Origin: Nitrospira sp. UBA5698
Lineage (GTDB): Bacteria > Nitrospirota > Nitrospiria > Nitrospirales > Nitrospiraceae
Length of the DNA stretch: 64,000 nucleotides
Direction: 5' to 3'
NCBI GenBank assembly: GCA_002420115.1
Contig: DIHK01000007.1
Coordinates: 60,136 to 124,135 of the forward strand
The translations under genes were made by a program, and so were the position numbers. This document shows, one piece after another, positions 1-64,000 of this stretch; position 1 is the stretch's first letter, and each line of letters begins with the position of its first letter. Under the pieces are notes generated by a model. That model made no database searches. It worked only from the letters and a program-made list of their open reading frames with translations, and had not been told where the DNA came from.

Positions 1-1189
1 CTTCGCACATTTGGTAGTCGGCAGTAGGATACAAATTGGTGAAATGCGTGTTACGACAACTTTTGCGCCCATCTTCCGCATCGACAAATCCATATTCGTC
101 GTCTAAACCGAAGGCATGTCCGACTTCGTGCCAATAGCTGCCGTCAGTGGTCATGGTGGAGAAATTGTTCACCTGAAACACATTGGATTTGTACATCTGA
201 TTGAAGTGCGCACGGAGAAACTTTGTGGCGAAATTCACACTCAGATGATCGTCGACCTCAAATAGGGTGCGAGTCGAAGACGGAATAGTTCCATCATTGT
301 GTCCTTTGAGGTACAGCTTCAACTGGAACACACCTGGGATACTCCAGTACGCTTCCGATGTCCGAACGAAGTTGTCGAGAATCCAATCCTGCGGCTTCAC
401 CTTGACCGCTTGCGATCCATCAGGATCCCATCTCCAATAGAGCTCCTTGTTTTTGTCCACTCGACAGCCCGCATAGGAGTCGCCGTCTTTGTCATAGCGA
501 TACTCAATCTTGCCTAGGCTGATTGCTTTGTTTTCGGGATCTCGTTGGTGAAGCGCTTTATCAGCGTACGTGCCTTGTTCACCGGGGAAATAGGTCGTCG
601 TCGAGCACAGCGTTGAACTTATCGATTTTGCGGAAGCTTTGAGCGTGAAGATCTGGGAATTGGTATTGGTGGATGGCATCTCGATCTGTGACGCGTCATA
701 CAGCTGCCCGGCGTGTGAAAAAGCAAAATCAACCCGGTTTGGGACCAGCTCATTAAACTGTGGTCGATACGGGATGGTCATGGTCCAAACCCCGTTGATC
801 TTGCTCAAGGCGTAGACATATTTGAAGCTCAAGAGTGAGCCGATAGGTAGGCCGACGAAGTCGTAGTGCCCTCGCACAATCTTCGTTTCCAGATTCCTCG
901 CTTTTAAGAGCGCTTTCTCCGGAGTGTCTCGTTCACTCCCAAGCGCTTGGGCTATTTCACGGCCCTTGGTGTCACGCTGGCGGTTGCACTGCAGAATGAT
1001 TCCATCCCACCGCAAGCTCCCTTGCAATGCCGTATCAGGGAAGAGCTCTGGGTAGTAGGCGCTTTCCGCTACGAGTTCAGGCGTCACCGGTCTGACCGTC
1101 CCAAGCGCGTCGTTGCAGAGATCCGCATAGACGGGAGGCTCCATGAGGAACAGTCCCAGCAACACGAGGATCATGATCAACAGTTTCAT
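1..1189 (-). CDS. Secreted zinc metallopeptidase, 3' end runs off the window (absent from ORF track)
   Basis: Hand translation: ATG at 1189 after a GAGGAGG RBS, signal peptide MKLLIMILVLLGLFLMEPPVYA, frame open to base 1, motif HEVGHAFGLDDEY near 140-100. Confidence 0.85.
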   Translation of the reverse strand, partial: MKLLIMILVLLGLFLMEPPVYADLCNDALGTVRPVTPELVAESAYYPELFPDTALQGSLRWDGIILQCNRQRDTKGREIAQALGSERDTPEKALLKARNLETKIVRGHYDFVGLPIGSLLSFKYVYALSKINGVWTMTIPYRPQFNELVPNRVDFAFSHAGQLYDASQIEMPSTNTNSQIFTLKASAKSISSTLCSTTTYFPGEQGTYADKALHQRDPENKAISLGKIEYRYDKDGDSYAGCRVDKNKELYWRWDPDGSQAVKVKPQDWILDNFVRTSEAYWSIPGVFQLKLYLKGHNDGTIPSSTRTLFEVDDHLSVNFATKFLRAHFNQMYKSNVFQVNNFSTMTTDGSYWHEVGHAFGLDDEYGFVDAEDGRKSCRNTHFTNLYPTADYQMCE

Positions 1190-1261
1190 TGCAATACCTC
1201 CTCGGCAGCACCAGCAGCATAGGGCTGGCCGACACCGCAGCTCTGCGTTGCGTTGTCTCAT

Positions 1262-1966
1262 TTATTTGCACTCATATTTCGGGAAACCCGAACATTCACC
1301 CGATTTGCATTTGTGGTCATTACCGAGCGATCCAGCCTTTCCGCAGGTTTCGCCTTTGTCCAACTTGGCCCGACACTTGTTATCTTTAAAATCGAGCCCG
1401 CCGTCGCAATATTCGCCGGCACCACAATCGGAGTCTTTCTTGCAAACGCAGGTCCCCTTGGTGCCGTCTACCGCGCTGCATTTGCCACCCTTGCAAGCGT
1501 CATCGTTGTAGCAGGTTCCGTCCATTTCTACCGAATTGGGTGTGTAACATTTTGACCATTTGCAGTAGCCACTTTTGCATTGATGTCCCCCTCCGACTGC
1601 ATCGCAGGTGAGGTTATCGGCCTTCTTAGGCATGCACTTGTTCTGATTGAGGTCAATGCCTGCATCACAGTACTTATCGTCGCTACAATCTGCATCCGTC
1701 TTACAGACACAGACCCCTTTGAGTCCTTCGATGTCGCTGCACTTGCCTTCCGCACAGGCATCATTGACATAACAGGTCTGGCCGAACCCCACGGAGTGTG
1801 GCGTGTAGCAGCGGCCGAGCTTGCAGTATCCACTTTTGCACTGGTGCCCGCCGCCGGCAACGTCGCACGTCGCGTTGTCCTCCTTGAGCGGCATGCAACG
1901 ATTCGCGGACAGGTCCACACCGGCGTTGCAATAGTTGCCCTCGGGACAATCCGGGTCCTTTCGGCA
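1262..1966 (-). repeat. Cys-rich coding repeat, modules A-B-A-B-A (A=8 Cys, B=4 Cys)
   Basis: Two ~87-aa near-tandem copies (CxxDxDC..YC.AG.DL..N.C..GGGHQCKSGYC..CYTP.SV..TCY..DAC..GKC) plus a terminal A module. Confidence 0.9.
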
Positions 1967-2887
1967 CTCAGGCAAACCACCGGCGATGTAGTTTTCGCCA
2001 TCCTTGATGGTGAAGACCTTCCCCGTGAGGTCGGAGAAGCGAGGATTGCGCTGTTCCTCAAAGTCATAGTCCTCTAAGTCACCGCTTTTATCGTCGACTT
2101 TGGGGTTGGAATCATCAACCTCAATCTTCACGATCTCAAAGTGCAAATGTCCTGGCGAGGCGCATCCAACATTGCCTTCATCACCCAGATAGTCCCCTTG
2201 GGTCACGTGGTCACCAACCTTGAGCTTGGCCTTGGTGGTCGTGGTACCGAACTGCATGTGTGAATACTTCGACCATTCATTATTCGCATGTTCGATCCAC
2301 ACATAGTTATTAAAACAGTCTGGTGTGTTGCGAAGGATCCTCCAGATATGCTGATTTTTCGATCGGCTGTCCTCGATATGCCGGATGGTTCCGTCTGCTG
2401 CTGCCATGATGCGATGGGGACCGCCGCCCTTACCATGCATGTCGAAACGACCTATCGGGTTGTGAGTGCTGAAATCACGAGTGACTTTCACATTGGTGCC
2501 GTCGGCATAAGGGATGCGATAGATATTCTGAGATTCCTGTCCTTTTGGTGGCGGTCCTGGATTCACGCAGGCATTTACCGCCTCATCGTAGGCGCGAGAG
2601 CACGCTTCGAGCTCATCACCTGTCTTGTTCATGCAAGGCTTGATGAGAATCTGTGCCTCCGCCTCGCAGCGATCAAGTATGTCGATTTGATGAGGCGTGA
2701 CCTTCTTTCCCGCACCAGCCTTGGACATGGCCTTGCTCCGCTCGACCTTCGAGAGAGATTTAGAGGGTTCCCCACTCTCTGCTGCTCTGCCGGCGTAGAC
2801 CGAAGAAGCCGTATCGAGGGACCACATTGCAGTCATACAGAGTAGGACTAAGAGGCGCCCAACCCAGCTTGTTCGTATCGCGATCAT
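1262..2887 (-). CDS. Secreted M23-family (LAS) peptidase with 32-Cys C-terminal repeat region
   Basis: Signal peptide; H-x6-D (HNPIGRFD), YSH and HLHFE motifs; AGGAGG RBS before ATG 2887 (ORF track starts at 2929). Confidence 0.8.
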   Translation of the reverse strand: MIAIRTSWVGRLLVLLCMTAMWSLDTASSVYAGRAAESGEPSKSLSKVERSKAMSKAGAGKKVTPHQIDILDRCEAEAQILIKPCMNKTGDELEACSRAYDEAVNACVNPGPPPKGQESQNIYRIPYADGTNVKVTRDFSTHNPIGRFDMHGKGGGPHRIMAAADGTIRHIEDSRSKNQHIWRILRNTPDCFNNYVWIEHANNEWSKYSHMQFGTTTTKAKLKVGDHVTQGDYLGDEGNVGCASPGHLHFEIVKIEVDDSNPKVDDKSGDLEDYDFEEQRNPRFSDLTGKVFTIKDGENYIAGGLPECRKDPDCPEGNYCNAGVDLSANRCMPLKEDNATCDVAGGGHQCKSGYCKLGRCYTPHSVGFGQTCYVNDACAEGKCSDIEGLKGVCVCKTDADCSDDKYCDAGIDLNQNKCMPKKADNLTCDAVGGGHQCKSGYCKWSKCYTPNSVEMDGTCYNDDACKGGKCSAVDGTKGTCVCKKDSDCGAGEYCDGGLDFKDNKCRAKLDKGETCGKAGSLGNDHKCKSGECSGFPKYECK

Positions 2888-2935
2888 GACAATCCCTCCT
2901 ATCGGAAATATGCTTGACACAGACCCCACATCGAG

Positions 2936-3541
2936 TTACTTGCACACAAAGTTCGGCAACCCCGAGCATTCTCCTGACTTGCATTTATGGTCGTTGCCGA
3001 ATGTGCCGACTGCACCACATTTCTCTCCTTTGTCGAGCTTCGGCCGGCACGCATTGACTTTGGCGTCCAATCCCTCGTCGCACCACTTGCCAGCGCCGCA
3101 ATCGGAGTCTTTGCTGCAGACACACGTCCCTTTAGTCACTCCGCCGACGGGTGCATTACACTTGCCTTCTCGGCATTCGTCGTCAAAGCGGCAGGATTCG
3201 CCCATCGAGGCCGAAGCCAGCGCTGAACAGAATCCCGCCTTGCATCGACCGGCCTGACATTGCTCGTCCTTAGTACAGACGGAACCGTCGCTCAACTTGT
3301 CTTTGCAGGTGCGCTTTCCTGAAATAGGATCTCCACAATAGTTGCCCGTGCCGCAATCTGAGTCGGCCCGACACTCATCTGCGTCCGCACAAACGCCCCA
3401 ACTGCATCGATCAGATGCGCATTGCCGCTTGGTGGTACAGAGAGTTCCACGGTCTGACTTGGGTTTGCAGATATTTCGAGCAAGATTCAGTATCCCAGCG
3501 GTACAGAACTCTCCATCCTCACAGTCAGCATCGGCTTCACA
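2936..3541 (-). repeat. Cys-rich coding repeat, modules A-A-B-A
   Basis: 28 Cys; last ~65 aa closely match the M23 protein C-terminus (GTCVC.KDSDCGAG..CD.GLD.K.N.CR.KLDKGE.CG..G..GNDHKCKSGECSG.P...CK). Confidence 0.9.
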
Positions 3542-4420
3542 CTGTCCTTCGCCACGCAAACCCGCCATCGCCTGATAATCGGTCTTGCCGTCACTCGTCT
3601 GGTAGCGTTCGCGCTGCTTGGCAGCGCGGTTCAATTGACAGGCGTTTAGGACTTCTTTGCCAATTTCTGACGTGCAATAGTCCATGACATTGGAGATTCC
3701 TTTGCACTCACGGAGATCACCGGCACTATCGGGCTTAACCTGACCCTGGCAGGAATTACACTTGATGTGATTACCGAATTCTTTGTTGCAGTTCGACACA
3801 CTGAGGGGATTCAGATTCACATAGGGCTCGAAGGTGTGTTTGAGTGAGAAAAAGTGCCCAAGTTCATGTGCGAGTAGGTATTGCTGGTTCAAGACTTTCG
3901 GCTCCGTGTCCGCCACAACGCAGGTAGCTATAATGATGCCCCGCTTTCTGTTGAACGGATTGACCCAGTGAGGAAAGGTCGCTCGACCGCACAAGCCCTT
4001 GTTCTTGTCCTCATTCTTTACAACCGTGTCGACGACAAGCACTGTGAGATGTCCGTCTGTTTTTGTGCGAGCCTGATTGTCGAAGTTGTCGTCCATAAAC
4101 TTTTCAAGGTCGGACGCATTGTCGAACCCAAGGTAACTAAAATTCTTCCCGTTGGAATCCGTCTGAACCTTGATTGCGCTGTGGTTCTCCTGCATAAACG
4201 TCGGGTGGATGACCAAAGCCGGGTTATTGCTATAGAGCGATTCGGCCCTTTCGATGTTGACCTGCAGCCACTTTACGATTTCGGCGTAAGTGTACCGCTG
4301 CGTGTTGATATGAAAGTGAATGTTGGCATCGAAGTTGCCCGCACAAACCGATGAAAGTGGGCAGAGCCAGACAAGCGCTGCGATCGCACAGATGCTGACC
4401 ACGTGCTTCAGTCTTTTCAT
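2936..4420 (-). CDS. Secreted metzincin (M43/pappalysin-like) metalloprotease with 28-Cys C-terminal region
   Basis: Signal peptide; HELGHFFSLKHTF zinc motif; NVMDY Met-turn. Confidence 0.8.
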   Translation of the reverse strand: MKRLKHVVSICAIAALVWLCPLSSVCAGNFDANIHFHINTQRYTYAEIVKWLQVNIERAESLYSNNPALVIHPTFMQENHSAIKVQTDSNGKNFSYLGFDNASDLEKFMDDNFDNQARTKTDGHLTVLVVDTVVKNEDKNKGLCGRATFPHWVNPFNRKRGIIIATCVVADTEPKVLNQQYLLAHELGHFFSLKHTFEPYVNLNPLSVSNCNKEFGNHIKCNSCQGQVKPDSAGDLRECKGISNVMDYCTSEIGKEVLNACQLNRAAKQRERYQTSDGKTDYQAMAGLRGEGQCEADADCEDGEFCTAGILNLARNICKPKSDRGTLCTTKRQCASDRCSWGVCADADECRADSDCGTGNYCGDPISGKRTCKDKLSDGSVCTKDEQCQAGRCKAGFCSALASASMGESCRFDDECREGKCNAPVGGVTKGTCVCSKDSDCGAGKWCDEGLDAKVNACRPKLDKGEKCGAVGTFGNDHKCKSGECSGLPNFVCK

Positions 4421-4452
4421 GACGGGACCCTCCTAAGTATAAGTAGACAAGC

Positions 4453-5295
4453 CTACCGTGCCAGTGCCTGGGGTTCTGGCAGCATTTTCCTAATAATACG
4501 ATCGAAGTCTCGCTTGGGATGATTACCGACTAGCGACACTCCGTTGATCACGAACGCGGGTGTGCCGTCGAAGCCGAACCGTTCTGCTTCCGCTCGATCA
4601 GCTGCAATGCGTTGCGTTACTGCGTCGCTCTGTAGATCGCGTTCGAGCCGTGCATGATCGATGTTCAGTGTCGCGGCAATTTCCTGCACGGCTTCGACGC
4701 CGCGGGACAAGTTCCGCTGCTGCTGAAATACAAGGTCATGAAATCGCCAAGCCTCATCTTCGTTCTGCAGTGCGATCGCCTCAAAATATCGCGCGGCTGG
4801 TTCGGCCGTGGCGTGGAAGCTCAATGGGTTATGTTTGTAGACGAGACGGACCTTGTCTCCGTACGCTACCAACACTTCCTGCAGCGTCGGGGATACGGCT
4901 CTGCAATAGGGGCACTCGAAATCGCTGTACTCAACGACCGTGATCGGCGCGTTGCGCGCTCCGCGAATAGGGCGATCTTCCGCAACGGTCGCAACTTTTG
5001 GATTTGCCATCTCGTTCTGCCAGCGAGCTTCCTCAATCTTGACTTTGCGAATCTCGGTTCCGCGCTCCACGAGGTCCGCAATCATCACCGGATCTTGTTC
5101 CAACGCGCGAAGGATGAGATCTGGATGTTGTCGTAACGTCTCTTCAACCAGGGCTTTGATGTCGGTGGACGATGACTGCAGGTCAGAGGTCTGAGCCCAC
5201 GCTTGTTCGGTACTGCTGATGAGAATTCCGAGTGAGACTGCCAGACTGAAAGATAAGAATGGACATGTTCTCCGGATAGAGGTCATCATAAGCAT
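4453..5295 (-). CDS. DsbA-family thioredoxin-fold disulfide oxidoreductase, exported
   Basis: EYSDFECPYC active site, GTPAF cis-Pro motif, N-terminal signal; true start may be ATG 5289. Confidence 0.9.
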   Translation of the reverse strand: MLMMTSIRRTCPFLSFSLAVSLGILISSTEQAWAQTSDLQSSSTDIKALVEETLRQHPDLILRALEQDPVMIADLVERGTEIRKVKIEEARWQNEMANPKVATVAEDRPIRGARNAPITVVEYSDFECPYCRAVSPTLQEVLVAYGDKVRLVYKHNPLSFHATAEPAARYFEAIALQNEDEAWRFHDLVFQQQRNLSRGVEAVQEIAATLNIDHARLERDLQSDAVTQRIAADRAEAERFGFDGTPAFVINGVSLVGNHPKRDFDRIIRKMLPEPQALAR

Positions 5296-5487
5296 CTCCT
5301 CGGTAGTTGATGGTCATTGGGAAAAATGTTTTGTATGCGGCTCTTAAGAACGGTCAATCCAGAAATCGTCTCGCCGTAGTCCCTTTCAGCAAAACGTATT
5401 CCTCAAAGCCACGCCATCAAAACGGTCAGATCCGTTTAATCTGCAACATTCAACCACGGTGGTGCCTGCTCAGTAGGATACAGTGGT

Positions 5488-5503
5488 GTATCTGTTCAGA
5501 TAC
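5488..5503. promoter_or_regulatory. Perfect inverted repeat GTATCTG-TT-CAGATAC, candidate operator upstream of dsbA
   Basis: 7-bp perfect arms in the LuxR-dsbA intergenic region. Confidence 0.3.
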
Positions 5504-5833
5504 GGGCAGGGCGTTTAGAAAGATGCTTCTGATAGGCCAGACTGCATCATGATCAGAGTTGGGCCGATGAATCTGGCTTTGATGGTATGGAGAGCACGTC
5601 TCACGCTTATTGTTTCTGTCGCTCTCTTTGGATAGCTGGTCCGCCCATGATTCATCCATGACTAGATCTTTCATTGCATATAGGAATCAGCCCTTCCTTA
5701 GACGTAACAGGAGGGGCACACGGAATCTGATTCGCTACTGTCATATTGGCGAGAATAGGAGGAGGCGTGAGGAGACGCTATAGTTAATTTTACACGTGCA
5801 GCCCACGACCGGATCCAAGGTGCTGGTCTGGTC

Positions 5834-7084
5834 TTACGCTTCGCGCTGCAACCGCACGGGCAGCTCGCTACGCGAATGCACACCGACTTTCCGAAAGATT
5901 GACTGTATCTGGTTGGCCACGGTGTGTTCGCTACAGTTGCGGCTGTGTGCAATGTGACGGTTCGTGGAGCCCATTAACAACGCTGCAAGTACTTCTCGTT
6001 CGGCGTCTGTAAGGTGTGCAACCTGACCGGCAGGAAGGAGCGGATAGGTGCCGATCAGCAATGTGTTCTCATGCACTCCATATTCAGCCAGCGTGGCTCG
6101 TGGTCCGTTGGGTGAAAAAAATGCTGCGAGCTCTGTGAGCGATGATAAACCCAGTTTGCGAACTGCGCGCGTCGTGCAGTTCGTCACGGCGGAGGGCGAG
6201 ATCCCAAGCATATAACTGATCTCCTTGCAGCTATGCCCTTGGCCGATGAATTCGGAGATCTGTCGCTCACGCAGCGTGAGGCCGCGTGGATCTGGAAACC
6301 TGGGATCATTCTTGACTGCGAGGACGAAGCGGCGTCCATCGGAATCAAAGTGGTCGACGAGCGACCAGCGGCCCCGTATGAGCCCCTCCCAGGCTGCCAA
6401 GGCTCGGTCAGGATCATTGCGGCCTAGACGGGTTCGGAGTTGGTCGAGGCGGAAGACTGCCCCACGCAACGCGGCGCGTGCGGACGGACGTTCTGCGCCC
6501 TCACGGGCTTCATAGAGTTTTCCGGATCCATCGAAAATGGCCTCCACGGAAGGGGAGTCGAGATCCAACTTCTGTGCGAATTCACGCAACCGGAGTCCGG
6601 CACCCATATGGCTCGCCACGCATTGCCAGCGGTGTCGTTCTTGCGCGGTCGGTACGATTCGTTCTGAAAACAACCAGCACAGGATGAGCGCGCTGCCTTG
6701 GCCTGTCAGCCCCTTGACCGCAATCTTATCGTGAACCACACCATTGGTAATCTGCTGAACAACCGTCGCGAGATCTGGTTCACGTGTGTATAACGCTTCG
6801 CTGAGTGATGTCACGGCTGGCCCGCTGCGGAAAAAATGGCTGACCACCGGAGTTTGCACCTGCATACTGGCTGCAAGAATGTCGCGCGCGTGCGTCGGCC
6901 CCAGTGCGGCAGACCGTTCAAGCTCTAGGTTGCCTGGGGTATAGTGGTAGGTGCCGATGGTGGGCCAGAATCCTCGTTTCGACAGAGGAGCGGCGTGTTC
7001 CAGTAGACGATTCAGCCAGCTACCGTCGTCATCTTCGAGCCTATATACCTCTTCGATGAGCCCTACCCAATCCTTGGTGTTCAT
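5834..7084 (-). CDS. LuxR-family regulator with two C-terminal HTH domains
   Basis: LTLRERQISEFIGQGHSCKEISYMLGIS and LTDAEREVLAALLMGSTNRHIA..SEHTVANQIQSIFRK. Confidence 0.85.
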   Translation of the reverse strand: MNTKDWVGLIEEVYRLEDDDGSWLNRLLEHAAPLSKRGFWPTIGTYHYTPGNLELERSAALGPTHARDILAASMQVQTPVVSHFFRSGPAVTSLSEALYTREPDLATVVQQITNGVVHDKIAVKGLTGQGSALILCWLFSERIVPTAQERHRWQCVASHMGAGLRLREFAQKLDLDSPSVEAIFDGSGKLYEAREGAERPSARAALRGAVFRLDQLRTRLGRNDPDRALAAWEGLIRGRWSLVDHFDSDGRRFVLAVKNDPRFPDPRGLTLRERQISEFIGQGHSCKEISYMLGISPSAVTNCTTRAVRKLGLSSLTELAAFFSPNGPRATLAEYGVHENTLLIGTYPLLPAGQVAHLTDAEREVLAALLMGSTNRHIAHSRNCSEHTVANQIQSIFRKVGVHSRSELPVRLQREA

Positions 7085-7410
7085 GGCTCAGGAAGGTTGT
7101 TTTCTCCCATAGGTTGGGTTTGCAGCGAGCAGGCACAATCTGTTGCCAGCCGCCGTTGATTTCTCAGTCTCGAACCTTCTGGCTACTATACCTGGTGAGT
7201 TCAACCAATTCATCCACGTCCATTCACGTCCATTGTCCGGACAATACGCGATTAGGGTCTCATTTCAACGGAATAGAGGAGCGGAATGATGGGGAGTGGT
7301 TTGTTCTCGTGGAAACCATTTGTTGCAGTCATCGCCTTCAAGCGATGGGTGTTCAGTGTGGGGAGAATCAGACCGACCGCTATATATCTGATTCAGCAAC
7401 AATTATGAGG

Positions 7411-9117
7411 CTAGTTTGAGGTTTTTTCAGTGGGTGCCAGAATAGGCTGAAACATCGGATCTGCATTGAGCACGGCCTTCAGCAACTCGCGGTGGAGGAA
7501 GTAGCGCCATACCTCGTCGTCTTTTCCGGGAATCTCATCAAACCAGCGTTTGGCCTCGGTGAGGTGATGTAACATCTGACCTTTATCCCCGTAGTTCGGC
7601 ATGAAGATCATGCTGTAGGCCATGGTGTATTCAGCGAGAAACTTATCGAGTGGCCGTTCAGCGAGCTCCAGCGACGCCTTGGCATTGTCATAGGCTCTGA
7701 TACTGTCCTGGTCATGCAAGATGCGATTCCACGCCACCTTGTTGATACGAGACCAGGCTAGTTGTAGGAGAGCTTCAGCCTTAAGGCCTTTTCGATCGGC
7801 TGGAATCTCGTTGACCAACGCGTCAAAGGTTTCACTCATCGGAACCTGGTCATTGTTCCAGCGATAGGCCATTCCAAGCCGGAACCGATTCTCCAACTGC
7901 TCAGGATGGGTTCGTGCGAGGGTCTGCAGCGCCGGCAGGAGTCGGTACAACAGATCTGCAGAAGTCGGTTGTGCAAACCCACCAACCTCCATCCCCAACG
8001 AGAGATCGAGGCGATCCGAGGCGGCGGCGATCGTCCAATAAAACTCGTTGACTATCTGGGCGAGTACGGGATCCTTGATGACGAGCTTGTGGTTTCGGGC
8101 CGCGTCCTGTAGCAGCACGGTATAGAGATGCTTGGTTAAGACGGTGAGTGCCTCGGTCTGTTGTGGATCAATGAGGAGAATACGATTAAGGAGCGCCACG
8201 CGGTCGCGGAGCTCAGGAAAGGAGGCAGCCCGAGCGGCAGCCGCAGTGAGTGTGCCGGGTTGGTCGGCGGGACTCCACCAGACGATGGAGTCTGGAAGGG
8301 CACGACTTCTTTCAGTTGTGAATGGGATGCGTTCCTGGACCATTCCTGGAGCCTCAGGCTTGGTGTCTACCGGGAGATGCGCAACGGCGGTGTCGCGCGG
8401 AAACCCGTGTGGACGGAGTCCACTGAGCACGACCCATTGTGTGGTTATGGATTTGATGGCACGGCGTTCACGCTTGACCGTGCTGGTCCAGTGAACCATG
8501 CCCGGCCCGTAGGCAATCGGGGATGTGAGCGGGTCATGGTAGTGAACGGTCAGCTCGACCAATGTTGCAGGCACGCCAATGACGCTTCCATTCGGTTTCA
8601 ACCGAAAGGATCCGTTTGGGATGGTGCGGGTTCCGGTGACGGCTAAATGAAGACCAGTCCCTGGAGGGGAGGTGCCGAGCACATCCATCACGAAGGCTGA
8701 GGCCTGTGCACTAGGTAGCATATCTCCATAAAATACAAGAGGACCTGTGCTGGGCCAGAGGACATCCATCCCAATATCCGACCGATTCAGGAATGGGGCA
8801 TGTCCCACAGTGAGCGCCTCCCAGCACTTGTCGTAAGAAGGTTCCTTTGCAACGGAAGATTTTGCTTTTGCAGAGGGAGCCGTCACTGAGTTGTACTGGC
8901 AGGCAAAGTCGAATTCCCCGGCCGTGATTCTGTCGCCATGGGCAAGGGCCGTCGCATAGCGAAGGGCGGTGTCGATGGCAGAGGGATGAACGGTTTTGTG
9001 CTTCGTCTGGCTCAGCGGCGCTTTCGGCGTGGCGCTCGCCATGTCCGGCAGATTCAGCTCAACGATGGTCAAGAATCCAACAAGGAGGAGCAATCCACGA
9101 AAATGTGTCATGGTCAT
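7411..9117 (-). CDS. Exported hypothetical protein with TPR-like helical C-terminal half
   Basis: Long ORF, signal peptide, helical repeat-like pattern. Confidence 0.6.
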   Translation of the reverse strand: MTMTHFRGLLLLVGFLTIVELNLPDMASATPKAPLSQTKHKTVHPSAIDTALRYATALAHGDRITAGEFDFACQYNSVTAPSAKAKSSVAKEPSYDKCWEALTVGHAPFLNRSDIGMDVLWPSTGPLVFYGDMLPSAQASAFVMDVLGTSPPGTGLHLAVTGTRTIPNGSFRLKPNGSVIGVPATLVELTVHYHDPLTSPIAYGPGMVHWTSTVKRERRAIKSITTQWVVLSGLRPHGFPRDTAVAHLPVDTKPEAPGMVQERIPFTTERSRALPDSIVWWSPADQPGTLTAAAARAASFPELRDRVALLNRILLIDPQQTEALTVLTKHLYTVLLQDAARNHKLVIKDPVLAQIVNEFYWTIAAASDRLDLSLGMEVGGFAQPTSADLLYRLLPALQTLARTHPEQLENRFRLGMAYRWNNDQVPMSETFDALVNEIPADRKGLKAEALLQLAWSRINKVAWNRILHDQDSIRAYDNAKASLELAERPLDKFLAEYTMAYSMIFMPNYGDKGQMLHHLTEAKRWFDEIPGKDDEVWRYFLHRELLKAVLNADPMFQPILAPTEKTSN

Positions 9118-9144
9118 TATGAGTATTGGTCACGCGATTGGAGG

Positions 9145-9450
9145 TTAGCGAGTGCCGGTGGTTTCCAAGATCTTTTTCCGCATTACCGCTCGGCTCGCCG
9201 CGGACAATGTTGGTGAGGGGCTATGGCGACAGAGCGACACGGTTTGACGCAGTGATGTCACGAAGGTTTCACAATTCGGGCAGGCGCCCAGGTGTCGACG
9301 AATTTCATCGCAAATATCTCCGGAGAGTTCGTCATCGATATAGGCGGACAGCTGGCGCAGGATACGTAGACAGTGGGCTTTCCCATGAGCCTGTTTCCGT
9401 TGGATCGGTGCCGAAGATCGTTGTCGTTTAGAGGTGTTCCCTCGTGCCAT
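9145..9450 (-). CDS. Zinc-binding anti-sigma factor (zf-HC2), soluble
   Basis: LSAYIDDEL..HLGACPNC motif directly downstream of the ECF sigma gene. Confidence 0.85.
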   Translation of the reverse strand: MARGNTSKRQRSSAPIQRKQAHGKAHCLRILRQLSAYIDDELSGDICDEIRRHLGACPNCETFVTSLRQTVSLCRHSPSPTLSAASRAVMRKKILETTGTR

Positions 9451-10096
9451 GTGAAGCATTCCTCCGCGTTCTTGCTGGGATATGGGTATGGTCGGTGAGT
9501 GGCTCGCCGAGCCCCCGGGCGCTCAATTGACGGCGCACGAACAATCGAGCCCGGTGTAATCGTGATTTTACCGCTCGCTCATTTAACCCCATGATGGTCC
9601 CAACCTCCTTGGCGCTGACTCCCTCCATATCGCGGAGCACCAAGACCATCTTGTACTTCTTCGGTAGTTGATTGATCGCCGTATCGAGCGCCTCCCGCAA
9701 CTGCTTATTGTGGAGTGCGGCTTCGGGGCTCAGGCCATCGATCGGAATCTGTAACCGAAATTCACCGTCTGATGTGGGGATGAATTCCTCGAGTGATAAC
9801 TCTCGCTCAGGCGCGCCCTTCCGTTTTCGCCGCATGCGTAGGCAGGCCCGCGAGGCGATCGTGTACAACCATGTTGAAATCTGGGCATCGCCACGGAACC
9901 GGTCGAGGCCTCGATAGGCATTCAGAAAGGTCTCCTGGACCAAATCCTTCGCAGCCTCCGTTTCCCCACACAAGCGGTGGGCGAAACGATACATGAGATC
10001 CACATGATCTCTGTACATCGTATCAAAATCCTTCGCCGATCGGGTCTGAGTCGAGGGTTTCTCAGGCCGGCGGTCTGTGGCGGGTGATGCATTCAT
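9428..10096 (-). CDS. ECF (sigma-70 group 4) RNA polymerase sigma factor
   Basis: AKDLVQETFLNAY, ISTWLYTIA, region 4 AVKSRLHRAR. Confidence 0.9.
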   Translation of the reverse strand: MNASPATDRRPEKPSTQTRSAKDFDTMYRDHVDLMYRFAHRLCGETEAAKDLVQETFLNAYRGLDRFRGDAQISTWLYTIASRACLRMRRKRKGAPERELSLEEFIPTSDGEFRLQIPIDGLSPEAALHNKQLREALDTAINQLPKKYKMVLVLRDMEGVSAKEVGTIMGLNERAVKSRLHRARLFVRRQLSARGLGEPLTDHTHIPARTRRNASHGTREHL

Positions 10097-10169
10097 ACGC
10101 CGCGCAGTCTACGGGGTGGCAGAAAAGAGAGTCAAGATGAAGAACGGAGAGGCAGAGGACGCGGCTGGG

Positions 10170-11381
10170 CTACTTCACCCGATGCAGTTCGATGAGCTCG
10201 CCTTGTCCATTGAGCTCCACTGTGATGGGAGTTCCTTCCCGTGCTCCGTTCAGCAAGGATTTGCCGGCTCCGATGGGGTAGGTCTGTTCCCCTTCCGGAG
10301 TCCAGAGCCGGACGGCAGCATGATCCGGAGCGGCGAAGTCCAATGGTCCTGTGACGAAACGGCGAAGAAGAGCCGAATCGTTGGAGGCGGCAAGATCCGC
10401 GACGACGGAGTCGTTATGCATATGCAAGGTCATGGTCTGCCCGATCTTGGCACTCTTGATGCCGATCTTGTTATTGACGTTCACGATGCCGATAGGCGTC
10501 TTCAAGAAGATAAAATTCGACTTCATTTTGGAGATCGTGCCCGTGAGCAACAGATGGGCCTTACTACCCGGGGGAGCGATCTGGCCGATTTGCAGATCGA
10601 ACTGGAGGTCATGCACGCCGATAATGTTTCCCGCGCCATCTACTTCCACCGTCACAAACTCCCCGTTCTTGGGAGCGGTGAGTGCAGATTCATAAGTTCC
10701 CATGTGGAAGGCCTTCATGCCGCTGGTGGGTGTCCATAGCAGCAACTTGGTGTTGTCGACGCTGTCTCGCTTGAACGGTCCGGTGAGATAGCGATGGACG
10801 AAGGTCCCATCAGTCCGCCGCACAATATCGATGACGATATAGTCGTCGTGGACCATGAAGGACACTTCTTGCGAGGCAGGGAGAGACTTCAGCGTGGTCT
10901 TTGAACTCAGCGACATGAGCCCGATCGGTGTTTTTAGAAATACGATCCCTGGCTTGGCTCGCCAGACTCGGCCCGTCAACTCGATGGATGGGTTGACGTC
11001 AACACGAACGGGCACCGGTTCCACAATCGCAGGGTGAGCGGTCGGTGGGTTGTCCATGGGTGGTTGAACTGCCGGAGCTGTATCCGTGGTCTGAGCCGGC
11101 GGTATTTCAACCTCTTGTGGCTGAACGGTTGGTGGTAGATCGTTCTGTGGTTGTGCTGGGACGACGTCATCCGCCTCTGGCGGTTTGGGTGAAGTCCCGT
11201 CGTTCTGGGCCTGGAGAATTGTCTGGGTATCGAGTTGAGTTTCGAAAGGAAGCGGGTCGGAGGATTGCTTCTGCAGCTTGTCACCGTCCGCGTGGCTGAC
11301 TGTGGCACAGCCGGCGTTGACGACTCCCATGAGAAACACTGCAACCAATAATTGTCGAGCCTGTCCAAATTGATTCATCAT
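10170..11381 (-). CDS. Lipoprotein with Pro-rich linker and internally duplicated beta domain
   Basis: Lipobox NAGC; two copies of LTG...FLKTPIG...R.LTGP/RFVTGP...LWTP...TVE..G.G. Confidence 0.7.
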   Translation of the reverse strand: MMNQFGQARQLLVAVFLMGVVNAGCATVSHADGDKLQKQSSDPLPFETQLDTQTILQAQNDGTSPKPPEADDVVPAQPQNDLPPTVQPQEVEIPPAQTTDTAPAVQPPMDNPPTAHPAIVEPVPVRVDVNPSIELTGRVWRAKPGIVFLKTPIGLMSLSSKTTLKSLPASQEVSFMVHDDYIVIDIVRRTDGTFVHRYLTGPFKRDSVDNTKLLLWTPTSGMKAFHMGTYESALTAPKNGEFVTVEVDGAGNIIGVHDLQFDLQIGQIAPPGSKAHLLLTGTISKMKSNFIFLKTPIGIVNVNNKIGIKSAKIGQTMTLHMHNDSVVADLAASNDSALLRRFVTGPLDFAAPDHAAVRLWTPEGEQTYPIGAGKSLLNGAREGTPITVELNGQGELIELHRVK

Positions 11382-11697
11382 GAAAAGGCTAAGTCCGGCT
11401 AGAGGTGAACGTTGGGATCTGTCTAAATAGAGACTCCCTCTTGTGCGAAAGGCGGAACGAGGTGATCAGTCCCAAGAACCGAGGGCCATTCTATGCGAAT
11501 ATCATGAGGCCAGAATGGGAGTCAACTTGAAATCAGATTTGATCTTGGAGGGAGGGAAGCGAAAGGCGAATCGGTTCTCAAAACTATGATGCCGAGTAAT
11601 TCGCTCCTGCCAATGTGGGATTCGTTGCGCCATTCCGTGGTAGCTCGGGTAGGTGAGGATAGCCCCGAGGTGACGAAAGATACGCAGGAACTATCCT

Positions 11698-13080
11698 TTA
11701 CTTCTTTCTCACCATAATGCGGAGCGGGGTGCCGGTGAAGAGGTAGGTCTCGCGGAGTTGGTTCTCCAGATATTTGAGGTATGCGGGGGTGATGTCTTCC
11801 GGATGGCCGACGAACAATACGAAGACCGGAGGTTTGGTGGCGACTTGAGTCATAAAGGCCGACTTCGTCCCAGCTGTGGGTTTGTGCTTCCGAGCCGGCA
11901 ATGGATGGATCTCCAGAATCTTCTGCAGCCAGGTATTCAACGCGCCGGTGGCGACGCGCTTGGTAAACATTCCGTGCACGTCCTTGAGCAGAGGAAACAG
12001 GCGTTGGATGGACTCCGGTTTGAGGGCTGAGCCATAGAAAACGGGGGCCCAGGCCAGAAAGGGAAAGCGGCGGTGGAACTCGAGCTCATAGGCTTGTCTC
12101 GCGCTCTGGTCCCCGGCCCGTAGATCCCACTTGTTGATCAAGAGAATACAGGCACGGCCCTGTTTGAGAATCGCCCCGGCGATCTTTGTATCTTGTTCTG
12201 TGACGCCTTCTACTCCGTCCAAAAGCAGAACGGCAATGTCGGATCGTCCGATCGCACGGAGCGATCGGAGGACACTGTAGCCTTCTATGCCTCGGTCAAT
12301 CTTGCCACGACGCCTGATCCCTGCAGTGTCGGTGAAGACGTAGGATTGATCCTGGTGGGTCACCAGTGAATCGACCGGATCGCGTGTGGTTCCCGGCACG
12401 TTGCTGACGACGACGCGCTCCTCTCCGAGCAGCGCGTTCACGAGCGTGGATTTGCCGACGTTCGGACGGCCTACGATCGCCACGCGGGGGAGTTGTTGCA
12501 GCTCGTCTGATTCCTCGGTTGCGGGAAGCAGTGGGTAGAGGGCGTCCAAGAGTTCAGCCACTCCGAGACCATGTTCGGCGGAGATGGGGTACAGCTCGTC
12601 GGCGCCCAACTTGTAGAAGTCGGCGAGTAAGGGCTCGGATTTCGGCGTATCGATCTTATTGATGGCATAGAACAGCGGTTTCGTCACGCCGCGTAGGAGC
12701 TTCACGACCTCATGGTCCGGCGGGGTCAATCCTGACCGGCCGTCCAGCAGCATGATGAGGATATCCGCTTCGGCGATCGCCAGTTCCGATTGACGGCGGA
12801 TTAAGGTCAACATGCTGTCCGACGAAGACAGATCCAACCCCCCTGTGTCGACCAGTCTGAACTTTCTGGTGCGGTACGTGGCATCGGCATAGTTGCGGTC
12901 GCGAGTCACGCCAGGCACGTCATCGACAATCGCGACCTTCGCGCCGAGAATCTTGTTGAACAACGTCGACTTCCCCACATTGGGCCTGCCGATAATGGCA
13001 ACGAGCGGTGGTGGTCCCCCCTCAGCCGGGAGTAAGGGCAGGGTCAGTTCTTGTTTTGGATTCGATTTTGCGCGCGGCAT
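11698..13080 (-). CDS. der: Ribosome biogenesis GTPase Der
   Basis: Two GRPNVGKST P-loops, DTGG/DTAG, NKxD. Confidence 0.97.
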   Translation of the reverse strand: MPRAKSNPKQELTLPLLPAEGGPPPLVAIIGRPNVGKSTLFNKILGAKVAIVDDVPGVTRDRNYADATYRTRKFRLVDTGGLDLSSSDSMLTLIRRQSELAIAEADILIMLLDGRSGLTPPDHEVVKLLRGVTKPLFYAINKIDTPKSEPLLADFYKLGADELYPISAEHGLGVAELLDALYPLLPATEESDELQQLPRVAIVGRPNVGKSTLVNALLGEERVVVSNVPGTTRDPVDSLVTHQDQSYVFTDTAGIRRRGKIDRGIEGYSVLRSLRAIGRSDIAVLLLDGVEGVTEQDTKIAGAILKQGRACILLINKWDLRAGDQSARQAYELEFHRRFPFLAWAPVFYGSALKPESIQRLFPLLKDVHGMFTKRVATGALNTWLQKILEIHPLPARKHKPTAGTKSAFMTQVATKPPVFVLFVGHPEDITPAYLKYLENQLRETYLFTGTPLRIMVRKK

Positions 13081-13163
13081 GATGCATCGGACCGTAACAC
13101 ATGGTTTTTCATAAACACAACCCGCCTCGTCTTCTCTTGAGCTGTTCCGCTATACTCTTTCTC

Positions 13164-13856
13164 ATGACTCAACACTCGGCACCCAGCGCTCAGCACGTCC
13201 TCGATTGGTCCCAGATCGATGACGTGCTCCTCGATATGGACGGCACGTTGCTGGACCGTCATTTCGACAACTTCTTTTTTGAGGAGGAGTTGCCGCGTCG
13301 GTATGCGGCGCTTCATGCCATCCCGTTCGAAGAAGCACGTGCTCGTCTCATGGCAATGTACCGATCAGTGGAAGGAGAGCTCGAGTGGACTGACCTGGAT
13401 TATTGGACAAGGCGGGTTGGGATTGATGTGGTGGCGATGCACAAGGAACTGGATCACATGATCGGCTTTTTGCCTGGCGCGGAGGGATTCTTGCACCATC
13501 TTCGGCAACTCGGGAAGCGGATAACGATTGTGACGAACGCCCATTCGACGGGAGTTTCCGTCAAAATGGCCAAGACGGGACTCGATGGCTACGTGGACCG
13601 CATTGTCGATGCGTTCGAAGTGGGCTATCTCAAGATGCGACCGGAATATTGGCCGAATTGTCAACAATTACTGGGCTTCGAGCCGTCGCGATCCCTGTTT
13701 ATGGATGATGATGAAGGCTGTTTGACGGCTGCGAGAGCGTTTGGGGTGGCTCATCTGGTGCATAGTGCCAAGTCAAGTTCACAATTGCCGCCTGCTCCGC
13801 TTCCACAGTTTTTCTCGGTCGCGGGGTTCGCACCGCTTCTCAATGGTCGGTTGTGA
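13164..13856 (+). CDS. HAD hydrolase, YrfG-like GMP/IMP nucleotidase
   Basis: LLDMDGTLLD motif I, TNAH, FMDDDE; start uncertain (ORF track 13101). Confidence 0.85.
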   Translation: MTQHSAPSAQHVLDWSQIDDVLLDMDGTLLDRHFDNFFFEEELPRRYAALHAIPFEEARARLMAMYRSVEGELEWTDLDYWTRRVGIDVVAMHKELDHMIGFLPGAEGFLHHLRQLGKRITIVTNAHSTGVSVKMAKTGLDGYVDRIVDAFEVGYLKMRPEYWPNCQQLLGFEPSRSLFMDDDEGCLTAARAFGVAHLVHSAKSSSQLPPAPLPQFFSVAGFAPLLNGRL

Positions 13857-13858
13857 AG

Positions 13859-14479
13859 CTAAGGTAAACTGGTGGCCGTACCGCGATACATTTCTCCACC
13901 TATTCTCGGCACACTCTGCATAGCAAATCGATCGAGCTGAGTGATGGTCAATCCGGCTTGAGCGATCAGATCATCAATCCGGCGATTTAGATTGCAGCCG
14001 CAGCCGATGATGTTCTGAACGGGATTGAGTCTGTCCTGCCAGCGGGCAATCTTCTGGTCGTCGCTCCGACCATGTTCCAAAAAGAAAAACCTGCCTTCCG
14101 GTCTCAGAACACGCCGTACTTCTGCAAGCGAACGTAGCGGCTCGGAGATCGTGCAGAGTGTCCATGTGCTGACCGCACAATCGAATGTGCGATCATCATA
14201 GGGAAGCCGTTCGGCACTGTGATGGGAAATCTCAACCGGAAAGGACACTCCCCCACGCCGTTCTGTCACACGCGCAGGGAGCATGGGGTTGGGGTCGACG
14301 GCCCGCACCCGTGACACGTTGGGTCCGTAGTGACGAAGATTAAGCCCGGTCCCAATCCCGATTTCCAGCACCTCACCGGCCACTGATTGGAGGACTTCCG
14401 TGCGCAATCGTTGGAACGCCTCCCCACGCATGACGTGATCCATCAGGCGAGGGAAGATATGTTTGCAATAGAGTCCCAT
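13859..14479 (-). CDS. Class I SAM-dependent methyltransferase
   Basis: VLEIGIGTG, LPYDDRTFD, FLEHG. Confidence 0.9.
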   Translation of the reverse strand: MGLYCKHIFPRLMDHVMRGEAFQRLRTEVLQSVAGEVLEIGIGTGLNLRHYGPNVSRVRAVDPNPMLPARVTERRGGVSFPVEISHHSAERLPYDDRTFDCAVSTWTLCTISEPLRSLAEVRRVLRPEGRFFFLEHGRSDDQKIARWQDRLNPVQNIIGCGCNLNRRIDDLIAQAGLTITQLDRFAMQSVPRIGGEMYRGTATSLP

Positions 14480-14770
14480 GTGCGGTGCAGTATAGCAAAC
14501 CGTTGGAGCCTGTCCGACAGTGACCTTTTCTACTGTGACAAACGATCGAGGGCCATCTGTGTCGTACCTGGCCTCGAAACATCCTTGCTGTACTTCGGCG
14601 AATACACCTCCGGTTTTTCTGGGCTTGCGGCCTTGCAGCTTGCCGTATCTCTTTCGTCTCGCTACGAAGGCAATCTCGGACAGGCTCCTCGCTGGGTAGA
14701 AATCTTGTGACCCCCGAGGCGCTATGTTAGAGTCCTTCGTCTTTTTTGACAGAGGGAGTGATAGCGATCA

Positions 14771-17206
14771 ATGAGCAAAGGATACGATCACCGCGCGATC
14801 GAGACGAAGTGGCAGCAATATTGGGCTCAGCATGCGACGTTTCGTGTGGCGGACGATTCCAGCAAGCCAAAATTCTACTGCCTCGATATGTTCCCCTATC
14901 CCTCAGGGTCTGGGCTCCATGTCGGTCACCTGGAAGGGTATACCGCGACGGACATTGTCTCCCGGTATAAACGGATGAAGGGGTTTAATGTCCTCCATCC
15001 GATGGGCTGGGACGCCTTTGGGCTTCCCGCAGAACAGTATGCGGTGAAAACCGGCATCCACCCGGCCAAGACGACGGCGGACAACATTGCCACATTCAAA
15101 CGCCAGATGAAGCGCGTGGGCCTTTCGTATGACTGGGAGCGCGAGCTCAGTACAACGGATCCCGGATACTATCGCTGGACACAGTGGATTTTCCTCAAAC
15201 TCTTCGAGCGGGGATTGGCCTACGTGGCGGAAGTGCCGGTGAATTGGTGCCCACAGCTGGGGACGGTGTTGGCGAACGAAGAAATCATCGACGGCAAGAG
15301 CGAGGTCGGCGGGTTCGATGTGATTCGCAAGCCGATGCGGCAGTGGGTGCTGAAGATTACCGCCTATGCCGATCGCTTGCTGGAGGACCTGAAGCTTGTG
15401 GAGTGGCCTGCCTCCACGTTGGAGATGCAGAAGAATTGGATCGGACGTTCAATCGGTGCGGAGGTGGACTTCGCCCTCGCCGATCGGGCGGGCGCCATCC
15501 GAGTGTTCACGACCAGGCCTGATACGCTGTTCGGGGCGACCTACATGGTGCTTGCGCCGGAACACCCTCTTGTCGATGTCATTACGAGCGAGGCGCAAAA
15601 ATCCACTGTCCAGGCTTACCGCGAGAATGCGGCGCGGAAGAGCGATCTTCAACGGCAAGAGCTTGACAAGGAGAAGACGGGAGTCTTCACCGGGGGCTAT
15701 GCTGTGAATCCTGTGAACCAGGAGCGATTGCCGATCTGGATCGCCGACTATGTGCTGATGGGTTATGGGACCGGTGCCATCATGGCGGTCCCGGCGCATG
15801 ATGAGCGTGACTGGGCGTTCGCGCATCAATATCAGCTTCCGATTCGCGAAGTCATTGCCGGGGGGAATGTGCAGGAAGCGGCCTTCACCGACACGAGCCG
15901 TGGGACCGTCGTCAATTCAGCGACCAGTGACGGCAGTTTTTCAATCAACGGGCTTATTCCCTCCGAGGCGATTCCAACAGTTACTGAGTGGCTTGCGAAG
16001 CAAGGGAAGGGAACCAAGGCGGTCAACTACAAACTGCGGGATTGGCTCTTTGCGCGACAACGTTATTGGGGAGAACCCTTTCCGATTGTTTGGGTTGATG
16101 GCGAAGCGTGTCCGATTCCTGAACAACAGCTTCCTCTTATATTGCCGGAGACGAGCAACTTCAAGCCCTCAGGCACCGGGGAAAGCCCGCTCGCAAACTT
16201 AGAGACTTGGTTGGCGACAACCGACTCTTCTACCGGTAAGCCCGCTCGGCGCGAGACGAATACCATGCCGCAGTGGGCCGGTTCCTGCTGGTATTACCTG
16301 CGATTCATCGATCCGAAGAACTCAACCCAGCTTGTCGACCAGACCAAGGAACGCTATTGGATGCCGGTGGATCTGTACATCGGCGGTAGCGAGCACGCGG
16401 TGCTACATCTCCTCTACGCTCGGTTTTGGCACAAAGTGTTGTTCGATATCGGTGTGGTGAGCACGCCTGAGCCATTCTTGAAACTCGTGCATCAGGGCAT
16501 CGTCCTGGGAGAAGACAATCAGAAGATGTCTAAATCGCGGGGCAACGTGGTCAATCCCGATGAGATGATCGACCAGTTCGGCGCGGATGCGGTACGGCTC
16601 TATGAAATGTTCATGGGACCGCTGGAGGCGATGAAACCATGGAGTACCAGAGGCGTCGAAGGTGTGACCCGTTTTTTGGAACGGGTCTGGCGTCTCATCG
16701 TCGATGACCAAGGCTGCTTGTCCGGCACCGTGGTTTCGACCGCTGCGAGCCTTGATCATCAGCGACTCCTCCACCAGACGATCAAGAAGGTGACGGAGGA
16801 CATTGAGGCGCTCCGGTTCAATACGGCGATCTCGCAGATGATGATCTTGACCAATGAGATGACGAAAGCTTCGCAGCGGCCTCGATCCGTCATCGAGCCG
16901 TTTGTGTTACTGCTTGCGCCGTTCGCCCCGCATGTGGCGGAGGAGCTCTGGGGCGTACTCGGTTATCAGCCCAGCATTTCGCAGCAACCTTGGCCGATAT
17001 TTGATCCGGCCATGACGGTCAGTGAACGCGTGACCATTCCGATTCAGATTAACGGGAAGCTCAGGGCGAAGCTCGAAGTGGCACTTGAGGTCTCGCGCGA
17101 AGAGGTTGAGCGACTGGCCCGTGTGGAGGCAGCGGAATGGCTCCAAGGCAAAGAGCCGAAGAAGGTGATCTACGTTGAAAAGAAGCTGCTCAACTTCGTT
17201 GTCTAG
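14771..17206 (+). CDS. leuS: Leucyl-tRNA synthetase
   Basis: MFPYPSG, HVGH, KMSKS, editing-domain TTRPDT and [12 protein letters not shown]. Confidence 0.98.
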
Positions 17207-17218
17207 GGGGAGTGCTGA

Positions 17219-17854
17219 GTGCTGAGTGCTGAGGGAAAAGAGGGCAGGAGTCGAGAGCGGGAAGGGCCATGCTTTATCGTTCTCAGTACTCTCGTTTCGG
17301 CACTCATTGCGGTGACACTAACGGCGTGCGGGTATCAGTTCCGGGTGGGCGGTGCCGGTCCGACGATTGGCGGCGCTCCGGCTACTACATCCACGGAGCC
17401 TCCTCCCCGACTTGCTATCAAGACATTGATCAACAATAGTTTTGAGCCGAATTTAGAGGCGCGCTATACCAATTACTTTCGTGACGAATTTTCGAACGGC
17501 AGTGGGGCACACGTTGTCTCCGAGTCTGAGGCGGCAGATCTCGTGTTGAGCGGACAAATTCTGTCTGTGTCCGTGCCGACACTCAGTTTTTCACAAACGG
17601 CGACCTTGGAAAGCCGGGCTGAGGTTGTCGTGTTGGTTCGGGTGGAAGAAGTCCGTTCGGGCAGGGTTGTCTGGACGCAACTCGCCAAGGGCGGGTCAGA
17701 GTTCTTCATCACGTCGGACCTTCAATTCAACCGTACGCTTCAGAATCGAGCGGTGGAGCAGGCAGGTCGTATCCTGGCTGCTGATTTGGCATCACGGTTT
17801 CTGTTACAGGTGGAGACTGGTGCATTCAAGCAACCGGCTTCTTCGCCGCAGTAG
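17219..17854 (+). CDS. lptE: LPS assembly lipoprotein LptE
   Basis: Lipobox LTACGYQ; conserved leuS-lptE-holA order. Confidence 0.8.
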   Translation: MLSAEGKEGRSREREGPCFIVLSTLVSALIAVTLTACGYQFRVGGAGPTIGGAPATTSTEPPPRLAIKTLINNSFEPNLEARYTNYFRDEFSNGSGAHVVSESEAADLVLSGQILSVSVPTLSFSQTATLESRAEVVVLVRVEEVRSGRVVWTQLAKGGSEFFITSDLQFNRTLQNRAVEQAGRILAADLASRFLLQVETGAFKQPASSPQ

Positions 17855-17873
17855 ATTTGAACGGTAGATACCG

Positions 17874-18986
17874 ATGGCCTCAACCCTGAATCATCTCCAG
17901 CTTGAGTCGTCTCTGAAACAGCAGGGACCTGGATGTCTGTATCTCGTGGTGGGGGAAGAAGATTTGCTGAGAGATACTGCCGTCAGCGCCCTTACGCAAG
18001 CGGTTCTCGGCGTAGACGGGGATGCCTTCAATTGCGAGCAATTCTATGGCGATGAAGCGAGCGGGGCTGATATCCGGAACAGCATTGCCGCGGTCCCGGT
18101 TTTTGCCACGCGCCGTTTGGTCGTGGTGAAAGCCACGGAGAAACTGAATGCGCGAGAAAGCGAGCCTCTGCTCGACAGTGTGAACAACCCTGTAGAATCC
18201 ACAACCGTGGTCTTTGTCAGCTCGAAGATGGACGGACGACTGAAATTCTCCCAAGCGCTTGCCCGATCGGCTGTTGTCGTCGATTGCTCACCGCTTCGTG
18301 ACGCTCAATTACCGGCCTGGATTAGCCGTGAGGCTGAACGCGCCGGTCTTCGCTTGGAAGAAGCCGCCGCTCAATTACTGCAGGAGATCTGCAGTGCCTC
18401 GCTGTATAGTGTGCGGCGGGAGTTGGAAAAACTAGCTTCGTATGTGCCATCTCATCGTGCCGTTACTGCTGCGGATGTCTACCAGCTCCGTGGTATGGAA
18501 CCAGGTGCTTCGGTATTTGATCTGGCACTGGCTATTGCCGAAGGTCGTCGAGGGCGGGCGCTGTCGATTTTGGCACGGAATCTTGAGGCTGGAGAAGCGC
18601 CCCTTCGGATCCTCGGATCGCTCGCGTGGCAGTATCGCCGGATTTGGAAGGTCAAAGAATCGCTGGCTCAAGGAGGGCGTGAAGGGGAGGCCGCAAGAAA
18701 TTTACGAATGGACCCGGGGAAAGTCCGGACATTTCTGAATCAATTTTCTGAGCCGCATCTTGCCCTGGCAATTCGCCTCTTTTTGGAAGCTGATGGACGG
18801 CTCAAGGGGGGAAGCAGTAGTCGCCCGAAGATGATCTTGGAGCGGGTGCTTCTGGCGCTCTGTGAGGAGTCCGTCGGTAGACGAACCGAAGCAACCCCTC
18901 CCTCACAGGCATCACCGAAGCGAGGCGCGACACGAACCGTCTCAAACGTGCGGACGATTAAGAGCCGGAACCGGCCAGTGCGTTGA
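17874..18986 (+). CDS. holA: DNA polymerase III delta subunit
   Basis: LYLVVGEE, ELEKL, SVFDL motifs; synteny. Confidence 0.92.
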   Translation: MASTLNHLQLESSLKQQGPGCLYLVVGEEDLLRDTAVSALTQAVLGVDGDAFNCEQFYGDEASGADIRNSIAAVPVFATRRLVVVKATEKLNARESEPLLDSVNNPVESTTVVFVSSKMDGRLKFSQALARSAVVVDCSPLRDAQLPAWISREAERAGLRLEEAAAQLLQEICSASLYSVRRELEKLASYVPSHRAVTAADVYQLRGMEPGASVFDLALAIAEGRRGRALSILARNLEAGEAPLRILGSLAWQYRRIWKVKESLAQGGREGEAARNLRMDPGKVRTFLNQFSEPHLALAIRLFLEADGRLKGGSSSRPKMILERVLLALCEESVGRRTEATPPSQASPKRGATRTVSNVRTIKSRNRPVR

Positions 18987-19236
18987 CACGGAGGGCTAAC
19001 CGTGAAATACGGCGGGAAGCAGTATTGCGATGCAAAATACCTTTGGAAACAGCTTTCCCGATTGCCGAGGTCGCTTCCAGCAAGCTGGTCTTTGCCTCGT
19101 CAACCTTTTTCCCGGTCACCGCGGATTGGACCTTCTTGATGAGCGTTCGTACCGTGTTGACGGTGGCTCGATTCCGCTCATGGCGTCGCTCGGCCTGGCG
19201 TGCACGTCGAATCGTCGATTTGTGAATTCGGGGCAT
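18958..19236 (-). CDS. rpsT: 30S ribosomal protein S20
   Basis: KSTIRRARQAERR..RN; KGILHRNTASRRISRL. Confidence 0.96.
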   Translation of the reverse strand: MPRIHKSTIRRARQAERRHERNRATVNTVRTLIKKVQSAVTGKKVDEAKTSLLEATSAIGKAVSKGILHRNTASRRISRLALRVNALAGSGS

Positions 19237-19323
19237 CGATCACTCCTATAAGTAAAGAAGAAAATTTGTATCATAGGGTATCGCTGACCGTCAAGGATCA
19301 GTTTTGAAGAAGGAGCAAGGAAG

Positions 19324-20037
19324 ATGACGAAGATCGTGGCACGCGATCGGCTGATGTTCGCGTTGGATGTTCCCTCGGCAGTGGAAGCCGATCGGCTCTT
19401 GGATCAACTCCAGGGGCATCTGACGTTCGTCAAGGTAGGGCTTGAGCTCTACACGGCGGCTGGACCAGAGATGGTAAAGCGGATCGTGGAGCGAGGCATG
19501 CGGGTATTTCTTGACCTGAAATTCCTCGACATCGAAGAAACGGTTCGTCGTGCGACGAGTCGGGTTGCCGCCATGGGGGTCGAGTTTCTGACCGTTCATG
19601 CCAATCGCAAGGCGCTGATTGCCGCTGTGCAGGGACGTGAAGGTTCATCGCTCAAGCTACTCGCAGTGACCGTGTTGACGAACTTCGACGGCAACGATTT
19701 GCGAGAGATGGGAATCCAGCGGACGGTCCAAGACCTCGTGACAGCCAGAGCGTTGCTGGCCTCAGAAGTCGGCTGCGACGGTGTCGTTGCGTCCGGTGAA
19801 GAGGCCATGGCACTCCGCCAGAAAGTCGGGCCGCATTTCACGATCGTGACGCCGGGTGTCCGGCCGGCCGGCAAAGGGGTCGATGACCATGCTCGTGCGA
19901 CGACGCCGACTCAAACCATTGGTGCTGGGGCGGACTATCTGGTGATCGGGCGACCGATTCGTGATGCCGCAGATCCTGCTGCGACGGTCGCCTCTATACT
20001 GGCGGAGATGCAAGCGGCATTTGATGCACGTGGTTAG
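19324..20037 (+). CDS. pyrF: Orotidine-5'-phosphate decarboxylase
   Basis: ALD, KVG, FLDLKFLDI, TPGVR, VIGRPI. Confidence 0.96.
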   Translation: MTKIVARDRLMFALDVPSAVEADRLLDQLQGHLTFVKVGLELYTAAGPEMVKRIVERGMRVFLDLKFLDIEETVRRATSRVAAMGVEFLTVHANRKALIAAVQGREGSSLKLLAVTVLTNFDGNDLREMGIQRTVQDLVTARALLASEVGCDGVVASGEEAMALRQKVGPHFTIVTPGVRPAGKGVDDHARATTPTQTIGAGADYLVIGRPIRDAADPAATVASILAEMQAAFDARG

Positions 20038-20099
20038 CAGAAGTCGGGTTGCGGTAGCAGTCGACCCTTTGTTAATATCTCCCTTCTTCAAGCCTGTCT

Positions 20100-20177
20100 G
20101 GTGGGTGTAGCTCAGTTGGTTAGAGCGCCGGATTGTGGATCCGGAGGTCGCGGGTTCGAAACCCGTCATCCACCCCA
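20100..20177 (+). tRNA. tRNA-His (GUG) with G-1 and encoded CCA
   Basis: Acceptor GTGGGTG/CATCCAC, anticodon arm CCGGA-TTGTGGA-TCCGG, T-loop GTTCGAA, C discriminator. Confidence 0.97.
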
Positions 20178-21388
20178 CTCGCCCTTCTCGGAACTACTGA
20201 ATACTCAAGCTGATCCGAAGAAACCGGCCCCATAGCGGCACCTACCGGTTGCGCGGGGGTTGCAGAATTGGGCAGTCCCACGGGTGTATCCAGCCGATCG
20301 ACGGCTTGCTTGTTCCCACCTGGGATGAGGTGTCCGTAGAGGTCCACGGTCACCTGAATGGAGCTGTGGCCCATCTGATCTTTCACATAGACCGGGCTTT
20401 CCCCGTTCTGCAGCAGGAGCGAGGCGAAGGAGTGACGTAAGTCATGGAACCGGACTTGTCGCACGCCCGCCCCTTTCAGCAGACGGAAGAATTTCAGGCG
20501 GATCCGGTTCTGATTCAGTGGCTGGCCCTTCTCGTTACAGAAGACCCATGGGGGGCCTTCCTTCCATCCACGTGCGGCCGCTTGAAACTGCCGATCAAGC
20601 TGCAGCGTTTCCAAGGTAGCTGTCAGTTCACGAGACAGGTCCACGCGTCGAGATTCGCCGCTTTTGGGCGTAGTCATCTTGCCGTGTGTGAAATTTCGAC
20701 GGACCTCCACGAAACGCCCCGCAAAGTTGATATCCTCCCACTGAAGGGCCAGAAGCTCGCCTTGCCGTAATCCGGTTCGAGCTGCACAGAGGAACGCCGG
20801 ATAGAGAGTCGGCGCCATGGTCTTCGTATAGGCCAAGAAGAGGGCTAGTTCCTGTCCGGTCAAGGGATTGATCGAACGGCGTTTGCTGATCTTCGGCAGG
20901 AACTTGCCGGGCCGCAGGGCCGGATTGACCGTGACGAGATTATCCTCCACGGCGTGACTGAACAAGCTGCTGATTGTGCGGATGATGTTCTGCACGGTCT
21001 TGGCCGACAAGCCCCGTTGCAGACAGCCGACGGCGAACGCCTTCACCTTCTCCCGGGTGATCTGTTGGAGATCCTGTCCGCGAAAGACCGGGAGAACATA
21101 ACGGTCGAAAATCTTTCGGTAGTCGTCGTGCGTGGTATGTTTACGGGTCTGTTCGATCCGTTCAAGAAAGGTCTGGGCATAGGCGTCGAGGGTCACGCTG
21201 GTCTGTGGGCGGTCGAACGCCGCTTGCCCCAGTGCCAGCCGAGCTTGGATCTGTTGCGCTACCTGCTTGGCAGCTTTCCTGCCAGGCTCTCCGGTGCCAA
21301 TCCGCTTGGCCTTGCGCGTGCCTTGATGGTTGATAAAGACCCACCAAGCCCCTTTCCACTCTCGAATCTTCACGCCCATGAGGCCCAT
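20120..21388 (-). CDS. int: Tyrosine recombinase/integrase; C-terminus reads through attL into the tRNA antisense strand
   Basis: ARTGLRQGEL, RFHDLRHSFAS, MGHSSIQVTVDLYGH. Confidence 0.95.
   Translation of the reverse strand: MGLMGVKIREWKGAWWVFINHQGTRKAKRIGTGEPGRKAAKQVAQQIQARLALGQAAFDRPQTSVTLDAYAQTFLERIEQTRKHTTHDDYRKIFDRYVLPVFRGQDLQQITREKVKAFAVGCLQRGLSAKTVQNIIRTISSLFSHAVEDNLVTVNPALRPGKFLPKISKRRSINPLTGQELALFLAYTKTMAPTLYPAFLCAARTGLRQGELLALQWEDINFAGRFVEVRRNFTHGKMTTPKSGESRRVDLSRELTATLETLQLDRQFQAAARGWKEGPPWVFCNEKGQPLNQNRIRLKFFRLLKGAGVRQVRFHDLRHSFASLLLQNGESPVYVKDQMGHSSIQVTVDLYGHLIPGGNKQAVDRLDTPVGLPNSATPAQPVGAAMGPVSSDQLEYSVVPRRASGVDDGFRTRDLRIHNPAL
20155..20181 (+). repeat. attL core, 27 bp TTCGAAACCCGTCATCCACCCCACTCG
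   Basis: Exact copy at 37051-37077; covers the tRNA-His 3' end. Confidence 0.95.
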
Positions 21389-21399
21389 CTTGGGGGATC

Positions 21400-21714
21400 C
21401 TATGCTCGTTCTGTCAAGCGCCGAAGGTTAGGTGCCTGGACTTGCGAAACGACCGCGTCGACCAGTTCACTAAGATTGTCTGTACAGTTAGAGACTCGGT
21501 GTCTGGCAATCCATCGATCGAACTCTTCACGTTTCACAAGAATCTTTCCTTCAATTCGGTAGCAGGGGAGTGGATGGTTTCGATCAACAAGGCGATTCCT
21601 CAACCATCTGACCGAAGTGCACGAATAGGTCGCCAACGCTTGGAGATCGAAATAGCCGGGTGCTGCCTTGTTATCCAAGGATCTCATAGCGAGCGTCGTC
21701 TTGGTGCCCGTCAA
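21400..21714 (-). CDS. Excisionase-like winged-HTH protein
   Basis: YFDLQALATYSCTSVRWLR..LPCYRIEGKILVKREEFDRW; immediately upstream of int; start may be 21687. Confidence 0.8.
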   Translation of the reverse strand: MTGTKTTLAMRSLDNKAAPGYFDLQALATYSCTSVRWLRNRLVDRNHPLPCYRIEGKILVKREEFDRWIARHRVSNCTDNLSELVDAVVSQVQAPNLRRLTERA

Positions 21715-21795
21715 GATTTGGCTGCCTCGTCGATTGTCAGAATGGTCATGATTGTCCTAGAAAGGTACGAGGCTCCCCAGACCATTCGGCAAACA

Positions 21796-24195
21796 TCATG
21801 CTGAAATCCCTCGCACCCGCATGACTGACGGCATTTCGTCGAACACCGCCCGCGCGATCTCGCGCCCGCTCAATTCCACAGTAATGCTGACGGGCCCGCC
21901 GCCGCTCCCGCCGCCCATCGCCTCACGCATAAACGACGCGCCGCGCTTGTTGAGCGGAATCACCGCCTCACTGCTGCCCGCCTCACCGATCATGCCCAAC
22001 GTCGGCCCCGTGACCACGCCGCCGTCGGCAAACGCAAACGCCATCAGCGACCCAATAGCCGCGCCGATGATCGCCACACCCGCCAGAATGGCAATGCCGT
22101 ACGGAATGCCGAAGATCGTCGCCGCCGCCGCCGCCGCGATGGCCGACAGAAACGTCATGAGCGCGGTCCCGATCGACACAAAGAAGGGAATCAGCGTTGC
22201 CGTAAAAAATCCGGTGATCGCTCCAGTGAGCGCCGCAAAGGTGCCCGTGATCCCCGCCGCCGCGCCAGCCCATATGCTCGTCGTCGCCGTAGCCGCCGCC
22301 GCATCGCCCGCCACGATCGTGGCATTCTTCGCCGCATTGATCCCCATAGTCGAGGCCGCCGTGGCCGACACAATGCCCAGCTCTACCGAGGCCTGCAGCG
22401 CCAGCGCCGCCGCCTTCTGAATGCCGAAATTCAAGAGCCCCTGCAGCACGGCCACCTGCGTCGACTTCCAGGCCTGCTCCACAAAATTGCCGCCGTTCAC
22501 CGCCGCATTCGCCAGGCCCGACGTCCAGCTGGTGGTGATCTGCCCGATGGAAAAGCTATTGCTTTGCACGATGGCCTGCATCTGTTGCTCAAAAAACGTC
22601 GGAAACTGCTGAATCGCCTGCCGCCGCCGCGTGTCCATCTGTAGATCCAGATTCATGATGGCCGCCGCCTTCTTTTTCTCATCGAAAATCGTTTCCTCGA
22701 TCACGCGCTTCTGCAGAGCCCCCTCCGCTGCGATCAAATCCATCCGCTTCATACGCGCAATATCCGAGGCCCCGAACAATGCAAACTCAGACTGAAAGAG
22801 CGCCTGCTGCGCCTCGTCGACCACCTTGGCCCGCTCCGCTGCCATCTCAAGCGCGTCGTTGCGATGTTTCCAGGCCTCGGTGGCCTCTTGGACTATCTGA
22901 TAGCCGGCTTCTTCCTCCTGGGTGATCACAGCGAGTTTTTGCTCGGTCTGGAAATACAGATCCAGCTCCTTGGATAGATCTCCCTGAATGCGTTGATGAA
23001 TTTGTAACAGTGTCCGTCCGAGAGCCTCCTGCGCTTTTTCCTCGGACGTGAGCGCCCCAAGTTGGGACTGCGTCATTTGCACGATGACGCGTCCAAGCGC
23101 TTCCTGGGCATTTTGTTCCGCCTTTACCAAAGTGTTCTTGTGGATGAACTGCCCGAGCAATCGGTGGCCGATCTTTTCCTGCTGCTGCCCTAAGGCAATG
23201 GCGCGCTCCTGCACGTGGGTGTCCTGCTGGCCAACAGGCGGAGGGGGAACCGCCGGGGGTGGCAGTTGCGCGGCTCTCAGTGCCGCTGCTGCCGAAGCCA
23301 GCCCAGGCATGAGGCCCGAGAGAATCGGATGGTCGGTTTTGACCTTGTTCAGCTCAGTCGAGAAATTTGAAACCAGACCTGTCAATTTCGTCACGCCGCT
23401 GGTCATCGTCTCGATGCCTTGCGTGACGGGCCCGGCAAAGACCAGGGAAAGGCGTGTCTTCAGCCCATCAACGGCCTTTCCAAGCTTGTCATAGGAATCG
23501 TCCGCTTCTGTCAAGGCATTCATTTGCTCATGGCTGAGCACCAATCCAAATCGCTTCGCGGCCTCACTCGATTCGTCAAGCGCCTTGGATCCACGATTGA
23601 GGACTGGGATCAGTTCTAGCCCCGCCTTGCCAAACAGCTCAACAGCGAGACGCGATTTCTCTGGCCCATCCGGCATTTCCTTAAAGCGGTCCGCGACCGC
23701 TCGGATCGTCGACTCCGTCGATCCCAGCTCGGTGATGGAGATGCCCATCTGATCAAACAGCGCGGCGGCTTTCGTCGCTGGATTTTGGGCATCCACGATC
23801 TGCCTTGAAAGGGTTCGCATCCCCGAGGTGAGTGTTTCTGCCTGAAAATTGTTTTGTGCCATGACCACCGACCAGGATTGCAGGCTCTGCGCATTAATTC
23901 CGGTTCGCTGGCTGAGATGGTCGATTGCCTCCGCCTCTTTCCCCGCCTGGAGGGTTAAGGCCACAGCAGAGGTTGCCGCTGCCGCCACGGCTCCAGCAAG
24001 GACTCCCGCCGCTGCCGCACCGCCCTTTGCCAGGTTCATGAAATTATCAATGGATGTACCGAGGCTGCCGCCGATTGCATGCCCTGCCGATTCTGCGCTC
24101 GCCGTGAACCGATCAAGGTTGCGTTGCACGTTATCGAGCGTCTTCATAAGTGGGTTGGCATCCGCCACGAGTTCCAGTGCAATTCGATTCGCCAT
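21796..24195 (-). CDS. Phage tail tape measure protein, 799 aa
   Basis: LSQRTG..LQ, AVADRFKEMPDGPEKSRLAVELFGKAG, Ala/Gly-rich hydrophobic segment, C-terminal FADGGVVTGPTLGMIGEAGSSEAVIPL; GAAGGAG RBS. Confidence 0.9.
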   Translation of the reverse strand: MANRIALELVADANPLMKTLDNVQRNLDRFTASAESAGHAIGGSLGTSIDNFMNLAKGGAAAAGVLAGAVAAAATSAVALTLQAGKEAEAIDHLSQRTGINAQSLQSWSVVMAQNNFQAETLTSGMRTLSRQIVDAQNPATKAAALFDQMGISITELGSTESTIRAVADRFKEMPDGPEKSRLAVELFGKAGLELIPVLNRGSKALDESSEAAKRFGLVLSHEQMNALTEADDSYDKLGKAVDGLKTRLSLVFAGPVTQGIETMTSGVTKLTGLVSNFSTELNKVKTDHPILSGLMPGLASAAAALRAAQLPPPAVPPPPVGQQDTHVQERAIALGQQQEKIGHRLLGQFIHKNTLVKAEQNAQEALGRVIVQMTQSQLGALTSEEKAQEALGRTLLQIHQRIQGDLSKELDLYFQTEQKLAVITQEEEAGYQIVQEATEAWKHRNDALEMAAERAKVVDEAQQALFQSEFALFGASDIARMKRMDLIAAEGALQKRVIEETIFDEKKKAAAIMNLDLQMDTRRRQAIQQFPTFFEQQMQAIVQSNSFSIGQITTSWTSGLANAAVNGGNFVEQAWKSTQVAVLQGLLNFGIQKAAALALQASVELGIVSATAASTMGINAAKNATIVAGDAAAATATTSIWAGAAAGITGTFAALTGAITGFFTATLIPFFVSIGTALMTFLSAIAAAAAATIFGIPYGIAILAGVAIIGAAIGSLMAFAFADGGVVTGPTLGMIGEAGSSEAVIPLNKRGASFMREAMGGGSGGGPVSITVELSGREIARAVFDEMPSVMRVRGISA

Positions 24196-24212
24196 GATGT
24201 CTCCTTCGCGTA

Positions 24213-24677
24213 CTACGTAAAGAACCGATGGATCCCTGGCAAGTCCGGCTGATTGCCGTCAGGCAATTTCTTCACTCTTGAGTGGGCCACGGGGGACGCG
24301 CCGAGCTCTGCCAGCGCGCGATGATAGGCCGTCCTCGCGGTATCCCGAATACGAACCTCCGGCCGCATGCGGATGACAGTTCCCGCCTCGCCCGTCGTTT
24401 CATAGGTCAGGCCTTTCTCTTGGATAATTCGATCTGCAGTCGTCATCTGTGAAAACGCAGAGACGGCGACGAGTAACATGCCTCCACTGGCAGGACTCAA
24501 AATCGGAGCCAGGCGCTCGACCAACCGATCCCACTCTTCGCTCGCGAGCGTGTCGAGGCTCGAGGGCTTCTCAATTTCTCCAGCCGTAAACGGCTCACCG
24601 GTATCCGATACCGGCCGATGGCCCGGGTTACCGGAAAGCAGCCTTAACCGCTCGTCTTTGGGTTTGCGGCCCTTCAT
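24213..24677 (-). CDS. Terminase small subunit, P27 family
   Basis: MKGRKPK..LLSGNPGHRP, LDTLASEEWDRL, ELGASPVAHSR (start refined to ATG 24677). Confidence 0.88.
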   Translation of the reverse strand: MKGRKPKDERLRLLSGNPGHRPVSDTGEPFTAGEIEKPSSLDTLASEEWDRLVERLAPILSPASGGMLLVAVSAFSQMTTADRIIQEKGLTYETTGEAGTVIRMRPEVRIRDTARTAYHRALAELGASPVAHSRVKKLPDGNQPDLPGIHRFFT

Positions 24678-25051
24678 AAATCTTCCATCACGTTCGGAAT
24701 GGTTGGGGTGCATCTCAGTGCATGACACGCGACTAAATACGGTTCTTTCCAATCTCTCGACGCCAACTTAGAACCTGGCATTCCCCACCGACGCGCCAGC
24801 TGTTCGATCTTGACCCGATACGAGAACGCCTGCGCGGCTAACTCAATGAGAGGTCCGTCATGAAGGAAGATGCCGTCTGGCTGCGCTTGCCGTTCGGCTA
24901 CGAGCCGGTTCCATTCGCGTAAGGCATCTGCATCAAGTCCAGCGGGCATGGGAGGAGTTCCCTTCATCGGTCCGACAATTTCGAAAGGATGAGCGACCTT
25001 TCTTGAAGTTTCATGCTCGGCTTGTGGACCTTTACTCATGATCACCTTCAT
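24674..25051 (-). CDS. Divergent second P27-type TerS paralog
   Basis: PAGLDADALREWNRLVA aligns with PSSLDTLASEEWDRLVE; ATGA overlap with terS. Confidence 0.55.
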   Translation of the reverse strand: MKVIMSKGPQAEHETSRKVAHPFEIVGPMKGTPPMPAGLDADALREWNRLVAERQAQPDGIFLHDGPLIELAAQAFSYRVKIEQLARRWGMPGSKLASRDWKEPYLVACHALRCTPTIPNVMEDL

Positions 25052-25061
25052 CCATCACAGA

Positions 25062-25160
25062 GGGGGAAAATATTCCCAATTTCGCGGCGGCATACGGTGA
25101 GGGAAGACGGTCGGTCTACGCTGAAAACCTGTAGAGATTTCACCCCCCTACCCCCTCCTT
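25062..25160 (-). other. Putative cos packaging site (HK97-like)
   Basis: Between HNH and terS genes: GGGGGTAGGGGGGTGAAATCTCTACAG..GACCGACCGTCTTCC..CGCGAAATT, resembling cos regions of HNH-terS phages; exact nick site not determinable. Confidence 0.65.
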
Positions 25161-25492
25161 CTTTCTGAACCTGTCTTGATATTGTGACATCGCGTGCATA
25201 GAGGCTGAAGGTTACACTCATCATCCGTGCCACCATTCACCTTCGGCCTTATGTGGTCCACCAGCACAGCCCTGCTCCGCATACACAAACGACAGAATGG
25301 GAATCGTTTCAGATACTCAGCCCTCAGCTTTCTCCATTGCCGATCGTACCCTCTTGCCGTCGAGCTCCCACGCCGATCGTCATAGAGCCGTGGTTTCTCC
25401 GCTTGTGGCACCACAGGCCGCGCATGCTTCGCACAAGGGCCCAGCACCGGACATCCAGCAACGGGGCAGGGTCTCTTCGGCAGCATCGGCAT
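25148..25492 (-). CDS. Terminase-associated HNH endonuclease (HK97 gp74-like)
   Basis: RGSSTARGYDRQWRKLR..PFCRLC..VDHIRP..GG..NLQPLCTRCHNIKT; AGGAG RBS before ATG 25492. Confidence 0.9.
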   Translation of the reverse strand: MPMLPKRPCPVAGCPVLGPCAKHARPVVPQAEKPRLYDDRRGSSTARGYDRQWRKLRAEYLKRFPFCRLCMRSRAVLVDHIRPKVNGGTDDECNLQPLCTRCHNIKTGSERRRG

Positions 25493-25628
25493 CAGGCCAC
25501 TCCTTGTCGTATTCCGGCGGCAGTCGCAGCTAAACCCCTCGGGTTGAGATCTGCGACTCCGGGCGGACGTGTACGGTAACGAGTCGCACACGCTCTCCAT
25601 GCTGACTTGTGACCATTCATTGCATATC

Positions 25629-25895
25629 CATCGTTGCAACTCCCCCTCTTATAAAGAGGGGGGTTGCAATCAACGATGCCCTGCAACGATCACCGTTGCA
25701 GGGAAACGGTTTGTGAATCAATGAGTTATAGAGAGTTGCAACGCTGCAACGATCTGCAACGATGAAAAGGCTGCAACGATGCGCTGCAACGATGAAATTC
25801 ATAAGCCATAGTTGCAACGAAAACCCTTTCCTATGGCGATGTTTCAGCGATTGTGCAACGATGCAACGCTCTGCAACGATATTCCTGCAACGATG
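25629..25895. repeat. Iteron-like array, putative origin: 11 direct + 2 inverted TGCAACG, GC hairpin 25634-25669, IHF consensus 25716-25728
   Basis: Counted by eye; AATCAATGAGTTA matches WATCAANNNNTTR; lies immediately 3' of the helicase-like gene. Confidence 0.75.
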
Positions 25896-25912
25896 GCTGA
25901 ACGGGGATGAAC

Positions 25913-27151
25913 TCATCGGTTCACACAAGTCCATTTCGTCTCGCGTCCACTGCCGATCGAGTGCCACTTCTGAGCATTCTGGCGCGACAGGGTACTCTTA
26001 ATCGTGGCCACGGGCGCCGCCAAGGCATCGGCAATCTCTTTGGCCGAATAAACGCCGCCGTCCTTTTCGAGAAAGTTCCGGATCCGGCTGGCAATAGGGA
26101 GCCCTCGCTCGAGTTCAAGCGTCTGGCTCAGGTCGCACGCTTCGTACGCCATTGCCGTGTTCGTCGCATTCTGGCGCACGCGCAAGCCGATGGGCGGATG
26201 TAGCCGGCTCAAGTTCGACTTACGATTGAAGAGCCCGAGCACGGATTCATCGGCGCCAACGTCCTGCTCTTTCTTCAGCTCCCAAGTCGACCGGGCAAAG
26301 TTCTTATAGAACACCGAGCCATAAATGCCGGCCTCTTGTTGCTGCTCGTTCATCTTGGGAATATGAGCCAGCACCAGAGCACCCCGGTTCAGCATCCGCA
26401 GGGCCCGAAACGCTTTCGTGGCCGCTTCAGCACTTGCATCGCCACAGGTTGCAGCAGCCAGACTATCCAGGATGATGAAATCAATGCGCTCAAGTTGAAC
26501 GAGCCGGAGCAAGGTCGGGAGAATGTTCCAGATTGGTTCGTGATGGGTTTGATAAATCAGCTCGGCAGACTTCAGGGCAGGGTGGCAGGTGGCGATCGCC
26601 TCACGGCGCCGCGCGTGCACATCCAGCGTATCCTCGTAATCCAGGTACAACACTCGACCTCTCACGGCACTCAGGCCGGCCACCGATTCCCCACTCGAGA
26701 CGAGCATACCCATCAAGAGTGCCAAAGAGCTTTTCCCGAGCCCGCCATCGCCATACAGAATGGTCACCTTGCGAGAGAACACAATCGGATTAAGCTGATA
26801 GCTGAGAGTTTCGACCGGCGTCTCGGCGTTCAGCCGATGGGGTGGCTCGCCCTCTCGGAAGCGGCGGAGAACAAGCACAGCGGTCGCTTCGATCAACCGA
26901 GTCCAAGCAGGCAGCTCCAGCCGGCCATCATATTCATGAACTTTCTTGGCGACGCGGCTTTTGTCACCATTGAGATTGACCCTCGCACCTTCACACAGAG
27001 TCTTGTCTCCGTCGAGCACCGTGAACTCTGAAACAATCCCCTGCGATTGTCTGGTGAGGTATTCCACGAGAAAACGAATGTTGCTTTCCGGCCAATGCAC
27101 AGAGAACCCATTGCCCAAGTCGGAAATCTCAGGATCGCGGGGGGACATCAA
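25913..27151 (-). CDS. RepA/DnaB-like AAA helicase with C-terminal HTH
   Basis: Walker A GDGGLGKS, YLDYED, Walker B IILDSL, LAHIPK, GSVF. Confidence 0.85.
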   Translation of the reverse strand: MMSPRDPEISDLGNGFSVHWPESNIRFLVEYLTRQSQGIVSEFTVLDGDKTLCEGARVNLNGDKSRVAKKVHEYDGRLELPAWTRLIEATAVLVLRRFREGEPPHRLNAETPVETLSYQLNPIVFSRKVTILYGDGGLGKSSLALLMGMLVSSGESVAGLSAVRGRVLYLDYEDTLDVHARRREAIATCHPALKSAELIYQTHHEPIWNILPTLLRLVQLERIDFIILDSLAAATCGDASAEAATKAFRALRMLNRGALVLAHIPKMNEQQQEAGIYGSVFYKNFARSTWELKKEQDVGADESVLGLFNRKSNLSRLHPPIGLRVRQNATNTAMAYEACDLSQTLELERGLPIASRIRNFLEKDGGVYSAKEIADALAAPVATIKSTLSRQNAQKWHSIGSGRETKWTCVNR

Positions 27152-27524
27152 GCCCTCCTTGCGTAGCTGAGCCAGGCAGCACCGTTCGGGCGATTGCGCG
27201 TCGAAGGGCTTGCAGCTCAGCGTGAAGGGTACGCACCTTAGCCTGCACTTGAGCCAGTTCGGCTTCGACAGTGGAACTCATATGCGGCAGCCGGCAACCG
27301 TGACGGATATACGCAGAAAACTCTCGATCGCACAGTGCATTGATATAGGTCAGCGATGGACGCGAAGGATGGCGGCGAGAACGAAACCCTGTTCGATATG
27401 GGCGAGGTCGCGTGTCGGAAACAAAGAGATCCGACATTGGGCAATCGAAGGCGTCCTCCTGATATTCTTGAGGCATCAGCAGCGTCCCTTCGCATCTAGC
27501 AAAAGTGACACACATATCAGCCAA
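27129..27524 (-). CDS. Hypothetical protein with C-terminal coiled coil
   Basis: Co-oriented ORF overlapping the helicase start; start uncertain. Confidence 0.4.
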   Translation of the reverse strand: MADMCVTFARCEGTLLMPQEYQEDAFDCPMSDLFVSDTRPRPYRTGFRSRRHPSRPSLTYINALCDREFSAYIRHGCRLPHMSSTVEAELAQVQAKVRTLHAELQALRRAIARTVLPGSATQGGLDVPPRS

Positions 27525-27527
27525 AAC

Positions 27528-27911
27528 TTAACCAAGCTGCGCTTTGGTGCCAGCATGGGCTCCCTCATCCACGGGCAGGGGATTGTCGATTGACCGTCCG
27601 GCCCGAACGGTCGACGCCTCGTCAGGTGTAAGCAGGCCACACTGCTCACTGAGATCGATCAGTTTCATCAGATCAAAGAATGATGGCTGCATGTTGAGAT
27701 TGATCAGATGCGCGTAGAGCGCTTTGTGGTCATCTGGCAGCAGGGGGAACATCCGATCGAGCTCATCGCTGGCAAGATGAGCGCACCGAAGTATCTGCAC
27801 CATCTGCCGGGCGACGAACCTGGGCACGGTATAGTCCGGCGGCGCGGCCACCTTGTGGCGCGGCTCCTGAAGACCTGCACGTTTCGCTTTCTTAATCTTC
27901 CACATGGCCAT
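27528..27911 (-). CDS. Hypothetical protein
   Basis: Co-oriented ORF in the element operon. Confidence 0.55.
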   Translation of the reverse strand: MAMWKIKKAKRAGLQEPRHKVAAPPDYTVPRFVARQMVQILRCAHLASDELDRMFPLLPDDHKALYAHLINLNMQPSFFDLMKLIDLSEQCGLLTPDEASTVRAGRSIDNPLPVDEGAHAGTKAQLG

Positions 27912-28001
27912 TCCACCACACGTTTCTAACTGGCAATCGTCAGTGCACGCCCGTCCTCGGATGCGGCTAGCTTGCACCGCATCCGAGCTCCTGCGCAGTC
28001 A

Positions 28002-28295
28002 TCACCCACGCGAGCGGAGTGCAATGACTCCCTCAAACGCCGTTGGAGTGCCCCCCGCTTCCAAAAGGGCGAGCTCCGTCTCGGCCTCCCATCTACGCAG
28101 ACGCACTCTAGCCTTTGCGAGGTTGGTTTTAGCGTGCCGCTCATCAGTTCCTGACTGCTCAATGGCGCGTCGAAGCATGGTGCGGTACTCCGAAGTGTGT
28201 TTGAAGCGACGCAAGCTCCCCGCAGCCGTTGCACACTCGTAGTTACTGCGTGAGTCAAATTTACCGTCCAATCCGATCAACGAGTATTCGCGCAT
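28002..28295 (-). CDS. Hypothetical protein
   Basis: GGAGGA RBS, co-oriented. Confidence 0.6.
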   Translation of the reverse strand: MREYSLIGLDGKFDSRSNYECATAAGSLRRFKHTSEYRTMLRRAIEQSGTDERHAKTNLAKARVRLRRWEAETELALLEAGGTPTAFEGVIALRSRG

Positions 28296-28308
28296 GGCAT
28301 CCTCCCTC

Positions 28309-28941
28309 TTATGCTATGACCAATTCAGAATGATCGATGGATGGCAGCGCCGCCTGCAGTCCCTCTAACTCCTGTCGCAATTCATCTTCGGTCCGATCCA
28401 AGTACTTCAGCTCCTCAGCACGGGAGCGCGCCGCCAGGACAGCACCCGCTCGCCGACTAATGGCCGGGGCGTTACTGAACCTAAGTCGGGGCGTTTTGGG
28501 ATTATCGGCAAATAAATTCTTGTCACCAAAACCGATGTGCGTCTTTGGTATGAGCTTGACGAGCTCAGTATGTTCGGCATTCATGGATTCGATGAATTTA
28601 TCGAGCTGGGCGGAACATGTAGTCCGCAACAGGGCAAGCTGCTTGTCAATTGCAGCCGAATTCTCGATCCACTCGCACCACAACCGGGATGTGTTGGCTC
28701 GAACGCGCTCCCGAAGTTCAGCGAGCTCGATCTCGAGATCGGCAATACGTGCCTCATCAGCCACCATGTCAGCTTTCCGAGCATCGAGTGCACACATCTT
28801 CCCCTTGAGATCATTCAACCGTGCAAGAATGCTGGCCCGCTCGGGCACTGCAGGTGCAGCCGAAGGTGGTTTCGTAGTAGGGCTGCTTGTATGCGACAAT
28901 TCCTCACGAAGTATTGATTTGACGATCGCTCGAAAATCCAT
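28309..28941 (-). CDS. Coiled-coil hypothetical protein
   Basis: AGGAGG RBS before ATG 28941; heptad pattern. Confidence 0.7.
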   Translation of the reverse strand: MDFRAIVKSILREELSHTSSPTTKPPSAAPAVPERASILARLNDLKGKMCALDARKADMVADEARIADLEIELAELRERVRANTSRLWCEWIENSAAIDKQLALLRTTCSAQLDKFIESMNAEHTELVKLIPKTHIGFGDKNLFADNPKTPRLRFSNAPAISRRAGAVLAARSRAEELKYLDRTEDELRQELEGLQAALPSIDHSELVIA

Positions 28942-28997
28942 GAATCGCTCCTCCTTGTTGTCGTCAATCCTTATCACACAGACCATTTGGCATTCGT

Positions 28998-29192
28998 TTA
29001 CCCACCAGCCGGCCAGATCACGCCTACAGGGAAGCCGATCGCGTGGGCGATCAGCTCCTTCGCTTCATCGGACGGACAAAGGTAATAATCCTCGATTTGG
29101 ATGATAGTTTCCGGAGGTACGCCTGCTCGGGCAGCTACCTCTTCGACTGAGAATCCGATGCGCTTCCGCAAGGTTTTCAGGTTTGGCGACAT
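28998..29192 (-). CDS. XRE-family HTH protein
   Basis: LKTLRKRIGFSVEEVAARAGV..TIIQIE. Confidence 0.85.
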   Translation of the reverse strand: MSPNLKTLRKRIGFSVEEVAARAGVPPETIIQIEDYYLCPSDEAKELIAHAIGFPVGVIWPAGG

Positions 29193-29211
29193 CCATCCCT
29201 CCCTATCTGCA

Positions 29212-29433
29212 TCACGCCGCTGTTGGTGAACTGGGTTGGTCGCCGGATGGCCAGATCGCCACCACATCAACACCGAGAGCCTTCGCAATCTTCAGTTTCG
29301 TCTCCACACGTGGAGTATGGCCGTGCCGTTCGATCGCGACGATGGTCCCGGGCCCGACTCCTGCCCGTACGGCGACTGCTTGGATAGCCAGCTGACGCGC
29401 CACTCGCAAGGACCTAAGTTTTGAAGCCACCAT
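29212..29433 (-). CDS. XRE-family HTH protein (paralog of neighbour)
   Basis: LRSLRVARQLAIQAVAVRAGV..TIVAIE..KIAKALGV. Confidence 0.88.
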   Translation of the reverse strand: MVASKLRSLRVARQLAIQAVAVRAGVGPGTIVAIERHGHTPRVETKLKIAKALGVDVVAIWPSGDQPSSPTAA

Positions 29434-29661
29434 GATTATCACCTCATGTTTTTATTGTGTTTACTCCAGCTATTAAACAAAGTCATTGAGGCTGAATTAA
29501 AATAAATGCAGCCTACATAGTGAGGCTGTCGACTGAACAGAGTCTGGCGACTTTGTTCGATGCACAGCGCCAAGGCGGACGTTGGCGCTGCGTAATGGGC
29601 TGTAATGGAGCTGAGAGGGGTGAGCTAAGCTACAAAGAAGTGGAAGCCGACTTGACGATGC

Positions 29662-30243
29662 TCAGGTCTGGAGTCGTTTGAGTATCTCAGCCCGTGTGAG
29701 GTACCGACTTTTGGAAGAATGTTGCTGTGGTCTTTTACGCTTCCACAACTCTCCCTTGAGTTCATCAATCAGCCGGTCGAGCTCTAGGTCTTGCTTGGCC
29801 TTGACTCGAGCGCTATGGCGCTCAACCGACTCTGGTTTGCCAAGCCACCACTTTAAGAAAAACGGCTTCGCGACCGGCCCATACATCTTCTTGAGCCAGG
29901 TTTCGTCAGCCGCTGTAAGATTCACAACACTGGTAATATAAAATAGCTTCCAAATCTTGAAATACACCTTAGCTCTCGACAAGGAAATTTTATATTCCTT
30001 ACTGATATGTCGTGCGACAGCATGCTTTGTTGGAAGGGGTTCGTTTTGCCTTAGCATGTTCAGCACGTATTGAGTTATTGCCTTGAAGATCTGAAGGTCA
30101 GCAACTTTTGCCCGTACCCCTGGGCGCACCTCTGGATGCACATACTCAAAAGCGGCTCTTGCCGCGTCGAGGAACTTCCCTTGAGCGTCGAAAGATTTCG
30201 CTGCTTGCTTCAAGAGCTTAATGGGCTCAATGTGCCGCGGCAT
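29662..30243 (-). CDS. Basic hypothetical protein, visibly AT-richer
   Basis: 193-aa ORF with GGAG RBS. Confidence 0.7.
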   Translation of the reverse strand: MPRHIEPIKLLKQAAKSFDAQGKFLDAARAAFEYVHPEVRPGVRAKVADLQIFKAITQYVLNMLRQNEPLPTKHAVARHISKEYKISLSRAKVYFKIWKLFYITSVVNLTAADETWLKKMYGPVAKPFFLKWWLGKPESVERHSARVKAKQDLELDRLIDELKGELWKRKRPQQHSSKSRYLTRAEILKRLQT

Positions 30244-30393
30244 TTCAACTCCGATTCTTTTAAGTTTGGTGTGAGCGATAGCGCAGTACTACTCTATGTG
30301 GCCAATAGTCTCCTCGCAATCGCTTCCATTTTATGCGTCGAAAAGATCAACCGCTAGACCGCTGACAGCGAGCGGCCTAGCGCCTTCAGGCTC

Positions 30394-30579
30394 TCACCTC
30401 TTGCCTGTCCTAGAAAGCTTGATCGCCTCGGCCGCAGTAATTCGGCCCGCCACCACTTCTTTCATGATCCTCGACACTAAAGCAGCCTTGTGATGATTCG
30501 GCATCCCCTCAGCGGCGTCCAACCAATCTCTCTTCCGGTCGATTTGGCTTGTAAGTATGATCCGCGTTTGCGATTTCAT
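30394..30579 (-). CDS. Small hypothetical protein
   Basis: Overlaps the upstream stop; AAGGAA RBS. Confidence 0.5.
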   Translation of the reverse strand: MKSQTRIILTSQIDRKRDWLDAAEGMPNHHKAALVSRIMKEVVAGRITAAEAIKLSRTGKR

Positions 30580-30821
30580 AGCGTTCCTTTTTTGTTGGAC
30601 ACAAGCAACTGCCGGCAGAGCATCAGAACGGCCTGCGTGTGCAAGACGTACAAGCCCATATGAATGCCGTGACTCTTATACGTTGGCGGCTTCTCGTCCT
30701 CCATCCGCTCAATGACCTTCTGCACTGTCACAAGGCCCAACTCCAGCGCGCGGAGTGCTTCCTCGAATCCTTTCACTTCATCTTCACTGATGATGGTCCG
30801 TACAGTCACGAGGTTGACCAT
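30576..30821 (-). CDS. Small hypothetical protein
   Basis: Co-oriented, RBS-like AGGAAAGG upstream. Confidence 0.6.
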   Translation of the reverse strand: MVNLVTVRTIISEDEVKGFEEALRALELGLVTVQKVIERMEDEKPPTYKSHGIHMGLYVLHTQAVLMLCRQLLVSNKKGTL

Positions 30822-30896
30822 GATGAGTTTCCTTTCTTGCTCTGATGGGCGCCTAGTTATCGCGAGCAGTCAGCCTACTACGAGCGTTCACTATCC

Positions 30897-31253
30897 CTAG
30901 GAGCACAGTTCATCTTCAACAACGGGGTAATGACCAGCCCGCATCCCAAAGCAGCGCCGACGGGCCTGATAACGGTCAAGGTCACCAGTGGCCTCAGAGA
31001 AACCATCACCTAATTGGTTTAGTAGATGGTCCAGGAACAAGAGACCCTTGTGCTTGGTGGGGAAGGGGCCGAATCGTCTAGGACGGAGCCCGGTCATCTC
31101 CACGCGCAAAAACCACACCGTCCGACCGAATTGATCTCTGCTTCGCTTGAACCATTCCTCTCGAGGTTTCACCTCCATGATCTCAATCTTTTCTCGCTTC
31201 TTGCGTGGCGCAACCGCCTTGGCTTTGCCCGTATCGGTCAATGATTGTCCCAT
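30897..31253 (-). CDS. Hypothetical protein
   Basis: AGGAGG RBS before ATG. Confidence 0.65.
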   Translation of the reverse strand: MGQSLTDTGKAKAVAPRKKREKIEIMEVKPREEWFKRSRDQFGRTVWFLRVEMTGLRPRRFGPFPTKHKGLLFLDHLLNQLGDGFSEATGDLDRYQARRRCFGMRAGHYPVVEDELCS

Positions 31254-31378
31254 CGTGCGTCCTCCTGTTCAGGTTCGTGTGTTGGTCGTTCAGATCGGCT
31301 GCATTTCAGTTCCTCAACCCAATAACTTGTCAGCCTCCTCATCCGACCGTTCAGGCTGAATTGCAGGTGTCTCATGGC

Positions 31379-31475
31379 CTATCCACGCTATCCACAAACA
31401 TCCACAGCCCAGATTCAAGATTCCTGATTTACGATCTACGATCCAAGATTCAAGATAAAGATCTAAGATTTAAGA
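31379..31475. repeat. Three DnaA-box-like ATCCAC units followed by a 7-bp-period GAT array; candidate second origin
   Basis: CTATCCACG 31379, CTATCCACA 31388, ACATCCACA 31398; GAT at 31412,19,26,33,40,47,54, then 60, 67. Confidence 0.65.
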
Positions 31476-31512
31476 GTTCCTACGCCGGTCTGAACGCTCG
31501 TCGAACGAGTGT

Positions 31513-32046
31513 TCAGATAACCATGCGAGCCACCTCCTGACGGTCGTTCGACACCGGTCGGAACTCCCGTTCCAACAAGTCTGGAAGCCCCTGTGCAAAT
31601 GGTGACAGTCCGCTCTTAAGACAATGCTTCCTGGCCAGCAGGAGAAATTCGTTCATCAGCTCCGGGTTATCCGGAAGATTGCGAACCCGCGCAAGCACTG
31701 CCTTCTGAACATTCTTGCTGTCGGGCTGCTGATACCGGAGCGCGTTTCGGATGAGGAGGAGGTTCGTTTTCTCATCGAATCGAATGAATCCCTCCTCCTC
31801 GAGTTTCAACAGCATGTCCTTGACCCGCCGGAGCGGCCAGGCCATATCCGCAGCGACGTATTCCGGCGGCAACACAAAAAAGCCTTCCAACGTGCGGTGC
31901 TTCGTCGTCAGAAGGTGCAACGCGAAGAGCCTCTGCGAGTCTGGCCAGGTGGCGACCTTCTCATCCGACCAAAAGTGACAAGCTATGCGGTAATACCTCG
32001 GCACATCGGGGCGCTTTGGTTTATTGGTTTGCTCGTCGTCCAACAT
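31513..32046 (-). CDS. Phage replication initiator / replisome-organiser N-terminal winged-HTH protein
   Basis: RYYRIACHFWSDEKV..LFALHLLT..H..LEGFFVLP..YVAADM..LEEEGFIRFDE..LLIRNALRYQ. Confidence 0.75.
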   Translation of the reverse strand: MLDDEQTNKPKRPDVPRYYRIACHFWSDEKVATWPDSQRLFALHLLTTKHRTLEGFFVLPPEYVAADMAWPLRRVKDMLLKLEEEGFIRFDEKTNLLLIRNALRYQQPDSKNVQKAVLARVRNLPDNPELMNEFLLLARKHCLKSGLSPFAQGLPDLLEREFRPVSNDRQEVARMVI

Positions 32047-32066
32047 CGAGACCTCTCCTCATACAC

Positions 32067-32477
32067 TTAGTGAGCCGTCGATCGACTCATGGCACGGCCA
32101 GTCCTTCGCGTACTAGGCATCTGTAACGGATCAATCGGATCGGAGTTGCTGAATAATTCATGAGTGAGCCGAACATAGGTGACGAGCTCGCTCACGTCGT
32201 CAAACTCACTTCTCAATTCGTCAACGATGAGTTGCACAATGCTGGCATCGATATGTGATCGGCTTTCTGCAGCCATGAACAACAGATCCAACCGCTTCTT
32301 ACAGTTCCCGAGAATGTACAGGGCGAGGTCACCATCTTCTGCAAACCATTTGAGGCCGAATGGTTTCTGATCAGTCACGTCCCTGATCTGTCCATCTTGA
32401 TCGCGATGGAGAACTCTTGCCTGTAACGCCAACCTCGGCTCGGTTTCCTCAGTTTCGGTCGTCGTCTTGGTTTTCAC
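32067..32477 (-). CDS. Hypothetical protein
   Basis: AGGAGG RBS, GTG start. Confidence 0.6.
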   Translation of the reverse strand: MKTKTTTETEETEPRLALQARVLHRDQDGQIRDVTDQKPFGLKWFAEDGDLALYILGNCKKRLDLLFMAAESRSHIDASIVQLIVDELRSEFDDVSELVTYVRLTHELFSNSDPIDPLQMPSTRRTGRAMSRSTAH

Positions 32478-32532
32478 AGGACCTCCTGGTTTAGAAGTTC
32501 AGAGCAAACGGTGCACCGGAGATACGTCACGT

Positions 32533-32679
32533 TCACGATCGCAGTTCCTTTCGTTGCTTAAATTCCTTCTCCAGCAGATTACGGATGAACCCACTGGCCG
32601 AAATCCCCTCCTTTCGCAAGGCATCCAATTTGACCTTCATTCCCCTCGGCACGCTGATCAGTATCTTCACCATCGCCAT
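32533..32679 (-). CDS. Ribbon-helix-helix (Arc/CopG-like) regulator, 48 aa (absent from ORF track)
   Basis: MAMVKILISVPRGMKVKLDALRKEGISASGFIRNLLEKEF; GGAGG RBS. Confidence 0.8.
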   Translation of the reverse strand: MAMVKILISVPRGMKVKLDALRKEGISASGFIRNLLEKEFKQRKELRS

Positions 32680-32702
32680 AGCCTCACCTCCAATGACTAT
32701 AA

Positions 32703-32769
32703 ATATAGATTTCTATATATTCATATGTCAAGGCATATGATTGACTATATCGAGCGTGGCCAGTACAGT
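32703..32769. promoter_or_regulatory. Divergent sigma70 promoters with two palindromic operators
   Basis: Rightward TTGACT(32741)-N17-TACAGT; leftward TTGACA(32731)-N18-TATATT; inverted repeats ATATAGA-TT-TCTATAT and TCATATG-N6-CATATGA. Confidence 0.75.
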
Positions 32770-32780
32770 ACCGAGACGCA

Positions 32781-32960
32781 ATGGCGACGAAGGGCAGTAA
32801 CTCAACGGAAAAGCGAAGGAAAGTGTTTGGCTTGAGCCTCGATCGACAGCTCATGCTCGATATCCAGCACTTAGCACTCGACCAAGACCGCTACGTGAAT
32901 GAGATGATTGAAGAAGCTGCGAAGGACCTGCTGAAGAAGTACCGAGAGAAGGCGAAATAG
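32781..32960 (+). CDS. Ribbon-helix-helix regulator, 59 aa, probable element repressor (absent from ORF track)
   Basis: RRKVFGLSLDRQLMLDIQHLALDQDRYVNEMIEEAAKDLLKKY: beta-helix-helix pattern. Confidence 0.8.
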   Translation: MATKGSNSTEKRRKVFGLSLDRQLMLDIQHLALDQDRYVNEMIEEAAKDLLKKYREKAK

Positions 32961-33062
32961 ATACCTTCAGCTTATGAGCTGACAAGAATCAGGCGGCACG
33001 TGCCGAGTGCCTTCATTGCGATCCATCCCCAAGACCCAGCAGGAAGAATTACGAGGCACACG

Positions 33063-33521
33063 ATGAAAAGCTCGATCACCTTTGGACGGCTGGGCACCCA
33101 CAGCCTACTGGCTTTCTTCCTTATCGCCTTTACTCTGGGCTGTACACGCCTCACACCGCAAGAACGGGAACACTACGCTTCTCGTGTCTATGATATCCCT
33201 CATGACCGCGTGTTCGAAGCAGTCAAAGAGCGGGTGCGGCAATACCCGATGGGTCTACAAGAGACTGATCTACAGCAAGGCCTTGTGAAAAGTCGGATTG
33301 GTGGGACCACGCCGGGCATCGGAGCGACCGTCGGCTATCAAATCACCGTCATGACCACGGCGGAAGGCCAGCGGACGAGGGTGGTTCCAACCTGGCAGAT
33401 GAATATTTCATCAGAACCAACCAAAACCCACTTGCTTCCTGTCACGATCGACGATCGGCCGTTGCTCTATTTGGAGTTCTTCGACGCACTCGATGAACAG
33501 CTCGAGAAAGCACGTCAGTGA
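33063..33521 (+). CDS. Lipoprotein of unknown function
   Basis: Signal II FTLGC; start refined to ATG 33063. Confidence 0.75.
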   Translation: MKSSITFGRLGTHSLLAFFLIAFTLGCTRLTPQEREHYASRVYDIPHDRVFEAVKERVRQYPMGLQETDLQQGLVKSRIGGTTPGIGATVGYQITVMTTAEGQRTRVVPTWQMNISSEPTKTHLLPVTIDDRPLLYLEFFDALDEQLEKARQ

Positions 33522-33534
33522 GGAAAAGGCACCA

Positions 33535-33966
33535 ATGAGGTATGCCGTCGCATTACTGTTGCTCCTCGCGCTGTCCGCGCCTTCACTGGCAGGCGAAAAG
33601 GGTAAGTTGGTCAGCCTTCTTGCCGATTATGCTGATTTCAAACATCGCGTCCAAGACATCAGGACAACCCGGCAGAGCGGTTACGCAAGCGACAGTAAAG
33701 AACTACTAGAACTCAGGAAAGAGATTCTCGCTGCACTCCAAGATGTAGACGACTATCAGACCAAGCTGAATGCCCGAACAAGAGACGATCCGGCCAATGA
33801 AGTGCCTCTCGCGCTCACGTACGCCTACAGCGCAATGTTTCATATCGTTTCAATGGAATTAGATCGAAACCTCTATCGATCCAATTTACCTCTTAAGCTG
33901 TCAGAAAAATATGCTGACATCTGGGGGATGGTTGATCCCTTAATCCCTGCCTTCTCTGCCCCGTAG
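33535..33966 (+). CDS. Secreted helical hypothetical protein
   Basis: Signal MRYAVALLLLLALSAPSLA. Confidence 0.75.
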   Translation: MRYAVALLLLLALSAPSLAGEKGKLVSLLADYADFKHRVQDIRTTRQSGYASDSKELLELRKEILAALQDVDDYQTKLNARTRDDPANEVPLALTYAYSAMFHIVSMELDRNLYRSNLPLKLSEKYADIWGMVDPLIPAFSAP

Positions 33967-34290
33967 AAACAACTCAAGCACTAAAATTCGAGCTCTTCGC
34001 AAGTCTGCCTATTATGCAGGCATCAGTGTGCTGATTGCGCCGAGGTTGTGGGGTTGCGACTGTCCTGCCAGGATTTTCACTTCTCTGCATGGCCGAACTC
34101 TTGATATTGCCGGATTTTCCAGGTTTCCGCCTCGTCAGATTGTGACTTCGAATCACGGTCATGACCGGTCGTGGTCTTGCTTGCCCATTTTTTGAGGTAA
34201 CCCCAATGGGGAATTCGCTGAGCCTCCTGCACCGCTAGGCTTCACTCAGACAGCCACTGATCACCAGAAACCTGTGAAGGAGTCGCAACC

Positions 34291-34695
34291 ATGCACACGC
34301 TGAACAAGAGGTTTGTGCACCGGATCTATTCACGGTTCCTTGTACACTTTCCGATGATGTATCTGGGGCAGACCGTCACCGGCCAAGGGATTGTCCGGGA
34401 GTTATCCCTGGTGGGGTGTCAGGCCCTCAGCAACGCTCCTGTGATTGAGGGCACGTCCCTGAGCGTAAGACTCGCTCTGCCGAGTTACGAGAAGCCGCTG
34501 GTTATCGAGCGAGCCACCGTGAAATGGGTTAAGGGATTGGAGTGTGGACTAGCCTTTGACCACCATGACGAGCGGGAGCGAGTGCGACTCCGGCAGGTGC
34601 TAAATGAGCTGCTCGCTCGTAGACGCTACAACGGCTTGACGACGGAAGCCCCTCACACTGACACGCCCAATGCACCTCTGACCGCTTGCCCCTGA
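34291..34695 (+). CDS. Single-domain PilZ protein
   Basis: RIYSR (RxxxR) and ELSLVG; VKW..G.AF. Confidence 0.8.
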   Translation: MHTLNKRFVHRIYSRFLVHFPMMYLGQTVTGQGIVRELSLVGCQALSNAPVIEGTSLSVRLALPSYEKPLVIERATVKWVKGLECGLAFDHHDERERVRLRQVLNELLARRRYNGLTTEAPHTDTPNAPLTACP

Positions 34696-34792
34696 GCCCC
34701 CCTCTTTCGATGTACCTCGTTCAGTTCTGGTGGGAATCGGACGTCCTGATACGGTTATCTCAGACACGATCACGACACAGGAGGACACCACA

Positions 34793-35032
34793 ATGACCTG
34801 TACACGATGTCAAGGACTCATGCTGGAAGAGCAGATAATCGACATGGAAGCAGCGTATGGCGAGATGTGGAGCCTCAGCTCCCGCTGCGTTAATTGTGGC
34901 CATCGACATGATGCGGTGATCCAGCAACACCACCAAGCCTACTTGCGGCCAGTGGCTCTCTCCCAGACAGTCGCCCGGTCAGAATCCGTGGATCTGTCAT
35001 GGGATTCGGAACAGGAACCACTGGCAGCCTAG
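34793..35032 (+). CDS. Small zinc-ribbon protein
   Basis: MTCTRCQGLM..RCVNCG; AGGAGG RBS; ends LAA. Confidence 0.8.
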   Translation: MTCTRCQGLMLEEQIIDMEAAYGEMWSLSSRCVNCGHRHDAVIQQHHQAYLRPVALSQTVARSESVDLSWDSEQEPLAA

Positions 35033-35080
35033 CGGTAAACACCCAGCCCACAGCTTTTCGAGCACGAAAGGAACACGGTC

Positions 35081-35443
35081 ATGAAGCCATCCACGATCCT
35101 GGTCATTGAGGATCAGGCATCCGTCCGTAAGCTCCTGGCGCAGGTTCTCGAAGAGGCTGGGTACCAGGTCTATCAGGCGGTGGATGGCCGACAAGGGCTC
35201 GCCCAGTTCCACGCCCAGCCCGTCGATCTGGTCCTCACGGATCTAGAGATGCCTGAAATGAACGGGTTGGACCTGATCTTGGAACTGACCCGCACGTTCT
35301 TGGATGTCAAAGTCATTGTCATGAGTGGCCACTCGGCAGGGAAGCTACAGACGGCCCGACTCCTTGGGGCACGGCAAACCTTTGTAAAGCCATTCAACCT
35401 TCCCGAGTTGCTTCGCGCCATTGAGTACGAACTCCTCCACTAG
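35081..35443 (+). CDS. Single-domain response regulator
   Basis: ILVIED, TDLEMP..G, MSG, KPF. Confidence 0.92.
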   Translation: MKPSTILVIEDQASVRKLLAQVLEEAGYQVYQAVDGRQGLAQFHAQPVDLVLTDLEMPEMNGLDLILELTRTFLDVKVIVMSGHSAGKLQTARLLGARQTFVKPFNLPELLRAIEYELLH

Positions 35444-35561
35444 ACGCAGGGAGCTATCCCACGGACACACATTTAGCGGGTTTCCATCCGATGTCCCTCG
35501 GCGTCTAAGAGCATCCAACAAATTGATTGACTCGGACAGTTCGCATTGATAGCATTTTGTC

Positions 35562-35891
35562 ATGCGCAGGATGGCCGCCTTTCTGGTGTTCTTGCTGCTC
35601 GGTCTCACCTTCAACGCGTACGCCTGCATCCTGCCTTTACAAACCGTAGCCCAGACGGATTGTTCCTCTGACACACAGGAGCAATCACGGCAGACATGCG
35701 ACGCGTTTCTTGAGATAGGGCCACAGTCACAGCTTTCTCTAAACCATGCCCTCAGCTCATTCACGTTTGAGTCACCAGTACCGAGTCTGCCGTTTGAGAC
35801 GGTCCATTCTATTTCTGCGCCGACACCATCGCCTTACCACGCCGTCTTTCCCATTCATCTCTCAATCCCAACTACCGTTTTGAGGATTTGA
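35562..35891 (+). CDS. Small exported Cys-containing protein upstream of the copper storage gene
   Basis: Signal peptide; TTGACT(35527)-N17-TAGCAT promoter 6 nt before ATG; ends VLRI. Confidence 0.65.
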   Translation: MRRMAAFLVFLLLGLTFNAYACILPLQTVAQTDCSSDTQEQSRQTCDAFLEIGPQSQLSLNHALSSFTFESPVPSLPFETVHSISAPTPSPYHAVFPIHLSIPTTVLRI

Positions 35892-35960
35892 TACCCTCCT
35901 TCAGGTTTCTGTGCACCAACAGCAACGTGGGCGTGAACAGCAATCCACGAAGGGGGACTT

Positions 35961-36461
35961 ATGTCTGACAACAACACGATAGGCAGACGATCATTTCTAT
36001 CGACCGGCGTATCTCTGGTGGCTGCAGGTGTGTCGTTCATGACTTTGCCCAAGGCTTATGCTTCGTCCGGCGGCGAGTCAGACGGCCAGCCGATGTTGGC
36101 TCCAGGAGGGCATCACATGGACGAGGAGATGCAAAAGTGTATTCAGCTCTGCCGAGACTGCCATGCGATGTGCACTCAAACGATTGCACATTGTTTGAAG
36201 CTGGGAGGCCGCCATGCGGCACCCGAACACATCCGCTTATTCCTGGACTGTGCACAGATATGCACGACCACTGTCGATTACATGCTTCGGGGCTCCGCGG
36301 TTCATGACCGAGTTTGTCGCCTCTGCGCTGACCTGTGTATGCAGTGCGGAAAGGATTGTGAACAGATGGCAGGAGACGATCAGATGGTAAAACAGTGCAT
36401 TGAAACGTGTCGAAAGTGTGCAGAGTCTTGTGAGCGTATGGCATCACAAGCGGCAGCATAG
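35961..36461 (+). CDS. Tat-exported four-helix-bundle copper storage protein (Csp/DUF326)
   Basis: IGRRSFL Tat motif; CxxxCxxC repeats (CIQLCRDCHAMC, CRLCADLCMQC, CIETCRKCAESC). Confidence 0.9.
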   Translation: MSDNNTIGRRSFLSTGVSLVAAGVSFMTLPKAYASSGGESDGQPMLAPGGHHMDEEMQKCIQLCRDCHAMCTQTIAHCLKLGGRHAAPEHIRLFLDCAQICTTTVDYMLRGSAVHDRVCRLCADLCMQCGKDCEQMAGDDQMVKQCIETCRKCAESCERMASQAAA

Positions 36462-37050
36462 CCGTCCAGCGGCTATCTCGCTCGTGCTTAGTCCGCGTGG
36501 GCTGTGGCAAAGCCACTGCCTGCGCGGGCCAGGTCGGTCCCGCATCTGTGCATTGCCTCATTGGTGCCAATCTGACACCAAAATGCCAAGGCACACCATG
36601 ACCAGCGATGAAGAGCTGTCACAGATCCTCTTCGTTTTTTGATGATTTGTCTTGTTGACTGTCCTCAGGTAGGTGTAGGCCGAGACTCCTAATCAGCGGG
36701 GTCAACTCAGAATATTGCCCACTTTATGCTACCAGCAAAGAGCAAACCAGCCCCACCAGCGCCAACCGTGCCACCTTGCTGAGATTTTGTTTCTTGTGGG
36801 GTTAAGGTTGTCTGAGGTAGAGCGATCTGACGCACCACGCAGCAAGAAACGGCAGGGGGCGATATGCCGATGCCAGGAGTGAGGGGTGACACAGGCGTTC
36901 ATGACTCCTCTTCTTCGGACTGAAATGAATGAGGGGAGTCGGATGTCTGGTTGCAACTGGTTGCAGACTTGCTGATTTCTTGCTCAGTTTTTCCGTGATT
37001 TGCCGAGCTATCCTGTTGATCTTGTTGAGGTAGCGATGTGTCCGGTGCAA

Positions 37051-37077
37051 TTCGAAACCCGTCATCCACCCCACTCG
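37051..37077 (+). repeat. attR core (duplicate of tRNA-His 3' end)
   Basis: Identical to 20155-20181. Confidence 0.95.
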
Positions 37078-37322
37078 TTCCCCTCAGAGACTATCGGTAG
37101 GTAACGGAACAACCAAGACTCCAGCTATAAGCGGTTCTTCGGGAACGTCCGGAAACGGGATATCTATGACCGTATTGGGGTTATGGCGTTCCGTCTGATG
37201 GAGAGAGGCATGAAGCAGAAAGTCCTGGGCATTCGGGGCCGGTTGATTCCAGAGATAAGTGATTAGGTAAATTAAGCCACGTATTTTATGGGATTGACCA
37301 TGGGTTGTTAATGGTGTAACCA

Positions 37323-37691
37323 TTGGTTACCGTGGTAAATCGTGATGACATTGCTCTCGGTGTCTATCTCAGGCAGACATCCGGCGAACGTCTGGGCGTC
37401 ATTGCCGTTGTGCATCAAGTCGGTACCAGTTGGTCAGGAGAATGGTTCTTTCAGTTACGGTACTTGAGTCGGTCGGTCGGAGTGAGCAAGCGAGGCAGTT
37501 CGGAATGGAGCTCCAATCTCCGGGAGAAGGATCTGGCCCACTTCGAACTCATTGGAGCATGGATTACGGCACAGGCTTTACTGGCAAGCGGCCCACCTTC
37601 TTCTCTCAAGCCAAAGAAACCACCACGAGTACCAGCTTGGATGCGAGGAATCGGACAGCCCAATCAGCTTCGATTATTTGAAGATTTTTAG
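37323..37691 (+). CDS. Hypothetical protein ending QLRLFEDF
   Basis: ORF 122 aa; start uncertain. Confidence 0.55.
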   Translation: MVTVVNRDDIALGVYLRQTSGERLGVIAVVHQVGTSWSGEWFFQLRYLSRSVGVSKRGSSEWSSNLREKDLAHFELIGAWITAQALLASGPPSSLKPKKPPRVPAWMRGIGQPNQLRLFEDF

Positions 37692-37848
37692 TTGTCATCA
37701 TGATCGGGTAAAACCTCAAGTGAGACTTTTATGAAGGAACAGATATTAGATGATCTTGGCCTGGAGAACTGGTCAGTTCTTACGAGTGTTCCGGATTGTC
37801 CTCTTGGGAGGGCATTGTCTTGAGGCCAAGGTTCTGGGGTAGGAATGG

Positions 37849-38499
37849 CTAATTCTCTGGAACCGGATTTCGACCGGTTTGGCCGCGAAGGGCCTTGATT
37901 GCGAGCATACGCCGAACAATGGAGCGTGCCTCACACCAGATTTTCTCAGGCACGTCGTCGATGGGCATGTTGACCTCACTCTGGGGAACGTCTAACTTGC
38001 TATCCTGATGTGCTTTCGTTGTCATCATGGTCGAAGCCAGATCGGCTGCAGCGACACGGCGGAGGATATCTTCCAGGGGTGGAAGCGCAAGTTGTGGTGG
38101 GAGGGATTCACCACGGGATTGTATCGTTCTGATCTGATGTGAAGGCACTTGGTCGGTGGCTTGCGACATCCACATGAGTCCGAGTTTGTGTCGAAGGAAC
38201 TCCGCAACCCACGCTTGATCATCCGGAGCGATCTCATTCGCTTCAATGGCAAACTCCTGATCCTTTACCCATAGCACGATTGCACGATGAATGCACAATG
38301 GGGTGGCCCTGCCCGGGACTGACACCTTCAAGGTCAGTTGCATGCCCGCTATGACTGGCATTGAGCCGGTGACTCGCCAACCACGAGTAGTCAGATCAAG
38401 GACGGTCCCTTCTGCGACAAATGCACCATCTCCGTACAGCACGGGCCAGCTCACGGGAAATCGACTATGTCGCCGTATGGGATCCGTTCTATGACTCAT
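37849..38499 (-). CDS. PilZ-domain protein with C-terminal extension
   Basis: RRHSRFPV, DLTTRG, VLW..FAI. Confidence 0.8.
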   Translation of the reverse strand: MSHRTDPIRRHSRFPVSWPVLYGDGAFVAEGTVLDLTTRGWRVTGSMPVIAGMQLTLKVSVPGRATPLCIHRAIVLWVKDQEFAIEANEIAPDDQAWVAEFLRHKLGLMWMSQATDQVPSHQIRTIQSRGESLPPQLALPPLEDILRRVAAADLASTMMTTKAHQDSKLDVPQSEVNMPIDDVPEKIWCEARSIVRRMLAIKALRGQTGRNPVPEN

Positions 38500-38974
38500 A
38501 AACGCTCCCTGTCATCTGTGCCTATCAGGTTGGTAATGCAATGATAGCGGGGAGAGTAGCTGAGCATCTTCCTCAAAATATTTACCTCAAAAGAGGGGGT
38601 GTGGTTTTGAGTGAACAGCTGTGCTCTGCAAGTCCCTCTGCCTCACTGCAGCTTCAAGCATGAGACGCTGGATAGTGCACTGTTTGGGTGGTCAATGGCA
38701 AGTCCGATGTGATGTTAGAAGTCTTGTTCGCTATCCGAATTGGTGAAGAGCAAAGCCTCTCGGTGGTAGGGAACTAGAATGGTTCTTCAAGCTTGCACCC
38801 AGCCGAGATTGTAGGCCGCTAGTCGATGAATTGATGTGTCTTCTACGAATAGTCGAGGTAGGCGTGCTAGCCTCGTATCTTGGTAGAATGACGGACGATG
38901 GCCGGCGGCAAGCGACCCGATCAATGGTCATGATGATCAATTGGGAGCACCTGAGTCGAAAGGAGATGGTCGTC

Positions 38975-39265
38975 ATGGAGAGGCTTGTATTCCGAATAGT
39001 GGGCAGTCTGGTACTCTTGGTTGTGACGATGGTGAGTTGGCCTCGTTCCGTTTCCTCTCTTCCTCCGGTCCAAGGGGAAGTGATTACTGTGACAACAGGG
39101 ATTCCGGGAACCATGGTGATTCGAGACGACAAAGGGCAGCTCCACATTCTGAATCTTACCCAGCAGACTCAACTTGGGGCTCAGTTTAAGGTGGGGGATA
39201 AGGTGCTAGCCTTCTTCAGTCCCTATGGCGTCAGTGCAGTCCAACTCCAGGGGGGAAATCGATAA
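38975..39265 (+). CDS. Small exported OB-fold-like protein
   Basis: AAGGAG RBS, signal peptide, FKVGDKV. Confidence 0.55.
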   Translation: MERLVFRIVGSLVLLVVTMVSWPRSVSSLPPVQGEVITVTTGIPGTMVIRDDKGQLHILNLTQQTQLGAQFKVGDKVLAFFSPYGVSAVQLQGGNR

Positions 39266-39327
39266 CAGGGCTCGTGTGAATACGTGCGATAGATCGGACT
39301 ATCCTCCACCTCATACGGGCGCATCCT

Positions 39328-39546
39328 TCACCGCCGAGTTGCGGTCAGCAGTCCTGCAAGACCGAGAAGTACCCCGAGGATGACCAGGAATGAGGATGTG
39401 TCCGGCAGACTGGTATCCTGAGATGGTGACCAGTCAACGCAAATGCCGAGTGCGATCAAGACGGTACTCAAGGCCAGCATGACCTTCCAGCGGAGCGCGA
39501 AGCGCTGATTGTTCTCGACCGTATCTTCCTGCATTCCATCCGGCAT
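39328..39546 (-). CDS. Small two-TM membrane protein
   Basis: Two hydrophobic segments. Confidence 0.55.
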   Translation of the reverse strand: MPDGMQEDTVENNQRFALRWKVMLALSTVLIALGICVDWSPSQDTSLPDTSSFLVILGVLLGLAGLLTATRR

Positions 39547-39661
39547 AGACTTTCCTCGGCTTACAAACTGCTAGCATGGCGAATGGGATTGCCGACGGTC
39601 AAGGCGAAGTCTTACCCTTGTCGGGAGCTCCTCCAAGAGCGTATCTTTACGCCTGGTCAGA

Positions 39662-40510
39662 TTGAAGGCATCACGTGAGTGTTGCATGGAGAGTTTAAAA
39701 AAGAGCTGGGTGTGGTTCTGGCAGCAAAGCGTCCTCAGTAAAGTCGCCATCCTCGGCCTCATTGCTGCCTTTGTCCCATTCGTGCTGCCGACGGTCGTGG
39801 CCTGGTTTAGGCCGACGATGATTCACGTTGGGGTGTCGTTCTACACCTATGAACGGGGGATTCAGCCACAGGGTATGAATACACTGTATTTCTTTGAACG
39901 CCGTAATCTCGTTTCAGATTGCAGCATCCGACGGGAGGAGCAGTCCATCCCGAAGGGACGGGCGAAGTCGCTCGATCCAGAGAGCTGGGTGCTCATCAAG
40001 CTTCTGCTTGAAAATGTGTCCAATCGTGACCTGACGAACCTTCGCGTCGGTGTACGGTCTCCCGCCATCAATCAGGCGACGCGGTTGACGGCCGCTCCCA
40101 CCTTGGTGGTGACCGGGAACAAGGAAGCACCTCCCGACGTGAAGCCATTGTACGTGATCTCAATTGCGACCTTGCCGGCAGAAAGTTCGGTGGTGGTGAC
40201 CTTGAAGACATCCGTCGACGACAATTTGCGGGACTTTGTTTATGTCAAACGTCGTCCTGTAACCATCCAAGTCCCATATGTTTCGGCAGAGCAATTCAGA
40301 GAGTATCCTCCGATTGTTTCCCGCACGAATGCGGTGAGAATGTTGAATCGGGAAGGGGTCTTGCGAAGCCGTAATGACGGTTTCTCCGACGAAACACTTC
40401 AAGTCATGATGTTGTCTTCGAACGAGCCCACGCGGGAAGACGGAGAGATCTCCTATCATCCTCTCCCGAGAGCGAAGGTGTGTTCAGAAGCGGAGGCGGG
40501 TGCGTGGTGA
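39662..40510 (+). CDS. Membrane-anchored hypothetical protein
   Basis: N-terminal TM helix, long ORF. Confidence 0.65.
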   Translation: MKASRECCMESLKKSWVWFWQQSVLSKVAILGLIAAFVPFVLPTVVAWFRPTMIHVGVSFYTYERGIQPQGMNTLYFFERRNLVSDCSIRREEQSIPKGRAKSLDPESWVLIKLLLENVSNRDLTNLRVGVRSPAINQATRLTAAPTLVVTGNKEAPPDVKPLYVISIATLPAESSVVVTLKTSVDDNLRDFVYVKRRPVTIQVPYVSAEQFREYPPIVSRTNAVRMLNREGVLRSRNDGFSDETLQVMMLSSNEPTREDGEISYHPLPRAKVCSEAEAGAW

Positions 40511-40551
40511 TTGTTAGTCTTGACCGATGAAGGTGTACAAAAGTAGAAACC

Positions 40552-41850
40552 TTATTCGAGTGATGAGGCTGGGTGAGTGGAAGTCTTCTCCTCGAGAAGG
40601 CTCCGGATCACTGACTTCCCGGCCAGCCAGCCTGTTGTCCAGGCCCATTGAAAATTGAACCCACCGATTCTGCCGTCACAATCAAGCATTTCCCCAAGGA
40701 GGTAAAGCCCGGCGATCAGTTTCGACTCCATTGTTCGATAGTTAATTTCCTCAAGTGGAACCCCGCCGGCGGTAACTTCCGCCACGTTCCATCCACGGTC
40801 ACCGATAATCGGAAAATGAAAGTGAGTGAGTGCATTCAATAACTGATCGCGAGTGGGGCGTGGGACCTGGGCCACCGCTCTTTGCGATTCACAGCCCTGG
40901 TAACGACAGAGGGATTCGGCAAAGCGATCCGGGACCAGGGATGACAACGTTCGAACCAGTGAGCGTCTGGGATGCTGAGCTGCCTGGGCAACGAACCATG
41001 CTCGAAGTTCATCAGCCGACTGTCCGGGAACAAAGTTGCCGTACATTTCGACGACGGTGCCCTGTTTCGTGGCCAAGGTCCAGAAGCGGCTGGCATCTAG
41101 GACCACGGGGCCACTGATTCCAACGTGGGTCCAGAGAAGGCTTCCCGTTCGACGGTCCACTTCTCGCTTCTCTACCAGTGTCGTGAGTTCCACCTCATGG
41201 GAGAGGCCTGAGAGAGTAGTCTGGAACATAGAGTGGTCAAGTACCAGTGGAACTAAGGCTGGTGCGGTCGAAGTGATCTGATGCCCAAACCTGCGCGCCA
41301 ACTGAAACCCGAATCCGTCGCTCCCAGTTCTCGGTAACGATTGACCGCCGGTGGCAAGCATGACGTGAGAGGCATGTGTGATGCCATGGCTGTGTTGTAC
41401 GAGAAACCCGGTGTTGGTGCGGGAAATTGCATCGACACGGTGGTCCGGACAGATCGTCACGCCGGCGCGTCGAGCGCTGTCGATCAATGCCTGAAGCACG
41501 GTGCGTGCCTTGTCAGTTACGGGAAAGAGCTTACCCGTCGGTTCATGCTTCAACTCAACGCCGAGGGAAGCGAACCAGGCGACCGTTTGCTCAACCGGAA
41601 AAGCCGCCAGCACATTCCGGATGATGTTGCGATTCCCGAAAAAATCTTTCGGTGTCACAACGTCGTGAGTCACGTTACATCGTCCCCCGCCTGAGACAAG
41701 AATCTTCGCTCCGATCTGTTTCGCACCGTCCAGTAAGAGGACACGGCCGTCGACTTTTTCCTGTGCGAGCGTTTGTGCTGCAGCGATCGCGCCGGTCAAG
41801 CCAGCTGCGCCTGCACCCACGATGACGATAGTGGCAGGGTGATCGGTCAT
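40552..41850 (-). CDS. HI0933/BaiN-family flavoprotein
   Basis: GAGAAG, KILVSGGGRCNVT, ATGG, VTAGGV, GGFNFQWAW. Confidence 0.93.
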   Translation of the reverse strand: MTDHPATIVIVGAGAAGLTGAIAAAQTLAQEKVDGRVLLLDGAKQIGAKILVSGGGRCNVTHDVVTPKDFFGNRNIIRNVLAAFPVEQTVAWFASLGVELKHEPTGKLFPVTDKARTVLQALIDSARRAGVTICPDHRVDAISRTNTGFLVQHSHGITHASHVMLATGGQSLPRTGSDGFGFQLARRFGHQITSTAPALVPLVLDHSMFQTTLSGLSHEVELTTLVEKREVDRRTGSLLWTHVGISGPVVLDASRFWTLATKQGTVVEMYGNFVPGQSADELRAWFVAQAAQHPRRSLVRTLSSLVPDRFAESLCRYQGCESQRAVAQVPRPTRDQLLNALTHFHFPIIGDRGWNVAEVTAGGVPLEEINYRTMESKLIAGLYLLGEMLDCDGRIGGFNFQWAWTTGWLAGKSVIRSLLEEKTSTHPASSLE

Positions 41851-42083
41851 TTCATCACTGCTTCTTCATAGGATGTTATTGGTGTAGGCCTATTTATGCA
41901 ATTTCTGTAAGAGGGCCGCACGCTGTGTTCTATCGAAACGTTGGCAGGGAGCTGCATGAGAGGGCATGACAAATTTTCTGATGATATGTGTGAATAAGCC
42001 ACTCATGATTTCGTGCAAGATTTTGAAAACAGAGAAGGAACTCCCGTTTCAGCGAAGGAGACAGGAAAGAATATTAGATAGTT

Positions 42084-42110
42084 TTAACTGACGGTTAACA
42101 CGATGTTAAT
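42084..42110 (+). promoter_or_regulatory. Three TTAA(C/T) direct repeats at 11-bp period (OmpR/PhoB-family-like box)
   Basis: TTAAC 42084, TTAAC 42095, TTAAT 42106. Confidence 0.5.
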
Positions 42111-42159
42111 GTTTCAGTGTTAAGAGAGACTGGTCATCATTATCAGGAGGAGGGACTCC

Positions 42160-42315
42160 ATGACTTGTCGAAAATGCAAAGGCTTGATGATTCAAGAGCG
42201 TCAACCAGCGGTGTCTTCCAGTACCGTCATTCTTCGTTGTCTGAATTGCGGCTTGATCATTGATCCATTGATTGAGCTGAATCGCAGCAACCATATGCGG
42301 GTGAAGGCCGCGTAG
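42160..42315 (+). CDS. Small zinc-ribbon protein, 51 aa, paralog of 34793 (absent from ORF track)
   Basis: MTCRKCKGLM..RCLNCGLIIDPLI..KAA; AGGAGG RBS. Confidence 0.8.
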   Translation: MTCRKCKGLMIQERQPAVSSSTVILRCLNCGLIIDPLIELNRSNHMRVKAA

Positions 42316-42390
42316 AAGAGACTCTCCATTCCACCCTACCGAGTAACGGTGGAATCGACAGTTCTCATGGAGTGGGTGTCGCGTGCGCGG

Positions 42391-43164
42391 TCAGATCGAA
42401 AACTCTGCCCACAAAAATGTATGGTCGGAAGGTTCTTTCGCTCGTCGCGGCTCGACATCCACATCCGCCTTCACGCATTTCTCAGCCAGCGGTGTGGTCG
42501 CCATCATATGATCAATGCGCCAGCCCTTGTTGGCTGCCAGCGAGCTGGGCGCACGGTAGTCCCAAAATGTGTATTGTTGACGCGTTGGGTAGAGTTTCAC
42601 GAAGACATCCTGGAATCCCCAGGCGACGGTCTGTTCATACGCAGCACGGGCTGCCTCATGGTAACACACATGATTGAGATGTTTCTCAGGGCTGTGGACG
42701 TCCATGGGCCGAGGTGCCACGTTCATATCTCCACACCAGATGGCCGGAGCCTGTGGTGAAAGATGTTTGGTAAAGTAGTTCCGTAGTCGCTCATACCAAC
42801 CAAGCTTGTAGGTGTATTTCGGGGAATCAATTTCAAATCCCTGCGGCACATAGGTGTTTACGATGGGAATCCCATCAATGATGACTCTCAGTAAACGAGA
42901 GTCGTCCGGCTCCCCACCATCATCGAATCCGTAAAAGACCGCTTCCGGCTTGTGACGGCTGAGAATGGCGACGCCGTTATAAGATTTCATGCCGCGAAAG
43001 GTAATGGCATACCCGCTGGGGGCTAATGCCAGTAACGGGAATTCACTATCCTGAACCTTGGTTTCTTGCAGACAAAGGACATCCGGCTGGTGCTGTTCAA
43101 GCCAGGCGAGCACGATCGGCAGCCGCTTGCGTAAGGAATTCGCATTGAACGTCGCGATTTTCAT
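42391..43164 (-). CDS. xth: Exodeoxyribonuclease III
   Basis: TFNANS, LQETK, GDMNVA, RIDH, SDH. Confidence 0.95.
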   Translation of the reverse strand: MKIATFNANSLRKRLPIVLAWLEQHQPDVLCLQETKVQDSEFPLLALAPSGYAITFRGMKSYNGVAILSRHKPEAVFYGFDDGGEPDDSRLLRVIIDGIPIVNTYVPQGFEIDSPKYTYKLGWYERLRNYFTKHLSPQAPAIWCGDMNVAPRPMDVHSPEKHLNHVCYHEAARAAYEQTVAWGFQDVFVKLYPTRQQYTFWDYRAPSSLAANKGWRIDHMMATTPLAEKCVKADVDVEPRRAKEPSDHTFLWAEFSI

Positions 43165-43247
43165 CGGAAGATGCTCCAGTCAACCTGTCGCATCCTAACA
43201 AAAGCACTCTGAGGCAACAAGCAGAACGAAGACCCTATCAAAGTTGG

Positions 43248-44156
43248 TTATCCGGCTACCATGCTGAGACCAGGGATCTGTAAGGCTCTGACGGCTTCCT
43301 GTAGGACTTCGACTACTTGTGGGCGGGTGTAGCCTCGGCGCCAGGCGAGGCCGATCCGTCGGCCAGGTACGGGCTGCGCCAGCTTGATCGCAATCAGGCG
43401 CTTGTGTTGGTACTTGACTGTGAGGGCACTGCAAGGCATCACGGTAATCCCAAAGCCAGAGACGACCATCTGTCGGATGGTTTCTAGGGAGTTTCCTTGC
43501 CAACCTTCTGCGTCGGAGCGGCTGAGTTCAGGACATGCCTCCAGGACTTGTTGTCGGAAGCAATGACCGGCATGAGGCAACAGGACTTTCTCAGTGCCTA
43601 ATTGTCGGGAATCGAGAGACTTCTTTTTCTGCCACGGATGTCCGACGGGGACCACAACCTGAAACGGTTCATCATAGAGGGCGGCGGTGAGTATGCCCAG
43701 TTCCTCGAAGGGAAGGGCGATCATGATGACATCGAGTTTTCCACTCTTCAACATCCCAGCCAAGTTCTGCGTGAGATTTTCTTCAAGTTCGAGCGGCATT
43801 TTGGGTGCCCGTGCGTTCAGCAATGGAACCAGATCAGGAAGGATATACGGTCCTACTGTCGCGATCACTCCGAGCCGCAGAAGCCCATTCAACTGATCTT
43901 TGCCTTGAGCAGCCAAGATCTTGATTCGCTCGGCTTCTTCCAAAACTCGTTGAGCCTGATGAACGATTTGTTCGCCAAGCGGAGTCAGTTCCACCTTGTT
44001 CTGTCGACGCTCAAAAATGGTCGTGCCTAAGTCGTCCTCCAGTTTTTTGATCGCGAGACTTAAGGCTGGCTGTGTGACGAAGACTCGAACGGCAGCCCGG
44101 CCGAAATGTCGTTCTTGTGCGACGGCCACAACATATTGCAGCTCAGCAAGCGTCAT
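43248..44156 (-). CDS. oxyR: OxyR-type LysR regulator
   Basis: LysR HTH; GHCFRQQVLEAC with both redox cysteines. Confidence 0.85.
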   Translation of the reverse strand: MTLAELQYVVAVAQERHFGRAAVRVFVTQPALSLAIKKLEDDLGTTIFERRQNKVELTPLGEQIVHQAQRVLEEAERIKILAAQGKDQLNGLLRLGVIATVGPYILPDLVPLLNARAPKMPLELEENLTQNLAGMLKSGKLDVIMIALPFEELGILTAALYDEPFQVVVPVGHPWQKKKSLDSRQLGTEKVLLPHAGHCFRQQVLEACPELSRSDAEGWQGNSLETIRQMVVSGFGITVMPCSALTVKYQHKRLIAIKLAQPVPGRRIGLAWRRGYTRPQVVEVLQEAVRALQIPGLSMVAG

Positions 44157-44179
44157 CCGTTCTCCCGGACTTTCAGCCT

Positions 44180-44194
44180 ATAAGCGCGGCTTAT
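44180..44194. promoter_or_regulatory. LysR/OxyR-type box ATAA-N7-TTAT
   Basis: ATAAGCGCGGCTTAT ~24 bp upstream of the oxyR start. Confidence 0.45.
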
Positions 44195-44537
44195 GTCCGG
44201 ACAATACATTATCAATTGGACTAAGTACAGCAGCCAGAGTATCTTCCACTCATGCAGGTGGATGACTTTCGGAATATTCCAGTCCGCGGGTCATGGTGTA
44301 TGTGTGGGATCATCGACAGGCATCAGATTGTCTCGACGATGACGTTTCCGCTCAAGATCAACCGATTGAGTCGATGGGACAAGTCATGGTATGACAAGCT
44401 CAAACCGCAGTTCCGTGAAGCGTTCACGACGGTCTCGATGACGGCCGAGAACGATCAGCTGGAACAAGCGCGATGGAGTGAGTGAGCCAAGGGTGGGCAT
44501 CAACACACACATCAACGTGTGCAGAGAGGAGGATGTA

Positions 44538-45620
44538 ATGGTACAGAAGACGATAGCAGGGAGCCGACTGTTCATAGGGGCATTGGCATGTGGACTGGTG
44601 GTGGCCATGCCGCTTGTCCCTGTGATTGGCGTAGAAGGACCGGGGCACAAGGTGTTTGCGGCAGAACCGGTGACCCTGCCGACGATCCCGGGGTTAGAGG
44701 ATCCGAATACGTATGTGCCGGCTGACAATCCGCTTACGAAGGAGAAGATTGAACTAGGACGGGCGATCTTCTTCGATAAGCGTATGTCAAAGGACAACAC
44801 GATCGCGTGCGCCAGTTGCCATATGGCGAAGAAGGGATTCGCGGACGGCATGCCCGTGTCGACCGGAATCAAGGGCCAGAAGGGCGGCAGAAGTGCGCCG
44901 GTGTCATTCAATCGGGTCTACAGTAAAGCCCAGTTTTGGGATGGTCGAGCGGCGACGCTGGAAGATCAGTCCATCGGGCCATTTGCAAACCCCATTGAGC
45001 ACGGGTTTGCCAACCATGACGAAATGGTGGCCAAGATGAAGAAGATGCCTGGCTATCGCAAGCTCTTTCAGGAGGTCTTCGGGGGGGAGATCACGATTCA
45101 GGATGTCGGTCGAGCGGTGGCCAGCTTCCAGCGGACGGTGTTGTCTGGAAACAGCGCGGTGGACAAGTACGACATTGGCGGAGATCAAAATGCCTTGAGC
45201 GATTCTGCGAAGCGTGGGCTTGAGCTGTTCCGCGGGAAAGCCCGTTGTACGCGCTGTCATTCCGGATTCAACTTCACGGACGAGAAGTTCCACAATTTGG
45301 GAATCGGCTGGGATGACAATAAGGTCGATCTCGGTCGATACATGGAGACAAAGAATCCAGAAGACATCGGGGCTTTTAAGACTCCCACCTTGCGAGAAAT
45401 TGCGCGGACTGCTCCCTATATGCACGATGGGCGGTTTAAGTCCTTGGAGGAAGTCGTGAAGTTCTACAACCAGGGTGGCGTGAAGAATCCGCACCAAGAC
45501 AATACAATCATCCCTTTGGAAATGACGGATGACGAACAACAGGATTTGGTGGCGATGCTCAAGTCGCTCAATGGCGAGGGATGGCAGCATGTTGCCCCGC
45601 CGAAGTCGTATCCAAAATAA
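44538..45620 (+). CDS. Di-heme cytochrome c peroxidase (CcP/MauG family)
   Basis: CASCH and CTRCH, QFWDGRA, FKTPTLR, APYMHDG; GAGGAGG RBS. Confidence 0.93.
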   Translation: MVQKTIAGSRLFIGALACGLVVAMPLVPVIGVEGPGHKVFAAEPVTLPTIPGLEDPNTYVPADNPLTKEKIELGRAIFFDKRMSKDNTIACASCHMAKKGFADGMPVSTGIKGQKGGRSAPVSFNRVYSKAQFWDGRAATLEDQSIGPFANPIEHGFANHDEMVAKMKKMPGYRKLFQEVFGGEITIQDVGRAVASFQRTVLSGNSAVDKYDIGGDQNALSDSAKRGLELFRGKARCTRCHSGFNFTDEKFHNLGIGWDDNKVDLGRYMETKNPEDIGAFKTPTLREIARTAPYMHDGRFKSLEEVVKFYNQGGVKNPHQDNTIIPLEMTDDEQQDLVAMLKSLNGEGWQHVAPPKSYPK

Positions 45621-45652
45621 CTCGAACCGTTCACGATACTGAAGTGTAGGGG

Positions 45653-45679
45653 AGGGCCATCACAAGATGGCCCTTTTCT
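45653..45679 (+). terminator. Intrinsic terminator
   Basis: AGGGCCATC-ACAA-GATGGCCCT followed by a T run. Confidence 0.75.
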
Positions 45680-45680
45680 A

Positions 45681-46535
45681 TTAGGCCCGAGGCAAGGACT
45701 CCTGATTGTTCACGTGGAGAAGATAACGACGGATGATGGCCTGCTCAATGCGAGAGCGTCCCCGATCCGGAGCCGGAAATCGGAGTACCAGATGGATCTT
45801 GCCGGATTCCGGCAGTTGAATGGTGATGCGGGGTTCCGGGGAAGGGGCCTCGAGCAGATTCGCCTGTTCTAAGAGCTTCATGTGCCGGACAGCTTCTTCC
45901 ATGAACGGCGCACATTCGAGTTTCGCCGCTTCCAGGAGCACGCGCTCCGATCGTTGCCACTCGTCATCATTCTTGATCGGTACGACCACTGTATACAGCC
46001 CATACTCTTGTTCGGGGTTTTCTTTGATCAACGGGTTTGTAAAGAGCAAGCTGTTGGGGAACACAGTGACGCGTCCGGTGTACAGGTGAGCGGACTGCCC
46101 TGGGCCGATCTCCAATAGCTTCGTGGCGAACATGTCGTGGTCCAATACGACTCCGCGGTGGCCTGCGATCTGAATTCGATCGCCGACACCATAGACCTTG
46201 CCACCCATCCGAAGTGCCGCGCCGCTCCAACAGAGAATCAGCTCCTTGGTCGCCAGGACCATGGCGGCAGCCAACGCGACCAGCGATACGGCAAATGCCT
46301 GCAGTTCATGCGCCCAGATCATGACCAGGCCAATGAGGAAGGCGAAGACGACGGAATTTCTTGTCGTGACCACCCATCGACGTTTCGACTCCATCGACAG
46401 TGTCGGGTTCCCAGCAATCCACCGCACGATGAGTGTTCTGGCGACGATCAAGGTCAGCAGCAGAACCAGCGATTTCAAACTGTCCAACGCCACCACACTA
46501 TCGATGGAGAACCATTGGTTCTGAGGCACGGGCAT
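45681..46535 (-). CDS. MscS-family mechanosensitive channel
   Basis: TM helices, VGDRIQI..GVV, FPNS. Confidence 0.85.
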   Translation of the reverse strand: MPVPQNQWFSIDSVVALDSLKSLVLLLTLIVARTLIVRWIAGNPTLSMESKRRWVVTTRNSVVFAFLIGLVMIWAHELQAFAVSLVALAAAMVLATKELILCWSGAALRMGGKVYGVGDRIQIAGHRGVVLDHDMFATKLLEIGPGQSAHLYTGRVTVFPNSLLFTNPLIKENPEQEYGLYTVVVPIKNDDEWQRSERVLLEAAKLECAPFMEEAVRHMKLLEQANLLEAPSPEPRITIQLPESGKIHLVLRFPAPDRGRSRIEQAIIRRYLLHVNNQESLPRA

Positions 46536-46538
46536 CCT

Positions 46539-47036
46539 CTATTTGGCAGTCAGTGTCTCGCGGGTACCAGGAACGCATTCTTCCCGGCTCCAGTTCTTGA
46601 GGGTCTTGTCTTCTGCGAAGGTCAATGCATAGCGGTAACAATAGAGTGTCGGTTTGGTGGTCTCCGTCCCTTTGCCCATCATACTCGTGATTGAATTAGA
46701 GGCATCCCCGAGCATGGAGGATCTCCACGAAGTCAGGTCCTGTTCGCTGAGCGGGAAGCGATAGGTCCAGAGGCTGTCTCCGCCAAGCGCAGGCGTTTTT
46801 GCAGTATGTGGAGGACCAAGTCGTTCACGGATGTCCTCTTGCGTCAGCCGGCCAACCCCTTTCTTGAGGTAGGTATCGCGCCAGGGGCCGCCACATCCGG
46901 AGAGGCTCATCACGAGCGTGATGACCAGGGACCACAGAAGGAGCTGGGAACAGTTGTCGTGGGTGGAACACCTCGAACCAGGCATGCTGGAGCATACGCT
47001 ACACTGGACGATCGCCAAGTGCAACTCTCTTGGCAT
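46539..47036 (-). CDS. Lipoprotein, SmpA/BamE-like fold
   Basis: LSGC lipobox; EDIRERLGPP..WTY. Confidence 0.6.
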   Translation of the reverse strand: MPRELHLAIVQCSVCSSMPGSRCSTHDNCSQLLLWSLVITLVMSLSGCGGPWRDTYLKKGVGRLTQEDIRERLGPPHTAKTPALGGDSLWTYRFPLSEQDLTSWRSSMLGDASNSITSMMGKGTETTKPTLYCYRYALTFAEDKTLKNWSREECVPGTRETLTAK

Positions 47037-47128
47037 CTTCTGTGGCGGGGTCAGTCCGATGGATACAGCCCGCTGGGCGACTGGATTTATAGATGACTTT
47101 TCGGTACCTTACTCCGCGAGAGGAAGGA

Positions 47129-48058
47129 ATGGGCGCATTACGAATTCTTACCGTGTGTCTTGCTGGTTGGGGTTTTCTGTTTCTGCCCGATGGGTTCGCG
47201 ACAGCGGCCGAAAGCCGAGCAGCGAAACCTGAGACGCTGCTCGTTCAGGGGAAACCGCAGGACCTCAACGGGGCCAACGGCGAAACCAAATCCGGAGACA
47301 AGGGCAAATCTTCCACAAACAGATCTGCCGTCTCCTTTCCTGAACTCCATGGAAAAGATGGCGCACCGATGATGTTGGTGCCTGCCGGAGAATTTATTAT
47401 GGGAAGCGACAGGGGAGATGAAGACGAAGCCCCTGTGCATCGAGTGTATTTGAATACGTTCTACATCGATAAGTTTGAAGTCACGAATGCACGATTCGCC
47501 AAGTATGTCGAGGCGATCCAGAGTGAGCCGCCATGGGGATTTTCTGATAAAGAGACTCCGGTGGTTCATGCCGATCGTCCAGTGCGCTGGGTGAGCTGGA
47601 TGGATGCCATGGGGTACTGTCTCTGGGTCGGGAAGCGGCTTCCCACGGAAGCGGAGTGGGAAAAAGCTGCGCGCGGGACGGACGAGCGACTGTATCCATG
47701 GGGGAACGATCCACCGACACCGGTGCATGCCGTCTATGGACTCAAGGAAGGTGGTGCGGAGGCGGTGTCGGTCATCGGCGATCACCACATGGGGCAGAGC
47801 CCGTACGGGGTCCAGGACTTGGCCGGTAATCTCTACGAATGGGTGATGGACTGGTACGCGGAAGATTTTTATTCCAGCTTTATCAATAACCCCGCCATCA
47901 ATCCCCGTGGTCCCAGCGAGGGGACGGCAAAAGTCCAGCGGGGCGGGTCATACATCAACACCCCCTATCGACTTCGCTCATCGTTCCGGACCAAAGGCGA
48001 TCCAACTGAACAGGATCCGAACGTCGGTTTCCGTTGCGCACAGGGTGTTCCCAAGTAG
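47129..48058 (+). CDS. Formylglycine-generating enzyme (SUMF1/PvdO) family protein
   Basis: FIMGS, EVTN, RLPTEAEWEKAARG, DLAGNLYEW, GFRC. Confidence 0.92.
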   Translation: MGALRILTVCLAGWGFLFLPDGFATAAESRAAKPETLLVQGKPQDLNGANGETKSGDKGKSSTNRSAVSFPELHGKDGAPMMLVPAGEFIMGSDRGDEDEAPVHRVYLNTFYIDKFEVTNARFAKYVEAIQSEPPWGFSDKETPVVHADRPVRWVSWMDAMGYCLWVGKRLPTEAEWEKAARGTDERLYPWGNDPPTPVHAVYGLKEGGAEAVSVIGDHHMGQSPYGVQDLAGNLYEWVMDWYAEDFYSSFINNPAINPRGPSEGTAKVQRGGSYINTPYRLRSSFRTKGDPTEQDPNVGFRCAQGVPK

Positions 48059-48149
48059 CCGAAGTCTTGAACGATCTGGTCGGTGACCAGCATATCTTGT
48101 GGAACTGTCAGGCTAAGGGTCTAGGCTCACCACCACAAAGGAGTGGCTT

Positions 48150-48968
48150 ATGAAGCAATATCGGGTAAAACCAGGTGGCCAGCTCTCATTAAAACAGTAT
48201 GATCCAGCTGACACCGGCGACTACAAACAAAACGATCAAGGTAAGGAAAAGGCCAAAGCGGAGACAGCCAAGCTCATCGCCAGCCTCGATGGACTCCAAG
48301 AGCGACTCTATGCCAACGCCACTCGATCTCTCCTCATTGTGCTGCAGGGAATGGATACGAGCGGAAAAGACGGAACCATCAAGAGTGTGATGTCTGGAGT
48401 GAATCCGCAAGGCTGTAAGGTAGTGGCGTTCAAGGCGCCGTCTAAGGATGAATTGGCTCATGACTTTCTCTGGCGCGTGCACCGTGAAGTCCCTCCTAAA
48501 GGCTACATCGGGATCTTTAATCGTTCCCATTACGAAGACGTCTTGATTACCCGAGTGCACGGTTGGGTATCTGGCAAAGCGGTCAAGCGCCGCTTCGACC
48601 AAATCAAGGAATTCGAGGAGTTGCTGACTGAGAGTGGCACGACCGTGCTCAAGTTTTTTCTCCATATCTCAAAGGACGAACAGAAAGAGAGGCTGACGGC
48701 CCGTATTACCGATCCGGAAAAACGCTGGAAATGGAATTCGGGAGATCTGGAGGAGCGGAAGTTGTGGAATGAGTATCTCAAGGCGTTCGAAGATGTCATG
48801 TCGGCGACCAGTACCGACTGCGCCCCTTGGTACATTGTCCCAGCCAACCGGAAATGGTACCGCAATCTCGTGGTCGCGGATCGCATCGTGAATGTATTGG
48901 AGAACATGAAACTCAAGACACCTCCAGCGCCGGACGGTGTGGATTTCAGTAAACTCAGAATCGTGTAG
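48150..48968 (+). CDS. ppk2: Polyphosphate kinase 2 (class III-like)
   Basis: QGMDTSGKDG, FNRSHYEDV, APWYIVPA. Confidence 0.9.
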   Translation: MKQYRVKPGGQLSLKQYDPADTGDYKQNDQGKEKAKAETAKLIASLDGLQERLYANATRSLLIVLQGMDTSGKDGTIKSVMSGVNPQGCKVVAFKAPSKDELAHDFLWRVHREVPPKGYIGIFNRSHYEDVLITRVHGWVSGKAVKRRFDQIKEFEELLTESGTTVLKFFLHISKDEQKERLTARITDPEKRWKWNSGDLEERKLWNEYLKAFEDVMSATSTDCAPWYIVPANRKWYRNLVVADRIVNVLENMKLKTPPAPDGVDFSKLRIV

Positions 48969-49089
48969 TGCGCGGCCAAGGCAGTGGGTGAAGTGCCGTG
49001 ACGGACGCTTGGTCATGGGTGAGGCGTGAAGCAAGGAGGAGCGTGGCAGGATCGCCGCGCTCCTCCTTGCTGTTTGCGGGGACTGTTTC

Positions 49090-49530
49090 ATGAACTGGAT
49101 TATGCTGACATGGTGCTTGCGGCTCCTAACCGGTGGTGTGCTTCTGGCCTCGGCTTTGGGAAAGTCACTTGACCTTCAGGGGTTTGCCGACGTGTTGGTC
49201 ACCTATCGTCTGTTCCCAGACTGGTCTCTCTGGCTGCTGGCGCTTAGGATCACGGGGATCGAGTGGGGGCTGACTGCCTGGATTCTTGTCGGATGGCGAT
49301 TGCCGACGGGGGCACTCTTGGCGATGATGTTGAACAGTCTCTACGCCATAGGGCTCATCGTTACGCTCTTTCGCGGCCTCGATCTTCCGAACTGTGGATG
49401 CTATGGCGTATTTTTCCCACAACCGTTGCGGTGGTATTCTCCACTCGAAGACCTTGCGCTGGCTGGCATTTGCTATGCATTGTATGTCGGTGCTCAGGTG
49501 AGTCGTACGACGCTTGACACGGTTTCCTAA
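49090..49530 (+). CDS. MauE/DoxX-family membrane protein
   Basis: TM helices, RGLDLPNCGCYG. Confidence 0.85.
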   Translation: MNWIMLTWCLRLLTGGVLLASALGKSLDLQGFADVLVTYRLFPDWSLWLLALRITGIEWGLTAWILVGWRLPTGALLAMMLNSLYAIGLIVTLFRGLDLPNCGCYGVFFPQPLRWYSPLEDLALAGICYALYVGAQVSRTTLDTVS

Positions 49531-50065
49531 TAGGCGTAAGGAAACAGGTGCGGCCCATCTATCAATCGAAGTTCGAGAGATCGGGTAGACCGCGCGGCTG
49601 CCATCCAGGTCTCTCGATGACGTCATCATGAGAGGAGGGTGGACATGGACGACACAACGCCACCTGGCCCATCAGGCCCACCGATGCCGGAGTGGGTTTC
49701 TCATCGATTCTGCTGACCGACTTTTTCGCAAGGCGTGCCATTGAGGCACAAGGTGTCCTTCACGAGAAGGCGAACAGCCATTGAGCGGAGAAATATTCGG
49801 GGCAGAAAGTAGGCAATCTCCAGGGAGTGATGAGCTCTTCCCTGGTTGGAAACCCAAGGATCCCAACGATCGCGTGGGTCTCGTGGGCCGCGACAACACA
49901 GAATAAAGTCGGCGTCCTAAGCGCCAAGTCACGGGCGACCTCCCACCTCAGTGCAAGGTCGCCCGTTCTTTTTTTGAATCCTCATCAGGCACACCTCTTA
50001 ATCGACGCACACAAGAGTCCCCGGTAGGCGTTTCTTTTTTCGGACAGCTGCCCTACCATAGGGCG

Positions 50066-51064
50066 ATGGGTGAAAAGAAACCTAAGAACCCACCGTTGTC
50101 CAAGGGGACCAGACGTCGTCAGAAACCGGGTGGAAGCTCTATAGGATTGGCCGCTGGTGAATTACAGGCTGCAGCGCCGCCCGGAGCTGTGGCTGAGCTT
50201 CATCAGCAGATAGAAACCGATGGAGGGAGAGTGCTCTCGGCCTACCGGGAACCGTATGGCGGACGTTGGCTGGTCTTGGCTGCCCTCCCGATCGAGTTGG
50301 TTCAACCGACGCCCTACCAGCGTAACATCTCCGACACGCATGTGCGAAAACTGGAAGGAGTGATCGGAAAAATCGGCCGTTTTCTCGATCCCATTATTAC
50401 CGTTCGAATTGCAAAGTCTGATCATGCGGCGAAATATTGGACACCGAACGGCAATCATCGCTTGTCCGCAATGCGGACGCTGGGAGCGAAGAGCATCATT
50501 GCCATCGTGGTACCTGAGGCATCCGCTGCCTATCAAATTCTCGCACTGAATACGGAAAAGGCCCATAACCTTCGTGAGAAAGCCTTGGAAGTCATCCGGA
50601 TGTATCGAGAGCTGGTACAGCTCGATCAGGTCACAGAAGAAACCTATGCTTTGGAGTTCGAGGAGCCGGCATTGATCACGTTGGGGATCTGTTATGAAGA
50701 ACGACCTCGATTCAGTGGCGGGGCGTACCATCCGGTGCTGAAGCGGGTGGACGAGTTTCTACAGAAACCCATGATGACGGCGTTAAGCATTCGTCAGCAA
50801 CGTGGTAAGTCCGTTCTAGCGCTGGATGATCTGATTATCAAACAGGTCGAAGCCCTCAAAGCCAAGGGGCTGACCAGTCCCTATCTCAAGAGCTTTGTCG
50901 TGGCTCGTGTGAATCCGATGCGGTTCCGTCCCAGAGATGCCCCGTCCTTGTCGTTCGATGAAGCCCTTGATCGAATGACCCAGGCTGCGACCAAGTTCAA
51001 TCCTGAGAAAATCAAAATGGACGATCTGGCGAAGTCTGGGGGAGTCCCGGACGAGGTTGAGTGA
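50066..51064 (+). CDS. ParB/Srx N-terminal domain protein, orphan
   Basis: TPYQR, GRFLDPI, TPNGNHRL; no parA neighbour. Confidence 0.75.
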   Translation: MGEKKPKNPPLSKGTRRRQKPGGSSIGLAAGELQAAAPPGAVAELHQQIETDGGRVLSAYREPYGGRWLVLAALPIELVQPTPYQRNISDTHVRKLEGVIGKIGRFLDPIITVRIAKSDHAAKYWTPNGNHRLSAMRTLGAKSIIAIVVPEASAAYQILALNTEKAHNLREKALEVIRMYRELVQLDQVTEETYALEFEEPALITLGICYEERPRFSGGAYHPVLKRVDEFLQKPMMTALSIRQQRGKSVLALDDLIIKQVEALKAKGLTSPYLKSFVVARVNPMRFRPRDAPSLSFDEALDRMTQAATKFNPEKIKMDDLAKSGGVPDEVE

Positions 51065-51160
51065 GATTGCTCCAAAGAGTTTGCTCTTCGTCCGTCGTCT
51101 TGTTTATACGCTGAGATCCCCTTTAGAATAATTTGTTGAGCGTGCTGCAAGGAGGACATT

Positions 51161-51511
51161 ATGAGTCTCGCGGATAATAAGTGTGTGCCCTGTCGTGGGG
51201 GCGTACCCCCCGTGTCACATGATCGTGCTCAGGCCTTGCTGAAAGAGTTGGGCCGAGGGTGGGCACTCAATGCCCAAGGCCATCTCGAACGGCTCTTTAC
51301 CTTCCCAGACTTTGCGCAAGCGCTGGCGTTTGTGAATAAGGTGAGTGCAATTGCGGAGACGGAAGGCCACCATCCTGATCTGTATTTAGCCTGGGGTAAG
51401 TGCAAGGTTGAGATCTGGACGCACAAGATCAACGGGCTGACCGAGAGCGACTTCTATCTAGCAGCCAAGGCCGATAGAGAATTCGAGCCGTTCAGGGCGA
51501 CAGCAGGCTAA
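51161..51511 (+). CDS. Pterin-4a-carbinolamine dehydratase
   Basis: EGHHPD, WTHKINGLTESDF. Confidence 0.92.
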   Translation: MSLADNKCVPCRGGVPPVSHDRAQALLKELGRGWALNAQGHLERLFTFPDFAQALAFVNKVSAIAETEGHHPDLYLAWGKCKVEIWTHKINGLTESDFYLAAKADREFEPFRATAG

Positions 51512-51551
51512 GCGACGTACAGTTTTCTACAATGAATGTACGAGGCCTCAG

Positions 51552-53402
51552 ATGAGTGACCAGGCACAAGTGGCGCTCGTCAATATGCCGTTCAGCTATG
51601 CCAAGTATCCCTCCATTCAACTCGGCACGCTCTCTGCCTTGCTCAAGTCCAACGGAATTCCCGTCGACTGTCACCATTTGAATGTTCGGTTTGCTCACCT
51701 GATCGGCGTTGAGCTGCATGAATCCATCTGCGAGAAACGTGCACTTTTTGGCGAGTGGCTGTTCTCTTACTTGCTCTTTAAAGAGAACCCGAAGCGGGCA
51801 GAGTACCCACAGATCTTCAAGCCGGTCTTCGAACAGGCGGCGCAAGAGAGTGGTAGGCCGATCGGCTATTTTGAGGAGATGGCCACCCGCATCGCACCTC
51901 AATTCTTAACATGGGCGCTGCGGTCGATCGATTGGGGGCAGTACAAACTGGTTGGCTTTACGTCAACATTCGATCAGAACGTCGCCAGCCTCACGATGGC
52001 CAAACTTATCAAGGATCTGTATCCAGAGGCGACGATCGTCTTTGGCGGGGCCAACTTCGACGGCGAGATGGGGCTGGAACATTTCAGGGCGTTTCCCTTC
52101 ATTGACCACGTTGTGGTCGGGGAGGGGGAAGACAGCTTCTTGCCGCTGGTCCGCCAGATTCTGGCTGGTAAGAAGAGTAATTATCCCAATGGAGTGACCT
52201 ATCGAGAGGGGGACAAGATTATGCTGACCCCGAATGCGTCGCTCTTTTCCGATTTTACCAAGACCGGCCCGCCTGATTACGACGATTACTATCAGCTGCT
52301 CACCGAGCTAGGCGGCAAGGCACAGGGGCTCGATCGAATCCTCTTGTACGAAGGCTCGCGTGGTTGTTGGTGGGGAGAGAAACATCACTGTACGTTTTGT
52401 GGGCTCAATGCGCAGAGCATGAAGTTCCGAGCGAAGAAGCCGGCCCAGGTCTTAGCAGAGATTGCTGAGCTCTCCCAGCGCTACGATGCCGTTCGGTTTC
52501 GGTTGGTCGACAACATCATCGACATGGGGTACATCGACAATCTGTTCGGCAAACTGGCAGAAGATCATTGTGATCTGGACGTGTTCATTGAAACGAAGAG
52601 CAATCTGCAGAAGCGCCAGATCAAAACGTTGGCTGCCGGTGGAGTGAAGTGCATGCAGCCGGGGTTGGAAAGTTTGAGTCTCAATCAGCTTCGTGCAATG
52701 GACAAGGGCGCCACGCCGATGCAGAATATCGTCTGCCTCAAGTGGAGCCTCTACTATCACGTGATGGTTTCGTGGAATATCTTGCTGGGCTTTCCTGGAG
52801 AGACGAACGAGGACTACCATCGCCAGCTTGAGCTGATTCCGTCACTGTTCCATCTCCAGCCACCCGAAGCAACCGGCAAGTTCTGGCTGCAGCGGTTTAG
52901 CCCCTACTTCACCAGACCACATGAATATGGTGTCCGGATCACCGGGCCAGGCATGGCCTATGAGTATATATACGACGCCCGGCAAGTCGATCTGAAGAAG
53001 GTCGCCTACGACTTTGAACATGAATTGGATGACTGGCCAGTGGATCCCTATCTGTATCAAGAACTGGTTGCTGCAATTGAAGGCTGGCAGCGAATGCATA
53101 GGTTGGGAGACACGCCCTTCCTGTATTACTCCAAAGCGCCGAACTACATCACGATCTATGATGGGCGTAATCCGAAAGAGCCGACTCGTCGACGATATGA
53201 AGGGTTGGCGGCACTCGTCATCGAAATCTGCAACGAGTCAGGGAAAAGCGTCGAGCAGATCCGAACAGCAGCGACGGACAAAACCGAGTGCAGTGAGACG
53301 ATCCTCAAGCCAATCCTCAACGATCTCATGGCTTCACGGATTCTCTACGAAGAGCGCGGCAAGTATTTCACTCTGGCGGTCCCTGAAAATTCACATCTCT
53401 GA
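51552..53402 (+). CDS. B12-binding radical SAM enzyme, RiPP-maturation type
   Basis: PSIQLGTL, FTSTFDQ, GGANFDGEMG, SRGCWWGEKHHCTFCGLN, QPGLES. Confidence 0.88.
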   Translation: MSDQAQVALVNMPFSYAKYPSIQLGTLSALLKSNGIPVDCHHLNVRFAHLIGVELHESICEKRALFGEWLFSYLLFKENPKRAEYPQIFKPVFEQAAQESGRPIGYFEEMATRIAPQFLTWALRSIDWGQYKLVGFTSTFDQNVASLTMAKLIKDLYPEATIVFGGANFDGEMGLEHFRAFPFIDHVVVGEGEDSFLPLVRQILAGKKSNYPNGVTYREGDKIMLTPNASLFSDFTKTGPPDYDDYYQLLTELGGKAQGLDRILLYEGSRGCWWGEKHHCTFCGLNAQSMKFRAKKPAQVLAEIAELSQRYDAVRFRLVDNIIDMGYIDNLFGKLAEDHCDLDVFIETKSNLQKRQIKTLAAGGVKCMQPGLESLSLNQLRAMDKGATPMQNIVCLKWSLYYHVMVSWNILLGFPGETNEDYHRQLELIPSLFHLQPPEATGKFWLQRFSPYFTRPHEYGVRITGPGMAYEYIYDARQVDLKKVAYDFEHELDDWPVDPYLYQELVAAIEGWQRMHRLGDTPFLYYSKAPNYITIYDGRNPKEPTRRRYEGLAALVIEICNESGKSVEQIRTAATDKTECSETILKPILNDLMASRILYEERGKYFTLAVPENSHL

Positions 53403-53416
53403 TCGACACTGCGCCC

Positions 53417-53749
53417 TTACATCGAGAGTTTCTCGGCCACCTTCCTCATCTGCACGCCATGGACGAGTGACGCGCCGCCGCGGATGGCGCAGGCCACGTG
53501 GACGGCTTCCGTCATTTCTTCTATGTTTGATCCCTTTTCCAGCGACGCCTGCGTATACGCATCAATACAGTAAGGACATTGCACGGTGTGGGCGACGGCC
53601 AGGGCAATGAGTGCCTTCTCTCGTTCGGTCAGTGCGCCTTCAGTAAATACCGCATCGTAGTAGCTCTTGAACTTTTCCCACAAGGCAGTATTGCCTTTCC
53701 CAATTTCAGCAAACTTGCCTAAATCATGCGAATGGTAATACGAGTCCAT
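53417..53749 (-). CDS. AhpD/carboxymuconolactone decarboxylase family peroxidase-like protein
   Basis: EKALIALAVAHTVQCPYCIDAY. Confidence 0.88.
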   Translation of the reverse strand: MDSYYHSHDLGKFAEIGKGNTALWEKFKSYYDAVFTEGALTEREKALIALAVAHTVQCPYCIDAYTQASLEKGSNIEEMTEAVHVACAIRGGASLVHGVQMRKVAEKLSM

Positions 53750-53802
53750 GGGAACCTCCTCTGTCGATCGGATAGGAAGAGAAAAAGCGAGGGGCGGAAC
53801 GG

Positions 53803-54084
53803 TTAGGCATTGCCGGGAGGGATCGGGTCGATTTGAGCCAGGGCCTTGGAGAATCGCTCACCGACGATGTCGGTTGCCTTCGCCATGAGATCCACCACTT
53901 CTTGCCATTCCGCGGGCAGCAGGTCTTGCTTCAACTGCGGATGGATGGCCCATTGGGCTTCAACCTGTGTGCCTTTGCGGCTGACGAGGACGCGGAGCAA
54001 TTCTACTTCCCAGGTTGGGTCACCCGGATTGTCACTGGACGCTGGGGTATTTGGTTGTTCAGACGGAGGAACGGCGCGTGCCAT
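53803..54084 (-). CDS. Hypothetical protein
   Basis: AAAGGA RBS before ATG 54084. Confidence 0.6.
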   Translation of the reverse strand: MARAVPPSEQPNTPASSDNPGDPTWEVELLRVLVSRKGTQVEAQWAIHPQLKQDLLPAEWQEVVDLMAKATDIVGERFSKALAQIDPIPPGNA

Positions 54085-54181
54085 GAGATCCTTTGTCGCT
54101 AAATCGTAGGAACAGCATACCGTATCCTCAGTTGGATTGTATATCCGTGTGACGGACAAGCGGTGTGGATTTCCTGTGGTT

Positions 54182-54991
54182 TCACGTCTGGTGCGGTGCT
54201 TGGTTCAAGAGGGTGAGCATCGCCTCGTGGATCCGTCCGTTACTGGCCACGAGCTCTTGCCCATAGATTGAGAGATCCTTTCCGCTGAAATCAGTCAAGC
54301 GCCCGCCGGCTTCACGCGCGATGACTGAGCCAGCGGCCATATCCCATGGGTTGAGTCGCACTTCCCAGAATCCGTCAAACCGCCCTGCCGCCACATAGCA
54401 CAGGTCCAAAGCCGCTGACCCTGTCCGTCTGAGCCCCTGAGCCTTCAAGGCAAATTTCACAAAATGATCGAGGTTGTTCCGCTTGGTTTCTCGGATGTCG
54501 TAGGCGAAACCGGTGACGAGGAGGCTACCGTCGAGAGCCTGTGTGTTGGACACATGGATGGGCCGACCGTTTACACATGCCCCACGATGTTCCATGGCCG
54601 TAAACAGTTCATTCCGGGATGGGTCAAAGACAACACCGATGATACACCGCCCCTCGTACTCGAGGCCAATGGAAACGCAATATGCGGGATAGCCATGCGC
54701 AAAATTCGTGGTCCCGTCGAGTGGATCGATGATCCACCGATAAGGGGAGGATCCTTCCTCGTCACGACCACGCTCTTCGGCTAGAAAACGATGATCGGGG
54801 AAACGAGTCTTCAGATGATCGATCACGCACTGTTCAGCGGCACGGTCGGCATCGGTGACCAGATTGATGGGATTTTTGTATTCGATCTGAAAGCCTGTTT
54901 CGGCATAGCGCAGTAATAGGGCTCCAGCTGCTTGACTCGCTTCGACCGCAGCTTGGAGCAGGATGTCGTGTGGTGGTGATTCGGGAGGCAT
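54182..54991 (-). CDS. suhB: Inositol monophosphatase family protein (SuhB)
   Basis: VTDAD, WIIDPLDGTTNF, RRTGSAALDL, PWDMAAG. Confidence 0.92.
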   Translation of the reverse strand: MPPESPPHDILLQAAVEASQAAGALLLRYAETGFQIEYKNPINLVTDADRAAEQCVIDHLKTRFPDHRFLAEERGRDEEGSSPYRWIIDPLDGTTNFAHGYPAYCVSIGLEYEGRCIIGVVFDPSRNELFTAMEHRGACVNGRPIHVSNTQALDGSLLVTGFAYDIRETKRNNLDHFVKFALKAQGLRRTGSAALDLCYVAAGRFDGFWEVRLNPWDMAAGSVIAREAGGRLTDFSGKDLSIYGQELVASNGRIHEAMLTLLNQAPHQT

Positions 54992-55198
54992 AGGCACGCC
55001 CGATTGTAACATGACCGGACTTGCGGCCAAGGAAAATCCTGCTACTCTTGCCAAGGCAAGTCTTACGCTCAGCAACCATCAAAGTATTACTTGCTTGCAA
55101 GAAACAGAACTGAATAGGCAATGTATTATTCAAATCATAAATCTTGACATGGTTTCTAAGCAATGATATAAAGCAAGCATGCTTTTCGAGAGGAACTT

Positions 55199-55714
55199 GT
55201 GGAGGAATTAACAGATATACTCGTTGGCCTGGAGCAACGGATCAACGCCTATAAGAGTCGGTATCAGGAGCTTGAGAAGAAACGACGCCGGCTCGATGAC
55301 GAGATTGCCACCATCAAGAAATATCTCGAACTTGCTGAAACGCTCTATCGAGTTGAGGCCGACAAGGCCAAGCTTGCCAGCCTGTCCAATCAAATCATTA
55401 CCACCGATGATCCTAAGGGGATTCGCCCGGTTCCTCTTATGGACGTGACCGATCAGTCCCGAGAAATTCTCCTTGGACGGAGTAAGTATGTGGGGAAGAG
55501 CGTTCCCCAGGCCGCCTATGAAATACTCCGGGAGTCCAATCGAGCCATGCATGCAAAGGAACTCGTTCAGCGGTTGATCGAGGGCGGGTTACAGATCAAA
55601 GGGAAAACTCCCCTGACGTCAATTGCCACCTCGCTCAAGCGCGACAAGCGATTCAGAAAAGTGGGTCCCAATACGTTCGAAGCTTTAGGCGATATGCTGA
55701 TTCAAGCTGTCTAG
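55199..55714 (+). CDS. Coiled coil + winged-HTH (HARE-HTH-like) protein
   Basis: AAYEILRESNRAMHAKELVQRL..GKTPLTSIATSL..F..GPNTF. Confidence 0.7.
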   Translation: MEELTDILVGLEQRINAYKSRYQELEKKRRRLDDEIATIKKYLELAETLYRVEADKAKLASLSNQIITTDDPKGIRPVPLMDVTDQSREILLGRSKYVGKSVPQAAYEILRESNRAMHAKELVQRLIEGGLQIKGKTPLTSIATSLKRDKRFRKVGPNTFEALGDMLIQAV

Positions 55715-55764
55715 CGGGTGCTACTCATGGGCCAAACTGGATAATGCGAAGGGGGGTGAGACTC

Positions 55765-55806
55765 TTGGCAACGAAGAAGGCAGCAGCGAAGAAGAAGAAG
55801 AAGTAA
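55765..55806 (+). CDS. 13-aa Lys-rich micropeptide MATKKAAAKKKKK
   Basis: TTG start after AAGGGGGGTGA SD; followed by a strong hairpin. Confidence 0.5.
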   Translation: MATKKAAAKKKKK

Positions 55807-55823
55807 CCCCAAAGTGATGTGAT

Positions 55824-55855
55824 ACGCCGGGGGTGAGGTTCCTCGCCCCCGGCGT
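55824..55855. terminator. Strong GC hairpin between convergent genes
   Basis: ACGCCGGGGGTGAGG-TT-CCTCGCCCCCGGCGT; no long U tract. Confidence 0.65.
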
Positions 55856-55941
55856 ACCATCCTGTGCGATGTTCTTGATTGCGCCGTGCGTCCTACCGAC
55901 AGACCACAACTCACTAGACAGTAGAAAAAGCGTCAATGAGT

Positions 55942-56871
55942 CTACGAGGCCTGAAGTGCTACGGCTGGTTGACGCGAAGTGCTGTACGGATTTGAATGCA
56001 CTGCTACCTCTGAAGACTCTGCATTCAGAAGCACCCACGTGTCTGGCTGGGACAGGATTTGCTGGACGAGCCGGGTATGGAGTGCATGTCCTGACCGGTC
56101 AGCGACGATGTGCCCGATGAAGGGCATTCCTAAGAGCGAAAAATCCCCGATCAGATCCAGGATCTTATGACGGACAAACTCATCGTCAAAACGAAGGCCT
56201 GATTGATTCACGATACCGTCGCCGGAGAGGACGACTGTATTGTCGAGGGTCCCGCCTTTTCCGAGCCCACGAGCCCATAAGGCTTGAACCTCTTGGAGAA
56301 AGCCGAATGTGCGGGCTTCCGCAATTTCATTCTCAAATGTGCCGACCGAGCAATCATAGTCGTACGTCTGTGTCTTGATCAGCGGGTGATCGTAGTGAAT
56401 CGAATAGGTAATACGGGGAGTGGGGGATGGCTCGATCCGCACCCGCTTTGATCCGTCGGTGATTTCAATCGGTGCCATGATCTTGAGAAATGACTGTTTT
56501 CGTCCTTGCGACACGATACCGGCAGACTGAATGAGTCTGACGAATGGTGCGGCGCTTCCATCCATAACCGGCACCTCAGTGGCGGTCACCTCAATGAAGG
56601 CGTTATCGATATCCATGCCTGACAGAGCTGCTAATAAATGCTCAATGGTTTGGACCTGAAACCCATTCCCTTTGATAGCGGTGCACAGCTCGGTAGGGAT
56701 TTTATGCTCAATGGAAACGGGAAGATATGCATCAACGTCTGCACTACGATTAACGAAAACGATGCCGGTGTCTGGTGGGGCGGGCCGCAGCGTGATTGAC
56801 GCGGATTGCCCTGAGTGTAGCCCGACGCCGGAGCAGGTGACCGTTGATGCTAAGGTTTGTTGATTCCGCAC
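55942..56871 (-). CDS. lpxC: UDP-3-O-acyl-GlcNAc deacetylase
   Basis: GVGLHSG, TIEHLLAAL, PVMDGSA, HKILDLIGD, GHALH. Confidence 0.97.
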   Translation of the reverse strand: MRNQQTLASTVTCSGVGLHSGQSASITLRPAPPDTGIVFVNRSADVDAYLPVSIEHKIPTELCTAIKGNGFQVQTIEHLLAALSGMDIDNAFIEVTATEVPVMDGSAAPFVRLIQSAGIVSQGRKQSFLKIMAPIEITDGSKRVRIEPSPTPRITYSIHYDHPLIKTQTYDYDCSVGTFENEIAEARTFGFLQEVQALWARGLGKGGTLDNTVVLSGDGIVNQSGLRFDDEFVRHKILDLIGDFSLLGMPFIGHIVADRSGHALHTRLVQQILSQPDTWVLLNAESSEVAVHSNPYSTSRQPAVALQAS

Positions 56872-56927
56872 AAGTCCTCCCTCGTTAGAGCTTCATTTCG
56901 AAGGCATCATTCGACCCAAAAGATACT

Positions 56928-56943
56928 AGCAATTAAAGTGCCA
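56928..56943 (-). promoter_or_regulatory. Sigma54 (-24/-12) promoter of lpxC
   Basis: TGGCACTTTAATTGCT matches TGGCAC-N5-TTGC(A/T) with exact spacing. Confidence 0.75.
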
Positions 56944-57428
56944 CTGTTCGATTAACATAACAGCATGATTTTAAAAGTAAAGTGTTAAATCAATAAAATG
57001 CCATCATGTATCAAAAAAGGCACAACTGTGTATTTCACAATCCGTGAAGTGTGGATAAAAAATAATTTTTTCATGATGAACAAAGAGTTCTCAAAAATTC
57101 ACTAAGGGGACAGGTGGCGTAAGTGGAGATTGCTTGAGCTGAGGGGCGCTGAAGTGGCGCAGAGATAATATTCATATCCTAACACTGTGAGGGACTCGCA
57201 TGGTGGCGCTTTTCGGAACATCATACGTCGGTCTTTCCTCCATAGGCGTGTTTGGGTTTGATGACACTCTATCTGACGCTACTGTCGCCGAAGCGTAAAG
57301 ACCGTTGGCGGTGTGGAGGGAGAGCCCCTCATCGAAAGGGCAAGAGAAAAGCAATTCCATAGTATCGACCGGGTCTTAACTTCTTCATGCAAGAAACCGA
57401 GTAAGAAGCGGAAACGTTCATAAAGGTT

Positions 57429-59348
57429 ATGTCTATCATGAATGTGAGTCCCTTGGTCTGGATCAGTTTTGGTCTCACGAGTCTGACGCTCAGCGTCATG
57501 CTGGCTGGTGATGCCTTGGTTGATCTGGTTCCTAACCACGATCGCCAAGACTTTGAATATCGTCGCGATGTGGCCGAAGCCTTGGCCGTTCAATACTCTG
57601 CACTGGTGGAGCATCATCAGCTTGAGACCATCAAACTGTCGATGGAGCGGTTTGCTCAGCGGAATAAAGAGATCCGTTCATTGGCCCTGCTTCTTCAAAG
57701 CGGAGAAATTCTTGCACAGATTGGGGATCATACTCGCATCTGGGTGCAGCCATCCGGTGGTGCATCATCACTGGAATTTCTCCAAGTCCCCATCTTTGCC
57801 GGGGATCAGTCGTGGGGAGTACTCCAAGTCGCATTCCGTAAATCCGACCTGTCGGAGACGGAGCGGTTTTTGAACGATCCATGGGTGCGGTTCCTCACCT
57901 TCGTCGGCGTGATGGGATTTATCGGCTATCTTGTCTTCATGAAACGCACGCTTCGACAACTAGACCCATCCGGCATAGTTCCGACACGAGTCAAAGCCGC
58001 TCTCGATGCACTCACGCAGGGTGTGGTGATGATCGACACACGGGACCTCATCGTATTGACGAATGAAACCTTCTGCCGTGCGGTGGGGAAGTCGGTGACC
58101 GCTCTGATCGGTACCGACCTTGGGGCCATTGCCTGGAAGTCTTCGGAGTCAACTGGGGCCTTGAGGGTGTATCCCTGGACCAGGGCGATTATGGACAAGC
58201 AGCCGCAAGACAATATTTCACTCTTCTTGCCAGGCGAAGAGGGAGCGTCAAAAAAGTTTATCGTGACGACCGTCCCGATCATGGATGATGGATCGACGGT
58301 GCGAGGTGCGCTCGTCTCGTTTCACGACGTCACGGAGCTGGATCGGGCAAATTCACAACTCAAGGAAGCAAACAATGAATTGGAGGCCTCCCGCGTTCAG
58401 ATTCTCCAAAAGAACCAGGAACTCGAGGTGACGAATACGAATTTGCACGTCGAGATGGATCACCGAAAAAAAGCCGAAGCCGAAAAGGAAAAGTTGTATC
58501 AGCAGCTCATGAATGCCTCACGTCAAGCGGGTATGGCGGATGTGGCGTCGAGCGTGCTTCATAATGTCGGAAATGTGCTCAACAGTATCAACGTCTCGAC
58601 GGATACCTTGCTCAAGACGCTCAAGAAACCGATGGTGGGCGATGTCTGTCGCATTGCGGCACTGTTCAGCGAACATCAGGATAATCTGCAGTCATTTTTG
58701 ACGGCTGATCCAAAGGGGAAGCAGATTCCTTCTTATCTGGGGTTGGTCGCTGAATCTCTCAGTGGAAGCCATCAGACGATCCAACAGGAGCTCGACTCGC
58801 TGGTGAAGAAAGTCGATCACATCAAGCAAGTGATCCTGTCGCAGCAAGATATCGCACGTGCGGGGAGTATTCGAGAACCGGTCTCGATCGAAGACATGAT
58901 GGAGCAGGCGTTGATCATGGCGATGCCTGAGCCGGAGAAGTATCACATCCAAGTGGTGCGGGACTATCGTCCCATCCCTGCCATTATGACGGATCGGCAT
59001 CAGGTACTGCAGGTATTGGTGAATCTCATCACGAATGCCAAGAACGCGATGGTCGAGCATTCGGACAGTACGCGTTGTCTCACCTTGCGGCTTGGCGTGC
59101 CGGCTGGCAGCGCCTTCGCACGGTTGGAAGTGATCGACACGGGTGGGGGGATCAAGGCGGACAATCTCCACAAGCTGTTTGCGCAGGGTTTTACCACGCG
59201 AAAGGCCGGTCATGGGCTTGGACTGCACAGTTCCGCCATTGTTGCGAAGAATCTTGGCGGTGCCTTACAGGCGCACAGTGCCGGTGAAGGACAGGGGGCG
59301 ACGTTCACGTTGGACCTGCCGCTGGTTCTTGTCGAGGCAGCGGCATAA
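57429..59348 (+). CDS. Membrane sensor histidine kinase with PAS domain
   Basis: Two TMs, PAS, VLHNVGN H-box, NLITNA, DTGGG, GHGLGL. Confidence 0.9.
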   Translation: MSIMNVSPLVWISFGLTSLTLSVMLAGDALVDLVPNHDRQDFEYRRDVAEALAVQYSALVEHHQLETIKLSMERFAQRNKEIRSLALLLQSGEILAQIGDHTRIWVQPSGGASSLEFLQVPIFAGDQSWGVLQVAFRKSDLSETERFLNDPWVRFLTFVGVMGFIGYLVFMKRTLRQLDPSGIVPTRVKAALDALTQGVVMIDTRDLIVLTNETFCRAVGKSVTALIGTDLGAIAWKSSESTGALRVYPWTRAIMDKQPQDNISLFLPGEEGASKKFIVTTVPIMDDGSTVRGALVSFHDVTELDRANSQLKEANNELEASRVQILQKNQELEVTNTNLHVEMDHRKKAEAEKEKLYQQLMNASRQAGMADVASSVLHNVGNVLNSINVSTDTLLKTLKKPMVGDVCRIAALFSEHQDNLQSFLTADPKGKQIPSYLGLVAESLSGSHQTIQQELDSLVKKVDHIKQVILSQQDIARAGSIREPVSIEDMMEQALIMAMPEPEKYHIQVVRDYRPIPAIMTDRHQVLQVLVNLITNAKNAMVEHSDSTRCLTLRLGVPAGSAFARLEVIDTGGGIKADNLHKLFAQGFTTRKAGHGLGLHSSAIVAKNLGGALQAHSAGEGQGATFTLDLPLVLVEAAA

Positions 59349-59350
59349 CC

Positions 59351-60220
59351 ATGGACCAAGACACCATTAACCGTCGGATTCTCATCATTGACGACAATCT
59401 CAATATTCACGAGGACTTCAGGAAAATCTTGTCCCCACCGATAGAATCAGGAGCACTGGACCAAGCACGGGCGGCTCTGTTTGGGGAGACTCCGACTCTT
59501 CCCACGCATGTGTCGTATGAACTGGAGTTTGCAACCCAAGGCCGTGAGGGATTCGGACTTGTTCAGACGGCTCGTCAGGGTGGGATGCCCTATGCGGCGG
59601 CCTTTGTGGATATGCGTATGCCCCCGGGCTGGGATGGGCTCGAGACCGTTGAGCACCTGTGGTATGTCGACCCGGAAATCCAAATCGTCATCTGTTCGGC
59701 CTATTCGGACCATCCATGGGAAGACGTCAGTCGTCGCATTGGCGATACCGACAAGTTGCTCATTCTGATGAAACCATTCAACAGCATCGAGGTCGTCCAG
59801 ATGGCCAACGCCTTGACCAAGAAATGGAACCTGGCTCGTGCGGTGAAGCTACAGATTGAGGGGCTGGCACAGAATGTGAGCCACCGGACGACCGACGTAC
59901 GCGCCATCAATCAACGGCTTCAGGAGCAAATTGCCAGCCGAATAACCGGAGCTGGCCCTGTGGCGTCACCGGGATCGGAAGGAGCAATGCTCCGCCAAAA
60001 AGAAGAGTGTCTCGCAATCATGAGCCACGAAATCCTGACACCGATGAATGAGTTGATCGCGAAGGTGACTCTCCTGCTCGATAGCCCTTTGAATCCTGTC
60101 CAGCGTCAGCATGCGTCGACTCTTGAGCACTGTGCACAGGACCTGCTCTCCTTGATCAAAGATATGCATGAATTCTTGACCAGTCAAAGACAAGAGACCG
60201 ACGTACGCGATCGGTCGTGA
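59351..60220 (+). CDS. Receiver + HisKA (DHp) protein lacking the ATPase domain
   Basis: IDDN, FVDMRMP, KPF; MSHEILTPMN then stop. Confidence 0.8.
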   Translation: MDQDTINRRILIIDDNLNIHEDFRKILSPPIESGALDQARAALFGETPTLPTHVSYELEFATQGREGFGLVQTARQGGMPYAAAFVDMRMPPGWDGLETVEHLWYVDPEIQIVICSAYSDHPWEDVSRRIGDTDKLLILMKPFNSIEVVQMANALTKKWNLARAVKLQIEGLAQNVSHRTTDVRAINQRLQEQIASRITGAGPVASPGSEGAMLRQKEECLAIMSHEILTPMNELIAKVTLLLDSPLNPVQRQHASTLEHCAQDLLSLIKDMHEFLTSQRQETDVRDRS

Positions 60221-60259
60221 TGGTAGGACGTTCCCGACGGGGAGCCGGCATTCATTCAT

Positions 60260-62143
60260 ATGGATAACCACAGTAAGAATCCTCGAGTCTTGATCGTCGA
60301 CGACAATCAGTCGATCCATGAAGACTTTCGGCGGATCCTTCAGTCTCAACCAGAAGATGAAGGCCTGAACCAAGCGCGTAGGGATTTGTTTGGTGGGGCG
60401 CCGCTTGTCGAAGCGCTGGATTGCTTCGAGTTGGATTATGCGGTTCAGGGACAGGCGGCTCTGGCATTGGTGCAGATGGCGCGGCAGGAGGGCCGCCCCT
60501 ATGCCGTGGCATTCGTCGATATGCGGATGCCGACGGGATGGGATGGTCTGGAAACGATTGAGCGACTGTGGGAGGTCGATGGCCGGATTCAGGTCGTGAT
60601 CTGCACGGCCTATTCTGACCATTCGTGGGCGGAAATTTCGGCACGGTTGGGGATGAGCGATCGGCTGTTGATCCTGCGCAAGCCGTTCGATGCGATTGAG
60701 GTTCAGCAGATTGCCGCGTCACTGACGCGCAAGTGGGAGTTGGGGCGTGATGTGCGGTTACAGATTGAAGACCTTGTCGCACAGGTCAATGCCCGCAACC
60801 GGGAACTGCTTGTCACCAACCAGCGGCTCGAACAACAAGTGGCTGAACGCACGGTCGAGCTTCAACAGCGCAATAGTGAATTGCAGAAAACCGTGGAAGC
60901 GTTGAAAAAGGCAAAACTGGATGCCGACAATGCCAACCAGGCCAAATCGCAGTTTTTGGCGCATATGAGCCATGAGATCCGAACCCCTATGAACGGGATG
61001 CTCGGTATGAATGAGCTGTTGCTCTCGACTCCCTTGAATGACCAGCAGCGTCACTTTGTTCAGGTCATCCATGATAATGGCGAGCAGCTGGTTGAACTCA
61101 TTAATGACATCCTCGATCTGTCCAAGATCGATGAAGGGAAGATGGATCTCCATATTGCGAGGCTCGACCTGGTGGCGACAGTGCGGGGTGTTGTAAGTCT
61201 GTTTCACGAGCCTTCGAGGAAAAAGGGGCTCAGTTTAGAATGCCAGGTCGATCCCGAACTCCCCACCGTGTGGCGGGGAGACGCTGTCAGGCTGAGGCAG
61301 ATTCTGGTGAACCTCGTGGGCAATGCCGTCAAGTTTACGGAACGAGGTGGCATCCTGATTCACATTGAACGTGTCGAGGATCGTCATGATAGCGCCCTCT
61401 TCAAAATGACGGTATGTGATACCGGAATTGGCATTCCTGTCGAGGCGCAGCAGACGATCTTTGATCCCTTCGCACAGGGGGATGCTTCGATCACACGGCG
61501 ATACGAAGGGACGGGGTTGGGGCTTGCCATCGTGCAACGTCTTGTCCGATTGATGGGCGGTGATATTGGTCTCACAAGTACCCCAGGACAAGGTTCCACA
61601 TTCTGGTTTACGGCTCGTCTTCAGAAACAGAGCACACAAGATATGCCTGTCGTTGAGAGCCAGTTGTCGAATCAGGCCCCTATGCCCGTTCTATGCATTG
61701 CTCAGATGACAAAGCATCCCGGCAGCTCTTCCCCTAAACAGCGATCCCGCGCGCGTATCCTCCTGGCTGAGGACAATTTGACGAACCAGGAGGTCTTTTT
61801 ACGCATGCTGGATCTCTGTGGTGAGTCGGCCGATGTGGTCAGTACGGGCAAAGAGGCGTTGGAGGCGATGGGGCGGGTGCAATACGACGTGGTTCTCATG
61901 GACTGTGAGATGCCTGAAATGGATGGGTTAACGGCATGTAGGGAAATTCGAAGACGTCGATTGACCAGAGCTGACGGCGAGCCCGTTCAGGTCATCGCTC
62001 TGTCCGGTCACGCAGTCAGTAGCTATCAAGAGGCCTGCCTTGCCGCAGGTATGGATGGATTTCTCTCCAAGCCGGCGGGGTTGAAAGAGATTCGTAAGGT
62101 ATTGCAACAGTTTTTACCGACGAGTGAGTCACGGGCTGCCTAA
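60260..62143 (+). CDS. Hybrid kinase REC-HisKA-HATPase-REC
   Basis: [32 protein letters not shown]. Confidence 0.92.
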
Positions 62144-62173
62144 CGAACAGGGCCGTTCATCCGATTTGATCGA

Positions 62174-63445
<1,272 letters not shown>

Positions 63446-63479
63446 CGCATCACAGTAAAGAGTCGTCGGAGGGTGTGGA

Positions 63480-64000
63480 GTGACAAGCGAGGAGATCAAT
63501 CGACGCATCCTGGTCGTGGACGACAATGTGTCGATCCATCATGACTTCCTGAAAGTTCTACACCCGACCAAGGGATCGGAGGCTCTAGAAGAGGCACGGG
63601 GCTCCTTATTCGGCGAGCCCGGTCCTGTCTGGAGCAGCGACGAGTTCAGGGTCAATTGTGCAGAGCAAGGGACCATCGCGCTGGCTTTCGTTGAAGCGGC
63701 TGTCAAGGAAGGGAAACCATATGCGGTGGCTTTTGTGGATATGCGGATGCCGCCAGGTTGGGACGGGCTGGAGACGATCGAGCGTCTCTGGGCGGCAGAT
63801 GCTGCGTTGCAAGTCGTGATCTGTACCGCCTACTCCGACCAACCGTGGGAGGAGATCAGAGGCCGAATTGGGCGAACGGATAAGTTGCTGATCCTGCAGA
63901 AGCCGTTCAATAGCATCGAGGTGTTGCAGCTTGCGACTGCACTCTGTCGGAAATGGGACCTTGCGCAAAAGGTTGCGGGCCAGGTGAATGAGTTGAGCCG
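63480..64000 (+). CDS. Fourth paralogous receiver-first protein, runs off the window
   Basis: GTG start; [35 protein letters not shown]. Confidence 0.85.
   Translation, partial: MTSEEINRRILVVDDNVSIHHDFLKVLHPTKGSEALEEARGSLFGEPGPVWSSDEFRVNCAEQGTIALAFVEAAVKEGKPYAVAFVDMRMPPGWDGLETIERLWAADAALQVVICTAYSDQPWEEIRGRIGRTDKLLILQKPFNSIEVLQLATALCRKWDLAQKVAGQVNELS

Follow-up and report, generated by a model that had tools for sequence, protein, structure and literature searches.

Does a DsbA-like gene that stands directly ahead of a series of exported, cysteine-rich peptidase genes in Nitrospira serve those enzymes in particular, and what might such a set of enzymes do? Nitrospira are key nitrite oxidizers of soils, waters and treatment plants, and to our knowledge almost nothing is known of their exported enzymes or of their interactions with neighboring cells. 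Within a 64-kb stretch of Nitrospira DNA (64,000 nucleotides, the window), ORF calls confirmed a minus-strand run of four genes in the order DsbA-like thiol-disulfide oxidoreductase (4453..5295, 280 aa), metzincin/M43-like peptidase with a HELGH motif (2936..4420, 494 aa), M23 peptidase (1262..2887, 541 aa) and a third HExxH (HEVGH) peptidase, whose 5' part (1..1189, 396 aa) runs off the left edge of the window. Read by eye, each of the four N-termini has the parts of a signal peptide: a basic n-region, then a hydrophobic core and a site of the AxA type (AWA/Q, VCA/G, VYA/G and VYA/D). An earlier sequence-only reading had proposed this order with gaps of 32, 48 and 72 bp, which the ORF coordinates reproduced exactly; the signal peptides that it assigned to all four proteins agree with our reading, and its tail counts of 28 Cys (M43-like) and 32 Cys (M23) were recovered as claimed. 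Its description of the locus as a self-contained export kit did not hold up, because the operon has no linked DsbB/VKOR, DsbD or secretion component. The operon genes are the only strongly Cys-rich ORFs in the window. Our favored interpretation, to which we assign a probability of about 0.68, is an accessory operon of the Nitrospirales in which a LuxR-family regulator and a palindromic box accompany a stem-type foldase and one to three Sec-exported hydrolases with Dickkopf_N-type disulfide tails.

The DsbA-like protein matched the Pfam families Thioredoxin_4 (PF13462; 82.6 bits, cut-off 23.2) and DSBA (PF01323; 73.5 bits, cut-off 25.6), and its true start probably lies two to three codons inside the ORF. 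The N-terminal signal peptide read by eye is followed, all on the minus strand, by a helical stem (aa 37-97, nt 5005-5187), a CPYC active site (aa 128-131, nt 4903-4914) and a cis-Pro loop, GTPAF (aa 244-248, nt 4552-4566). Alignment of 26 homologues showed that the stem is kept and that C128, C131, T245 and P246 are invariant. In an AF2 model (pLDDT 85.6) the stem is predicted as three helices (aa 37-56, 59-67 and 69-97), and pLDDT exceeds 90 from around aa 50 onward. The model also predicts a thioredoxin fold that accommodates a helical insertion, for which Foldseek returned 3gyk (TM 0.81 on target), BdbD and DsbA structures. The longest Foldseek alignments (240-283 columns) included the stem and were to BcfH (7jve), CcScsC (7rgv) and PmScsC (4xvw/5idr); alpha-DsbA2 (6eez) aligned over 184-197 columns, and sequence matches in the PDB included PmScsC 4xvw at aa 45-271. 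ScsC of Proteus mirabilis (4xvw) and Caulobacter (7rgv) and alpha-DsbA2 of Wolbachia (6eez) have in common with the Nitrospira protein a stem-plus-DsbA-domain layout and a Thr-cisPro loop, with both sequence and structure matches covering the stem. BcfH, ScsC and alpha-DsbA2 are trimeric isomerases or bifunctional enzymes (PMC8405906, PMC5524982, PMC8900818, PMC6450060, PMC11634996). Because of this architecture, the Nitrospira protein is by analogy less likely to be a plain oxidase than an isomerase or a foldase with both activities, and it would probably act as an oligomer, like its three relatives. The sequence-only reading had named it a dedicated oxidase; the stem argues against the oxidase part of that claim, and the foldase may be dedicated to the hydrolases of its operon.

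This kinship raises a different explanation of the locus, in which the DsbA-like protein is a ScsC-type copper/redox-stress protein, the tails bind metal in the manner of metallothionein and the whole is a metal-handling system. ScsC is encoded with ScsB and ScsD partners, and its architecture and that of the Nitrospira protein are alike, as is the CPYC motif. Scs proteins have a role in tolerance to copper (PMC5524982, PMC8900818), and the affinity of CcScsC for Cu(I) is very high (PMC8900818). The ScsC_N family matched weakly, at 18.1 bits, under the cut-off of 25.8. A DUF326 Cys-rich protein encoded elsewhere in the window would also fit this view. However, Pfam families of the neighboring genes revealed no scsB-, scsD- or DsbD-type gene and no copper gene in any locus gene table; the conserved neighbor is instead a Cys-rich hydrolase. 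We therefore did not class the operon as an Scs system. The tails, moreover, are always joined to hydrolase heads, although a metal sponge could do without them, and they match a disulfide-bonded family with an even number of Cys in every unit. Together these observations make a metal-handling role very improbable.

The family in question is Dickkopf_N (PF04706), which scored 54.1 bits in the tail of the M43-like peptidase (28 Cys; aa 294-493, nt 2939-3556, minus strand) and 28.3 bits in that of the M23 peptidase (32 Cys; nt 1265-1987, minus strand), against a Pfam cut-off of 25. Among tail-bearing relatives 33 of 53 matched, with E-values down to 2e-24, and NCBI already labels some homologues as "Dickkopf N-terminal cysteine-rich domain-containing protein". 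The tails are built of regular units of 8, 4 and 8 Cys, giving 14-16 predicted disulfides each, and their small beta units are well predicted in the AF2 model of a relative of the third peptidase (below), for which a whole-chain Foldseek search gave nothing significant. That the enzymes share a tail module, as proposed earlier, was borne out: the three paralogous enzymes have terminal units that are 73-79% identical to one another, and elsewhere the module is joined to M19, lipase, trypsin-like, nuclease and other domains. Animal Dickkopf proteins, to which the likeness consists of tail units scoring above the Pfam cut-off, are Wnt antagonists and lack any enzyme domain, whereas here 8-Cys and 4-Cys units are arrayed C-terminally on bacterial hydrolases. 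Our literature search found no paper on a bacterial Dickkopf-type module. This unstudied module, joined to so many kinds of hydrolase, may bear on the origin of the animal Dickkopf cysteine-rich domain. Two tail-bearing enzymes that were found through the tail, on contigs not assigned to a lineage (L019 and L020), have no adjacent DsbA, and the tail is therefore not strictly dependent on a private foldase.

The three heads differ in how readily they can be placed. That of the M43-like peptidase fell just under the cut-off for Peptidase_M43 (22.4 bits, cut-off 23) and passed that for Reprolysin_3 (23.3 bits, cut-off 22.4), with no sequence match in the PDB. Its zinc motif, HELGHFFSLKH (nt 3836-3868, minus strand), has Ser where the metzincin pattern HExxHxxGxxH would have Gly, and NVMDY (nt 3677-3691, minus strand) is a candidate Met-turn. 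The M23 gene starts with ATG at 2887 behind AGGAGG, whereas the mechanical ORF extends to a GTG at 2929. Its product scored 44.7 bits for Peptidase_M23 (cut-off 28.7), and alignments with orthologs and with the endopeptidase ShyA, its nearest solved relative, placed the candidate zinc and catalytic motifs at nt 2441-2464, 2255-2266 and 2135-2149 (minus strand). H142, D149, H210, H247 and H249 are invariant among orthologs, as are the HLHFE and YSHM motifs; the first zinc motif is H142-x6-D149 rather than HxxxD and lies outside the part aligned by Pfam. The third peptidase carries its HExxH motif, HEVGHAFGLDDEY, at nt 92-130 (minus strand). Beyond the window it continues into a 32-Cys tail, as seen in a 93%-identical locus (L022) where the full-length protein has 655 aa, and full-length, tail-bearing orthologs are present in L002, L016, L022 and L102. 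It has 113 homologues but no Pfam match and no sequence match in the PDB, and a Foldseek search with the AF2 model (pLDDT 83) of a full-length relative that is 92% identical found no PDB structure at E<0.5. Judged by its sequence, it is a member of an undescribed family, one of metallopeptidases without a Pfam model or a structural relative in the PDB.

Comparison across genomes provided the co-occurrence check on the DsbA and its Cys-rich clients, and the outcome was strongly positive in Nitrospirales and negative in the outgroup. A Cys-rich exported protein directly follows the foldase gene in each of the roughly 15 distinct Nitrospirales loci that we examined (the window, L001, L002, L005/6, L007, L009, L010-12, L013-15, L016-18, L022, L023, L102, L104, L105-107, L109, L110 and L112, where L016-18 are Ca. 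Nitrospira nitrosa and L005 is a marine Nitrospirales locus). By contrast, none of 77 foldase homologues from other phyla (34-45% identity) has a Cys-rich neighbor, and three of these have a marginal Cys-rich ORF 2.5-6 kb away. Contigs of equal length in the DsbA and client match lists suggest at least 15 further pairs. Since many of these loci come from closely related Nitrospira, the independent observations are fewer than the loci counted. That same relatedness, with its common synteny, would suit the view that the DsbA-like protein is the all-purpose disulfide catalyst in the periplasm of these Nitrospira, placed beside its heaviest users by inheritance alone, and so would its being the sole CxxC thioredoxin-type gene (C[PG]xC) of the window. 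Yet in L002, L102, L005/L007, L009 and L104 the flanks are unrelated and a Cys-rich client still comes directly after the foldase. The pairing holds in at least six flanking contexts and with at least six kinds of client, whose heads may be M43-like, M23, of beta-lactamase fold, of the new HExxH family, small HExxH enzymes or no enzyme at all; it stays, in other words, while the client type changes. A weak hint of an accessory gene also comes from the 120 best DsbA matches, mostly entries without a species name, among which no cultured type species is named. We consider a general catalyst unlikely.

Further evidence against inherited synteny came from the locus itself. In loci that are otherwise 93-97% identical, the M43-like head has been swapped for an allele of about 50% identity. 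The breakpoints of this exchange fall at nt 3550-3565 and 4460, and identities are discordant between parts of one locus. These identities indicate that head and tail are modules that recombine separately; the locus therefore recombines yet keeps its gene order, and it would act as a platform into which exo- or periplasmic hydrolases can be plugged. We propose more tentatively, as an idea that is itself rather doubtful, that foldase and tail form a matched, portable pair in which the tail tags any attached head for a private route of oxidative folding, and perhaps of secretion, while the heads are swapped under diversifying selection. Were this so, Nitrospirales could draw on interchangeable hydrolase heads as weapons against competitors or predators.

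The head alleles bear equally on whether the enzymes are housekeeping factors of periplasmic cell-wall remodeling, like ShyA, EnvC and MepM, whose folding the foldase merely aids. Autolysins often belong to the M23 or beta-lactamase-fold enzymes, the M23 peptidase has the endopeptidase ShyA as its closest solved relative and no secretion-system gene is linked. Against this, the third gene comes and goes among close relatives (L001 and L013 differ from the window), and half-identical alleles in nearly identical backgrounds are atypical of core housekeeping genes. Homologues are also patchy, with source labels, from few records, of Polyangiaceae, Bdellovibrionota and Bradymonadia, lineages with bacteriolytic lifestyles. 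A housekeeping role is on this evidence distinctly improbable. In the accessory operon that we favor, the hydrolases would cross the inner membrane unfolded via Sec, as their signal peptides suggest. The co-expressed foldase would then form and, above all, reshuffle the tail disulfides, as its architecture and strict gene pairing imply, and the folded tail would be a common stabilizing or binding module for all heads. An enzyme set of M23, beta-lactamase/DD-peptidase-fold, metzincin and new HExxH members could degrade the cell walls and proteins of other cells. This suggests a role in antagonism or defence, the least secure step of the proposal, and the head-swapping points to an arms-race function. 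The roles that the sequence-only reading named (antagonism, biofilm/matrix remodeling or defence against grazers) are conjectures, as is its view of the shared tail as a targeting domain.

Several known systems resemble parts of this arrangement. A specialized DsbA paralogue beside its substrate is an established principle, and the Nitrospira operon is therefore an extension of it rather than a new kind of system. In Salmonella, bcfH sits in the bcf fimbrial cluster beside presumed clients. BcfH, like the Nitrospira foldase, has a helical stem N-terminal to its DsbA-like domain (7jve, one of the strongest Foldseek matches over the full length; E 1e-10, 250-280 columns); it is trimeric, has oxidase and isomerase activity and acts in fimbrial biogenesis (PMC8405906). 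However, the two proteins are 18-20% identical, BcfH has CSWC where the Nitrospira protein has CPYC, and its clients are fimbrial subunits with few disulfides rather than hydrolases with 14-16. DsbL/DsbI with AssT, which requires DsbL (PMC6067686), and SrgA of the Salmonella virulence plasmid likewise pair an extra DsbA-family gene with its client, but DsbL and SrgA are monomeric oxidases whose client has one or few disulfides, and DsbL has a DsbB-like partner in DsbI. The Nitrospira operon differs in having no linked membrane partner, with neither DsbB nor VKOR in any locus gene table, and in having up to three multi-disulfide clients that share a tail module. What aligns it with foldase-client operons is adjacency in all examined Nitrospirales loci, together with low-depth RNA contigs over two junctions. 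The M23 enzyme resembles secreted bacteriolytic M23 enzymes that have targeting domains at the C-terminus (lysostaphin with SH3b, LasA, pseudoalterin) in joining, within an exported protein, an M23 head to a separate C-terminal non-catalytic module; pseudoalterin leaves by type II secretion and kills other bacteria (PMC6962226). Compared at the level of sequence, it differs in having a predicted disulfide-knot array instead of SH3b or LysM and H-x6-D instead of HxxxD. A natural, probable foldase-client pair backed by comparative genomics should help in learning how disulfide-dense bacterial proteins fold and can be produced.

The operon genes appear to be transcribed together. Metatranscriptome contigs cross the DsbA/M43 (4181-4800) and M43/M23 (2716-2957) junctions, in low-depth assemblies in which DNA carry-over is possible, and others cover the leader at 5320-5620. 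Each of the four genes is preceded by a strong Shine-Dalgarno sequence, the gaps between them lack terminator-like sites, and the DsbA/M43 gap holds a weak promoter-like site. Alignment of five loci showed conserved blocks in the leader/promoter region upstream of the foldase gene (5296..5833, minus strand). This region contains, some 193 nt before the ATG of the foldase gene, the palindrome GTATCTGTTCAGATAC (5488..5503), a candidate operator, which overlaps a second GATAC-N6-GTATC and is unique in the window (0.04 expected by chance). In 15 Nitrospira loci an exact copy of the palindrome stands roughly 190-225 nt ahead of the foldase gene, with only one stray match in outgroup loci, and one-mismatch forms are present in L013-15 and in L002, the last without an adjacent LuxR gene. 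A candidate regulator of the operon is the LuxR-family protein encoded just upstream (5834..7084, minus strand, 416 aa), which has two GerE HTH domains (Pfam GerE, 84.5 bits, two stretches). Its gene adjoins the operon in L001, L010, L013 and L016, and in the marine Nitrospirales locus a 54%-identical LuxR ortholog lies near the foldase.

The operon consists of four consecutive ORFs on the minus strand (1-5295), separated by gaps of 32, 48 and 72 bp, and we found no terminator-like sites between its genes. The first gene (4453-5295) encodes a 280-aa foldase with CPYC at residues 128-131 and Thioredoxin_4/DSBA matches in Pfam. It is followed by genes for a 494-aa M43-like peptidase (2936-4420) carrying HELGHFFSLKH, a 541-aa M23 peptidase (1262-2887) and a third peptidase (1-1189; HEVGHAFGLDDEY), which runs off the window edge after 396 aa. 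For the M23 peptidase we used the ATG at 2887, 7 nt behind AGGAGG; the mechanical ORF begins at a GTG at 2929. Pfam searches returned Dickkopf_N (54.1 bits) with marginal Reprolysin_3 and Peptidase_M43 matches for the M43-like protein, Peptidase_M23 (44.7 bits) with Dickkopf_N for the M23 protein, and no match for the third peptidase. The C-terminal tails of the M43-like and M23 proteins contain 28 and 32 Cys. The sequence-only reading had described this four-gene run with the same gaps and the same Cys counts, all of which we reproduced exactly. Read by eye, each of the four proteins plausibly begins with a Sec signal peptide. We considered whether LSSVC in the M43-like leader marks a lipoprotein and rejected this, since its Cys is replaced by Trp in orthologs (LSSVWAG). 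Within the 64-kb window there was no other ORF of comparable Cys richness and no second C[PG]xC thioredoxin-type gene.

The tails of the M23 peptidase, the third peptidase and a beta-lactamase-fold enzyme share one layout: an 8-Cys unit (C5C5C10C9C8C4C4C) and a 4-Cys unit, this pair occurring twice, and last an 8-Cys unit that ends ...GNDHKCKSGECSGxPxxxCK at the extreme C-terminus. In the M43-like tail the order is 8+8+4+8, and terminal units are 73-79% identical among the three paralogues. Among 1.84 billion cluster representatives, just 135 matched the tail (E<=1e-3), which in most listed matches occupied a C-terminal or near-C-terminal position. It was fused to, among others, M19 dipeptidase, class-3 lipase, M23, beta-lactamase-fold, reprolysin-like, trypsin-like, endonuclease/phosphatase-fold and LamG domains. 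Because matches are few, mostly C-terminal and joined to varied partners, the tail is, as judged from these sequences, a rare and promiscuous C-terminal module of exported hydrolases. Literature searches on bacterial Dickkopf modules, and on Nitrospira with DsbA, M23, VKOR or DsbB, returned nothing relevant.

We inspected the genes flanking foldase homologues at varying degrees of divergence. Orthologs with 72-98% identity are named Nitrospira sp. by their sources. The order LuxR, foldase, M43-tail, M23-tail, third peptidase-tail is shared by the window and loci L010/11, L016-18, L022, L023, L105-107, L109 and L110, and L016 belongs to a published Candidatus Nitrospira nitrosa assembly (CZQA01000001). 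L001 and L013 have this order without the third gene. At L002 (CP060499.1; foldase 72% identical, unrelated flanks) the foldase is followed only by the third peptidase, which has a 32-Cys tail. At L102 (76%, other flanks) it precedes a beta-lactamase-fold enzyme (PF00144, E 2.5e-40), which also has this 32-Cys tail, and then the third peptidase. In marine Nitrospirales (L005/L007; foldase ~53%) the next genes encode HExxH proteins of 322-326 aa with tails of related type containing 26-28 Cys, and at L104 (51%) an exported 237-aa, 24-Cys protein without enzyme motif.

The pairing was thus present in every Nitrospirales locus with readable downstream sequence. By contrast, a Cys-rich ORF adjoined none of 77 outgroup homologues (34-45% identity; Bdellovibrionota, Elusimicrobiota, Gemmatimonadota and others), these being the listed matches of a genome scan dominated by distant homologues, in which three Nitrospirota loci were listed; a metagenome scan gave nine foldase loci. 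The co-occurrence check proposed in the sequence-only reading therefore came out in favour of linkage within Nitrospirales. Hit lists contain at least 15 further foldase/client pairs on equally long contigs, some at 53-62% foldase identity, consistent with the same linkage. No DsbA adjoined the tail-bearing beta-lactamase-fold and M19 enzymes at L019 and L020, which were found through the tail on contigs of unknown lineage. Taken as comparative sequence evidence, these results support well a relationship between the foldase and its Cys-rich clients, to which we assign a probability of about 0.7.

Three observations concern individual loci. L009 (JBGCFI010000004.1, labelled Granulosicoccus sp.; foldase 51%) carries a foldase, M43-tail, M23-tail cassette with differing flanks on a contig binned as a gammaproteobacterium; this reflects either lateral transfer or a binning error, and as the label is unconfirmed we do not claim cross-phylum transfer. 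After the Cys-rich client, L005 (10167-10616) and L007 (9946-10395) each encode an exported 149-aa protein composed of hemolysin-type calcium-binding repeats (GGxGxD). At L102 a DDE transposase fragment (936-1289) lies ~4 kb upstream of the relocated cassette and would fit mobility of the module.

The sequence-only reading had taken the DsbA for an oxidase. That its catalytic domain is DsbA-like was borne out by Pfam, by PDB sequence hits and by Foldseek, which matched the predicted model to 3gyk (TM 0.81). A conserved helical stem of ~60 residues (aa 37-97) precedes the catalytic domain. Foldseek alignments took in this stem as well for Salmonella BcfH (7jve), whose gene lies in the bcf cluster, Caulobacter ScsC (7rgv) and Proteus ScsC (4xvw and 5idr); Wolbachia alpha-DsbA2 (6eez) matched over a shorter span. 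ScsC and alpha-DsbA2 are described as homotrimeric isomerases (PMC5524982, PMC8900818, PMC6450060), and BcfH as a homotrimeric bifunctional oxidase/isomerase with a role in fimbrial biogenesis (PMC8405906). Oligomerisation has been argued, from ScsC variants, to keep such enzymes from DsbB (PMC11634996). For clients with 14-16 predicted disulfides, reshuffling is the harder step. Because of this need and the isomerase activity of its stem-type relatives, the evidence leans towards an isomerase or a bifunctional foldase by analogy, in place of the plain oxidase first proposed. We ruled out assignment to an Scs system because no ScsB/ScsD-type neighbours were seen at the loci.

Within the operon, different segments show discordant divergence. 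L022 is 97% and 93% identical to the window in DNA on either side of nt 3566-4459, an interval that corresponds exactly to the M43-like head; there L022 has no DNA similarity, and the two heads are 50% identical as protein. Assemblies X24, X26 and X27 share the breakpoints of L022 (3550, 4460); flagged 'RNA?', they are DNA-like (flat depth, long contigs) and were used for allele breakpoints only, not for expression. L105 is 97% identical over 1263-5870, with a third gene just 61% identical in protein. At L109 identities are 76% for the foldase, 51% for the M43 head, 94% for the M43 tail, 95% for the M23 head and 58% for the third gene. These discordant identities imply, at the sequence level, that heads, tails and foldase differ in history while gene order is kept.

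Specialised DsbA paralogues encoded beside their substrate are already established, for example DsbL with AssT, and SrgA (PMC6067686). New here are the lineage, the modular head-swapping, an apparently undescribed peptidase family, and a stem-type foldase that would serve several clients through one shared disulfide-dense module. Hypothetically, the ecological role could be lysis of other cells, defence or matrix turnover.

Among the heads, that of the M23 peptidase has H142, D149, H210, H247 and H249 invariant among orthologs; since its first motif is H-x6-D rather than HxxxD, peptidase activity is plausible but not assured. The M43-like head combines a metzincin-type HExxHxxSxxH with a candidate Met-turn, its Pfam support is marginal, and a PDB sequence search gave no useful match. 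The third peptidase has 113 homologues, the few named sources being Nitrospira, Vicinamibacterales, Tectomicrobia, Nitrosospira, Gallionella, Polyangiaceae, Bdellovibrionota and Bradymonadia. No Pfam model covers it. Its AF2 model is confident (pLDDT 83); Foldseek found no significant match in PDB and, in BFVD, nothing beyond repeat matches of low TM to EGF-like viral proteins, so we left it without a family assignment; it seems to represent an HExxH family not yet described. The PDB sequence search likewise gave no useful match, only a marginal kringle-like stretch: residues 200-255 (window ~425-592, minus) weakly resemble kringle 2 of tissue plasminogen activator (E 0.017), bracketed by C195 and C242, which are invariant in the family alignment.

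Metatranscriptome contigs span the foldase/M43 junction (X30, 4181-4800) and the M43/M23 junction (X35, 2716-2957), at low depth and with DNA carry-over possible. In three metatranscriptomes, contigs also covered 5320-5620 within the 538-bp leader between the LuxR and foldase genes, which could represent either an extended 5' UTR or a small independent transcript. The LuxR gene (5834-7084), with a double GerE domain, is syntenic in most Nitrospira loci, and a 54% identical ortholog lies near the foldase in marine L005. The covered leader includes a palindrome, GTATCT-N4-AGATAC (5488-5503), that occurs once in the window. Fifteen Nitrospira loci carry an exact match ~190-225 nt upstream of the foldase gene, and L013-15 and L002, the last without an adjacent LuxR gene, carry copies with one mismatch. 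The palindrome is a candidate operator.

Upstream of the operon on the minus strand is a gene set (7411-11381) whose synteny with the operon extends to L001, L013 and L014. It comprises genes for a 568-aa exported protein (7411-9117), an ECF sigma factor (9428-10096) and a 403-aa protein (10170-11381), the 568-aa and 403-aa proteins having no Pfam matches, and a small gene lying between the first two, whose counterpart in those three loci encodes a zf-HC2 anti-sigma factor. We excluded this set from the system because it is missing from relocated loci. Elsewhere in the window, ~29000-38000, possibly an island or the remnant of a mobile element, holds short ORFs only, two sampled ones lacking Pfam matches; a tRNA-His lies at 20101-20177. 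At 35961-36461 (plus strand) lies the gene for a protein of 166 aa with 16 Cys, a leader of twin-arginine type (GRRSFLSTG) and a Pfam DUF326 match (E 7e-10); the product looks like a Cys-rich four-helix-bundle, copper-storage-like protein.

Follow-up and report, generated by a model that had tools for sequence, protein, structure and literature searches.

A 16.9-kb island in a Nitrospira-type chromosome is probably an integrated, helper-dependent, cos-packaging phage satellite, broadly of the PICI kind, and the only virion structural gene that it carries encodes a tape measure protein (TMP). The window that we analysed is a stretch of 64,000 nucleotides, and the island within it combines int and xis with the TMP gene, a P27-type small terminase (TerS), a divergent TerS paralog, an HNH endonuclease, an AAA_25 helicase and a DnaD-like replication organiser. 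From these genes we infer that the island would be packaged, would depend on a helper and would have its TMP incorporated into tails. The island belongs to a previously undescribed satellite family. This is a new family and not a new principle, because satellite-encoded TMPs have already been published for PLE11, for EPIPs and for some cf-PICIs; the first reports of satellites supplying their own TMP date from 2025-2026.

Boundaries, integration and replication

The island is bounded by a 27-bp exact direct repeat, TTCGAAACCCGTCATCCACCCCACTCG, for which shuffled sequence gave 0 matches, and the att pair in tRNA-His described in an earlier note on this DNA was thus recovered. Depth over the island was 5-10x below that of both chromosomal flanks in two unrelated metagenomes, and one contig joins position 20181 straight to 37391, indicating that only some of the population carries the island. 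Assembler contigs showed no attP junction, the island was absent from the viral-contig collection searched, and there was no helper prophage within the window. The features of the boundaries and of the integration, replication and regulation modules are:

20101-20177, plus strand: tRNA-His (GTG), the integration target (ARAGORN; Rfam tRNA, 69.7 bits)
20155-20181, no strand: attL, 27-bp core repeat that is the 3′ end of tRNA-His; exact repeat of 37051-37077
37051-37077, no strand: attR, second copy of the 27-bp core; exact repeat of attL
20120-21388, minus strand: tyrosine integrase, 422 aa (PF00589 Phage_integrase, 8.6e-28; phrog_1, 7e-69)
21400-21714, minus strand: Xis-like HTH_17 protein (HTH_17, 24.8 bits; phrog_66 excisionase, 7e-4)
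25630-25894, no strand: replication origin with 11 iterons TGCAACG(A/C)T and a palindrome, CCCCCTCTTTATAAGAGGGGG
25913-27151, minus strand: AAA_25 (RepA/DnaB-like) replicative helicase, 412 aa (PF13481, 1.6e-16; phrog_906, phrog_6012)
28998-29442, minus strand: two tandem HTH_3 (Cro/CI-type) regulators (PF01381, 2.9e-6 and 5.6e-8)
31513-32046, minus strand: DnaD-like replication organiser or helicase loader (phrog_1701, 2.5e-20)
32533-32679, minus strand, and 32781-32960, plus strand: putative genetic switch, a divergent ribbon-helix-helix (RHH) pair (weak RHH matches)

The integrase reading frame continues into the tRNA-His gene, and its dN/dS is ~0.10 against the related elements L085 and L006. 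The Xis-like protein scores under the Pfam cut-off of 27 bits for HTH_17; the first start codon in the listed ORF is probably upstream of its real start, and homologs of 89-108 aa occupy the same position in L003, L006, L085 and L254. The 11 iterons stand against 1.35 copies expected across the whole window, and L001, L085 and L005 likewise have the array and palindrome downstream of their helicase gene. The helicase itself is 89% identical to that of L001, with dN/dS of 0.04-0.09. Three features escaped the earlier note, namely the DnaD-like organiser (homologs in L092 and L093), the two HTH_3 genes (kept in L001 and L003) and the divergent RHH pair (kept in L001, L003 and L005), between whose genes promoter-like sites lie back-to-back at 32731-32702 (minus strand, 11/12 positions) and 32741-32769 (plus strand).

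All operon genes from int (20120) to the AAA_25 helicase (27151) are on the minus strand. The description of the island as lying nearly all in one leftward operon therefore suits the genes named in it but not the right-hand 4 kb (33000-36461), which is plus-strand cargo. Scans of every ORF of at least 90 aa, and of several smaller ones, against Pfam and PHROGs found no capsid, portal, TerL, tube, chaperone, baseplate or lysis gene in the island, and tblastn of the window with 18 structural proteins from L245, a related phage, matched the TMP alone, in agreement with the gene inventory made from the sequence at the outset. No hypothetical protein of the window emerged as a hidden capsid or TerL from these searches or from the AF2 model of u225 (see below).

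The packaging cassette and the tape measure protein

The HNH gene is followed by a conserved 78-nt element, TerS_a and TerS_b, and these by the TMP gene:

25148-25492, minus strand: HNH endonuclease, ~114 aa (PF01844, 3.3e-10; phrog_144, 1.5e-27)
25062-25140, minus strand: candidate cos, a G-rich tract, GGGGGTAGGGGGG, then a conserved core ending AAATTGG (conservation)
24674-25039, minus strand: TerS_a, a short TerS paralog that has diverged (TerS_b family by hhalign, probability 96.9%, E 1.5e-10)
24213-24677, minus strand: TerS_b, P27-family small terminase, 154 aa (PF05119 Terminase_4, 5.8e-14; phrog_83, 2e-23)
21796-24195, minus strand: TMP, 799 aa (10 PHROG tape-measure families, down to 8e-25)

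The relatives of this cassette are found in HK97-like HNH-cos siphophages, by which we mean here the uncultured phages L245-L253, L165-L185, L249 and L250. The island HNH is 54% identical to that of L249, and TerS_b is 56-60% identical to the TerS of L249 and L250. The 78-nt non-coding element in the HNH-TerS interval is better conserved than the genes that flank it: among satellites it keeps 85-94% identity where their coding DNA is at 64-80%, and it is 83-85% identical to the HNH-TerS spacer of the complete phages L249 and L250. Since the phage contig L250 begins inside the G-rich tract, the element is probably a cos site. It gave no fold signal (z 0.99) and no Rfam match. The cos-like site of the earlier note, which had carried no coordinates, is thus placed at ~25062-25140 by conservation shared with complete HNH-TerS-TerL phages. 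TerS_a, whose stop codon overlaps the start ATG of TerS_b, has no match in the Pfam or PHROG libraries. Its family comprises only 16 clusters in 5.8 billion proteins; every readable context is a satellite setting, and the gene is missing from all phage loci examined.

The TMP has no Pfam match, and GenBank phage TMPs are ~30% identical to its N-terminal domain. It has, however, ~84 full-length homologs, and in over 20 complete phage modules, those of HK97-like siphophages included, these have chaperone genes G/T on one side and the tail-tip genes on the other. By homology, the island TMP is a genuine, exchangeable phage TMP. Its C-terminal third (residues 531-799) is 99% identical to the TMP of phage L245 and its C-terminal half 95%, whereas the N-terminal and middle parts are only ~55% identical to L245; the N-terminal half shares 76% identity with phage L252. 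At the nucleotide level, a 1.18-kb tract (21787-22964) that ends at the TMP stop codon has 92.7% identity to L245. Satellite and phage TMPs interleave in the TMP tree, and the island TMP reads as a mosaic of alleles circulating in HK97-like siphophages. Its dN/dS (0.02 in the C-terminal third against L245; 0.10-0.31 for the whole gene) indicates purifying selection and not relaxed selection. Both it and the TMP of the nearest phage relative are 799 aa long, so tail length would not be visibly altered. The island has no chaperone gene, and function of the TMP would therefore hinge on how compatible it is with the helper; the source-sample runs showed no close helper TMP.

A protein with these properties might instead be directed against the helper, its helper-like C-terminus giving it entry to helper tail initiation complexes, where it would poison or mis-measure tails and protect the host population as an interference weapon or decoy, and not serve as part of the satellite's own virion. 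The near-identity to L245 in the C-terminal third alone is consistent with such a role, as is a TMP that comes without a chaperone gene. Satellites do target helper tail assembly, for example through Rta in PLE11 (PMC12987554) and, on PICIs, through Tai systems (PMC11364771). We consider this role unlikely, because both halves of the TMP resemble ordinary phage alleles, its length, invariant C-terminal motif and hydrophobic segment are kept, dN/dS is low along the entire protein, and some sister elements add Neck1, a capsid protein or a chaperone, which suggests virion building and not sabotage. If the TMP is a component of the satellite's own tails, our preferred guess is that a private copy allows escape from TMP-targeted blocks; such a block might come from the satellite itself, as it interferes with helper tails, or from recipient cells that exclude DNA at entry.

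Distribution of the satellite family

The order HNH-cos-TerS-TerS-TMP-xis-int, for which a search had been proposed, was found together with a homologous TerS|TMP junction in at least 11 distinct elements on Nitrospira-type contigs: the window, a variant contig from run X10 (TMP homolog P0001), L001, L003, L005, L006, L085, L088, L092, L251 and L254, the last of which is counted although its TMP is deleted. Three further TerS_a homologs are on contigs equal in size to those of the TMP homologs P0002, P0013 and P0019, and L093, which has an intact 46-bp att pair, is a TMP-bearing island apart from these and more distantly related. The family uses two integrase families and targets five tRNA genes (tRNA-His, -Glu, -Lys, -Phe and -Thr). 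The TerS|TMP spacer, 15-18 nt with a ribosome-binding site, is homologous in the window, L254, L003, L088 and L251 despite their differing TMP bodies, which points to a single origin of this arrangement; phages have a chaperone/TMP overlap in its place.

Members differ in what surrounds this core. A major capsid protein is present in L001, L092 and L251, so the absence of a head gene describes the member in the window and not the family. A tail-completion (Neck1) protein is found in L001 and L085, and a chaperone in some sister element. The TMP was lost from L254 by internal deletion, indicating that it is dispensable for persistence in the chromosome; the split TMP ORFs of L006 and L088 may be assembly errors. 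A cos-type satellite with its own TMP, as first proposed for the island, is supported by the shared architecture, the cos element and the selection on the TMP. Its principle was already in print, and the family includes sisters with a capsid gene.

The island could also be a cryptic defective prophage, HK97-like, that has lost the TerL-to-chaperone, tail-tip and lysis regions and whose remainder is decaying or domesticated and non-transmissible. The order HNH-cos-TerS ... TMP is that of a phage late operon with an internal gap, the C-terminal third of the TMP is nearly that of a phage, genes are being lost in L254, and encapsidated copies were not found in the viral-contig collection. Full phages are indeed among the closest TMP relatives. 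However, the gene order and homologous junction are common to the 11 or more diverged elements in five tRNA targets, which argues against a one-off deletion; the same junction and spacer occur with TMPs only 44-73% identical to that of the window and with either integrase family. Purifying selection was seen on every gene tested, including int, TerS_a and the helicase, TerS_a was found in satellite contexts only, and conservation of the cos element exceeds that of the genes on either side. Among the satellites the iteron replicon is conserved (the early regions of the phages being mostly outside the sample), and the island is in only part of the population. We therefore regard a defective prophage as quite unlikely.

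Another origin would be an integrative plasmid or mobilisable island that acquired its phage genes when it happened to recombine with a prophage in the same cell. An autonomous replicon, an integrase and the 1.18-kb tract that recombined recently with a phage would all fit. This is highly improbable, because the Pfam and PHROG scans of its ORFs revealed no conjugation or mobilisation gene, the packaging cassette and TMP form a conserved core although replication genes differ (L003 and L251 are without the AAA_25 helicase and retain that core), and a shared cos is useless outside phage packaging. We thus retain the phage satellite as the reading of the island.

Relation to known satellites and a possible life cycle

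The closest parallel in principle is PLE11 of Vibrio cholerae, which replaces the helper's TMP, chaperone and BhuB and forms chimeric tails 10 nm shorter; putative tmp genes in other satellites were pointed out in the same work (Mathur, Boyd et al., Nature 2026, PMC12987554). Both are satellites without most tail genes and with their own TMP. PLE11 also brings a chaperone, BhuB and Rta, which blocks the helper TMP, whereas in the island the TMP is unaccompanied and no Rta was recognised. PLEs exploit a lytic myovirus whose TMP is only 20% identical to that of the PLE; the island TMP, in contrast, reaches 99% identity over part of its length with TMPs of candidate helper siphophages, and is of the same length. 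The two elements are from different phyla, and the libraries used revealed no gene common to both. EPIPs of Mycolicibacterium aichiense also encode a TMP, proposed by their authors to mediate tail hijacking (Qian et al., bioRxiv 2025, PMC12822802). Like the island, they are small (~11 kb) satellites with TerS and TMP and without tail tube or lysis genes, but they have a serine integrase, major capsid protein, scaffold, head-tail adaptor and stopper. The integrase of the island is a tyrosine recombinase-type enzyme, and all of these head genes are missing from it. Sister elements come closer to EPIP content, with a capsid and a coiled-coil protein (L001, L092, L251) or a tail-completion protein (L001, L085).

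Like cf-PICIs, the island would take over part of virion construction. However, cf-PICIs encode a full head module (capsid, portal, protease, connectors, TerS and TerL) and steal tails, while the island has none of the cf-PICI head genes and supplies a tail component instead. With the HK97-like siphophages it shares a homologous HNH, the cos element, P27 TerS and TMP. Of their virion set (TerL, portal, protease, capsid, closure protein, neck, tube, chaperones G/T, TMP, tail tip and fibres) it keeps the TMP alone; it adds TerS_a and, relative to the readable phage late regions, its own replicon, integrase and cargo.

Cos-type PICIs (SaPIbov5 and the Gram-negative PICIs with Rpp) are 10-17 kb long and have an integrase, a divergent regulatory switch, an iteron replicon beside the rep gene, a helper-copied cos and a dependence on the helper HNH/TerL machinery. 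TerS_a is possibly analogous to their Rpp, a small protein that re-targets the terminase. In the island int and xis are at the far end of a long operon, whereas in cos-type PICIs they are beside the repressor; no primase domain and no AlpA, Stl, Ppi or Cpm homolog was recognised in the island. Classical PICIs are not known to carry a tail gene.

We propose that a helper of the HK97-like HNH-cos siphophage family would relieve the RHH/HTH switch, upon which the island would excise and then replicate from its iterons. Helper TerL together with satellite HNH and TerS would cut the satellite cos, TerS_a perhaps biasing the choice towards satellite DNA, which would enter helper-made heads. Helper chaperones would load the satellite TMP onto the helper tail-tip complex, and helper tube protein would polymerise over it, giving chimeric tails by analogy with the experiments on Vibrio PLE11.

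A 16.9-kb unit needs small capsids or packaging as multimers, and no capsid size-redirection gene was identified in the island. The remaining genes are:

27129-27524, minus strand: u131, conserved core gene (no Pfam or PHROG match)
27528-27905, minus strand: u149, conserved core gene (no Pfam or PHROG match)
28309-28986, minus strand: u225, helical protein in a variable slot (AF2)
33000-36461, plus strand: cargo region (Pfam/PHROG scan)

Homologs of u131/u149 are found in L001, L003, L005, L006, L085 and L251; the AF2 model of u149 (pLDDT 53) was uninformative. The largest ORF without an assignment is u225 (225 aa), predicted to be all-helical, with three helices of which one has ~100 residues (pLDDT 73) and no fold or PDB match. 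The slot 27906-28886 is swapped for other sequence in variants from runs X7 and X10, and in L001, L092 and L251 it holds a coiled-coil protein of 212-217 aa and an HK97-fold capsid protein. Speculatively, u225 is a candidate capsid-size or scaffold factor. The cargo encodes PilZ, zinc-ribbon and DUF326 Cys-rich proteins, one of each, as well as a response-regulator receiver and two putative secreted proteins or lipoproteins, with no defence system recognised among them. The same PilZ and response-regulator cargo is carried by L254, at 87% nucleotide identity.

Boundaries and gene order of the island

The single tRNA gene found by ARAGORN in the window, tRNA-His (20101-20177), marks one end of the island. 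A 27-bp att core, made up of the last 23 bases of this tRNA and 4 bases beyond it, has an exact second copy at 37051-37077, and no match to it was seen in shuffles of the window, even with up to 3 mismatches allowed. From repeat start to repeat start the island spans 16,896 bp, with a tyrosine integrase at the tRNA-His end. The integrase frame extends 59 nt inside the tRNA-His gene (20120-20178), so that the terminal residues of the protein would differ between the integrated and the excised form. All credible genes between 20120 and 32679 lie on the minus strand.

Features of the island (minus-strand features in order of transcription)
32533-32679, minus: small RHH gene, first in transcription order
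32067-32477, minus: unknown gene, after the RHH gene
31513-32046, minus: DnaD-like replication organiser (phrog_1701, 2.5e-20); several unknowns come next
28998-29442, minus: two HTH_3 regulators, upstream of the 225-aa helical protein
minus, between the HTH_3 pair and the helicase: 225-aa helical protein, then two conserved unknowns
25913-27151, minus: AAA_25 helicase, with iterons and palindrome on its 3' side
25630-25894: iteron array and palindrome, 11 copies of TGCAACG(A/C)T (1.35 expected in the whole window)
minus, after the iterons: HNH endonuclease, separated by a 108-bp spacer from a 121-aa protein (TerS_a)
minus: P27-family small terminase (TerS_b), its start overlapping the stop of TerS_a
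minus, 17 bp past TerS_b: 799-aa tape measure protein (TMP)
minus, distal end: HTH_17 Xis-like gene, then tyrosine integrase, whose frame enters the tRNA
32781-32960, divergent from the operon: second RHH gene, with promoter-like sites between both RHH genes
33000-36461 (4 kb), plus: cargo (PilZ, response-regulator receiver, zinc-ribbon, DUF326 and putative secreted proteins)

The replication module consists of the AAA_25 helicase followed by the 11 iterons and the palindrome, together with the DnaD-like organiser; no primase domain was recognized in it. The divergent RHH pair with its promoter-like sites and the two HTH_3 genes make up the regulatory region, a putative switch. The gap that separates the DnaD-like gene from the next ORF has about nine AGATTCA-like heptamers (31411-31475), a possible second array of protein-binding sites for replication or regulation. 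The core gene u149, one of the island unknowns, had no Pfam or PHROG match, and its single-sequence AF2 model had a pLDDT of 53. PADLOC recognized no defence system in the cargo, returning generic receiver-domain matches only. PilZ-domain genes lie both in the cargo (34291-34695) and in the chromosome just past attR (37849-38499), and the island also carries a response-regulator receiver gene (35081-35443); modulation of c-di-GMP or two-component signalling is a possible role of the cargo.

The earlier note had recognised no capsid, portal, TerL, tube, baseplate or lysis gene in the island, and this was borne out by ORF scans, by searches with phage proteins and by the helical model of the 225-aa protein. 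Pfam and PHROG scans of the island ORFs gave no match to capsid, portal, TerL, tube, chaperone, baseplate/tail-tip or lysis families, and of the structural proteins of the nearest phage only the TMP had a match in the window. The only island proteins longer than 200 aa are the integrase, the TMP, the helicase and the 225-aa protein. A hidden capsid was sought by tblastn of the window with three proteins of the related satellite L001 (capsid, 215-aa coiled-coil and tail-completion), none of which found anything. The 225-aa protein itself was rejected as a capsid: its AlphaFold model is all-helical, consisting of three helices, and has no fold or PDB match. It is also unrelated to the 215-aa coiled-coil family (hhalign probability 0.9%). 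In near-identical island variants from two metagenome runs (X7 and X10), the segment holding this gene (27906-28886) is replaced by unrelated sequence, with the breakpoint exactly upstream of the u149 start codon.

In size, boundaries and gene content the island agrees with the broad definition of phage satellites and PICIs. It falls in the ~10-20 kb class, with a site-specific integrase and flanking att repeats; it has its own replication module, with the origin beside the rep gene; its packaging determinants match those of candidate helpers (it has TerS_b, TerS_a and HNH, and a 78-nt element that the complete phages L249 and L250 have in the same position); and it is free of virion-building and lysis genes, the TMP being the sole structural gene. 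Classical PICIs have no tail gene at all, and the island departs from them by carrying a TMP.

The tape measure protein and the packaging cassette

The 799-aa protein has no Pfam match and matches ten PHROG tape-measure families, the best at 8e-25. Annotated TMPs of cultured phages in INPHARED match it in the N-terminal domain only, at ~30% identity, and no cultured phage relative beyond this similarity was found there. Its full-length homologs number ~84 and measure roughly 700-910 aa. In more than 20 loci they stand at the canonical TMP position of siphophages, after TerL, portal, protease, capsid, head-closure protein, Neck1, tube and chaperones G/T, and before two large tail-tip genes and beta-helix fibres. 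A C-terminal motif is conserved, with invariant G725, G726, G740, E743, A744, P747 and L748. As marks of a TMP we took a TMP-family N-terminal domain, a long helical middle, a hydrophobic C-terminal region and a location between chaperone and distal tail genes. Judged by these marks, the 799-aa protein is a phage tail tape measure protein, an assignment decided chiefly by the gene context of its homologs in phages.

In a neighbour-joining tree, the TMPs of satellites are polyphyletic, scattered among those of phages. Residues 531-799 of the island protein are 99% identical to the TMP of L245, one of the uncultured complete HK97-like siphophages that form the candidate helper family; over nucleotides 21787-22964 the identity is 92.7%, and similarity stops at the TMP stop codon. 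In this tract dN is 0.003 and dS 0.164, giving dN/dS of 0.02. The N-terminal half is nearest to satellites (95% and 81%) and to another complete phage, L252; the 76% identity to the latter rules out that this half is satellite-specific. Across island genes compared with relatives by the Nei-Gojobori method, dN/dS was 0.04-0.09 for the helicase, about 0.10 for the integrase, 0.11 for TerS_b, 0.26 for TerS_a and 0.10-0.31 for the whole TMP gene. Relaxed selection on the TMP, which the earlier note had named as counting against its satellite reading, was therefore not what we found; at 0.02-0.31, selection is purifying. The mosaic structure of the TMP and its low dN/dS together indicate that satellite and phage TMP genes recombine and that the product is kept functional. 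The L245 protein and that of the island are both 799 aa long, so no change of tail length is implied for this pair; in other satellite/phage pairs the two lengths are 27-118 residues apart.

No DNA in the family is more conserved than the HNH-TerS_a spacer, which is 85-94% identical among satellites as against 64-80% for coding DNA. A pattern built from its invariant positions had exactly two matches in the viral-contig collection, both in complete-phage modules (L249 and L250). There the 78-nt element (25062-25140 in the window) again lies between HNH and TerS, upstream of TerL, portal and protease, and is 83-85% identical to the window copy, as against only 54-60% for the HNH and TerS proteins on either side. 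The L250 contig begins within the G-rich tract GGGGGTAGGGGGG of the element, which is what a cohesive end would give. A structured RNA was considered and rejected, with no Rfam match and no folding signal (z 0.99). From its conservation and placement, the element is probably cos.

Of the two terminase genes beside it, TerS_b scores 52.7 bits against PF05119 (Terminase_4; gathering cut-off 24.7) and is a member of the P27 family; TerS_a is a divergent paralog of P27 TerS, matched by profile-profile comparison only (hhalign 96.9%). TerS_a has 16 clusters in 5.8 billion proteins and, among the contexts read, occurs in satellites only. By analogy with Rpp of Gram-negative PICIs, TerS_a plausibly biases the terminase towards the satellite.

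Related elements and known satellites

The search that the earlier note had proposed, for the order HNH-cos-terS-terS-TMP-xis-int in other genomes, found it to recur. The order (HNH)-TerS_a-TerS_b-TMP-xis-int is present in the related satellite loci L001/L002, L003, L005, L006, L085, L088, L092 and L251 and in a variant contig of X10, with TMPs 44-94% identical to that of the window. Three further TerS_a homologs lie on contigs of the same sizes as those of the TMP homologs P0002, P0013 and P0019. Related elements use two integrase families and adjoin tRNA-His, -Glu, -Lys, -Phe and -Thr. The window, L254, L003, L088 and L251 have a homologous spacer of 15-18 nt, containing a ribosome-binding site of GAAGGAG type, from the TerS_b stop to the TMP start; in phages, the TMP gene instead begins within the end of the chaperone gene. 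The same order in many diverged elements and the shared spacer rule out a one-off deletion as the source of the TerS|TMP junction; rather, the arrangement arose once and later diversified. The comparative evidence thus supports the original reading of the island as a satellite, a real and coherent element.

Some relatives carry more than the TMP. L001 (9547-9951) and L085 (3652-4050) have an inserted gene between TerS and TMP, for a tail-completion/Neck1 homolog (phrog_5); its phage counterpart is found between the genes for head closure and tube. L001 (4119-5824), L092 (6715-8419) and L251 (5431-7121) encode an HK97-fold major capsid protein (PF05065, to 7e-61), which is short in these satellites (342-374 aa versus 411-472 aa in phages). 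Ahead of it, at the position that the 225-aa gene takes in the window, comes a coiled-coil protein of 212-217 aa; portal, protease and TerL are absent from all three. L093 (4670-14887), the only relative read that included both att ends, is a separate island of 10,172 bp at tRNA-Thr with an intact 46-bp repeat of the tRNA 3' end. It encodes a DnaD-like protein, an HTH-type TerS (phrog_57), an 837-aa TMP, a tail assembly chaperone (phrog_344) and an integrase, and is a second, distant TMP-bearing satellite architecture.

One relative has lost the TMP. L254 (7479-12683; Nitrospira sp. GCA_046351035.1, 114-kb contig) is a close relative, with 83% nucleotide identity from TerS to helicase, the same PilZ and response-regulator cargo as the window and a different xis/int pair. 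It keeps the family gene order with the TMP gene internally deleted, only the first ~41 nt and the last ~93 nt being left (L254:10773-10908). TMP ORFs are split in L006 and L088, possibly through assembly errors. The TMP is thus the typical structural gene of the family and not indispensable for chromosomal persistence. Next to the L254 element lies a tandem second island (DUF3854-AAA_25, RHH and two more integrases), which ends at a tRNA-Thr.

To our knowledge, satellites were thought before 2025 to manipulate heads and packaging only. In Vibrio, PLE11 replaces the TMP, chaperone and BhuB of its helper, giving tails 10 nm shorter, so that tails too are remodelled by a satellite; that paper also points out putative tmp genes of further Vibrio elements and of some cf-PICIs (PMC12987554). 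EPIPs of Mycolicibacterium encode TerS, capsid protein, scaffold, adaptors and TMP (PMC12822802). The present family would work like PLE11 and the EPIPs and yet is probably distinct from both. The PLE set is specific to Vibrio and ICP1 (RepA_N replication protein, TcaP, Rta, and TMP with chaperone and BhuB); no chaperone- or BhuB-like gene was found in the island, the host phylum and the candidate helper type differ, and the likeness is functional only. EPIPs, of ~11 kb, have a serine integrase, capsid protein, scaffold, adaptor, stopper and TMP, whereas the window has a tyrosine integrase and no head genes. The cf-PICIs carry their own head module (capsid, portal, protease, connectors and TerL), none of which is in the window, and the sister elements have the capsid and coiled-coil proteins only. 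The P4-like markers Psu, Delta, Sid and alpha primase-helicase had no match in Pfam/PHROG scans of all ORFs. The family's own marks are the tyrosine integrase, the HNH-cos-2xTerS cassette, the TMP as sole structural gene (in the window), the lack of a chaperone, putative siphophage helpers and a different phylum. The family is new, and of a recently established kind, satellites with their own TMP. We found no paper naming both Nitrospira and phage satellites.

Through this family, tail remodelling would also be found in a distant phylum and in nitrifiers, which are important in the nitrogen cycle, with siphophages as the helpers; the island is the minimal case, in which the TMP is the one structural gene. 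TMP-deleted relatives, added capsid, neck or chaperone genes and exchange of TMP alleles with candidate helpers are natural 'experiments' through which comparative genomics and metagenomics can address what a satellite gains by carrying its own TMP. Programs that recognize satellites by their lack of structural genes may wrongly class such elements as defective prophages.

A possible life cycle, and the island in metagenomes

Sequence comparison shows the island to have an integration module, a replicon, a phage-type TMP that is under selection and a packaging cassette whose probable cos is of phage type. With these, a helper phage would trigger derepression of the island, which would then be excised and replicated from the iterons. 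Its cos would be cut by the helper TerL with the satellite HNH and TerS, and satellite DNA would enter helper heads. Chimeric tails would result from helper chaperones placing the satellite TMP on the tip complex of the helper. As to the benefit of a private TMP, the best analogy, PLE11 and Rta, points to escape from TMP-targeted blocks. A broader proposal, which we regard as rather unlikely in its entirety, is that the satellites 're-key' the DNA-delivery device: a private TMP, kept current by recombination with helper alleles, lets particles pass TMP-targeted blocks, and the family records a stepwise capture of helper virion genes. Such blocks would arise either from interference by the satellite itself with helper tails or from superinfection exclusion by lysogens of the helper, the cells most useful as recipients. 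The series would run from TMP only (window), through addition of the tail-completion protein (L001, L085) and of the capsid and coiled-coil proteins (L001, L092, L251), to addition of a chaperone (L093).

In two unrelated metagenomes the chromosomal flanks on both sides are 5-10 times deeper than the island, and one contig links 20181 straight to 37391, indicating that the island is present in only part of the population. Contigs of two other metagenomes skip 37078-37391, just outside attR (joints around it run from 37076 to 37312/37316 and from 20181 to 37391). This stretch holds a 79-aa minus-strand ORF with no family match and may have been left by an earlier insertion into the tRNA-His hotspot.

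Contig-level public data showed no attP junction. In the viral-contig collection, the TMP scan returned complete phages only, and scans for the helicase peptide and the origin palindrome found no satellite copy. No co-resident helper was found in the window or the source-sample contigs, and contigs of the source-sample runs held no second TMP allele at 80% identity or more to the TMP-TerS region. In the source-sample runs, the one sign of a second cos-like sequence was a 155-nt contig of low depth. More cos-like contigs are present in groundwater runs in which the cos-sharing phage L249 occurs, and a sister run yielded fragments, at low depth, similar to int, to the DnaD-like gene and to the RHH switch, an observation that is no more than suggestive.

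No size-redirection gene was identified in the island. Contigs of candidate helper phages reach 38-40 kb, so that the island amounts to ~0.42 of a helper genome, close to the capacity ratio of a T=4 to a T=7 shell as we calculate it, (4/7)^1.5 = 0.43. The island size thus fits the known pattern. Within the candidate helper family, the complete phage L247 has a TerL of 1282 aa with Hom_end and LAGLIDADG matches (L247:1-1128), which probably contains an intein.

Follow-up and report, generated by a model that had tools for sequence, protein, structure and literature searches.

A small terminase gene joined to a full-length tape measure gene in probable phage satellites of Nitrospira

The window, that is, the whole stretch of 64,000 nucleotides analysed here from contig DIHK01000007.1 of Nitrospira sp. 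UBA5698, holds an island of ~16.9 kb (20155-37077) whose limits are set by a 27-bp direct repeat at a tRNA-His gene. The island and its target comprise the following parts (related loci are numbered with the prefix L).

20101..20177, plus strand: tRNA-His (GTG), the integration target (ARAGORN)
20120..21388, minus strand: tyrosine integrase, its 3' end overlapping the tRNA and att core (Pfam Phage_integrase, E 8.6e-28; PHROG 1, E 7e-69)
20155..20181, no strand: attL core, the 27-bp exact direct repeat TTCGAAACCCGTCATCCACCCCACTCG over the tRNA-His 3' end (repeat search; empty-site contigs)
21400..21714, minus strand: excisionase/AlpA-like HTH_17 protein, 104 aa (weak matches to Pfam HTH_17 and PHROG 66)
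21787..21799, minus strand: remnant of a phage Dit (distal tail) gene, an ATG overlapping the stop of the tape measure gene plus 4 codons, ATGATGTTTGCCG (phage similarity ends here)
21787..22964, minus strand: recombinant tract, tape measure codons ~411-799 plus 9 nt (92.7% DNA identity to the gene of phage L276)
21796..24195, minus strand: tail length tape measure protein (TMP), 799 aa, intact (PHROG TMP families; full-length alignment with phage TMPs)
24201..24207, minus strand: Shine-Dalgarno site GAAGGAG, 5 nt upstream of the TMP ATG, in the 17-nt terS-TMP spacer (sequence)
24213..24677, minus strand: small terminase subunit gene terS (P27/Terminase_4 type), 154 aa (Pfam and PHROG; a 154-aa orthologue is called in L245)
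24674..25051, minus strand: divergent TerS paralogue, 125 aa, overlapping terS by ATGA (BLASTP, PHROG, iterative search)
25148..25639, minus strand: HNH endonuclease of the cos-packaging-associated type (Pfam HNH, E 3.3e-10; PHROG 144, E 1.5e-27)
25913..27151, minus strand: AAA_25 (RepA/primase-helicase-like) replication protein (Pfam AAA_25, E 1.6e-16)
27129..27977, minus strand: two conserved ORFs of the putative satellites, 131 aa and 149 aa, with no family match
28998..29442, minus strand: two Cro/CI-type HTH_3 regulators
31513..32046, minus strand: DnaD-like replisome organiser (PHROG 1701, E 2.5e-20)
33000..36461, plus strand: cargo on the opposite strand (PilZ, response regulator, DUF326 Cys-rich protein, unknowns)
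37051..37077, no strand: attR core, the second copy of the 27-bp repeat

The terS stop codon (TAG at 24215-24213, minus strand) and the TMP start codon (ATG at 24195-24193) are separated by 17 nt (24196-24212), which read tacgcGAAGGAGacatc on the minus strand; both the narrow gap and the dedicated GAAGGAG ribosome-binding site reported in a preliminary description of this DNA are borne out by the sequence. Translation of terS probably begins with the ATG at 24677, in an ATGA overlap with the stop codon (TGA) of the ORF upstream. The TMP frame (21796-24195, minus strand, 799 aa) runs intact to its C-terminal motif, as had also been described, and aligns end to end with siphophage TMPs. On its 3' side follow the excisionase-like gene, the integrase and tRNA-His, in this order. 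The gene previously called xis is thus present as an HTH_17/excisionase-like gene at 21400-21714, although its matches are weak (Pfam HTH_17, E 2.6e-5, 24.8 bits for a cut-off of 27; PHROG 66, E 7e-4); homologues occupy the equivalent position in L001, L006, L165, L245 and L278, and the L001 copy carries PF12728. Scanning for promoters and terminators gave results no better than shuffled sequence, with no terminator found in the terS-TMP interval.

Besides Pfam Terminase_4 (E 5.8e-14), terS matches PHROG 83, terminase small subunit (E 2.4e-23). The overlapping upstream ORF is 32% identical to it over 56 aa (BLASTP, E 3e-4), matches PHROG 83 at E 0.028 and, as the seed of an iterative search, recruits terS ORFs; L009 also has a second terS-like ORF. 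The HNH coordinates are those of the maximal ORF, and the true start probably lies further in. The AAA_25 protein is 76-96% identical in L002, L005, L165 and L245, while homologues of the 131-aa and 149-aa ORFs occur in L001, L002, L005, L006, L165 and L245. The overlap of the integrase with the tRNA is also present in L001 and L009. Ten island proteins (nine unknown ORFs and the AAA_25 protein) gave no PADLOC match to defence genes.

The 799-aa protein matches 11 PHROG TMP families (E 8e-25 to 9e-5). It has no Pfam match, while some relatives carry PF10145, and a search of its profile against PDB sequences gave no match. Homologous TMPs occur in the canonical place, between TAC_1/tail_T and Dit, in over 30 complete siphophages assembled from Nitrospira-type metagenomes, the order being TTP, TAC_1, tail_T, TMP, Dit in L004, L246, L247, L248, L276, L277, L279 and L280. 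These orthologues are 46-69% identical to the window TMP over its full length, C-terminal motif included. Family homology and the position of the orthologues between chaperones and a distal tail gene therefore agree in identifying the protein as a TMP. Its plan is that of lambda gpH, HK97 gp16 and 80alpha gp56, with a conserved N-terminus, a variable helical middle, a Gly/Ala-rich hydrophobic region (residues 653-728 here) and a conserved C-terminal motif. Siphophage TMPs follow a frameshifted G/GT chaperone pair, whereas the island TMP lies between terS and the xis-int genes with no such pair.

The structural genes of a siphophage were searched for in the island with family-specific profiles (HMMs) built from about 20 related phages. 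No match was obtained for TerL, portal, protease, capsid, head closure, tail completion, terminator, tube, TAC_1, tail_T, Dit or Tal (all E >= 0.028), and profile-profile comparison (hhalign), applied to all unknown ORFs of the island, yielded no probability as high as 5%. A 225-aa ORF with a weak PHROG TAC match (E 0.007, in a low-complexity stretch) was considered as a hidden chaperone and rejected, being unsupported by the family HMMs and by hhalign. The earlier statement that terS and TMP are joined with no tail assembly chaperones is consistent with both kinds of search. The island thus lacks virion genes while keeping genes that redirect packaging, namely two TerS and the HNH endonuclease. 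Without TerL, portal, capsid, tube, chaperone, tail tip and lysis genes, such an element would have to borrow them from an HK97-like siphophage, and an HNH endonuclease together with a P27-type TerS suggests packaging from cos sites, the mode of HK97-like systems.

Mobility is documented by sequence reads. In a related population (metagenome runs X7-X10), contigs join 20180/20181 straight to the far flank, at the end of the attL core, and the depth of the island is 1-15x against 39-82x for its flanks. The repeat, the empty sites and the lower depth together identify a discrete, att-flanked integrase element that is missing from related strains. In run X3, one contig spans exactly 20151-37069. 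Viral collections contained no satellite-type contig apart from one predicted provirus in N. defluvii, and no RNA sequencing run containing the TMP gene was found. Taking gene content and mobility together, we think that the element is probably an integrative phage satellite resembling the phage-inducible chromosomal islands (PICIs), the region under study being its packaging/virion end.

The layout terS-TMP-xis-int is common to all 11 related islands, which occupy three tRNA sites (His, Glu and Lys). The set comprises L001 (tRNA-Lys); L002/L003 and L169 (tRNA-Glu); L005, L006 and L165 (tRNA-His); L009, the Ca. Nitrospira defluvii chromosome, with its island at tRNA-Glu (FP929003, about 3.957-3.972 Mb); and L179, L245 and L278. 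In nine of them terS is joined directly to TMP, and in the other two (L002, L165) a tail completion gene lies in between. In L002, L278, L169 and L165 the terS-TMP core is extended by a capsid homologue or a tail completion gene; the capsid gene of some relatives is N-truncated and, TerS apart, is their sole member of the set of capsid-forming PICIs (cf-PICIs), which comprises capsid, portal, protease, connectors, TerS and TerL. An AAGGAG/GGAG-like site precedes TMP in every satellite copy, whereas in the phages the tail_T coding sequence reaches the TMP ATG. The backbones are mosaic among relatives, and no att repeats were found within the 10-kb flanks of the related loci. Since the layout recurs in all 11 islands, the adjacency of terS and TMP is not due to chance. 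The junction is not unique to the window genome, whereas uniqueness had been named in the preliminary description as a sign against its reading. We consider that these islands belong to a previously undescribed phage-satellite family that keeps terS joined to a full-length TMP.

The TMP is under purifying selection (dN/dS 0.08, dS 0.31, window against L245). In the same pair, dS in the C-terminal third is tenfold that of the first 300 codons, a contrast that indicates intragenic recombination. The window and L276 TMP genes share 1178 nt at 92.7% identity; the last ~320 residues (aa ~480-799) are 98-100% identical, with about 96% identity at the nucleotide level, and residues 481-680 combine 100% amino-acid identity with about 96% nucleotide identity. 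This similarity stops 9 nt past the TMP stop, within the first 13 nt of phage Dit. L276 was considered as a helper and set aside on comparison of the terS genes, the gene upstream of its TerL being unlike the island terS; the TMP gene is the only DNA that the island has in common with L276-type phages. In the tree, satellite TMPs fall at four places or more, interleaved among phage TMPs, and the TMPs of satellites and phages are mosaics of each other. The centre of the TMP is the most variable part between phages too, its divergence therefore not being satellite-specific. Comparison of the alignments found no residue by which satellite and phage TMPs can be told apart, and the protein thus gives no hint of a property peculiar to satellites.

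The closest known parallel is found in the PLEs of Vibrio cholerae (PLE1/4/11), satellites of the myophage ICP1 that place their own TMP, instead of that of the helper, in ICP1-derived chimeric tails (Mathur, Boyd et al., Nature 2026, PMC12987554). PLEs without their own TMP lose 96-99.9% of transduction, and putative tmp genes have been noted in other satellites, cf-PICIs included (PMC12987554). Judged here from genes, both are integrative satellites with a TMP gene and without tube or fibre genes, and in both the TMP is conserved across the family (11/11 islands in ours). PLEs encode a chaperone alongside the TMP, and often a baseplate hub too, whereas the island has neither: no TAC_1 or tail_T was recognised by HMM or profile-profile comparison. 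Moreover, the PLE helper is a lytic myophage and the helper type of the island is a temperate-looking HK97-like siphophage; the PLE TMP is ~20% identical to that of ICP1 and 95 aa shorter, while the island TMP has helper length and near-identical phage segments. No counterpart of the inhibitor Rta of PLE11 was identified in the island. Homology is not expected, hosts and helpers being unrelated, and the island is likened to the PLEs by description.

Two other kinds of satellite share part of this organization. EPIPs, the satellites of Mycolicibacterium prophage HerbertWM (bioRxiv 2025, PMC12822802), are small and carry terS, HTH, integrase, TMP, capsid and neck genes, a combination approached by the four relatives that add a capsid homologue or tail completion gene. 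However, EPIPs were isolated as free elements of 11 kb, belong to Actinobacteria and have a serine integrase. The island has a tyrosine integrase directed at a tRNA and lacks a capsid gene within the window, and no change in tail length is predicted for it. The likeness to PICIs, including the cos-type SaPIbov5, extends to size, with ~13 kb of phage-like genes and ~4 kb of cargo, and to the site-specific integrase and its att repeats, the HTH regulators, a replication module and TerS of its own, the carriage of cargo and the lack of lysis genes. The gene order differs from the SaPI/EcCI type: the PICI integrase, at the left end, is transcribed divergently from a repressor/regulator pair, behind which come pri-rep and then the packaging module, while in the island the integrase is the most downstream of these genes and has the same orientation as those for regulation, replication and packaging. 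Compared with PICIs, the island has two TerS paralogues, HNH and TMP, and no recognisable capsid-size or Ppi genes; nor is it of the capsid-forming kind, with TerS but no TerL, portal, protease or capsid in the window.

The preliminary description had left a choice between a clean double deletion and a selected module. As history, the deletion stands: 4 Dit codons persist directly after the TMP stop, from which it follows that TMP derives from a phage tail operon. As a one-off event it fails, since the layout recurs. A dead prophage remnant, in which deletions from TerL to tail_T and from Dit to the end left terS beside a TMP without a role, could appeal to this Dit start and to the source metagenome, where island depth equals flank depth, no circular junction occurs and there is no sign of excision or induction. 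Yet 11 diverged islands, spread over three tRNA sites, have kept the layout, and 10 of the 11 TMP genes are intact (the single split copy comes from a MAG). The TMP has the low dN/dS given above and a dedicated Shine-Dalgarno site, and recent segment swaps with phages have kept the junction. Dit remnants meanwhile vary among satellites (4, ~16, ~23 and 24-31 codons), which means that TMP is kept while its neighbour decays, and a single vertically inherited dead locus is countered by the different integration sites and mosaic backbones. We therefore regard this as the least probable of all the readings and already largely refuted, and the terS-TMP pair as a conserved, selected module, for which the support is strong. 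Selection on the DNA rather than the protein, with the 2.4-kb gene serving as homology for recombining into helper genomes to ride along or pick up genes, would suit the frequent recombination inside TMP and its being the only DNA common to island and phages. This is highly improbable in view of the strong purifying selection, the full amino-acid identity of residues 481-680 despite nucleotide changes, the Shine-Dalgarno site and an ORF intact in nearly all copies; besides, for packaging the island can rely on a TerS and an HNH of its own.

If the protein itself is selected, it might give satellite particles a tail length unlike that of the helper, as the preliminary description suggested. Tail length depends on that of the TMP, the tails of PLE11 fall about 10 nm short of those of ICP1 (PMC12987554), EPIP tails are longer and more variable than those of the helper (PMC12822802), and some related phages have 703-aa TMPs. 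The lengths observed do not favour the idea: in the window clade satellites have 788-829 aa and the nearest phages 796-825 aa, with window and L276 at exactly 799, and in the other lineages the satellites stay close in length to the phage clade next to them (861-871 against 825-847 aa; 973 against 933-1010 aa). We hold it to be very unlikely, ranking above only the two preceding readings. Poisoning of helper tail assembly, also proposed earlier, would have the satellite TMP mix with the helper TMP or displace it at the tip. A C-terminal third near-identical to a phage TMP could dock at the same tip with an unrelated centre, and known satellites do attack tail assembly (Rta in PLE11, PMC12987554; Tai on PICIs, PMC11364771). 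However, the known interference proteins are small and non-structural, the PLE satellite TMP being a structural part of the particle. Poisoning is less likely than the injection specificity proposed beside it, and improbable overall, because the TMP is full-length and ordinary-looking, with helper-like length, conserved N- and C-termini and no satellite-specific changes, and because the satellite itself needs working tails.

The best reading, which we consider moderately probable, is a PICI-like satellite that builds chimeric tails as PLEs do, with a siphophage helper; the satellite would probably put its own TMP inside tails taken from the helper phage. The TMP gene was taken from the tail operon of an HK97-like siphophage, with one cut exactly at the ATG and the other a few codons inside Dit, and was provided with its own ribosome-binding site directly after terS; since then it has gone on trading segments with its phage counterparts. 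While the helper grows, the TMP of the satellite would be expressed alongside the packaging genes, folded by the helper G/GT chaperones (an assumption for a satellite without chaperone) and built together with helper tube, terminator and tip proteins into a chimeric tail, as in the Vibrio PLEs. In the 80alpha neck, the N-termini of the TMP bind the tail completion protein by the DNA end, and its C-termini bind Tal (bioRxiv 10.1101/2024.12.10.627806). By analogy, the termini would be the parts needing to fit helper proteins, the C-terminal third near-identical to that of L276 suiting the Tal/Dit tip and the N-terminus the tail completion protein, with the central 200 residues (about 241-440 in the window TMP) free to differ.

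Anatomy, conservation, selection, recombination, mobility and phage origin are shown by the data; that the TMP is incorporated into tails, and that this benefits the satellite, is what we infer from them. The TMP sits in the tail lumen and exits with the DNA and, as two relatives also carry a tail completion protein, the likeliest pay-off appears to be in the ejection of the DNA or the entry of the satellite genome, and not in tail length. The satellite might, for example, enter cells already lysogenic for the helper, or be immune to a block that it imposes itself on the TMP of the helper. A more specific and quite tentative version, which we consider possible but not probable, is that those parts of the tail which lie in its lumen and are ejected (TMP, in some members plus tail completion protein) come from the satellites, as pilot proteins matched to their own genome. 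Recombination would keep the TMP ends identical to those of the helper for fitting stolen tails while the centre differs, and the satellite DNA could then enter cells closed to the helper TMP, or escape the satellite's own anti-TMP block. Closed cells could be, for instance, helper lysogens with TMP-directed superinfection exclusion, of which HK97 gp15 is an example.

Nitrospira is a key nitrifier with almost no known phage biology, and a likely satellite can now be flagged in the long-published genome of Ca. Nitrospira defluvii. Satellite-encoded tape measures were first demonstrated experimentally in 2025-26, in the Vibrio PLEs, and these islands would extend the idea to siphophage helpers and to Nitrospira. 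In our best reading, what is new relative to PLEs is the siphophage helper type, the lack of a satellite chaperone and a TMP closely resembling phage TMPs. The island offers a cleaner natural experiment, its TMP being the sole tail gene kept in the window island, retained through repeated swaps while its neighbour decays. In some members TMP adjoins a tail completion protein gene, and it mimics helper TMPs at both ends that touch tail parts. With a single retained tail gene and helper-like ends, the question of why satellites want their own TMP narrows to the tail lumen and DNA ejection, and the family provides natural chimeras, with identical TMP ends and different centres, on which this may be tested.

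All genes of the region from 25639 to 20120, which contains the junction between the small terminase gene (terS) and the tail length tape measure protein gene (TMP), are encoded on the minus strand.

Genes around the terS-TMP junction
25148-25639, minus strand: HNH endonuclease
24674-25051, minus strand: 125-aa ORF, a divergent TerS paralogue
24213-24677, minus strand: P27/Terminase_4 small terminase, terS, its ATG start overlapping the preceding stop as ATGA
17-nt terS-TMP spacer, minus strand: tacgcGAAGGAGacatc
21796-24195, minus strand: 799-aa ORF, the TMP, matching many PHROG tape-measure families
21400-21714, minus strand: HTH_17/excisionase-like gene (xis)
20120-21388, minus strand: tyrosine integrase, its end overlapping tRNA-His
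20101-20177: tRNA-His

The preliminary description of this junction, with a 17-nt gap, an intact TMP and xis next, is accurate throughout. Two TerS-type genes in tandem, the stop of one overlapping the start of the next, are present both in the window (24674-25051 and 24213-24677) and in L009, a locus of the published chromosome of Candidatus Nitrospira defluvii (9132-9524 and 9521-9991). The upstream member is highly diverged, and it could be a hetero-oligomeric TerS partner or a competitor of the helper TerS.

The junction belongs to a 16.9-kb island between two copies of a 27-bp exact repeat (20155-20181 and 37051-37077), made up of the final 23 nt of tRNA-His and 4 further nt.

Island content upstream of the packaging genes
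AAA_25 replication protein
two conserved ORFs without assigned function
two Cro/CI-type regulators
DnaD-like protein
cargo of about 4 kb on the opposite strand (PilZ, response regulator, DUF326)

Profiles from about 20 related phages gave no island match for TerL, portal, protease, capsid, head closure, tail completion, terminator, tube, TAC_1, tail_T, distal tail (Dit) or Tal. Profile-profile comparison revealed no hidden chaperone in the island, sequence profiles being the sole type of test. In four 2025 runs from a related population, the island depth is 1–15x versus 39–82x for the flanks, and contigs connect 20180/20181 directly with the far flank; therefore, the island is a genuine insertion that the majority of related cells lack. 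In the source sample of the window, island and flanks have equal depth, and therefore there is no hint of induction there.

Other features of the island and its surroundings deserve mention. The integrase frame extends into the tRNA in this family, as seen in the window (20120-20177), in the related satellite L001 (int 12888-14180, tRNA-Lys 14015-14090) and in L009 (13214-14446, tRNA-Glu 14390-14467), so the att core is inside the 3' end of int. The 239 bp immediately after attR (37077-37315) are missing from related-population contigs, the empty-site joints falling at 37314/37391 and not at 37078, a pattern that suggests either an independent indel or what is left of an earlier att site next to the island. 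The plus-strand cargo (33000-36461 and 32781-32960) encodes PilZ, a single-domain response regulator, a zinc-ribbon protein, a DUF326 Cys-rich protein with a Tat-like signal, two secreted-looking proteins and a small RHH antitoxin-like ORF; PADLOC gave no defence match in 10 island proteins, including cargo ORFs 33000-33521 and 33493-33966. At 59561-63934, a 245-nt direct repeat occurs four times (65–71% identical) within a run of long plus-strand ORFs, probably paralogous signalling-domain genes with no relation to the island.

About 84 proteins are near-full-length relatives of the TMP, almost all of them encoded on Nitrospira-type metagenome contigs. Their gene neighbourhoods, several of them known from short metagenome contigs, fall into two classes, satellites and complete siphophages. 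More than 30 loci from complete siphophages form the latter class, their genes running TerL, portal, protease, capsid, head closure, tail completion, terminator, tube, TAC_1, tail_T, TMP, Dit, Tal and fibres. The satellite class comprises 11 distinct loci (the window, L245, L278, L002/L003, L165, L006, L001, L005, L009, L169 and L179) with the layout HNH, one or two terS, TMP, xis, integrase and a target tRNA for His, Glu or Lys. The junction is therefore not unique to this genome. In nine of the 11 satellites terS and TMP are joined directly, with a gap of 9–35 nt; in L002 (9547-9951) and L165 a tail completion gene of the lambda gpZ/HK97 gp10 type (PHROG 5) lies between them, its product being 45–57% identical to phage copies.

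Several of these loci show further peculiarities. A 342-aa major capsid homologue is present in some sister satellites (L002 4796-5824; L003 3507-4535; L278 6093-7121), and L169 has a capsid match upstream of HNH. The L002/L003 homologue shares 78% identity with residues 92–415 of the phage capsid; as it aligns from residue 92, the N-terminal ~90 aa (delta/scaffold region) are missing, and this truncated protein may be a Ccm-like capsid-size redirector. It is preceded by a coiled-coil 212–215-aa ORF, whose window homologue is 28309-28986 (63% identical in L245), and a 97-aa ORF occupies the capsid-homologue position in the window. The N. defluvii element (FP929003) has a near full-length TerL gene, 73% identical to phage TerL, at its opposite end (L260 1-1659 / L009 1-174); this gene lies upstream of the element's DnaD-like gene and precedes the satellite TMP by about 10 kb. 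The left boundary of this element was not found inside the available flank, and the TerL is either the satellite's own or a neighbouring prophage remnant. The TMP of L006 (6510-8983) is frameshifted near residue 562 into a 590-aa ORF and a remainder, either because the gene is truly a pseudogene or because the long-read assembly of the MAG contains an error. One phage-type locus occurs twice with identical marker matches, 38 kb apart, on a single Nitrospira MAG contig (L010 and L011; JALHMZ010000010.1, 17110-39287 and 55429-77606). The backbone of L245, the closest sister island, is mosaic relative to window 25148-30821: identity is 94–98% for AAA_25, the two ORFs of 131 and 149 aa, terS, TMP and xis, 70% for HNH and 52–63% for the regulator-side ORFs, which shows module-level recombination between satellites.

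The edges of the TMP retain traces of its origin. In the phages, the tail_T coding sequence reaches the TMP ATG, and the TMP stop and the Dit ATG share nucleotides (ATGA); all satellites have a strong AAGGAG/GGAG site before the TMP ATG, just 3' of the terS stop. Similarity between the window and the complete siphophage L276 extends beyond the TMP stop and covers the initial 13 nt of Dit (ATGATGTTTGCCG, 21799-21787), where it is lost. Longer Dit remnants persist in L169 (~16 codons with an in-frame stop, matching phage L115), L278 (~23 codons) and L165 (24–31 codons). These remnants, together with the 5' edge, show that the satellite TMP was excised from a phage tail operon, and selection has since preserved it alone intact. 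The earlier proposal of a deletion thus holds as history.

In a neighbour-joining tree, a simple distance tree of a gene that is itself recombining, satellite TMPs branch among those of phages at four or more positions. The window's clade contains the satellites L245, L278, L002, L006, L001 and L165 and the phages L246, L276, L277, L279 and L280. Satellite and phage genes alike are mosaics: compared to L276, the window TMP is 98–100% identical over residues ~480–799, 50–77% over the first 250 and unrelated (15–30%) over ~240–440, with 92.7% DNA identity over 1178 nt (22964-21787). L165 and phage L277 are 81% identical over the whole TMP length, and no alignment columns divide satellite from phage TMPs. 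Between the window and L245, its closest satellite relative, dN/dS is 0.08, and dS rises from 0.06 in codons 1–300 to 0.61 in the last 270, which shows strong purifying selection plus intragenic recombination.

These data contradict the reading of terS-TMP as a functionless remnant, since the layout recurs and the TMP is intact and under selection. They also contradict a role as mere homology handle, because selection acts on the protein. A satellite-specific tail length, as initially suggested, is contradicted by the matching sizes in the window's clade (788–829 aa in satellites, 796–825 aa in phages, 799 aa in both the window and L276); in the remaining lineages, satellite TMP length tracks that of neighbouring phages. 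A subunit poisoning helper tail assembly fits poorly, as the TMP is full-length and ordinary and the element itself requires tails.

Satellite-encoded TMPs as such are no longer new: one is described for the EPIPs of Mycolicibacterium (PMC12822802), and putative tmp cases are reported for capsid-forming PICIs (cf-PICIs; Extended Data Fig. 10 in PMC12987554). We found no description of Nitrospira satellites in the literature. The island is PICI-like in content, although different in gene order, and is not a cf-PICI. The TMP of PLEs, the Vibrio cholerae satellites of ICP1, has been demonstrated experimentally. Unlike PLEs, the present family has a presumed siphophage helper, no chaperone or baseplate hub and a TMP as long as that of the nearest phages, with which it shares near-identical segments, whereas PLE and ICP1 TMPs are ~20% identical.

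The data show an island that is mobile and looks helper-dependent, in which the terS-TMP module is conserved, the TMP is under purifying selection and exchange with phage TMPs continues; by sequence profiles, the satellite has no chaperone or tail gene besides TMP. We infer that its TMP would be expressed alongside the packaging proteins, that the G/GT chaperones of the helper would handle it, and that it would be incorporated into tails of otherwise helper components. This proposal draws on published work: the PLE TMP replaces that of ICP1 in PLE particles, and transfer drops 96–99.9% without it (PMC12987554), and in the 80alpha/SaPI1 neck three TMP N-termini attach to the tail completion protein near where the DNA ends, the C-termini binding Tal at the tip (bioRxiv 10.1101/2024.12.10.627806). 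A helper-identical C-terminus, a conserved N-terminus and a free centre fit a TMP docking into a foreign tail, and the tail completion gene beside TMP in two relatives points in the same direction. Both proteins are luminal tail parts that are ejected, and we therefore place the benefit, speculatively, at the step in which the satellite genome is ejected or enters the cell. The satellite TMP might bypass TMP-directed superinfection exclusion in helper lysogens, of which HK97 gp15 is a known case (Cumby et al. 2012, 2015, as cited in PMC11364771). Equally speculatively, it might confer immunity against a block that the satellite imposes on the helper TMP, comparable to Rta of PLE11.
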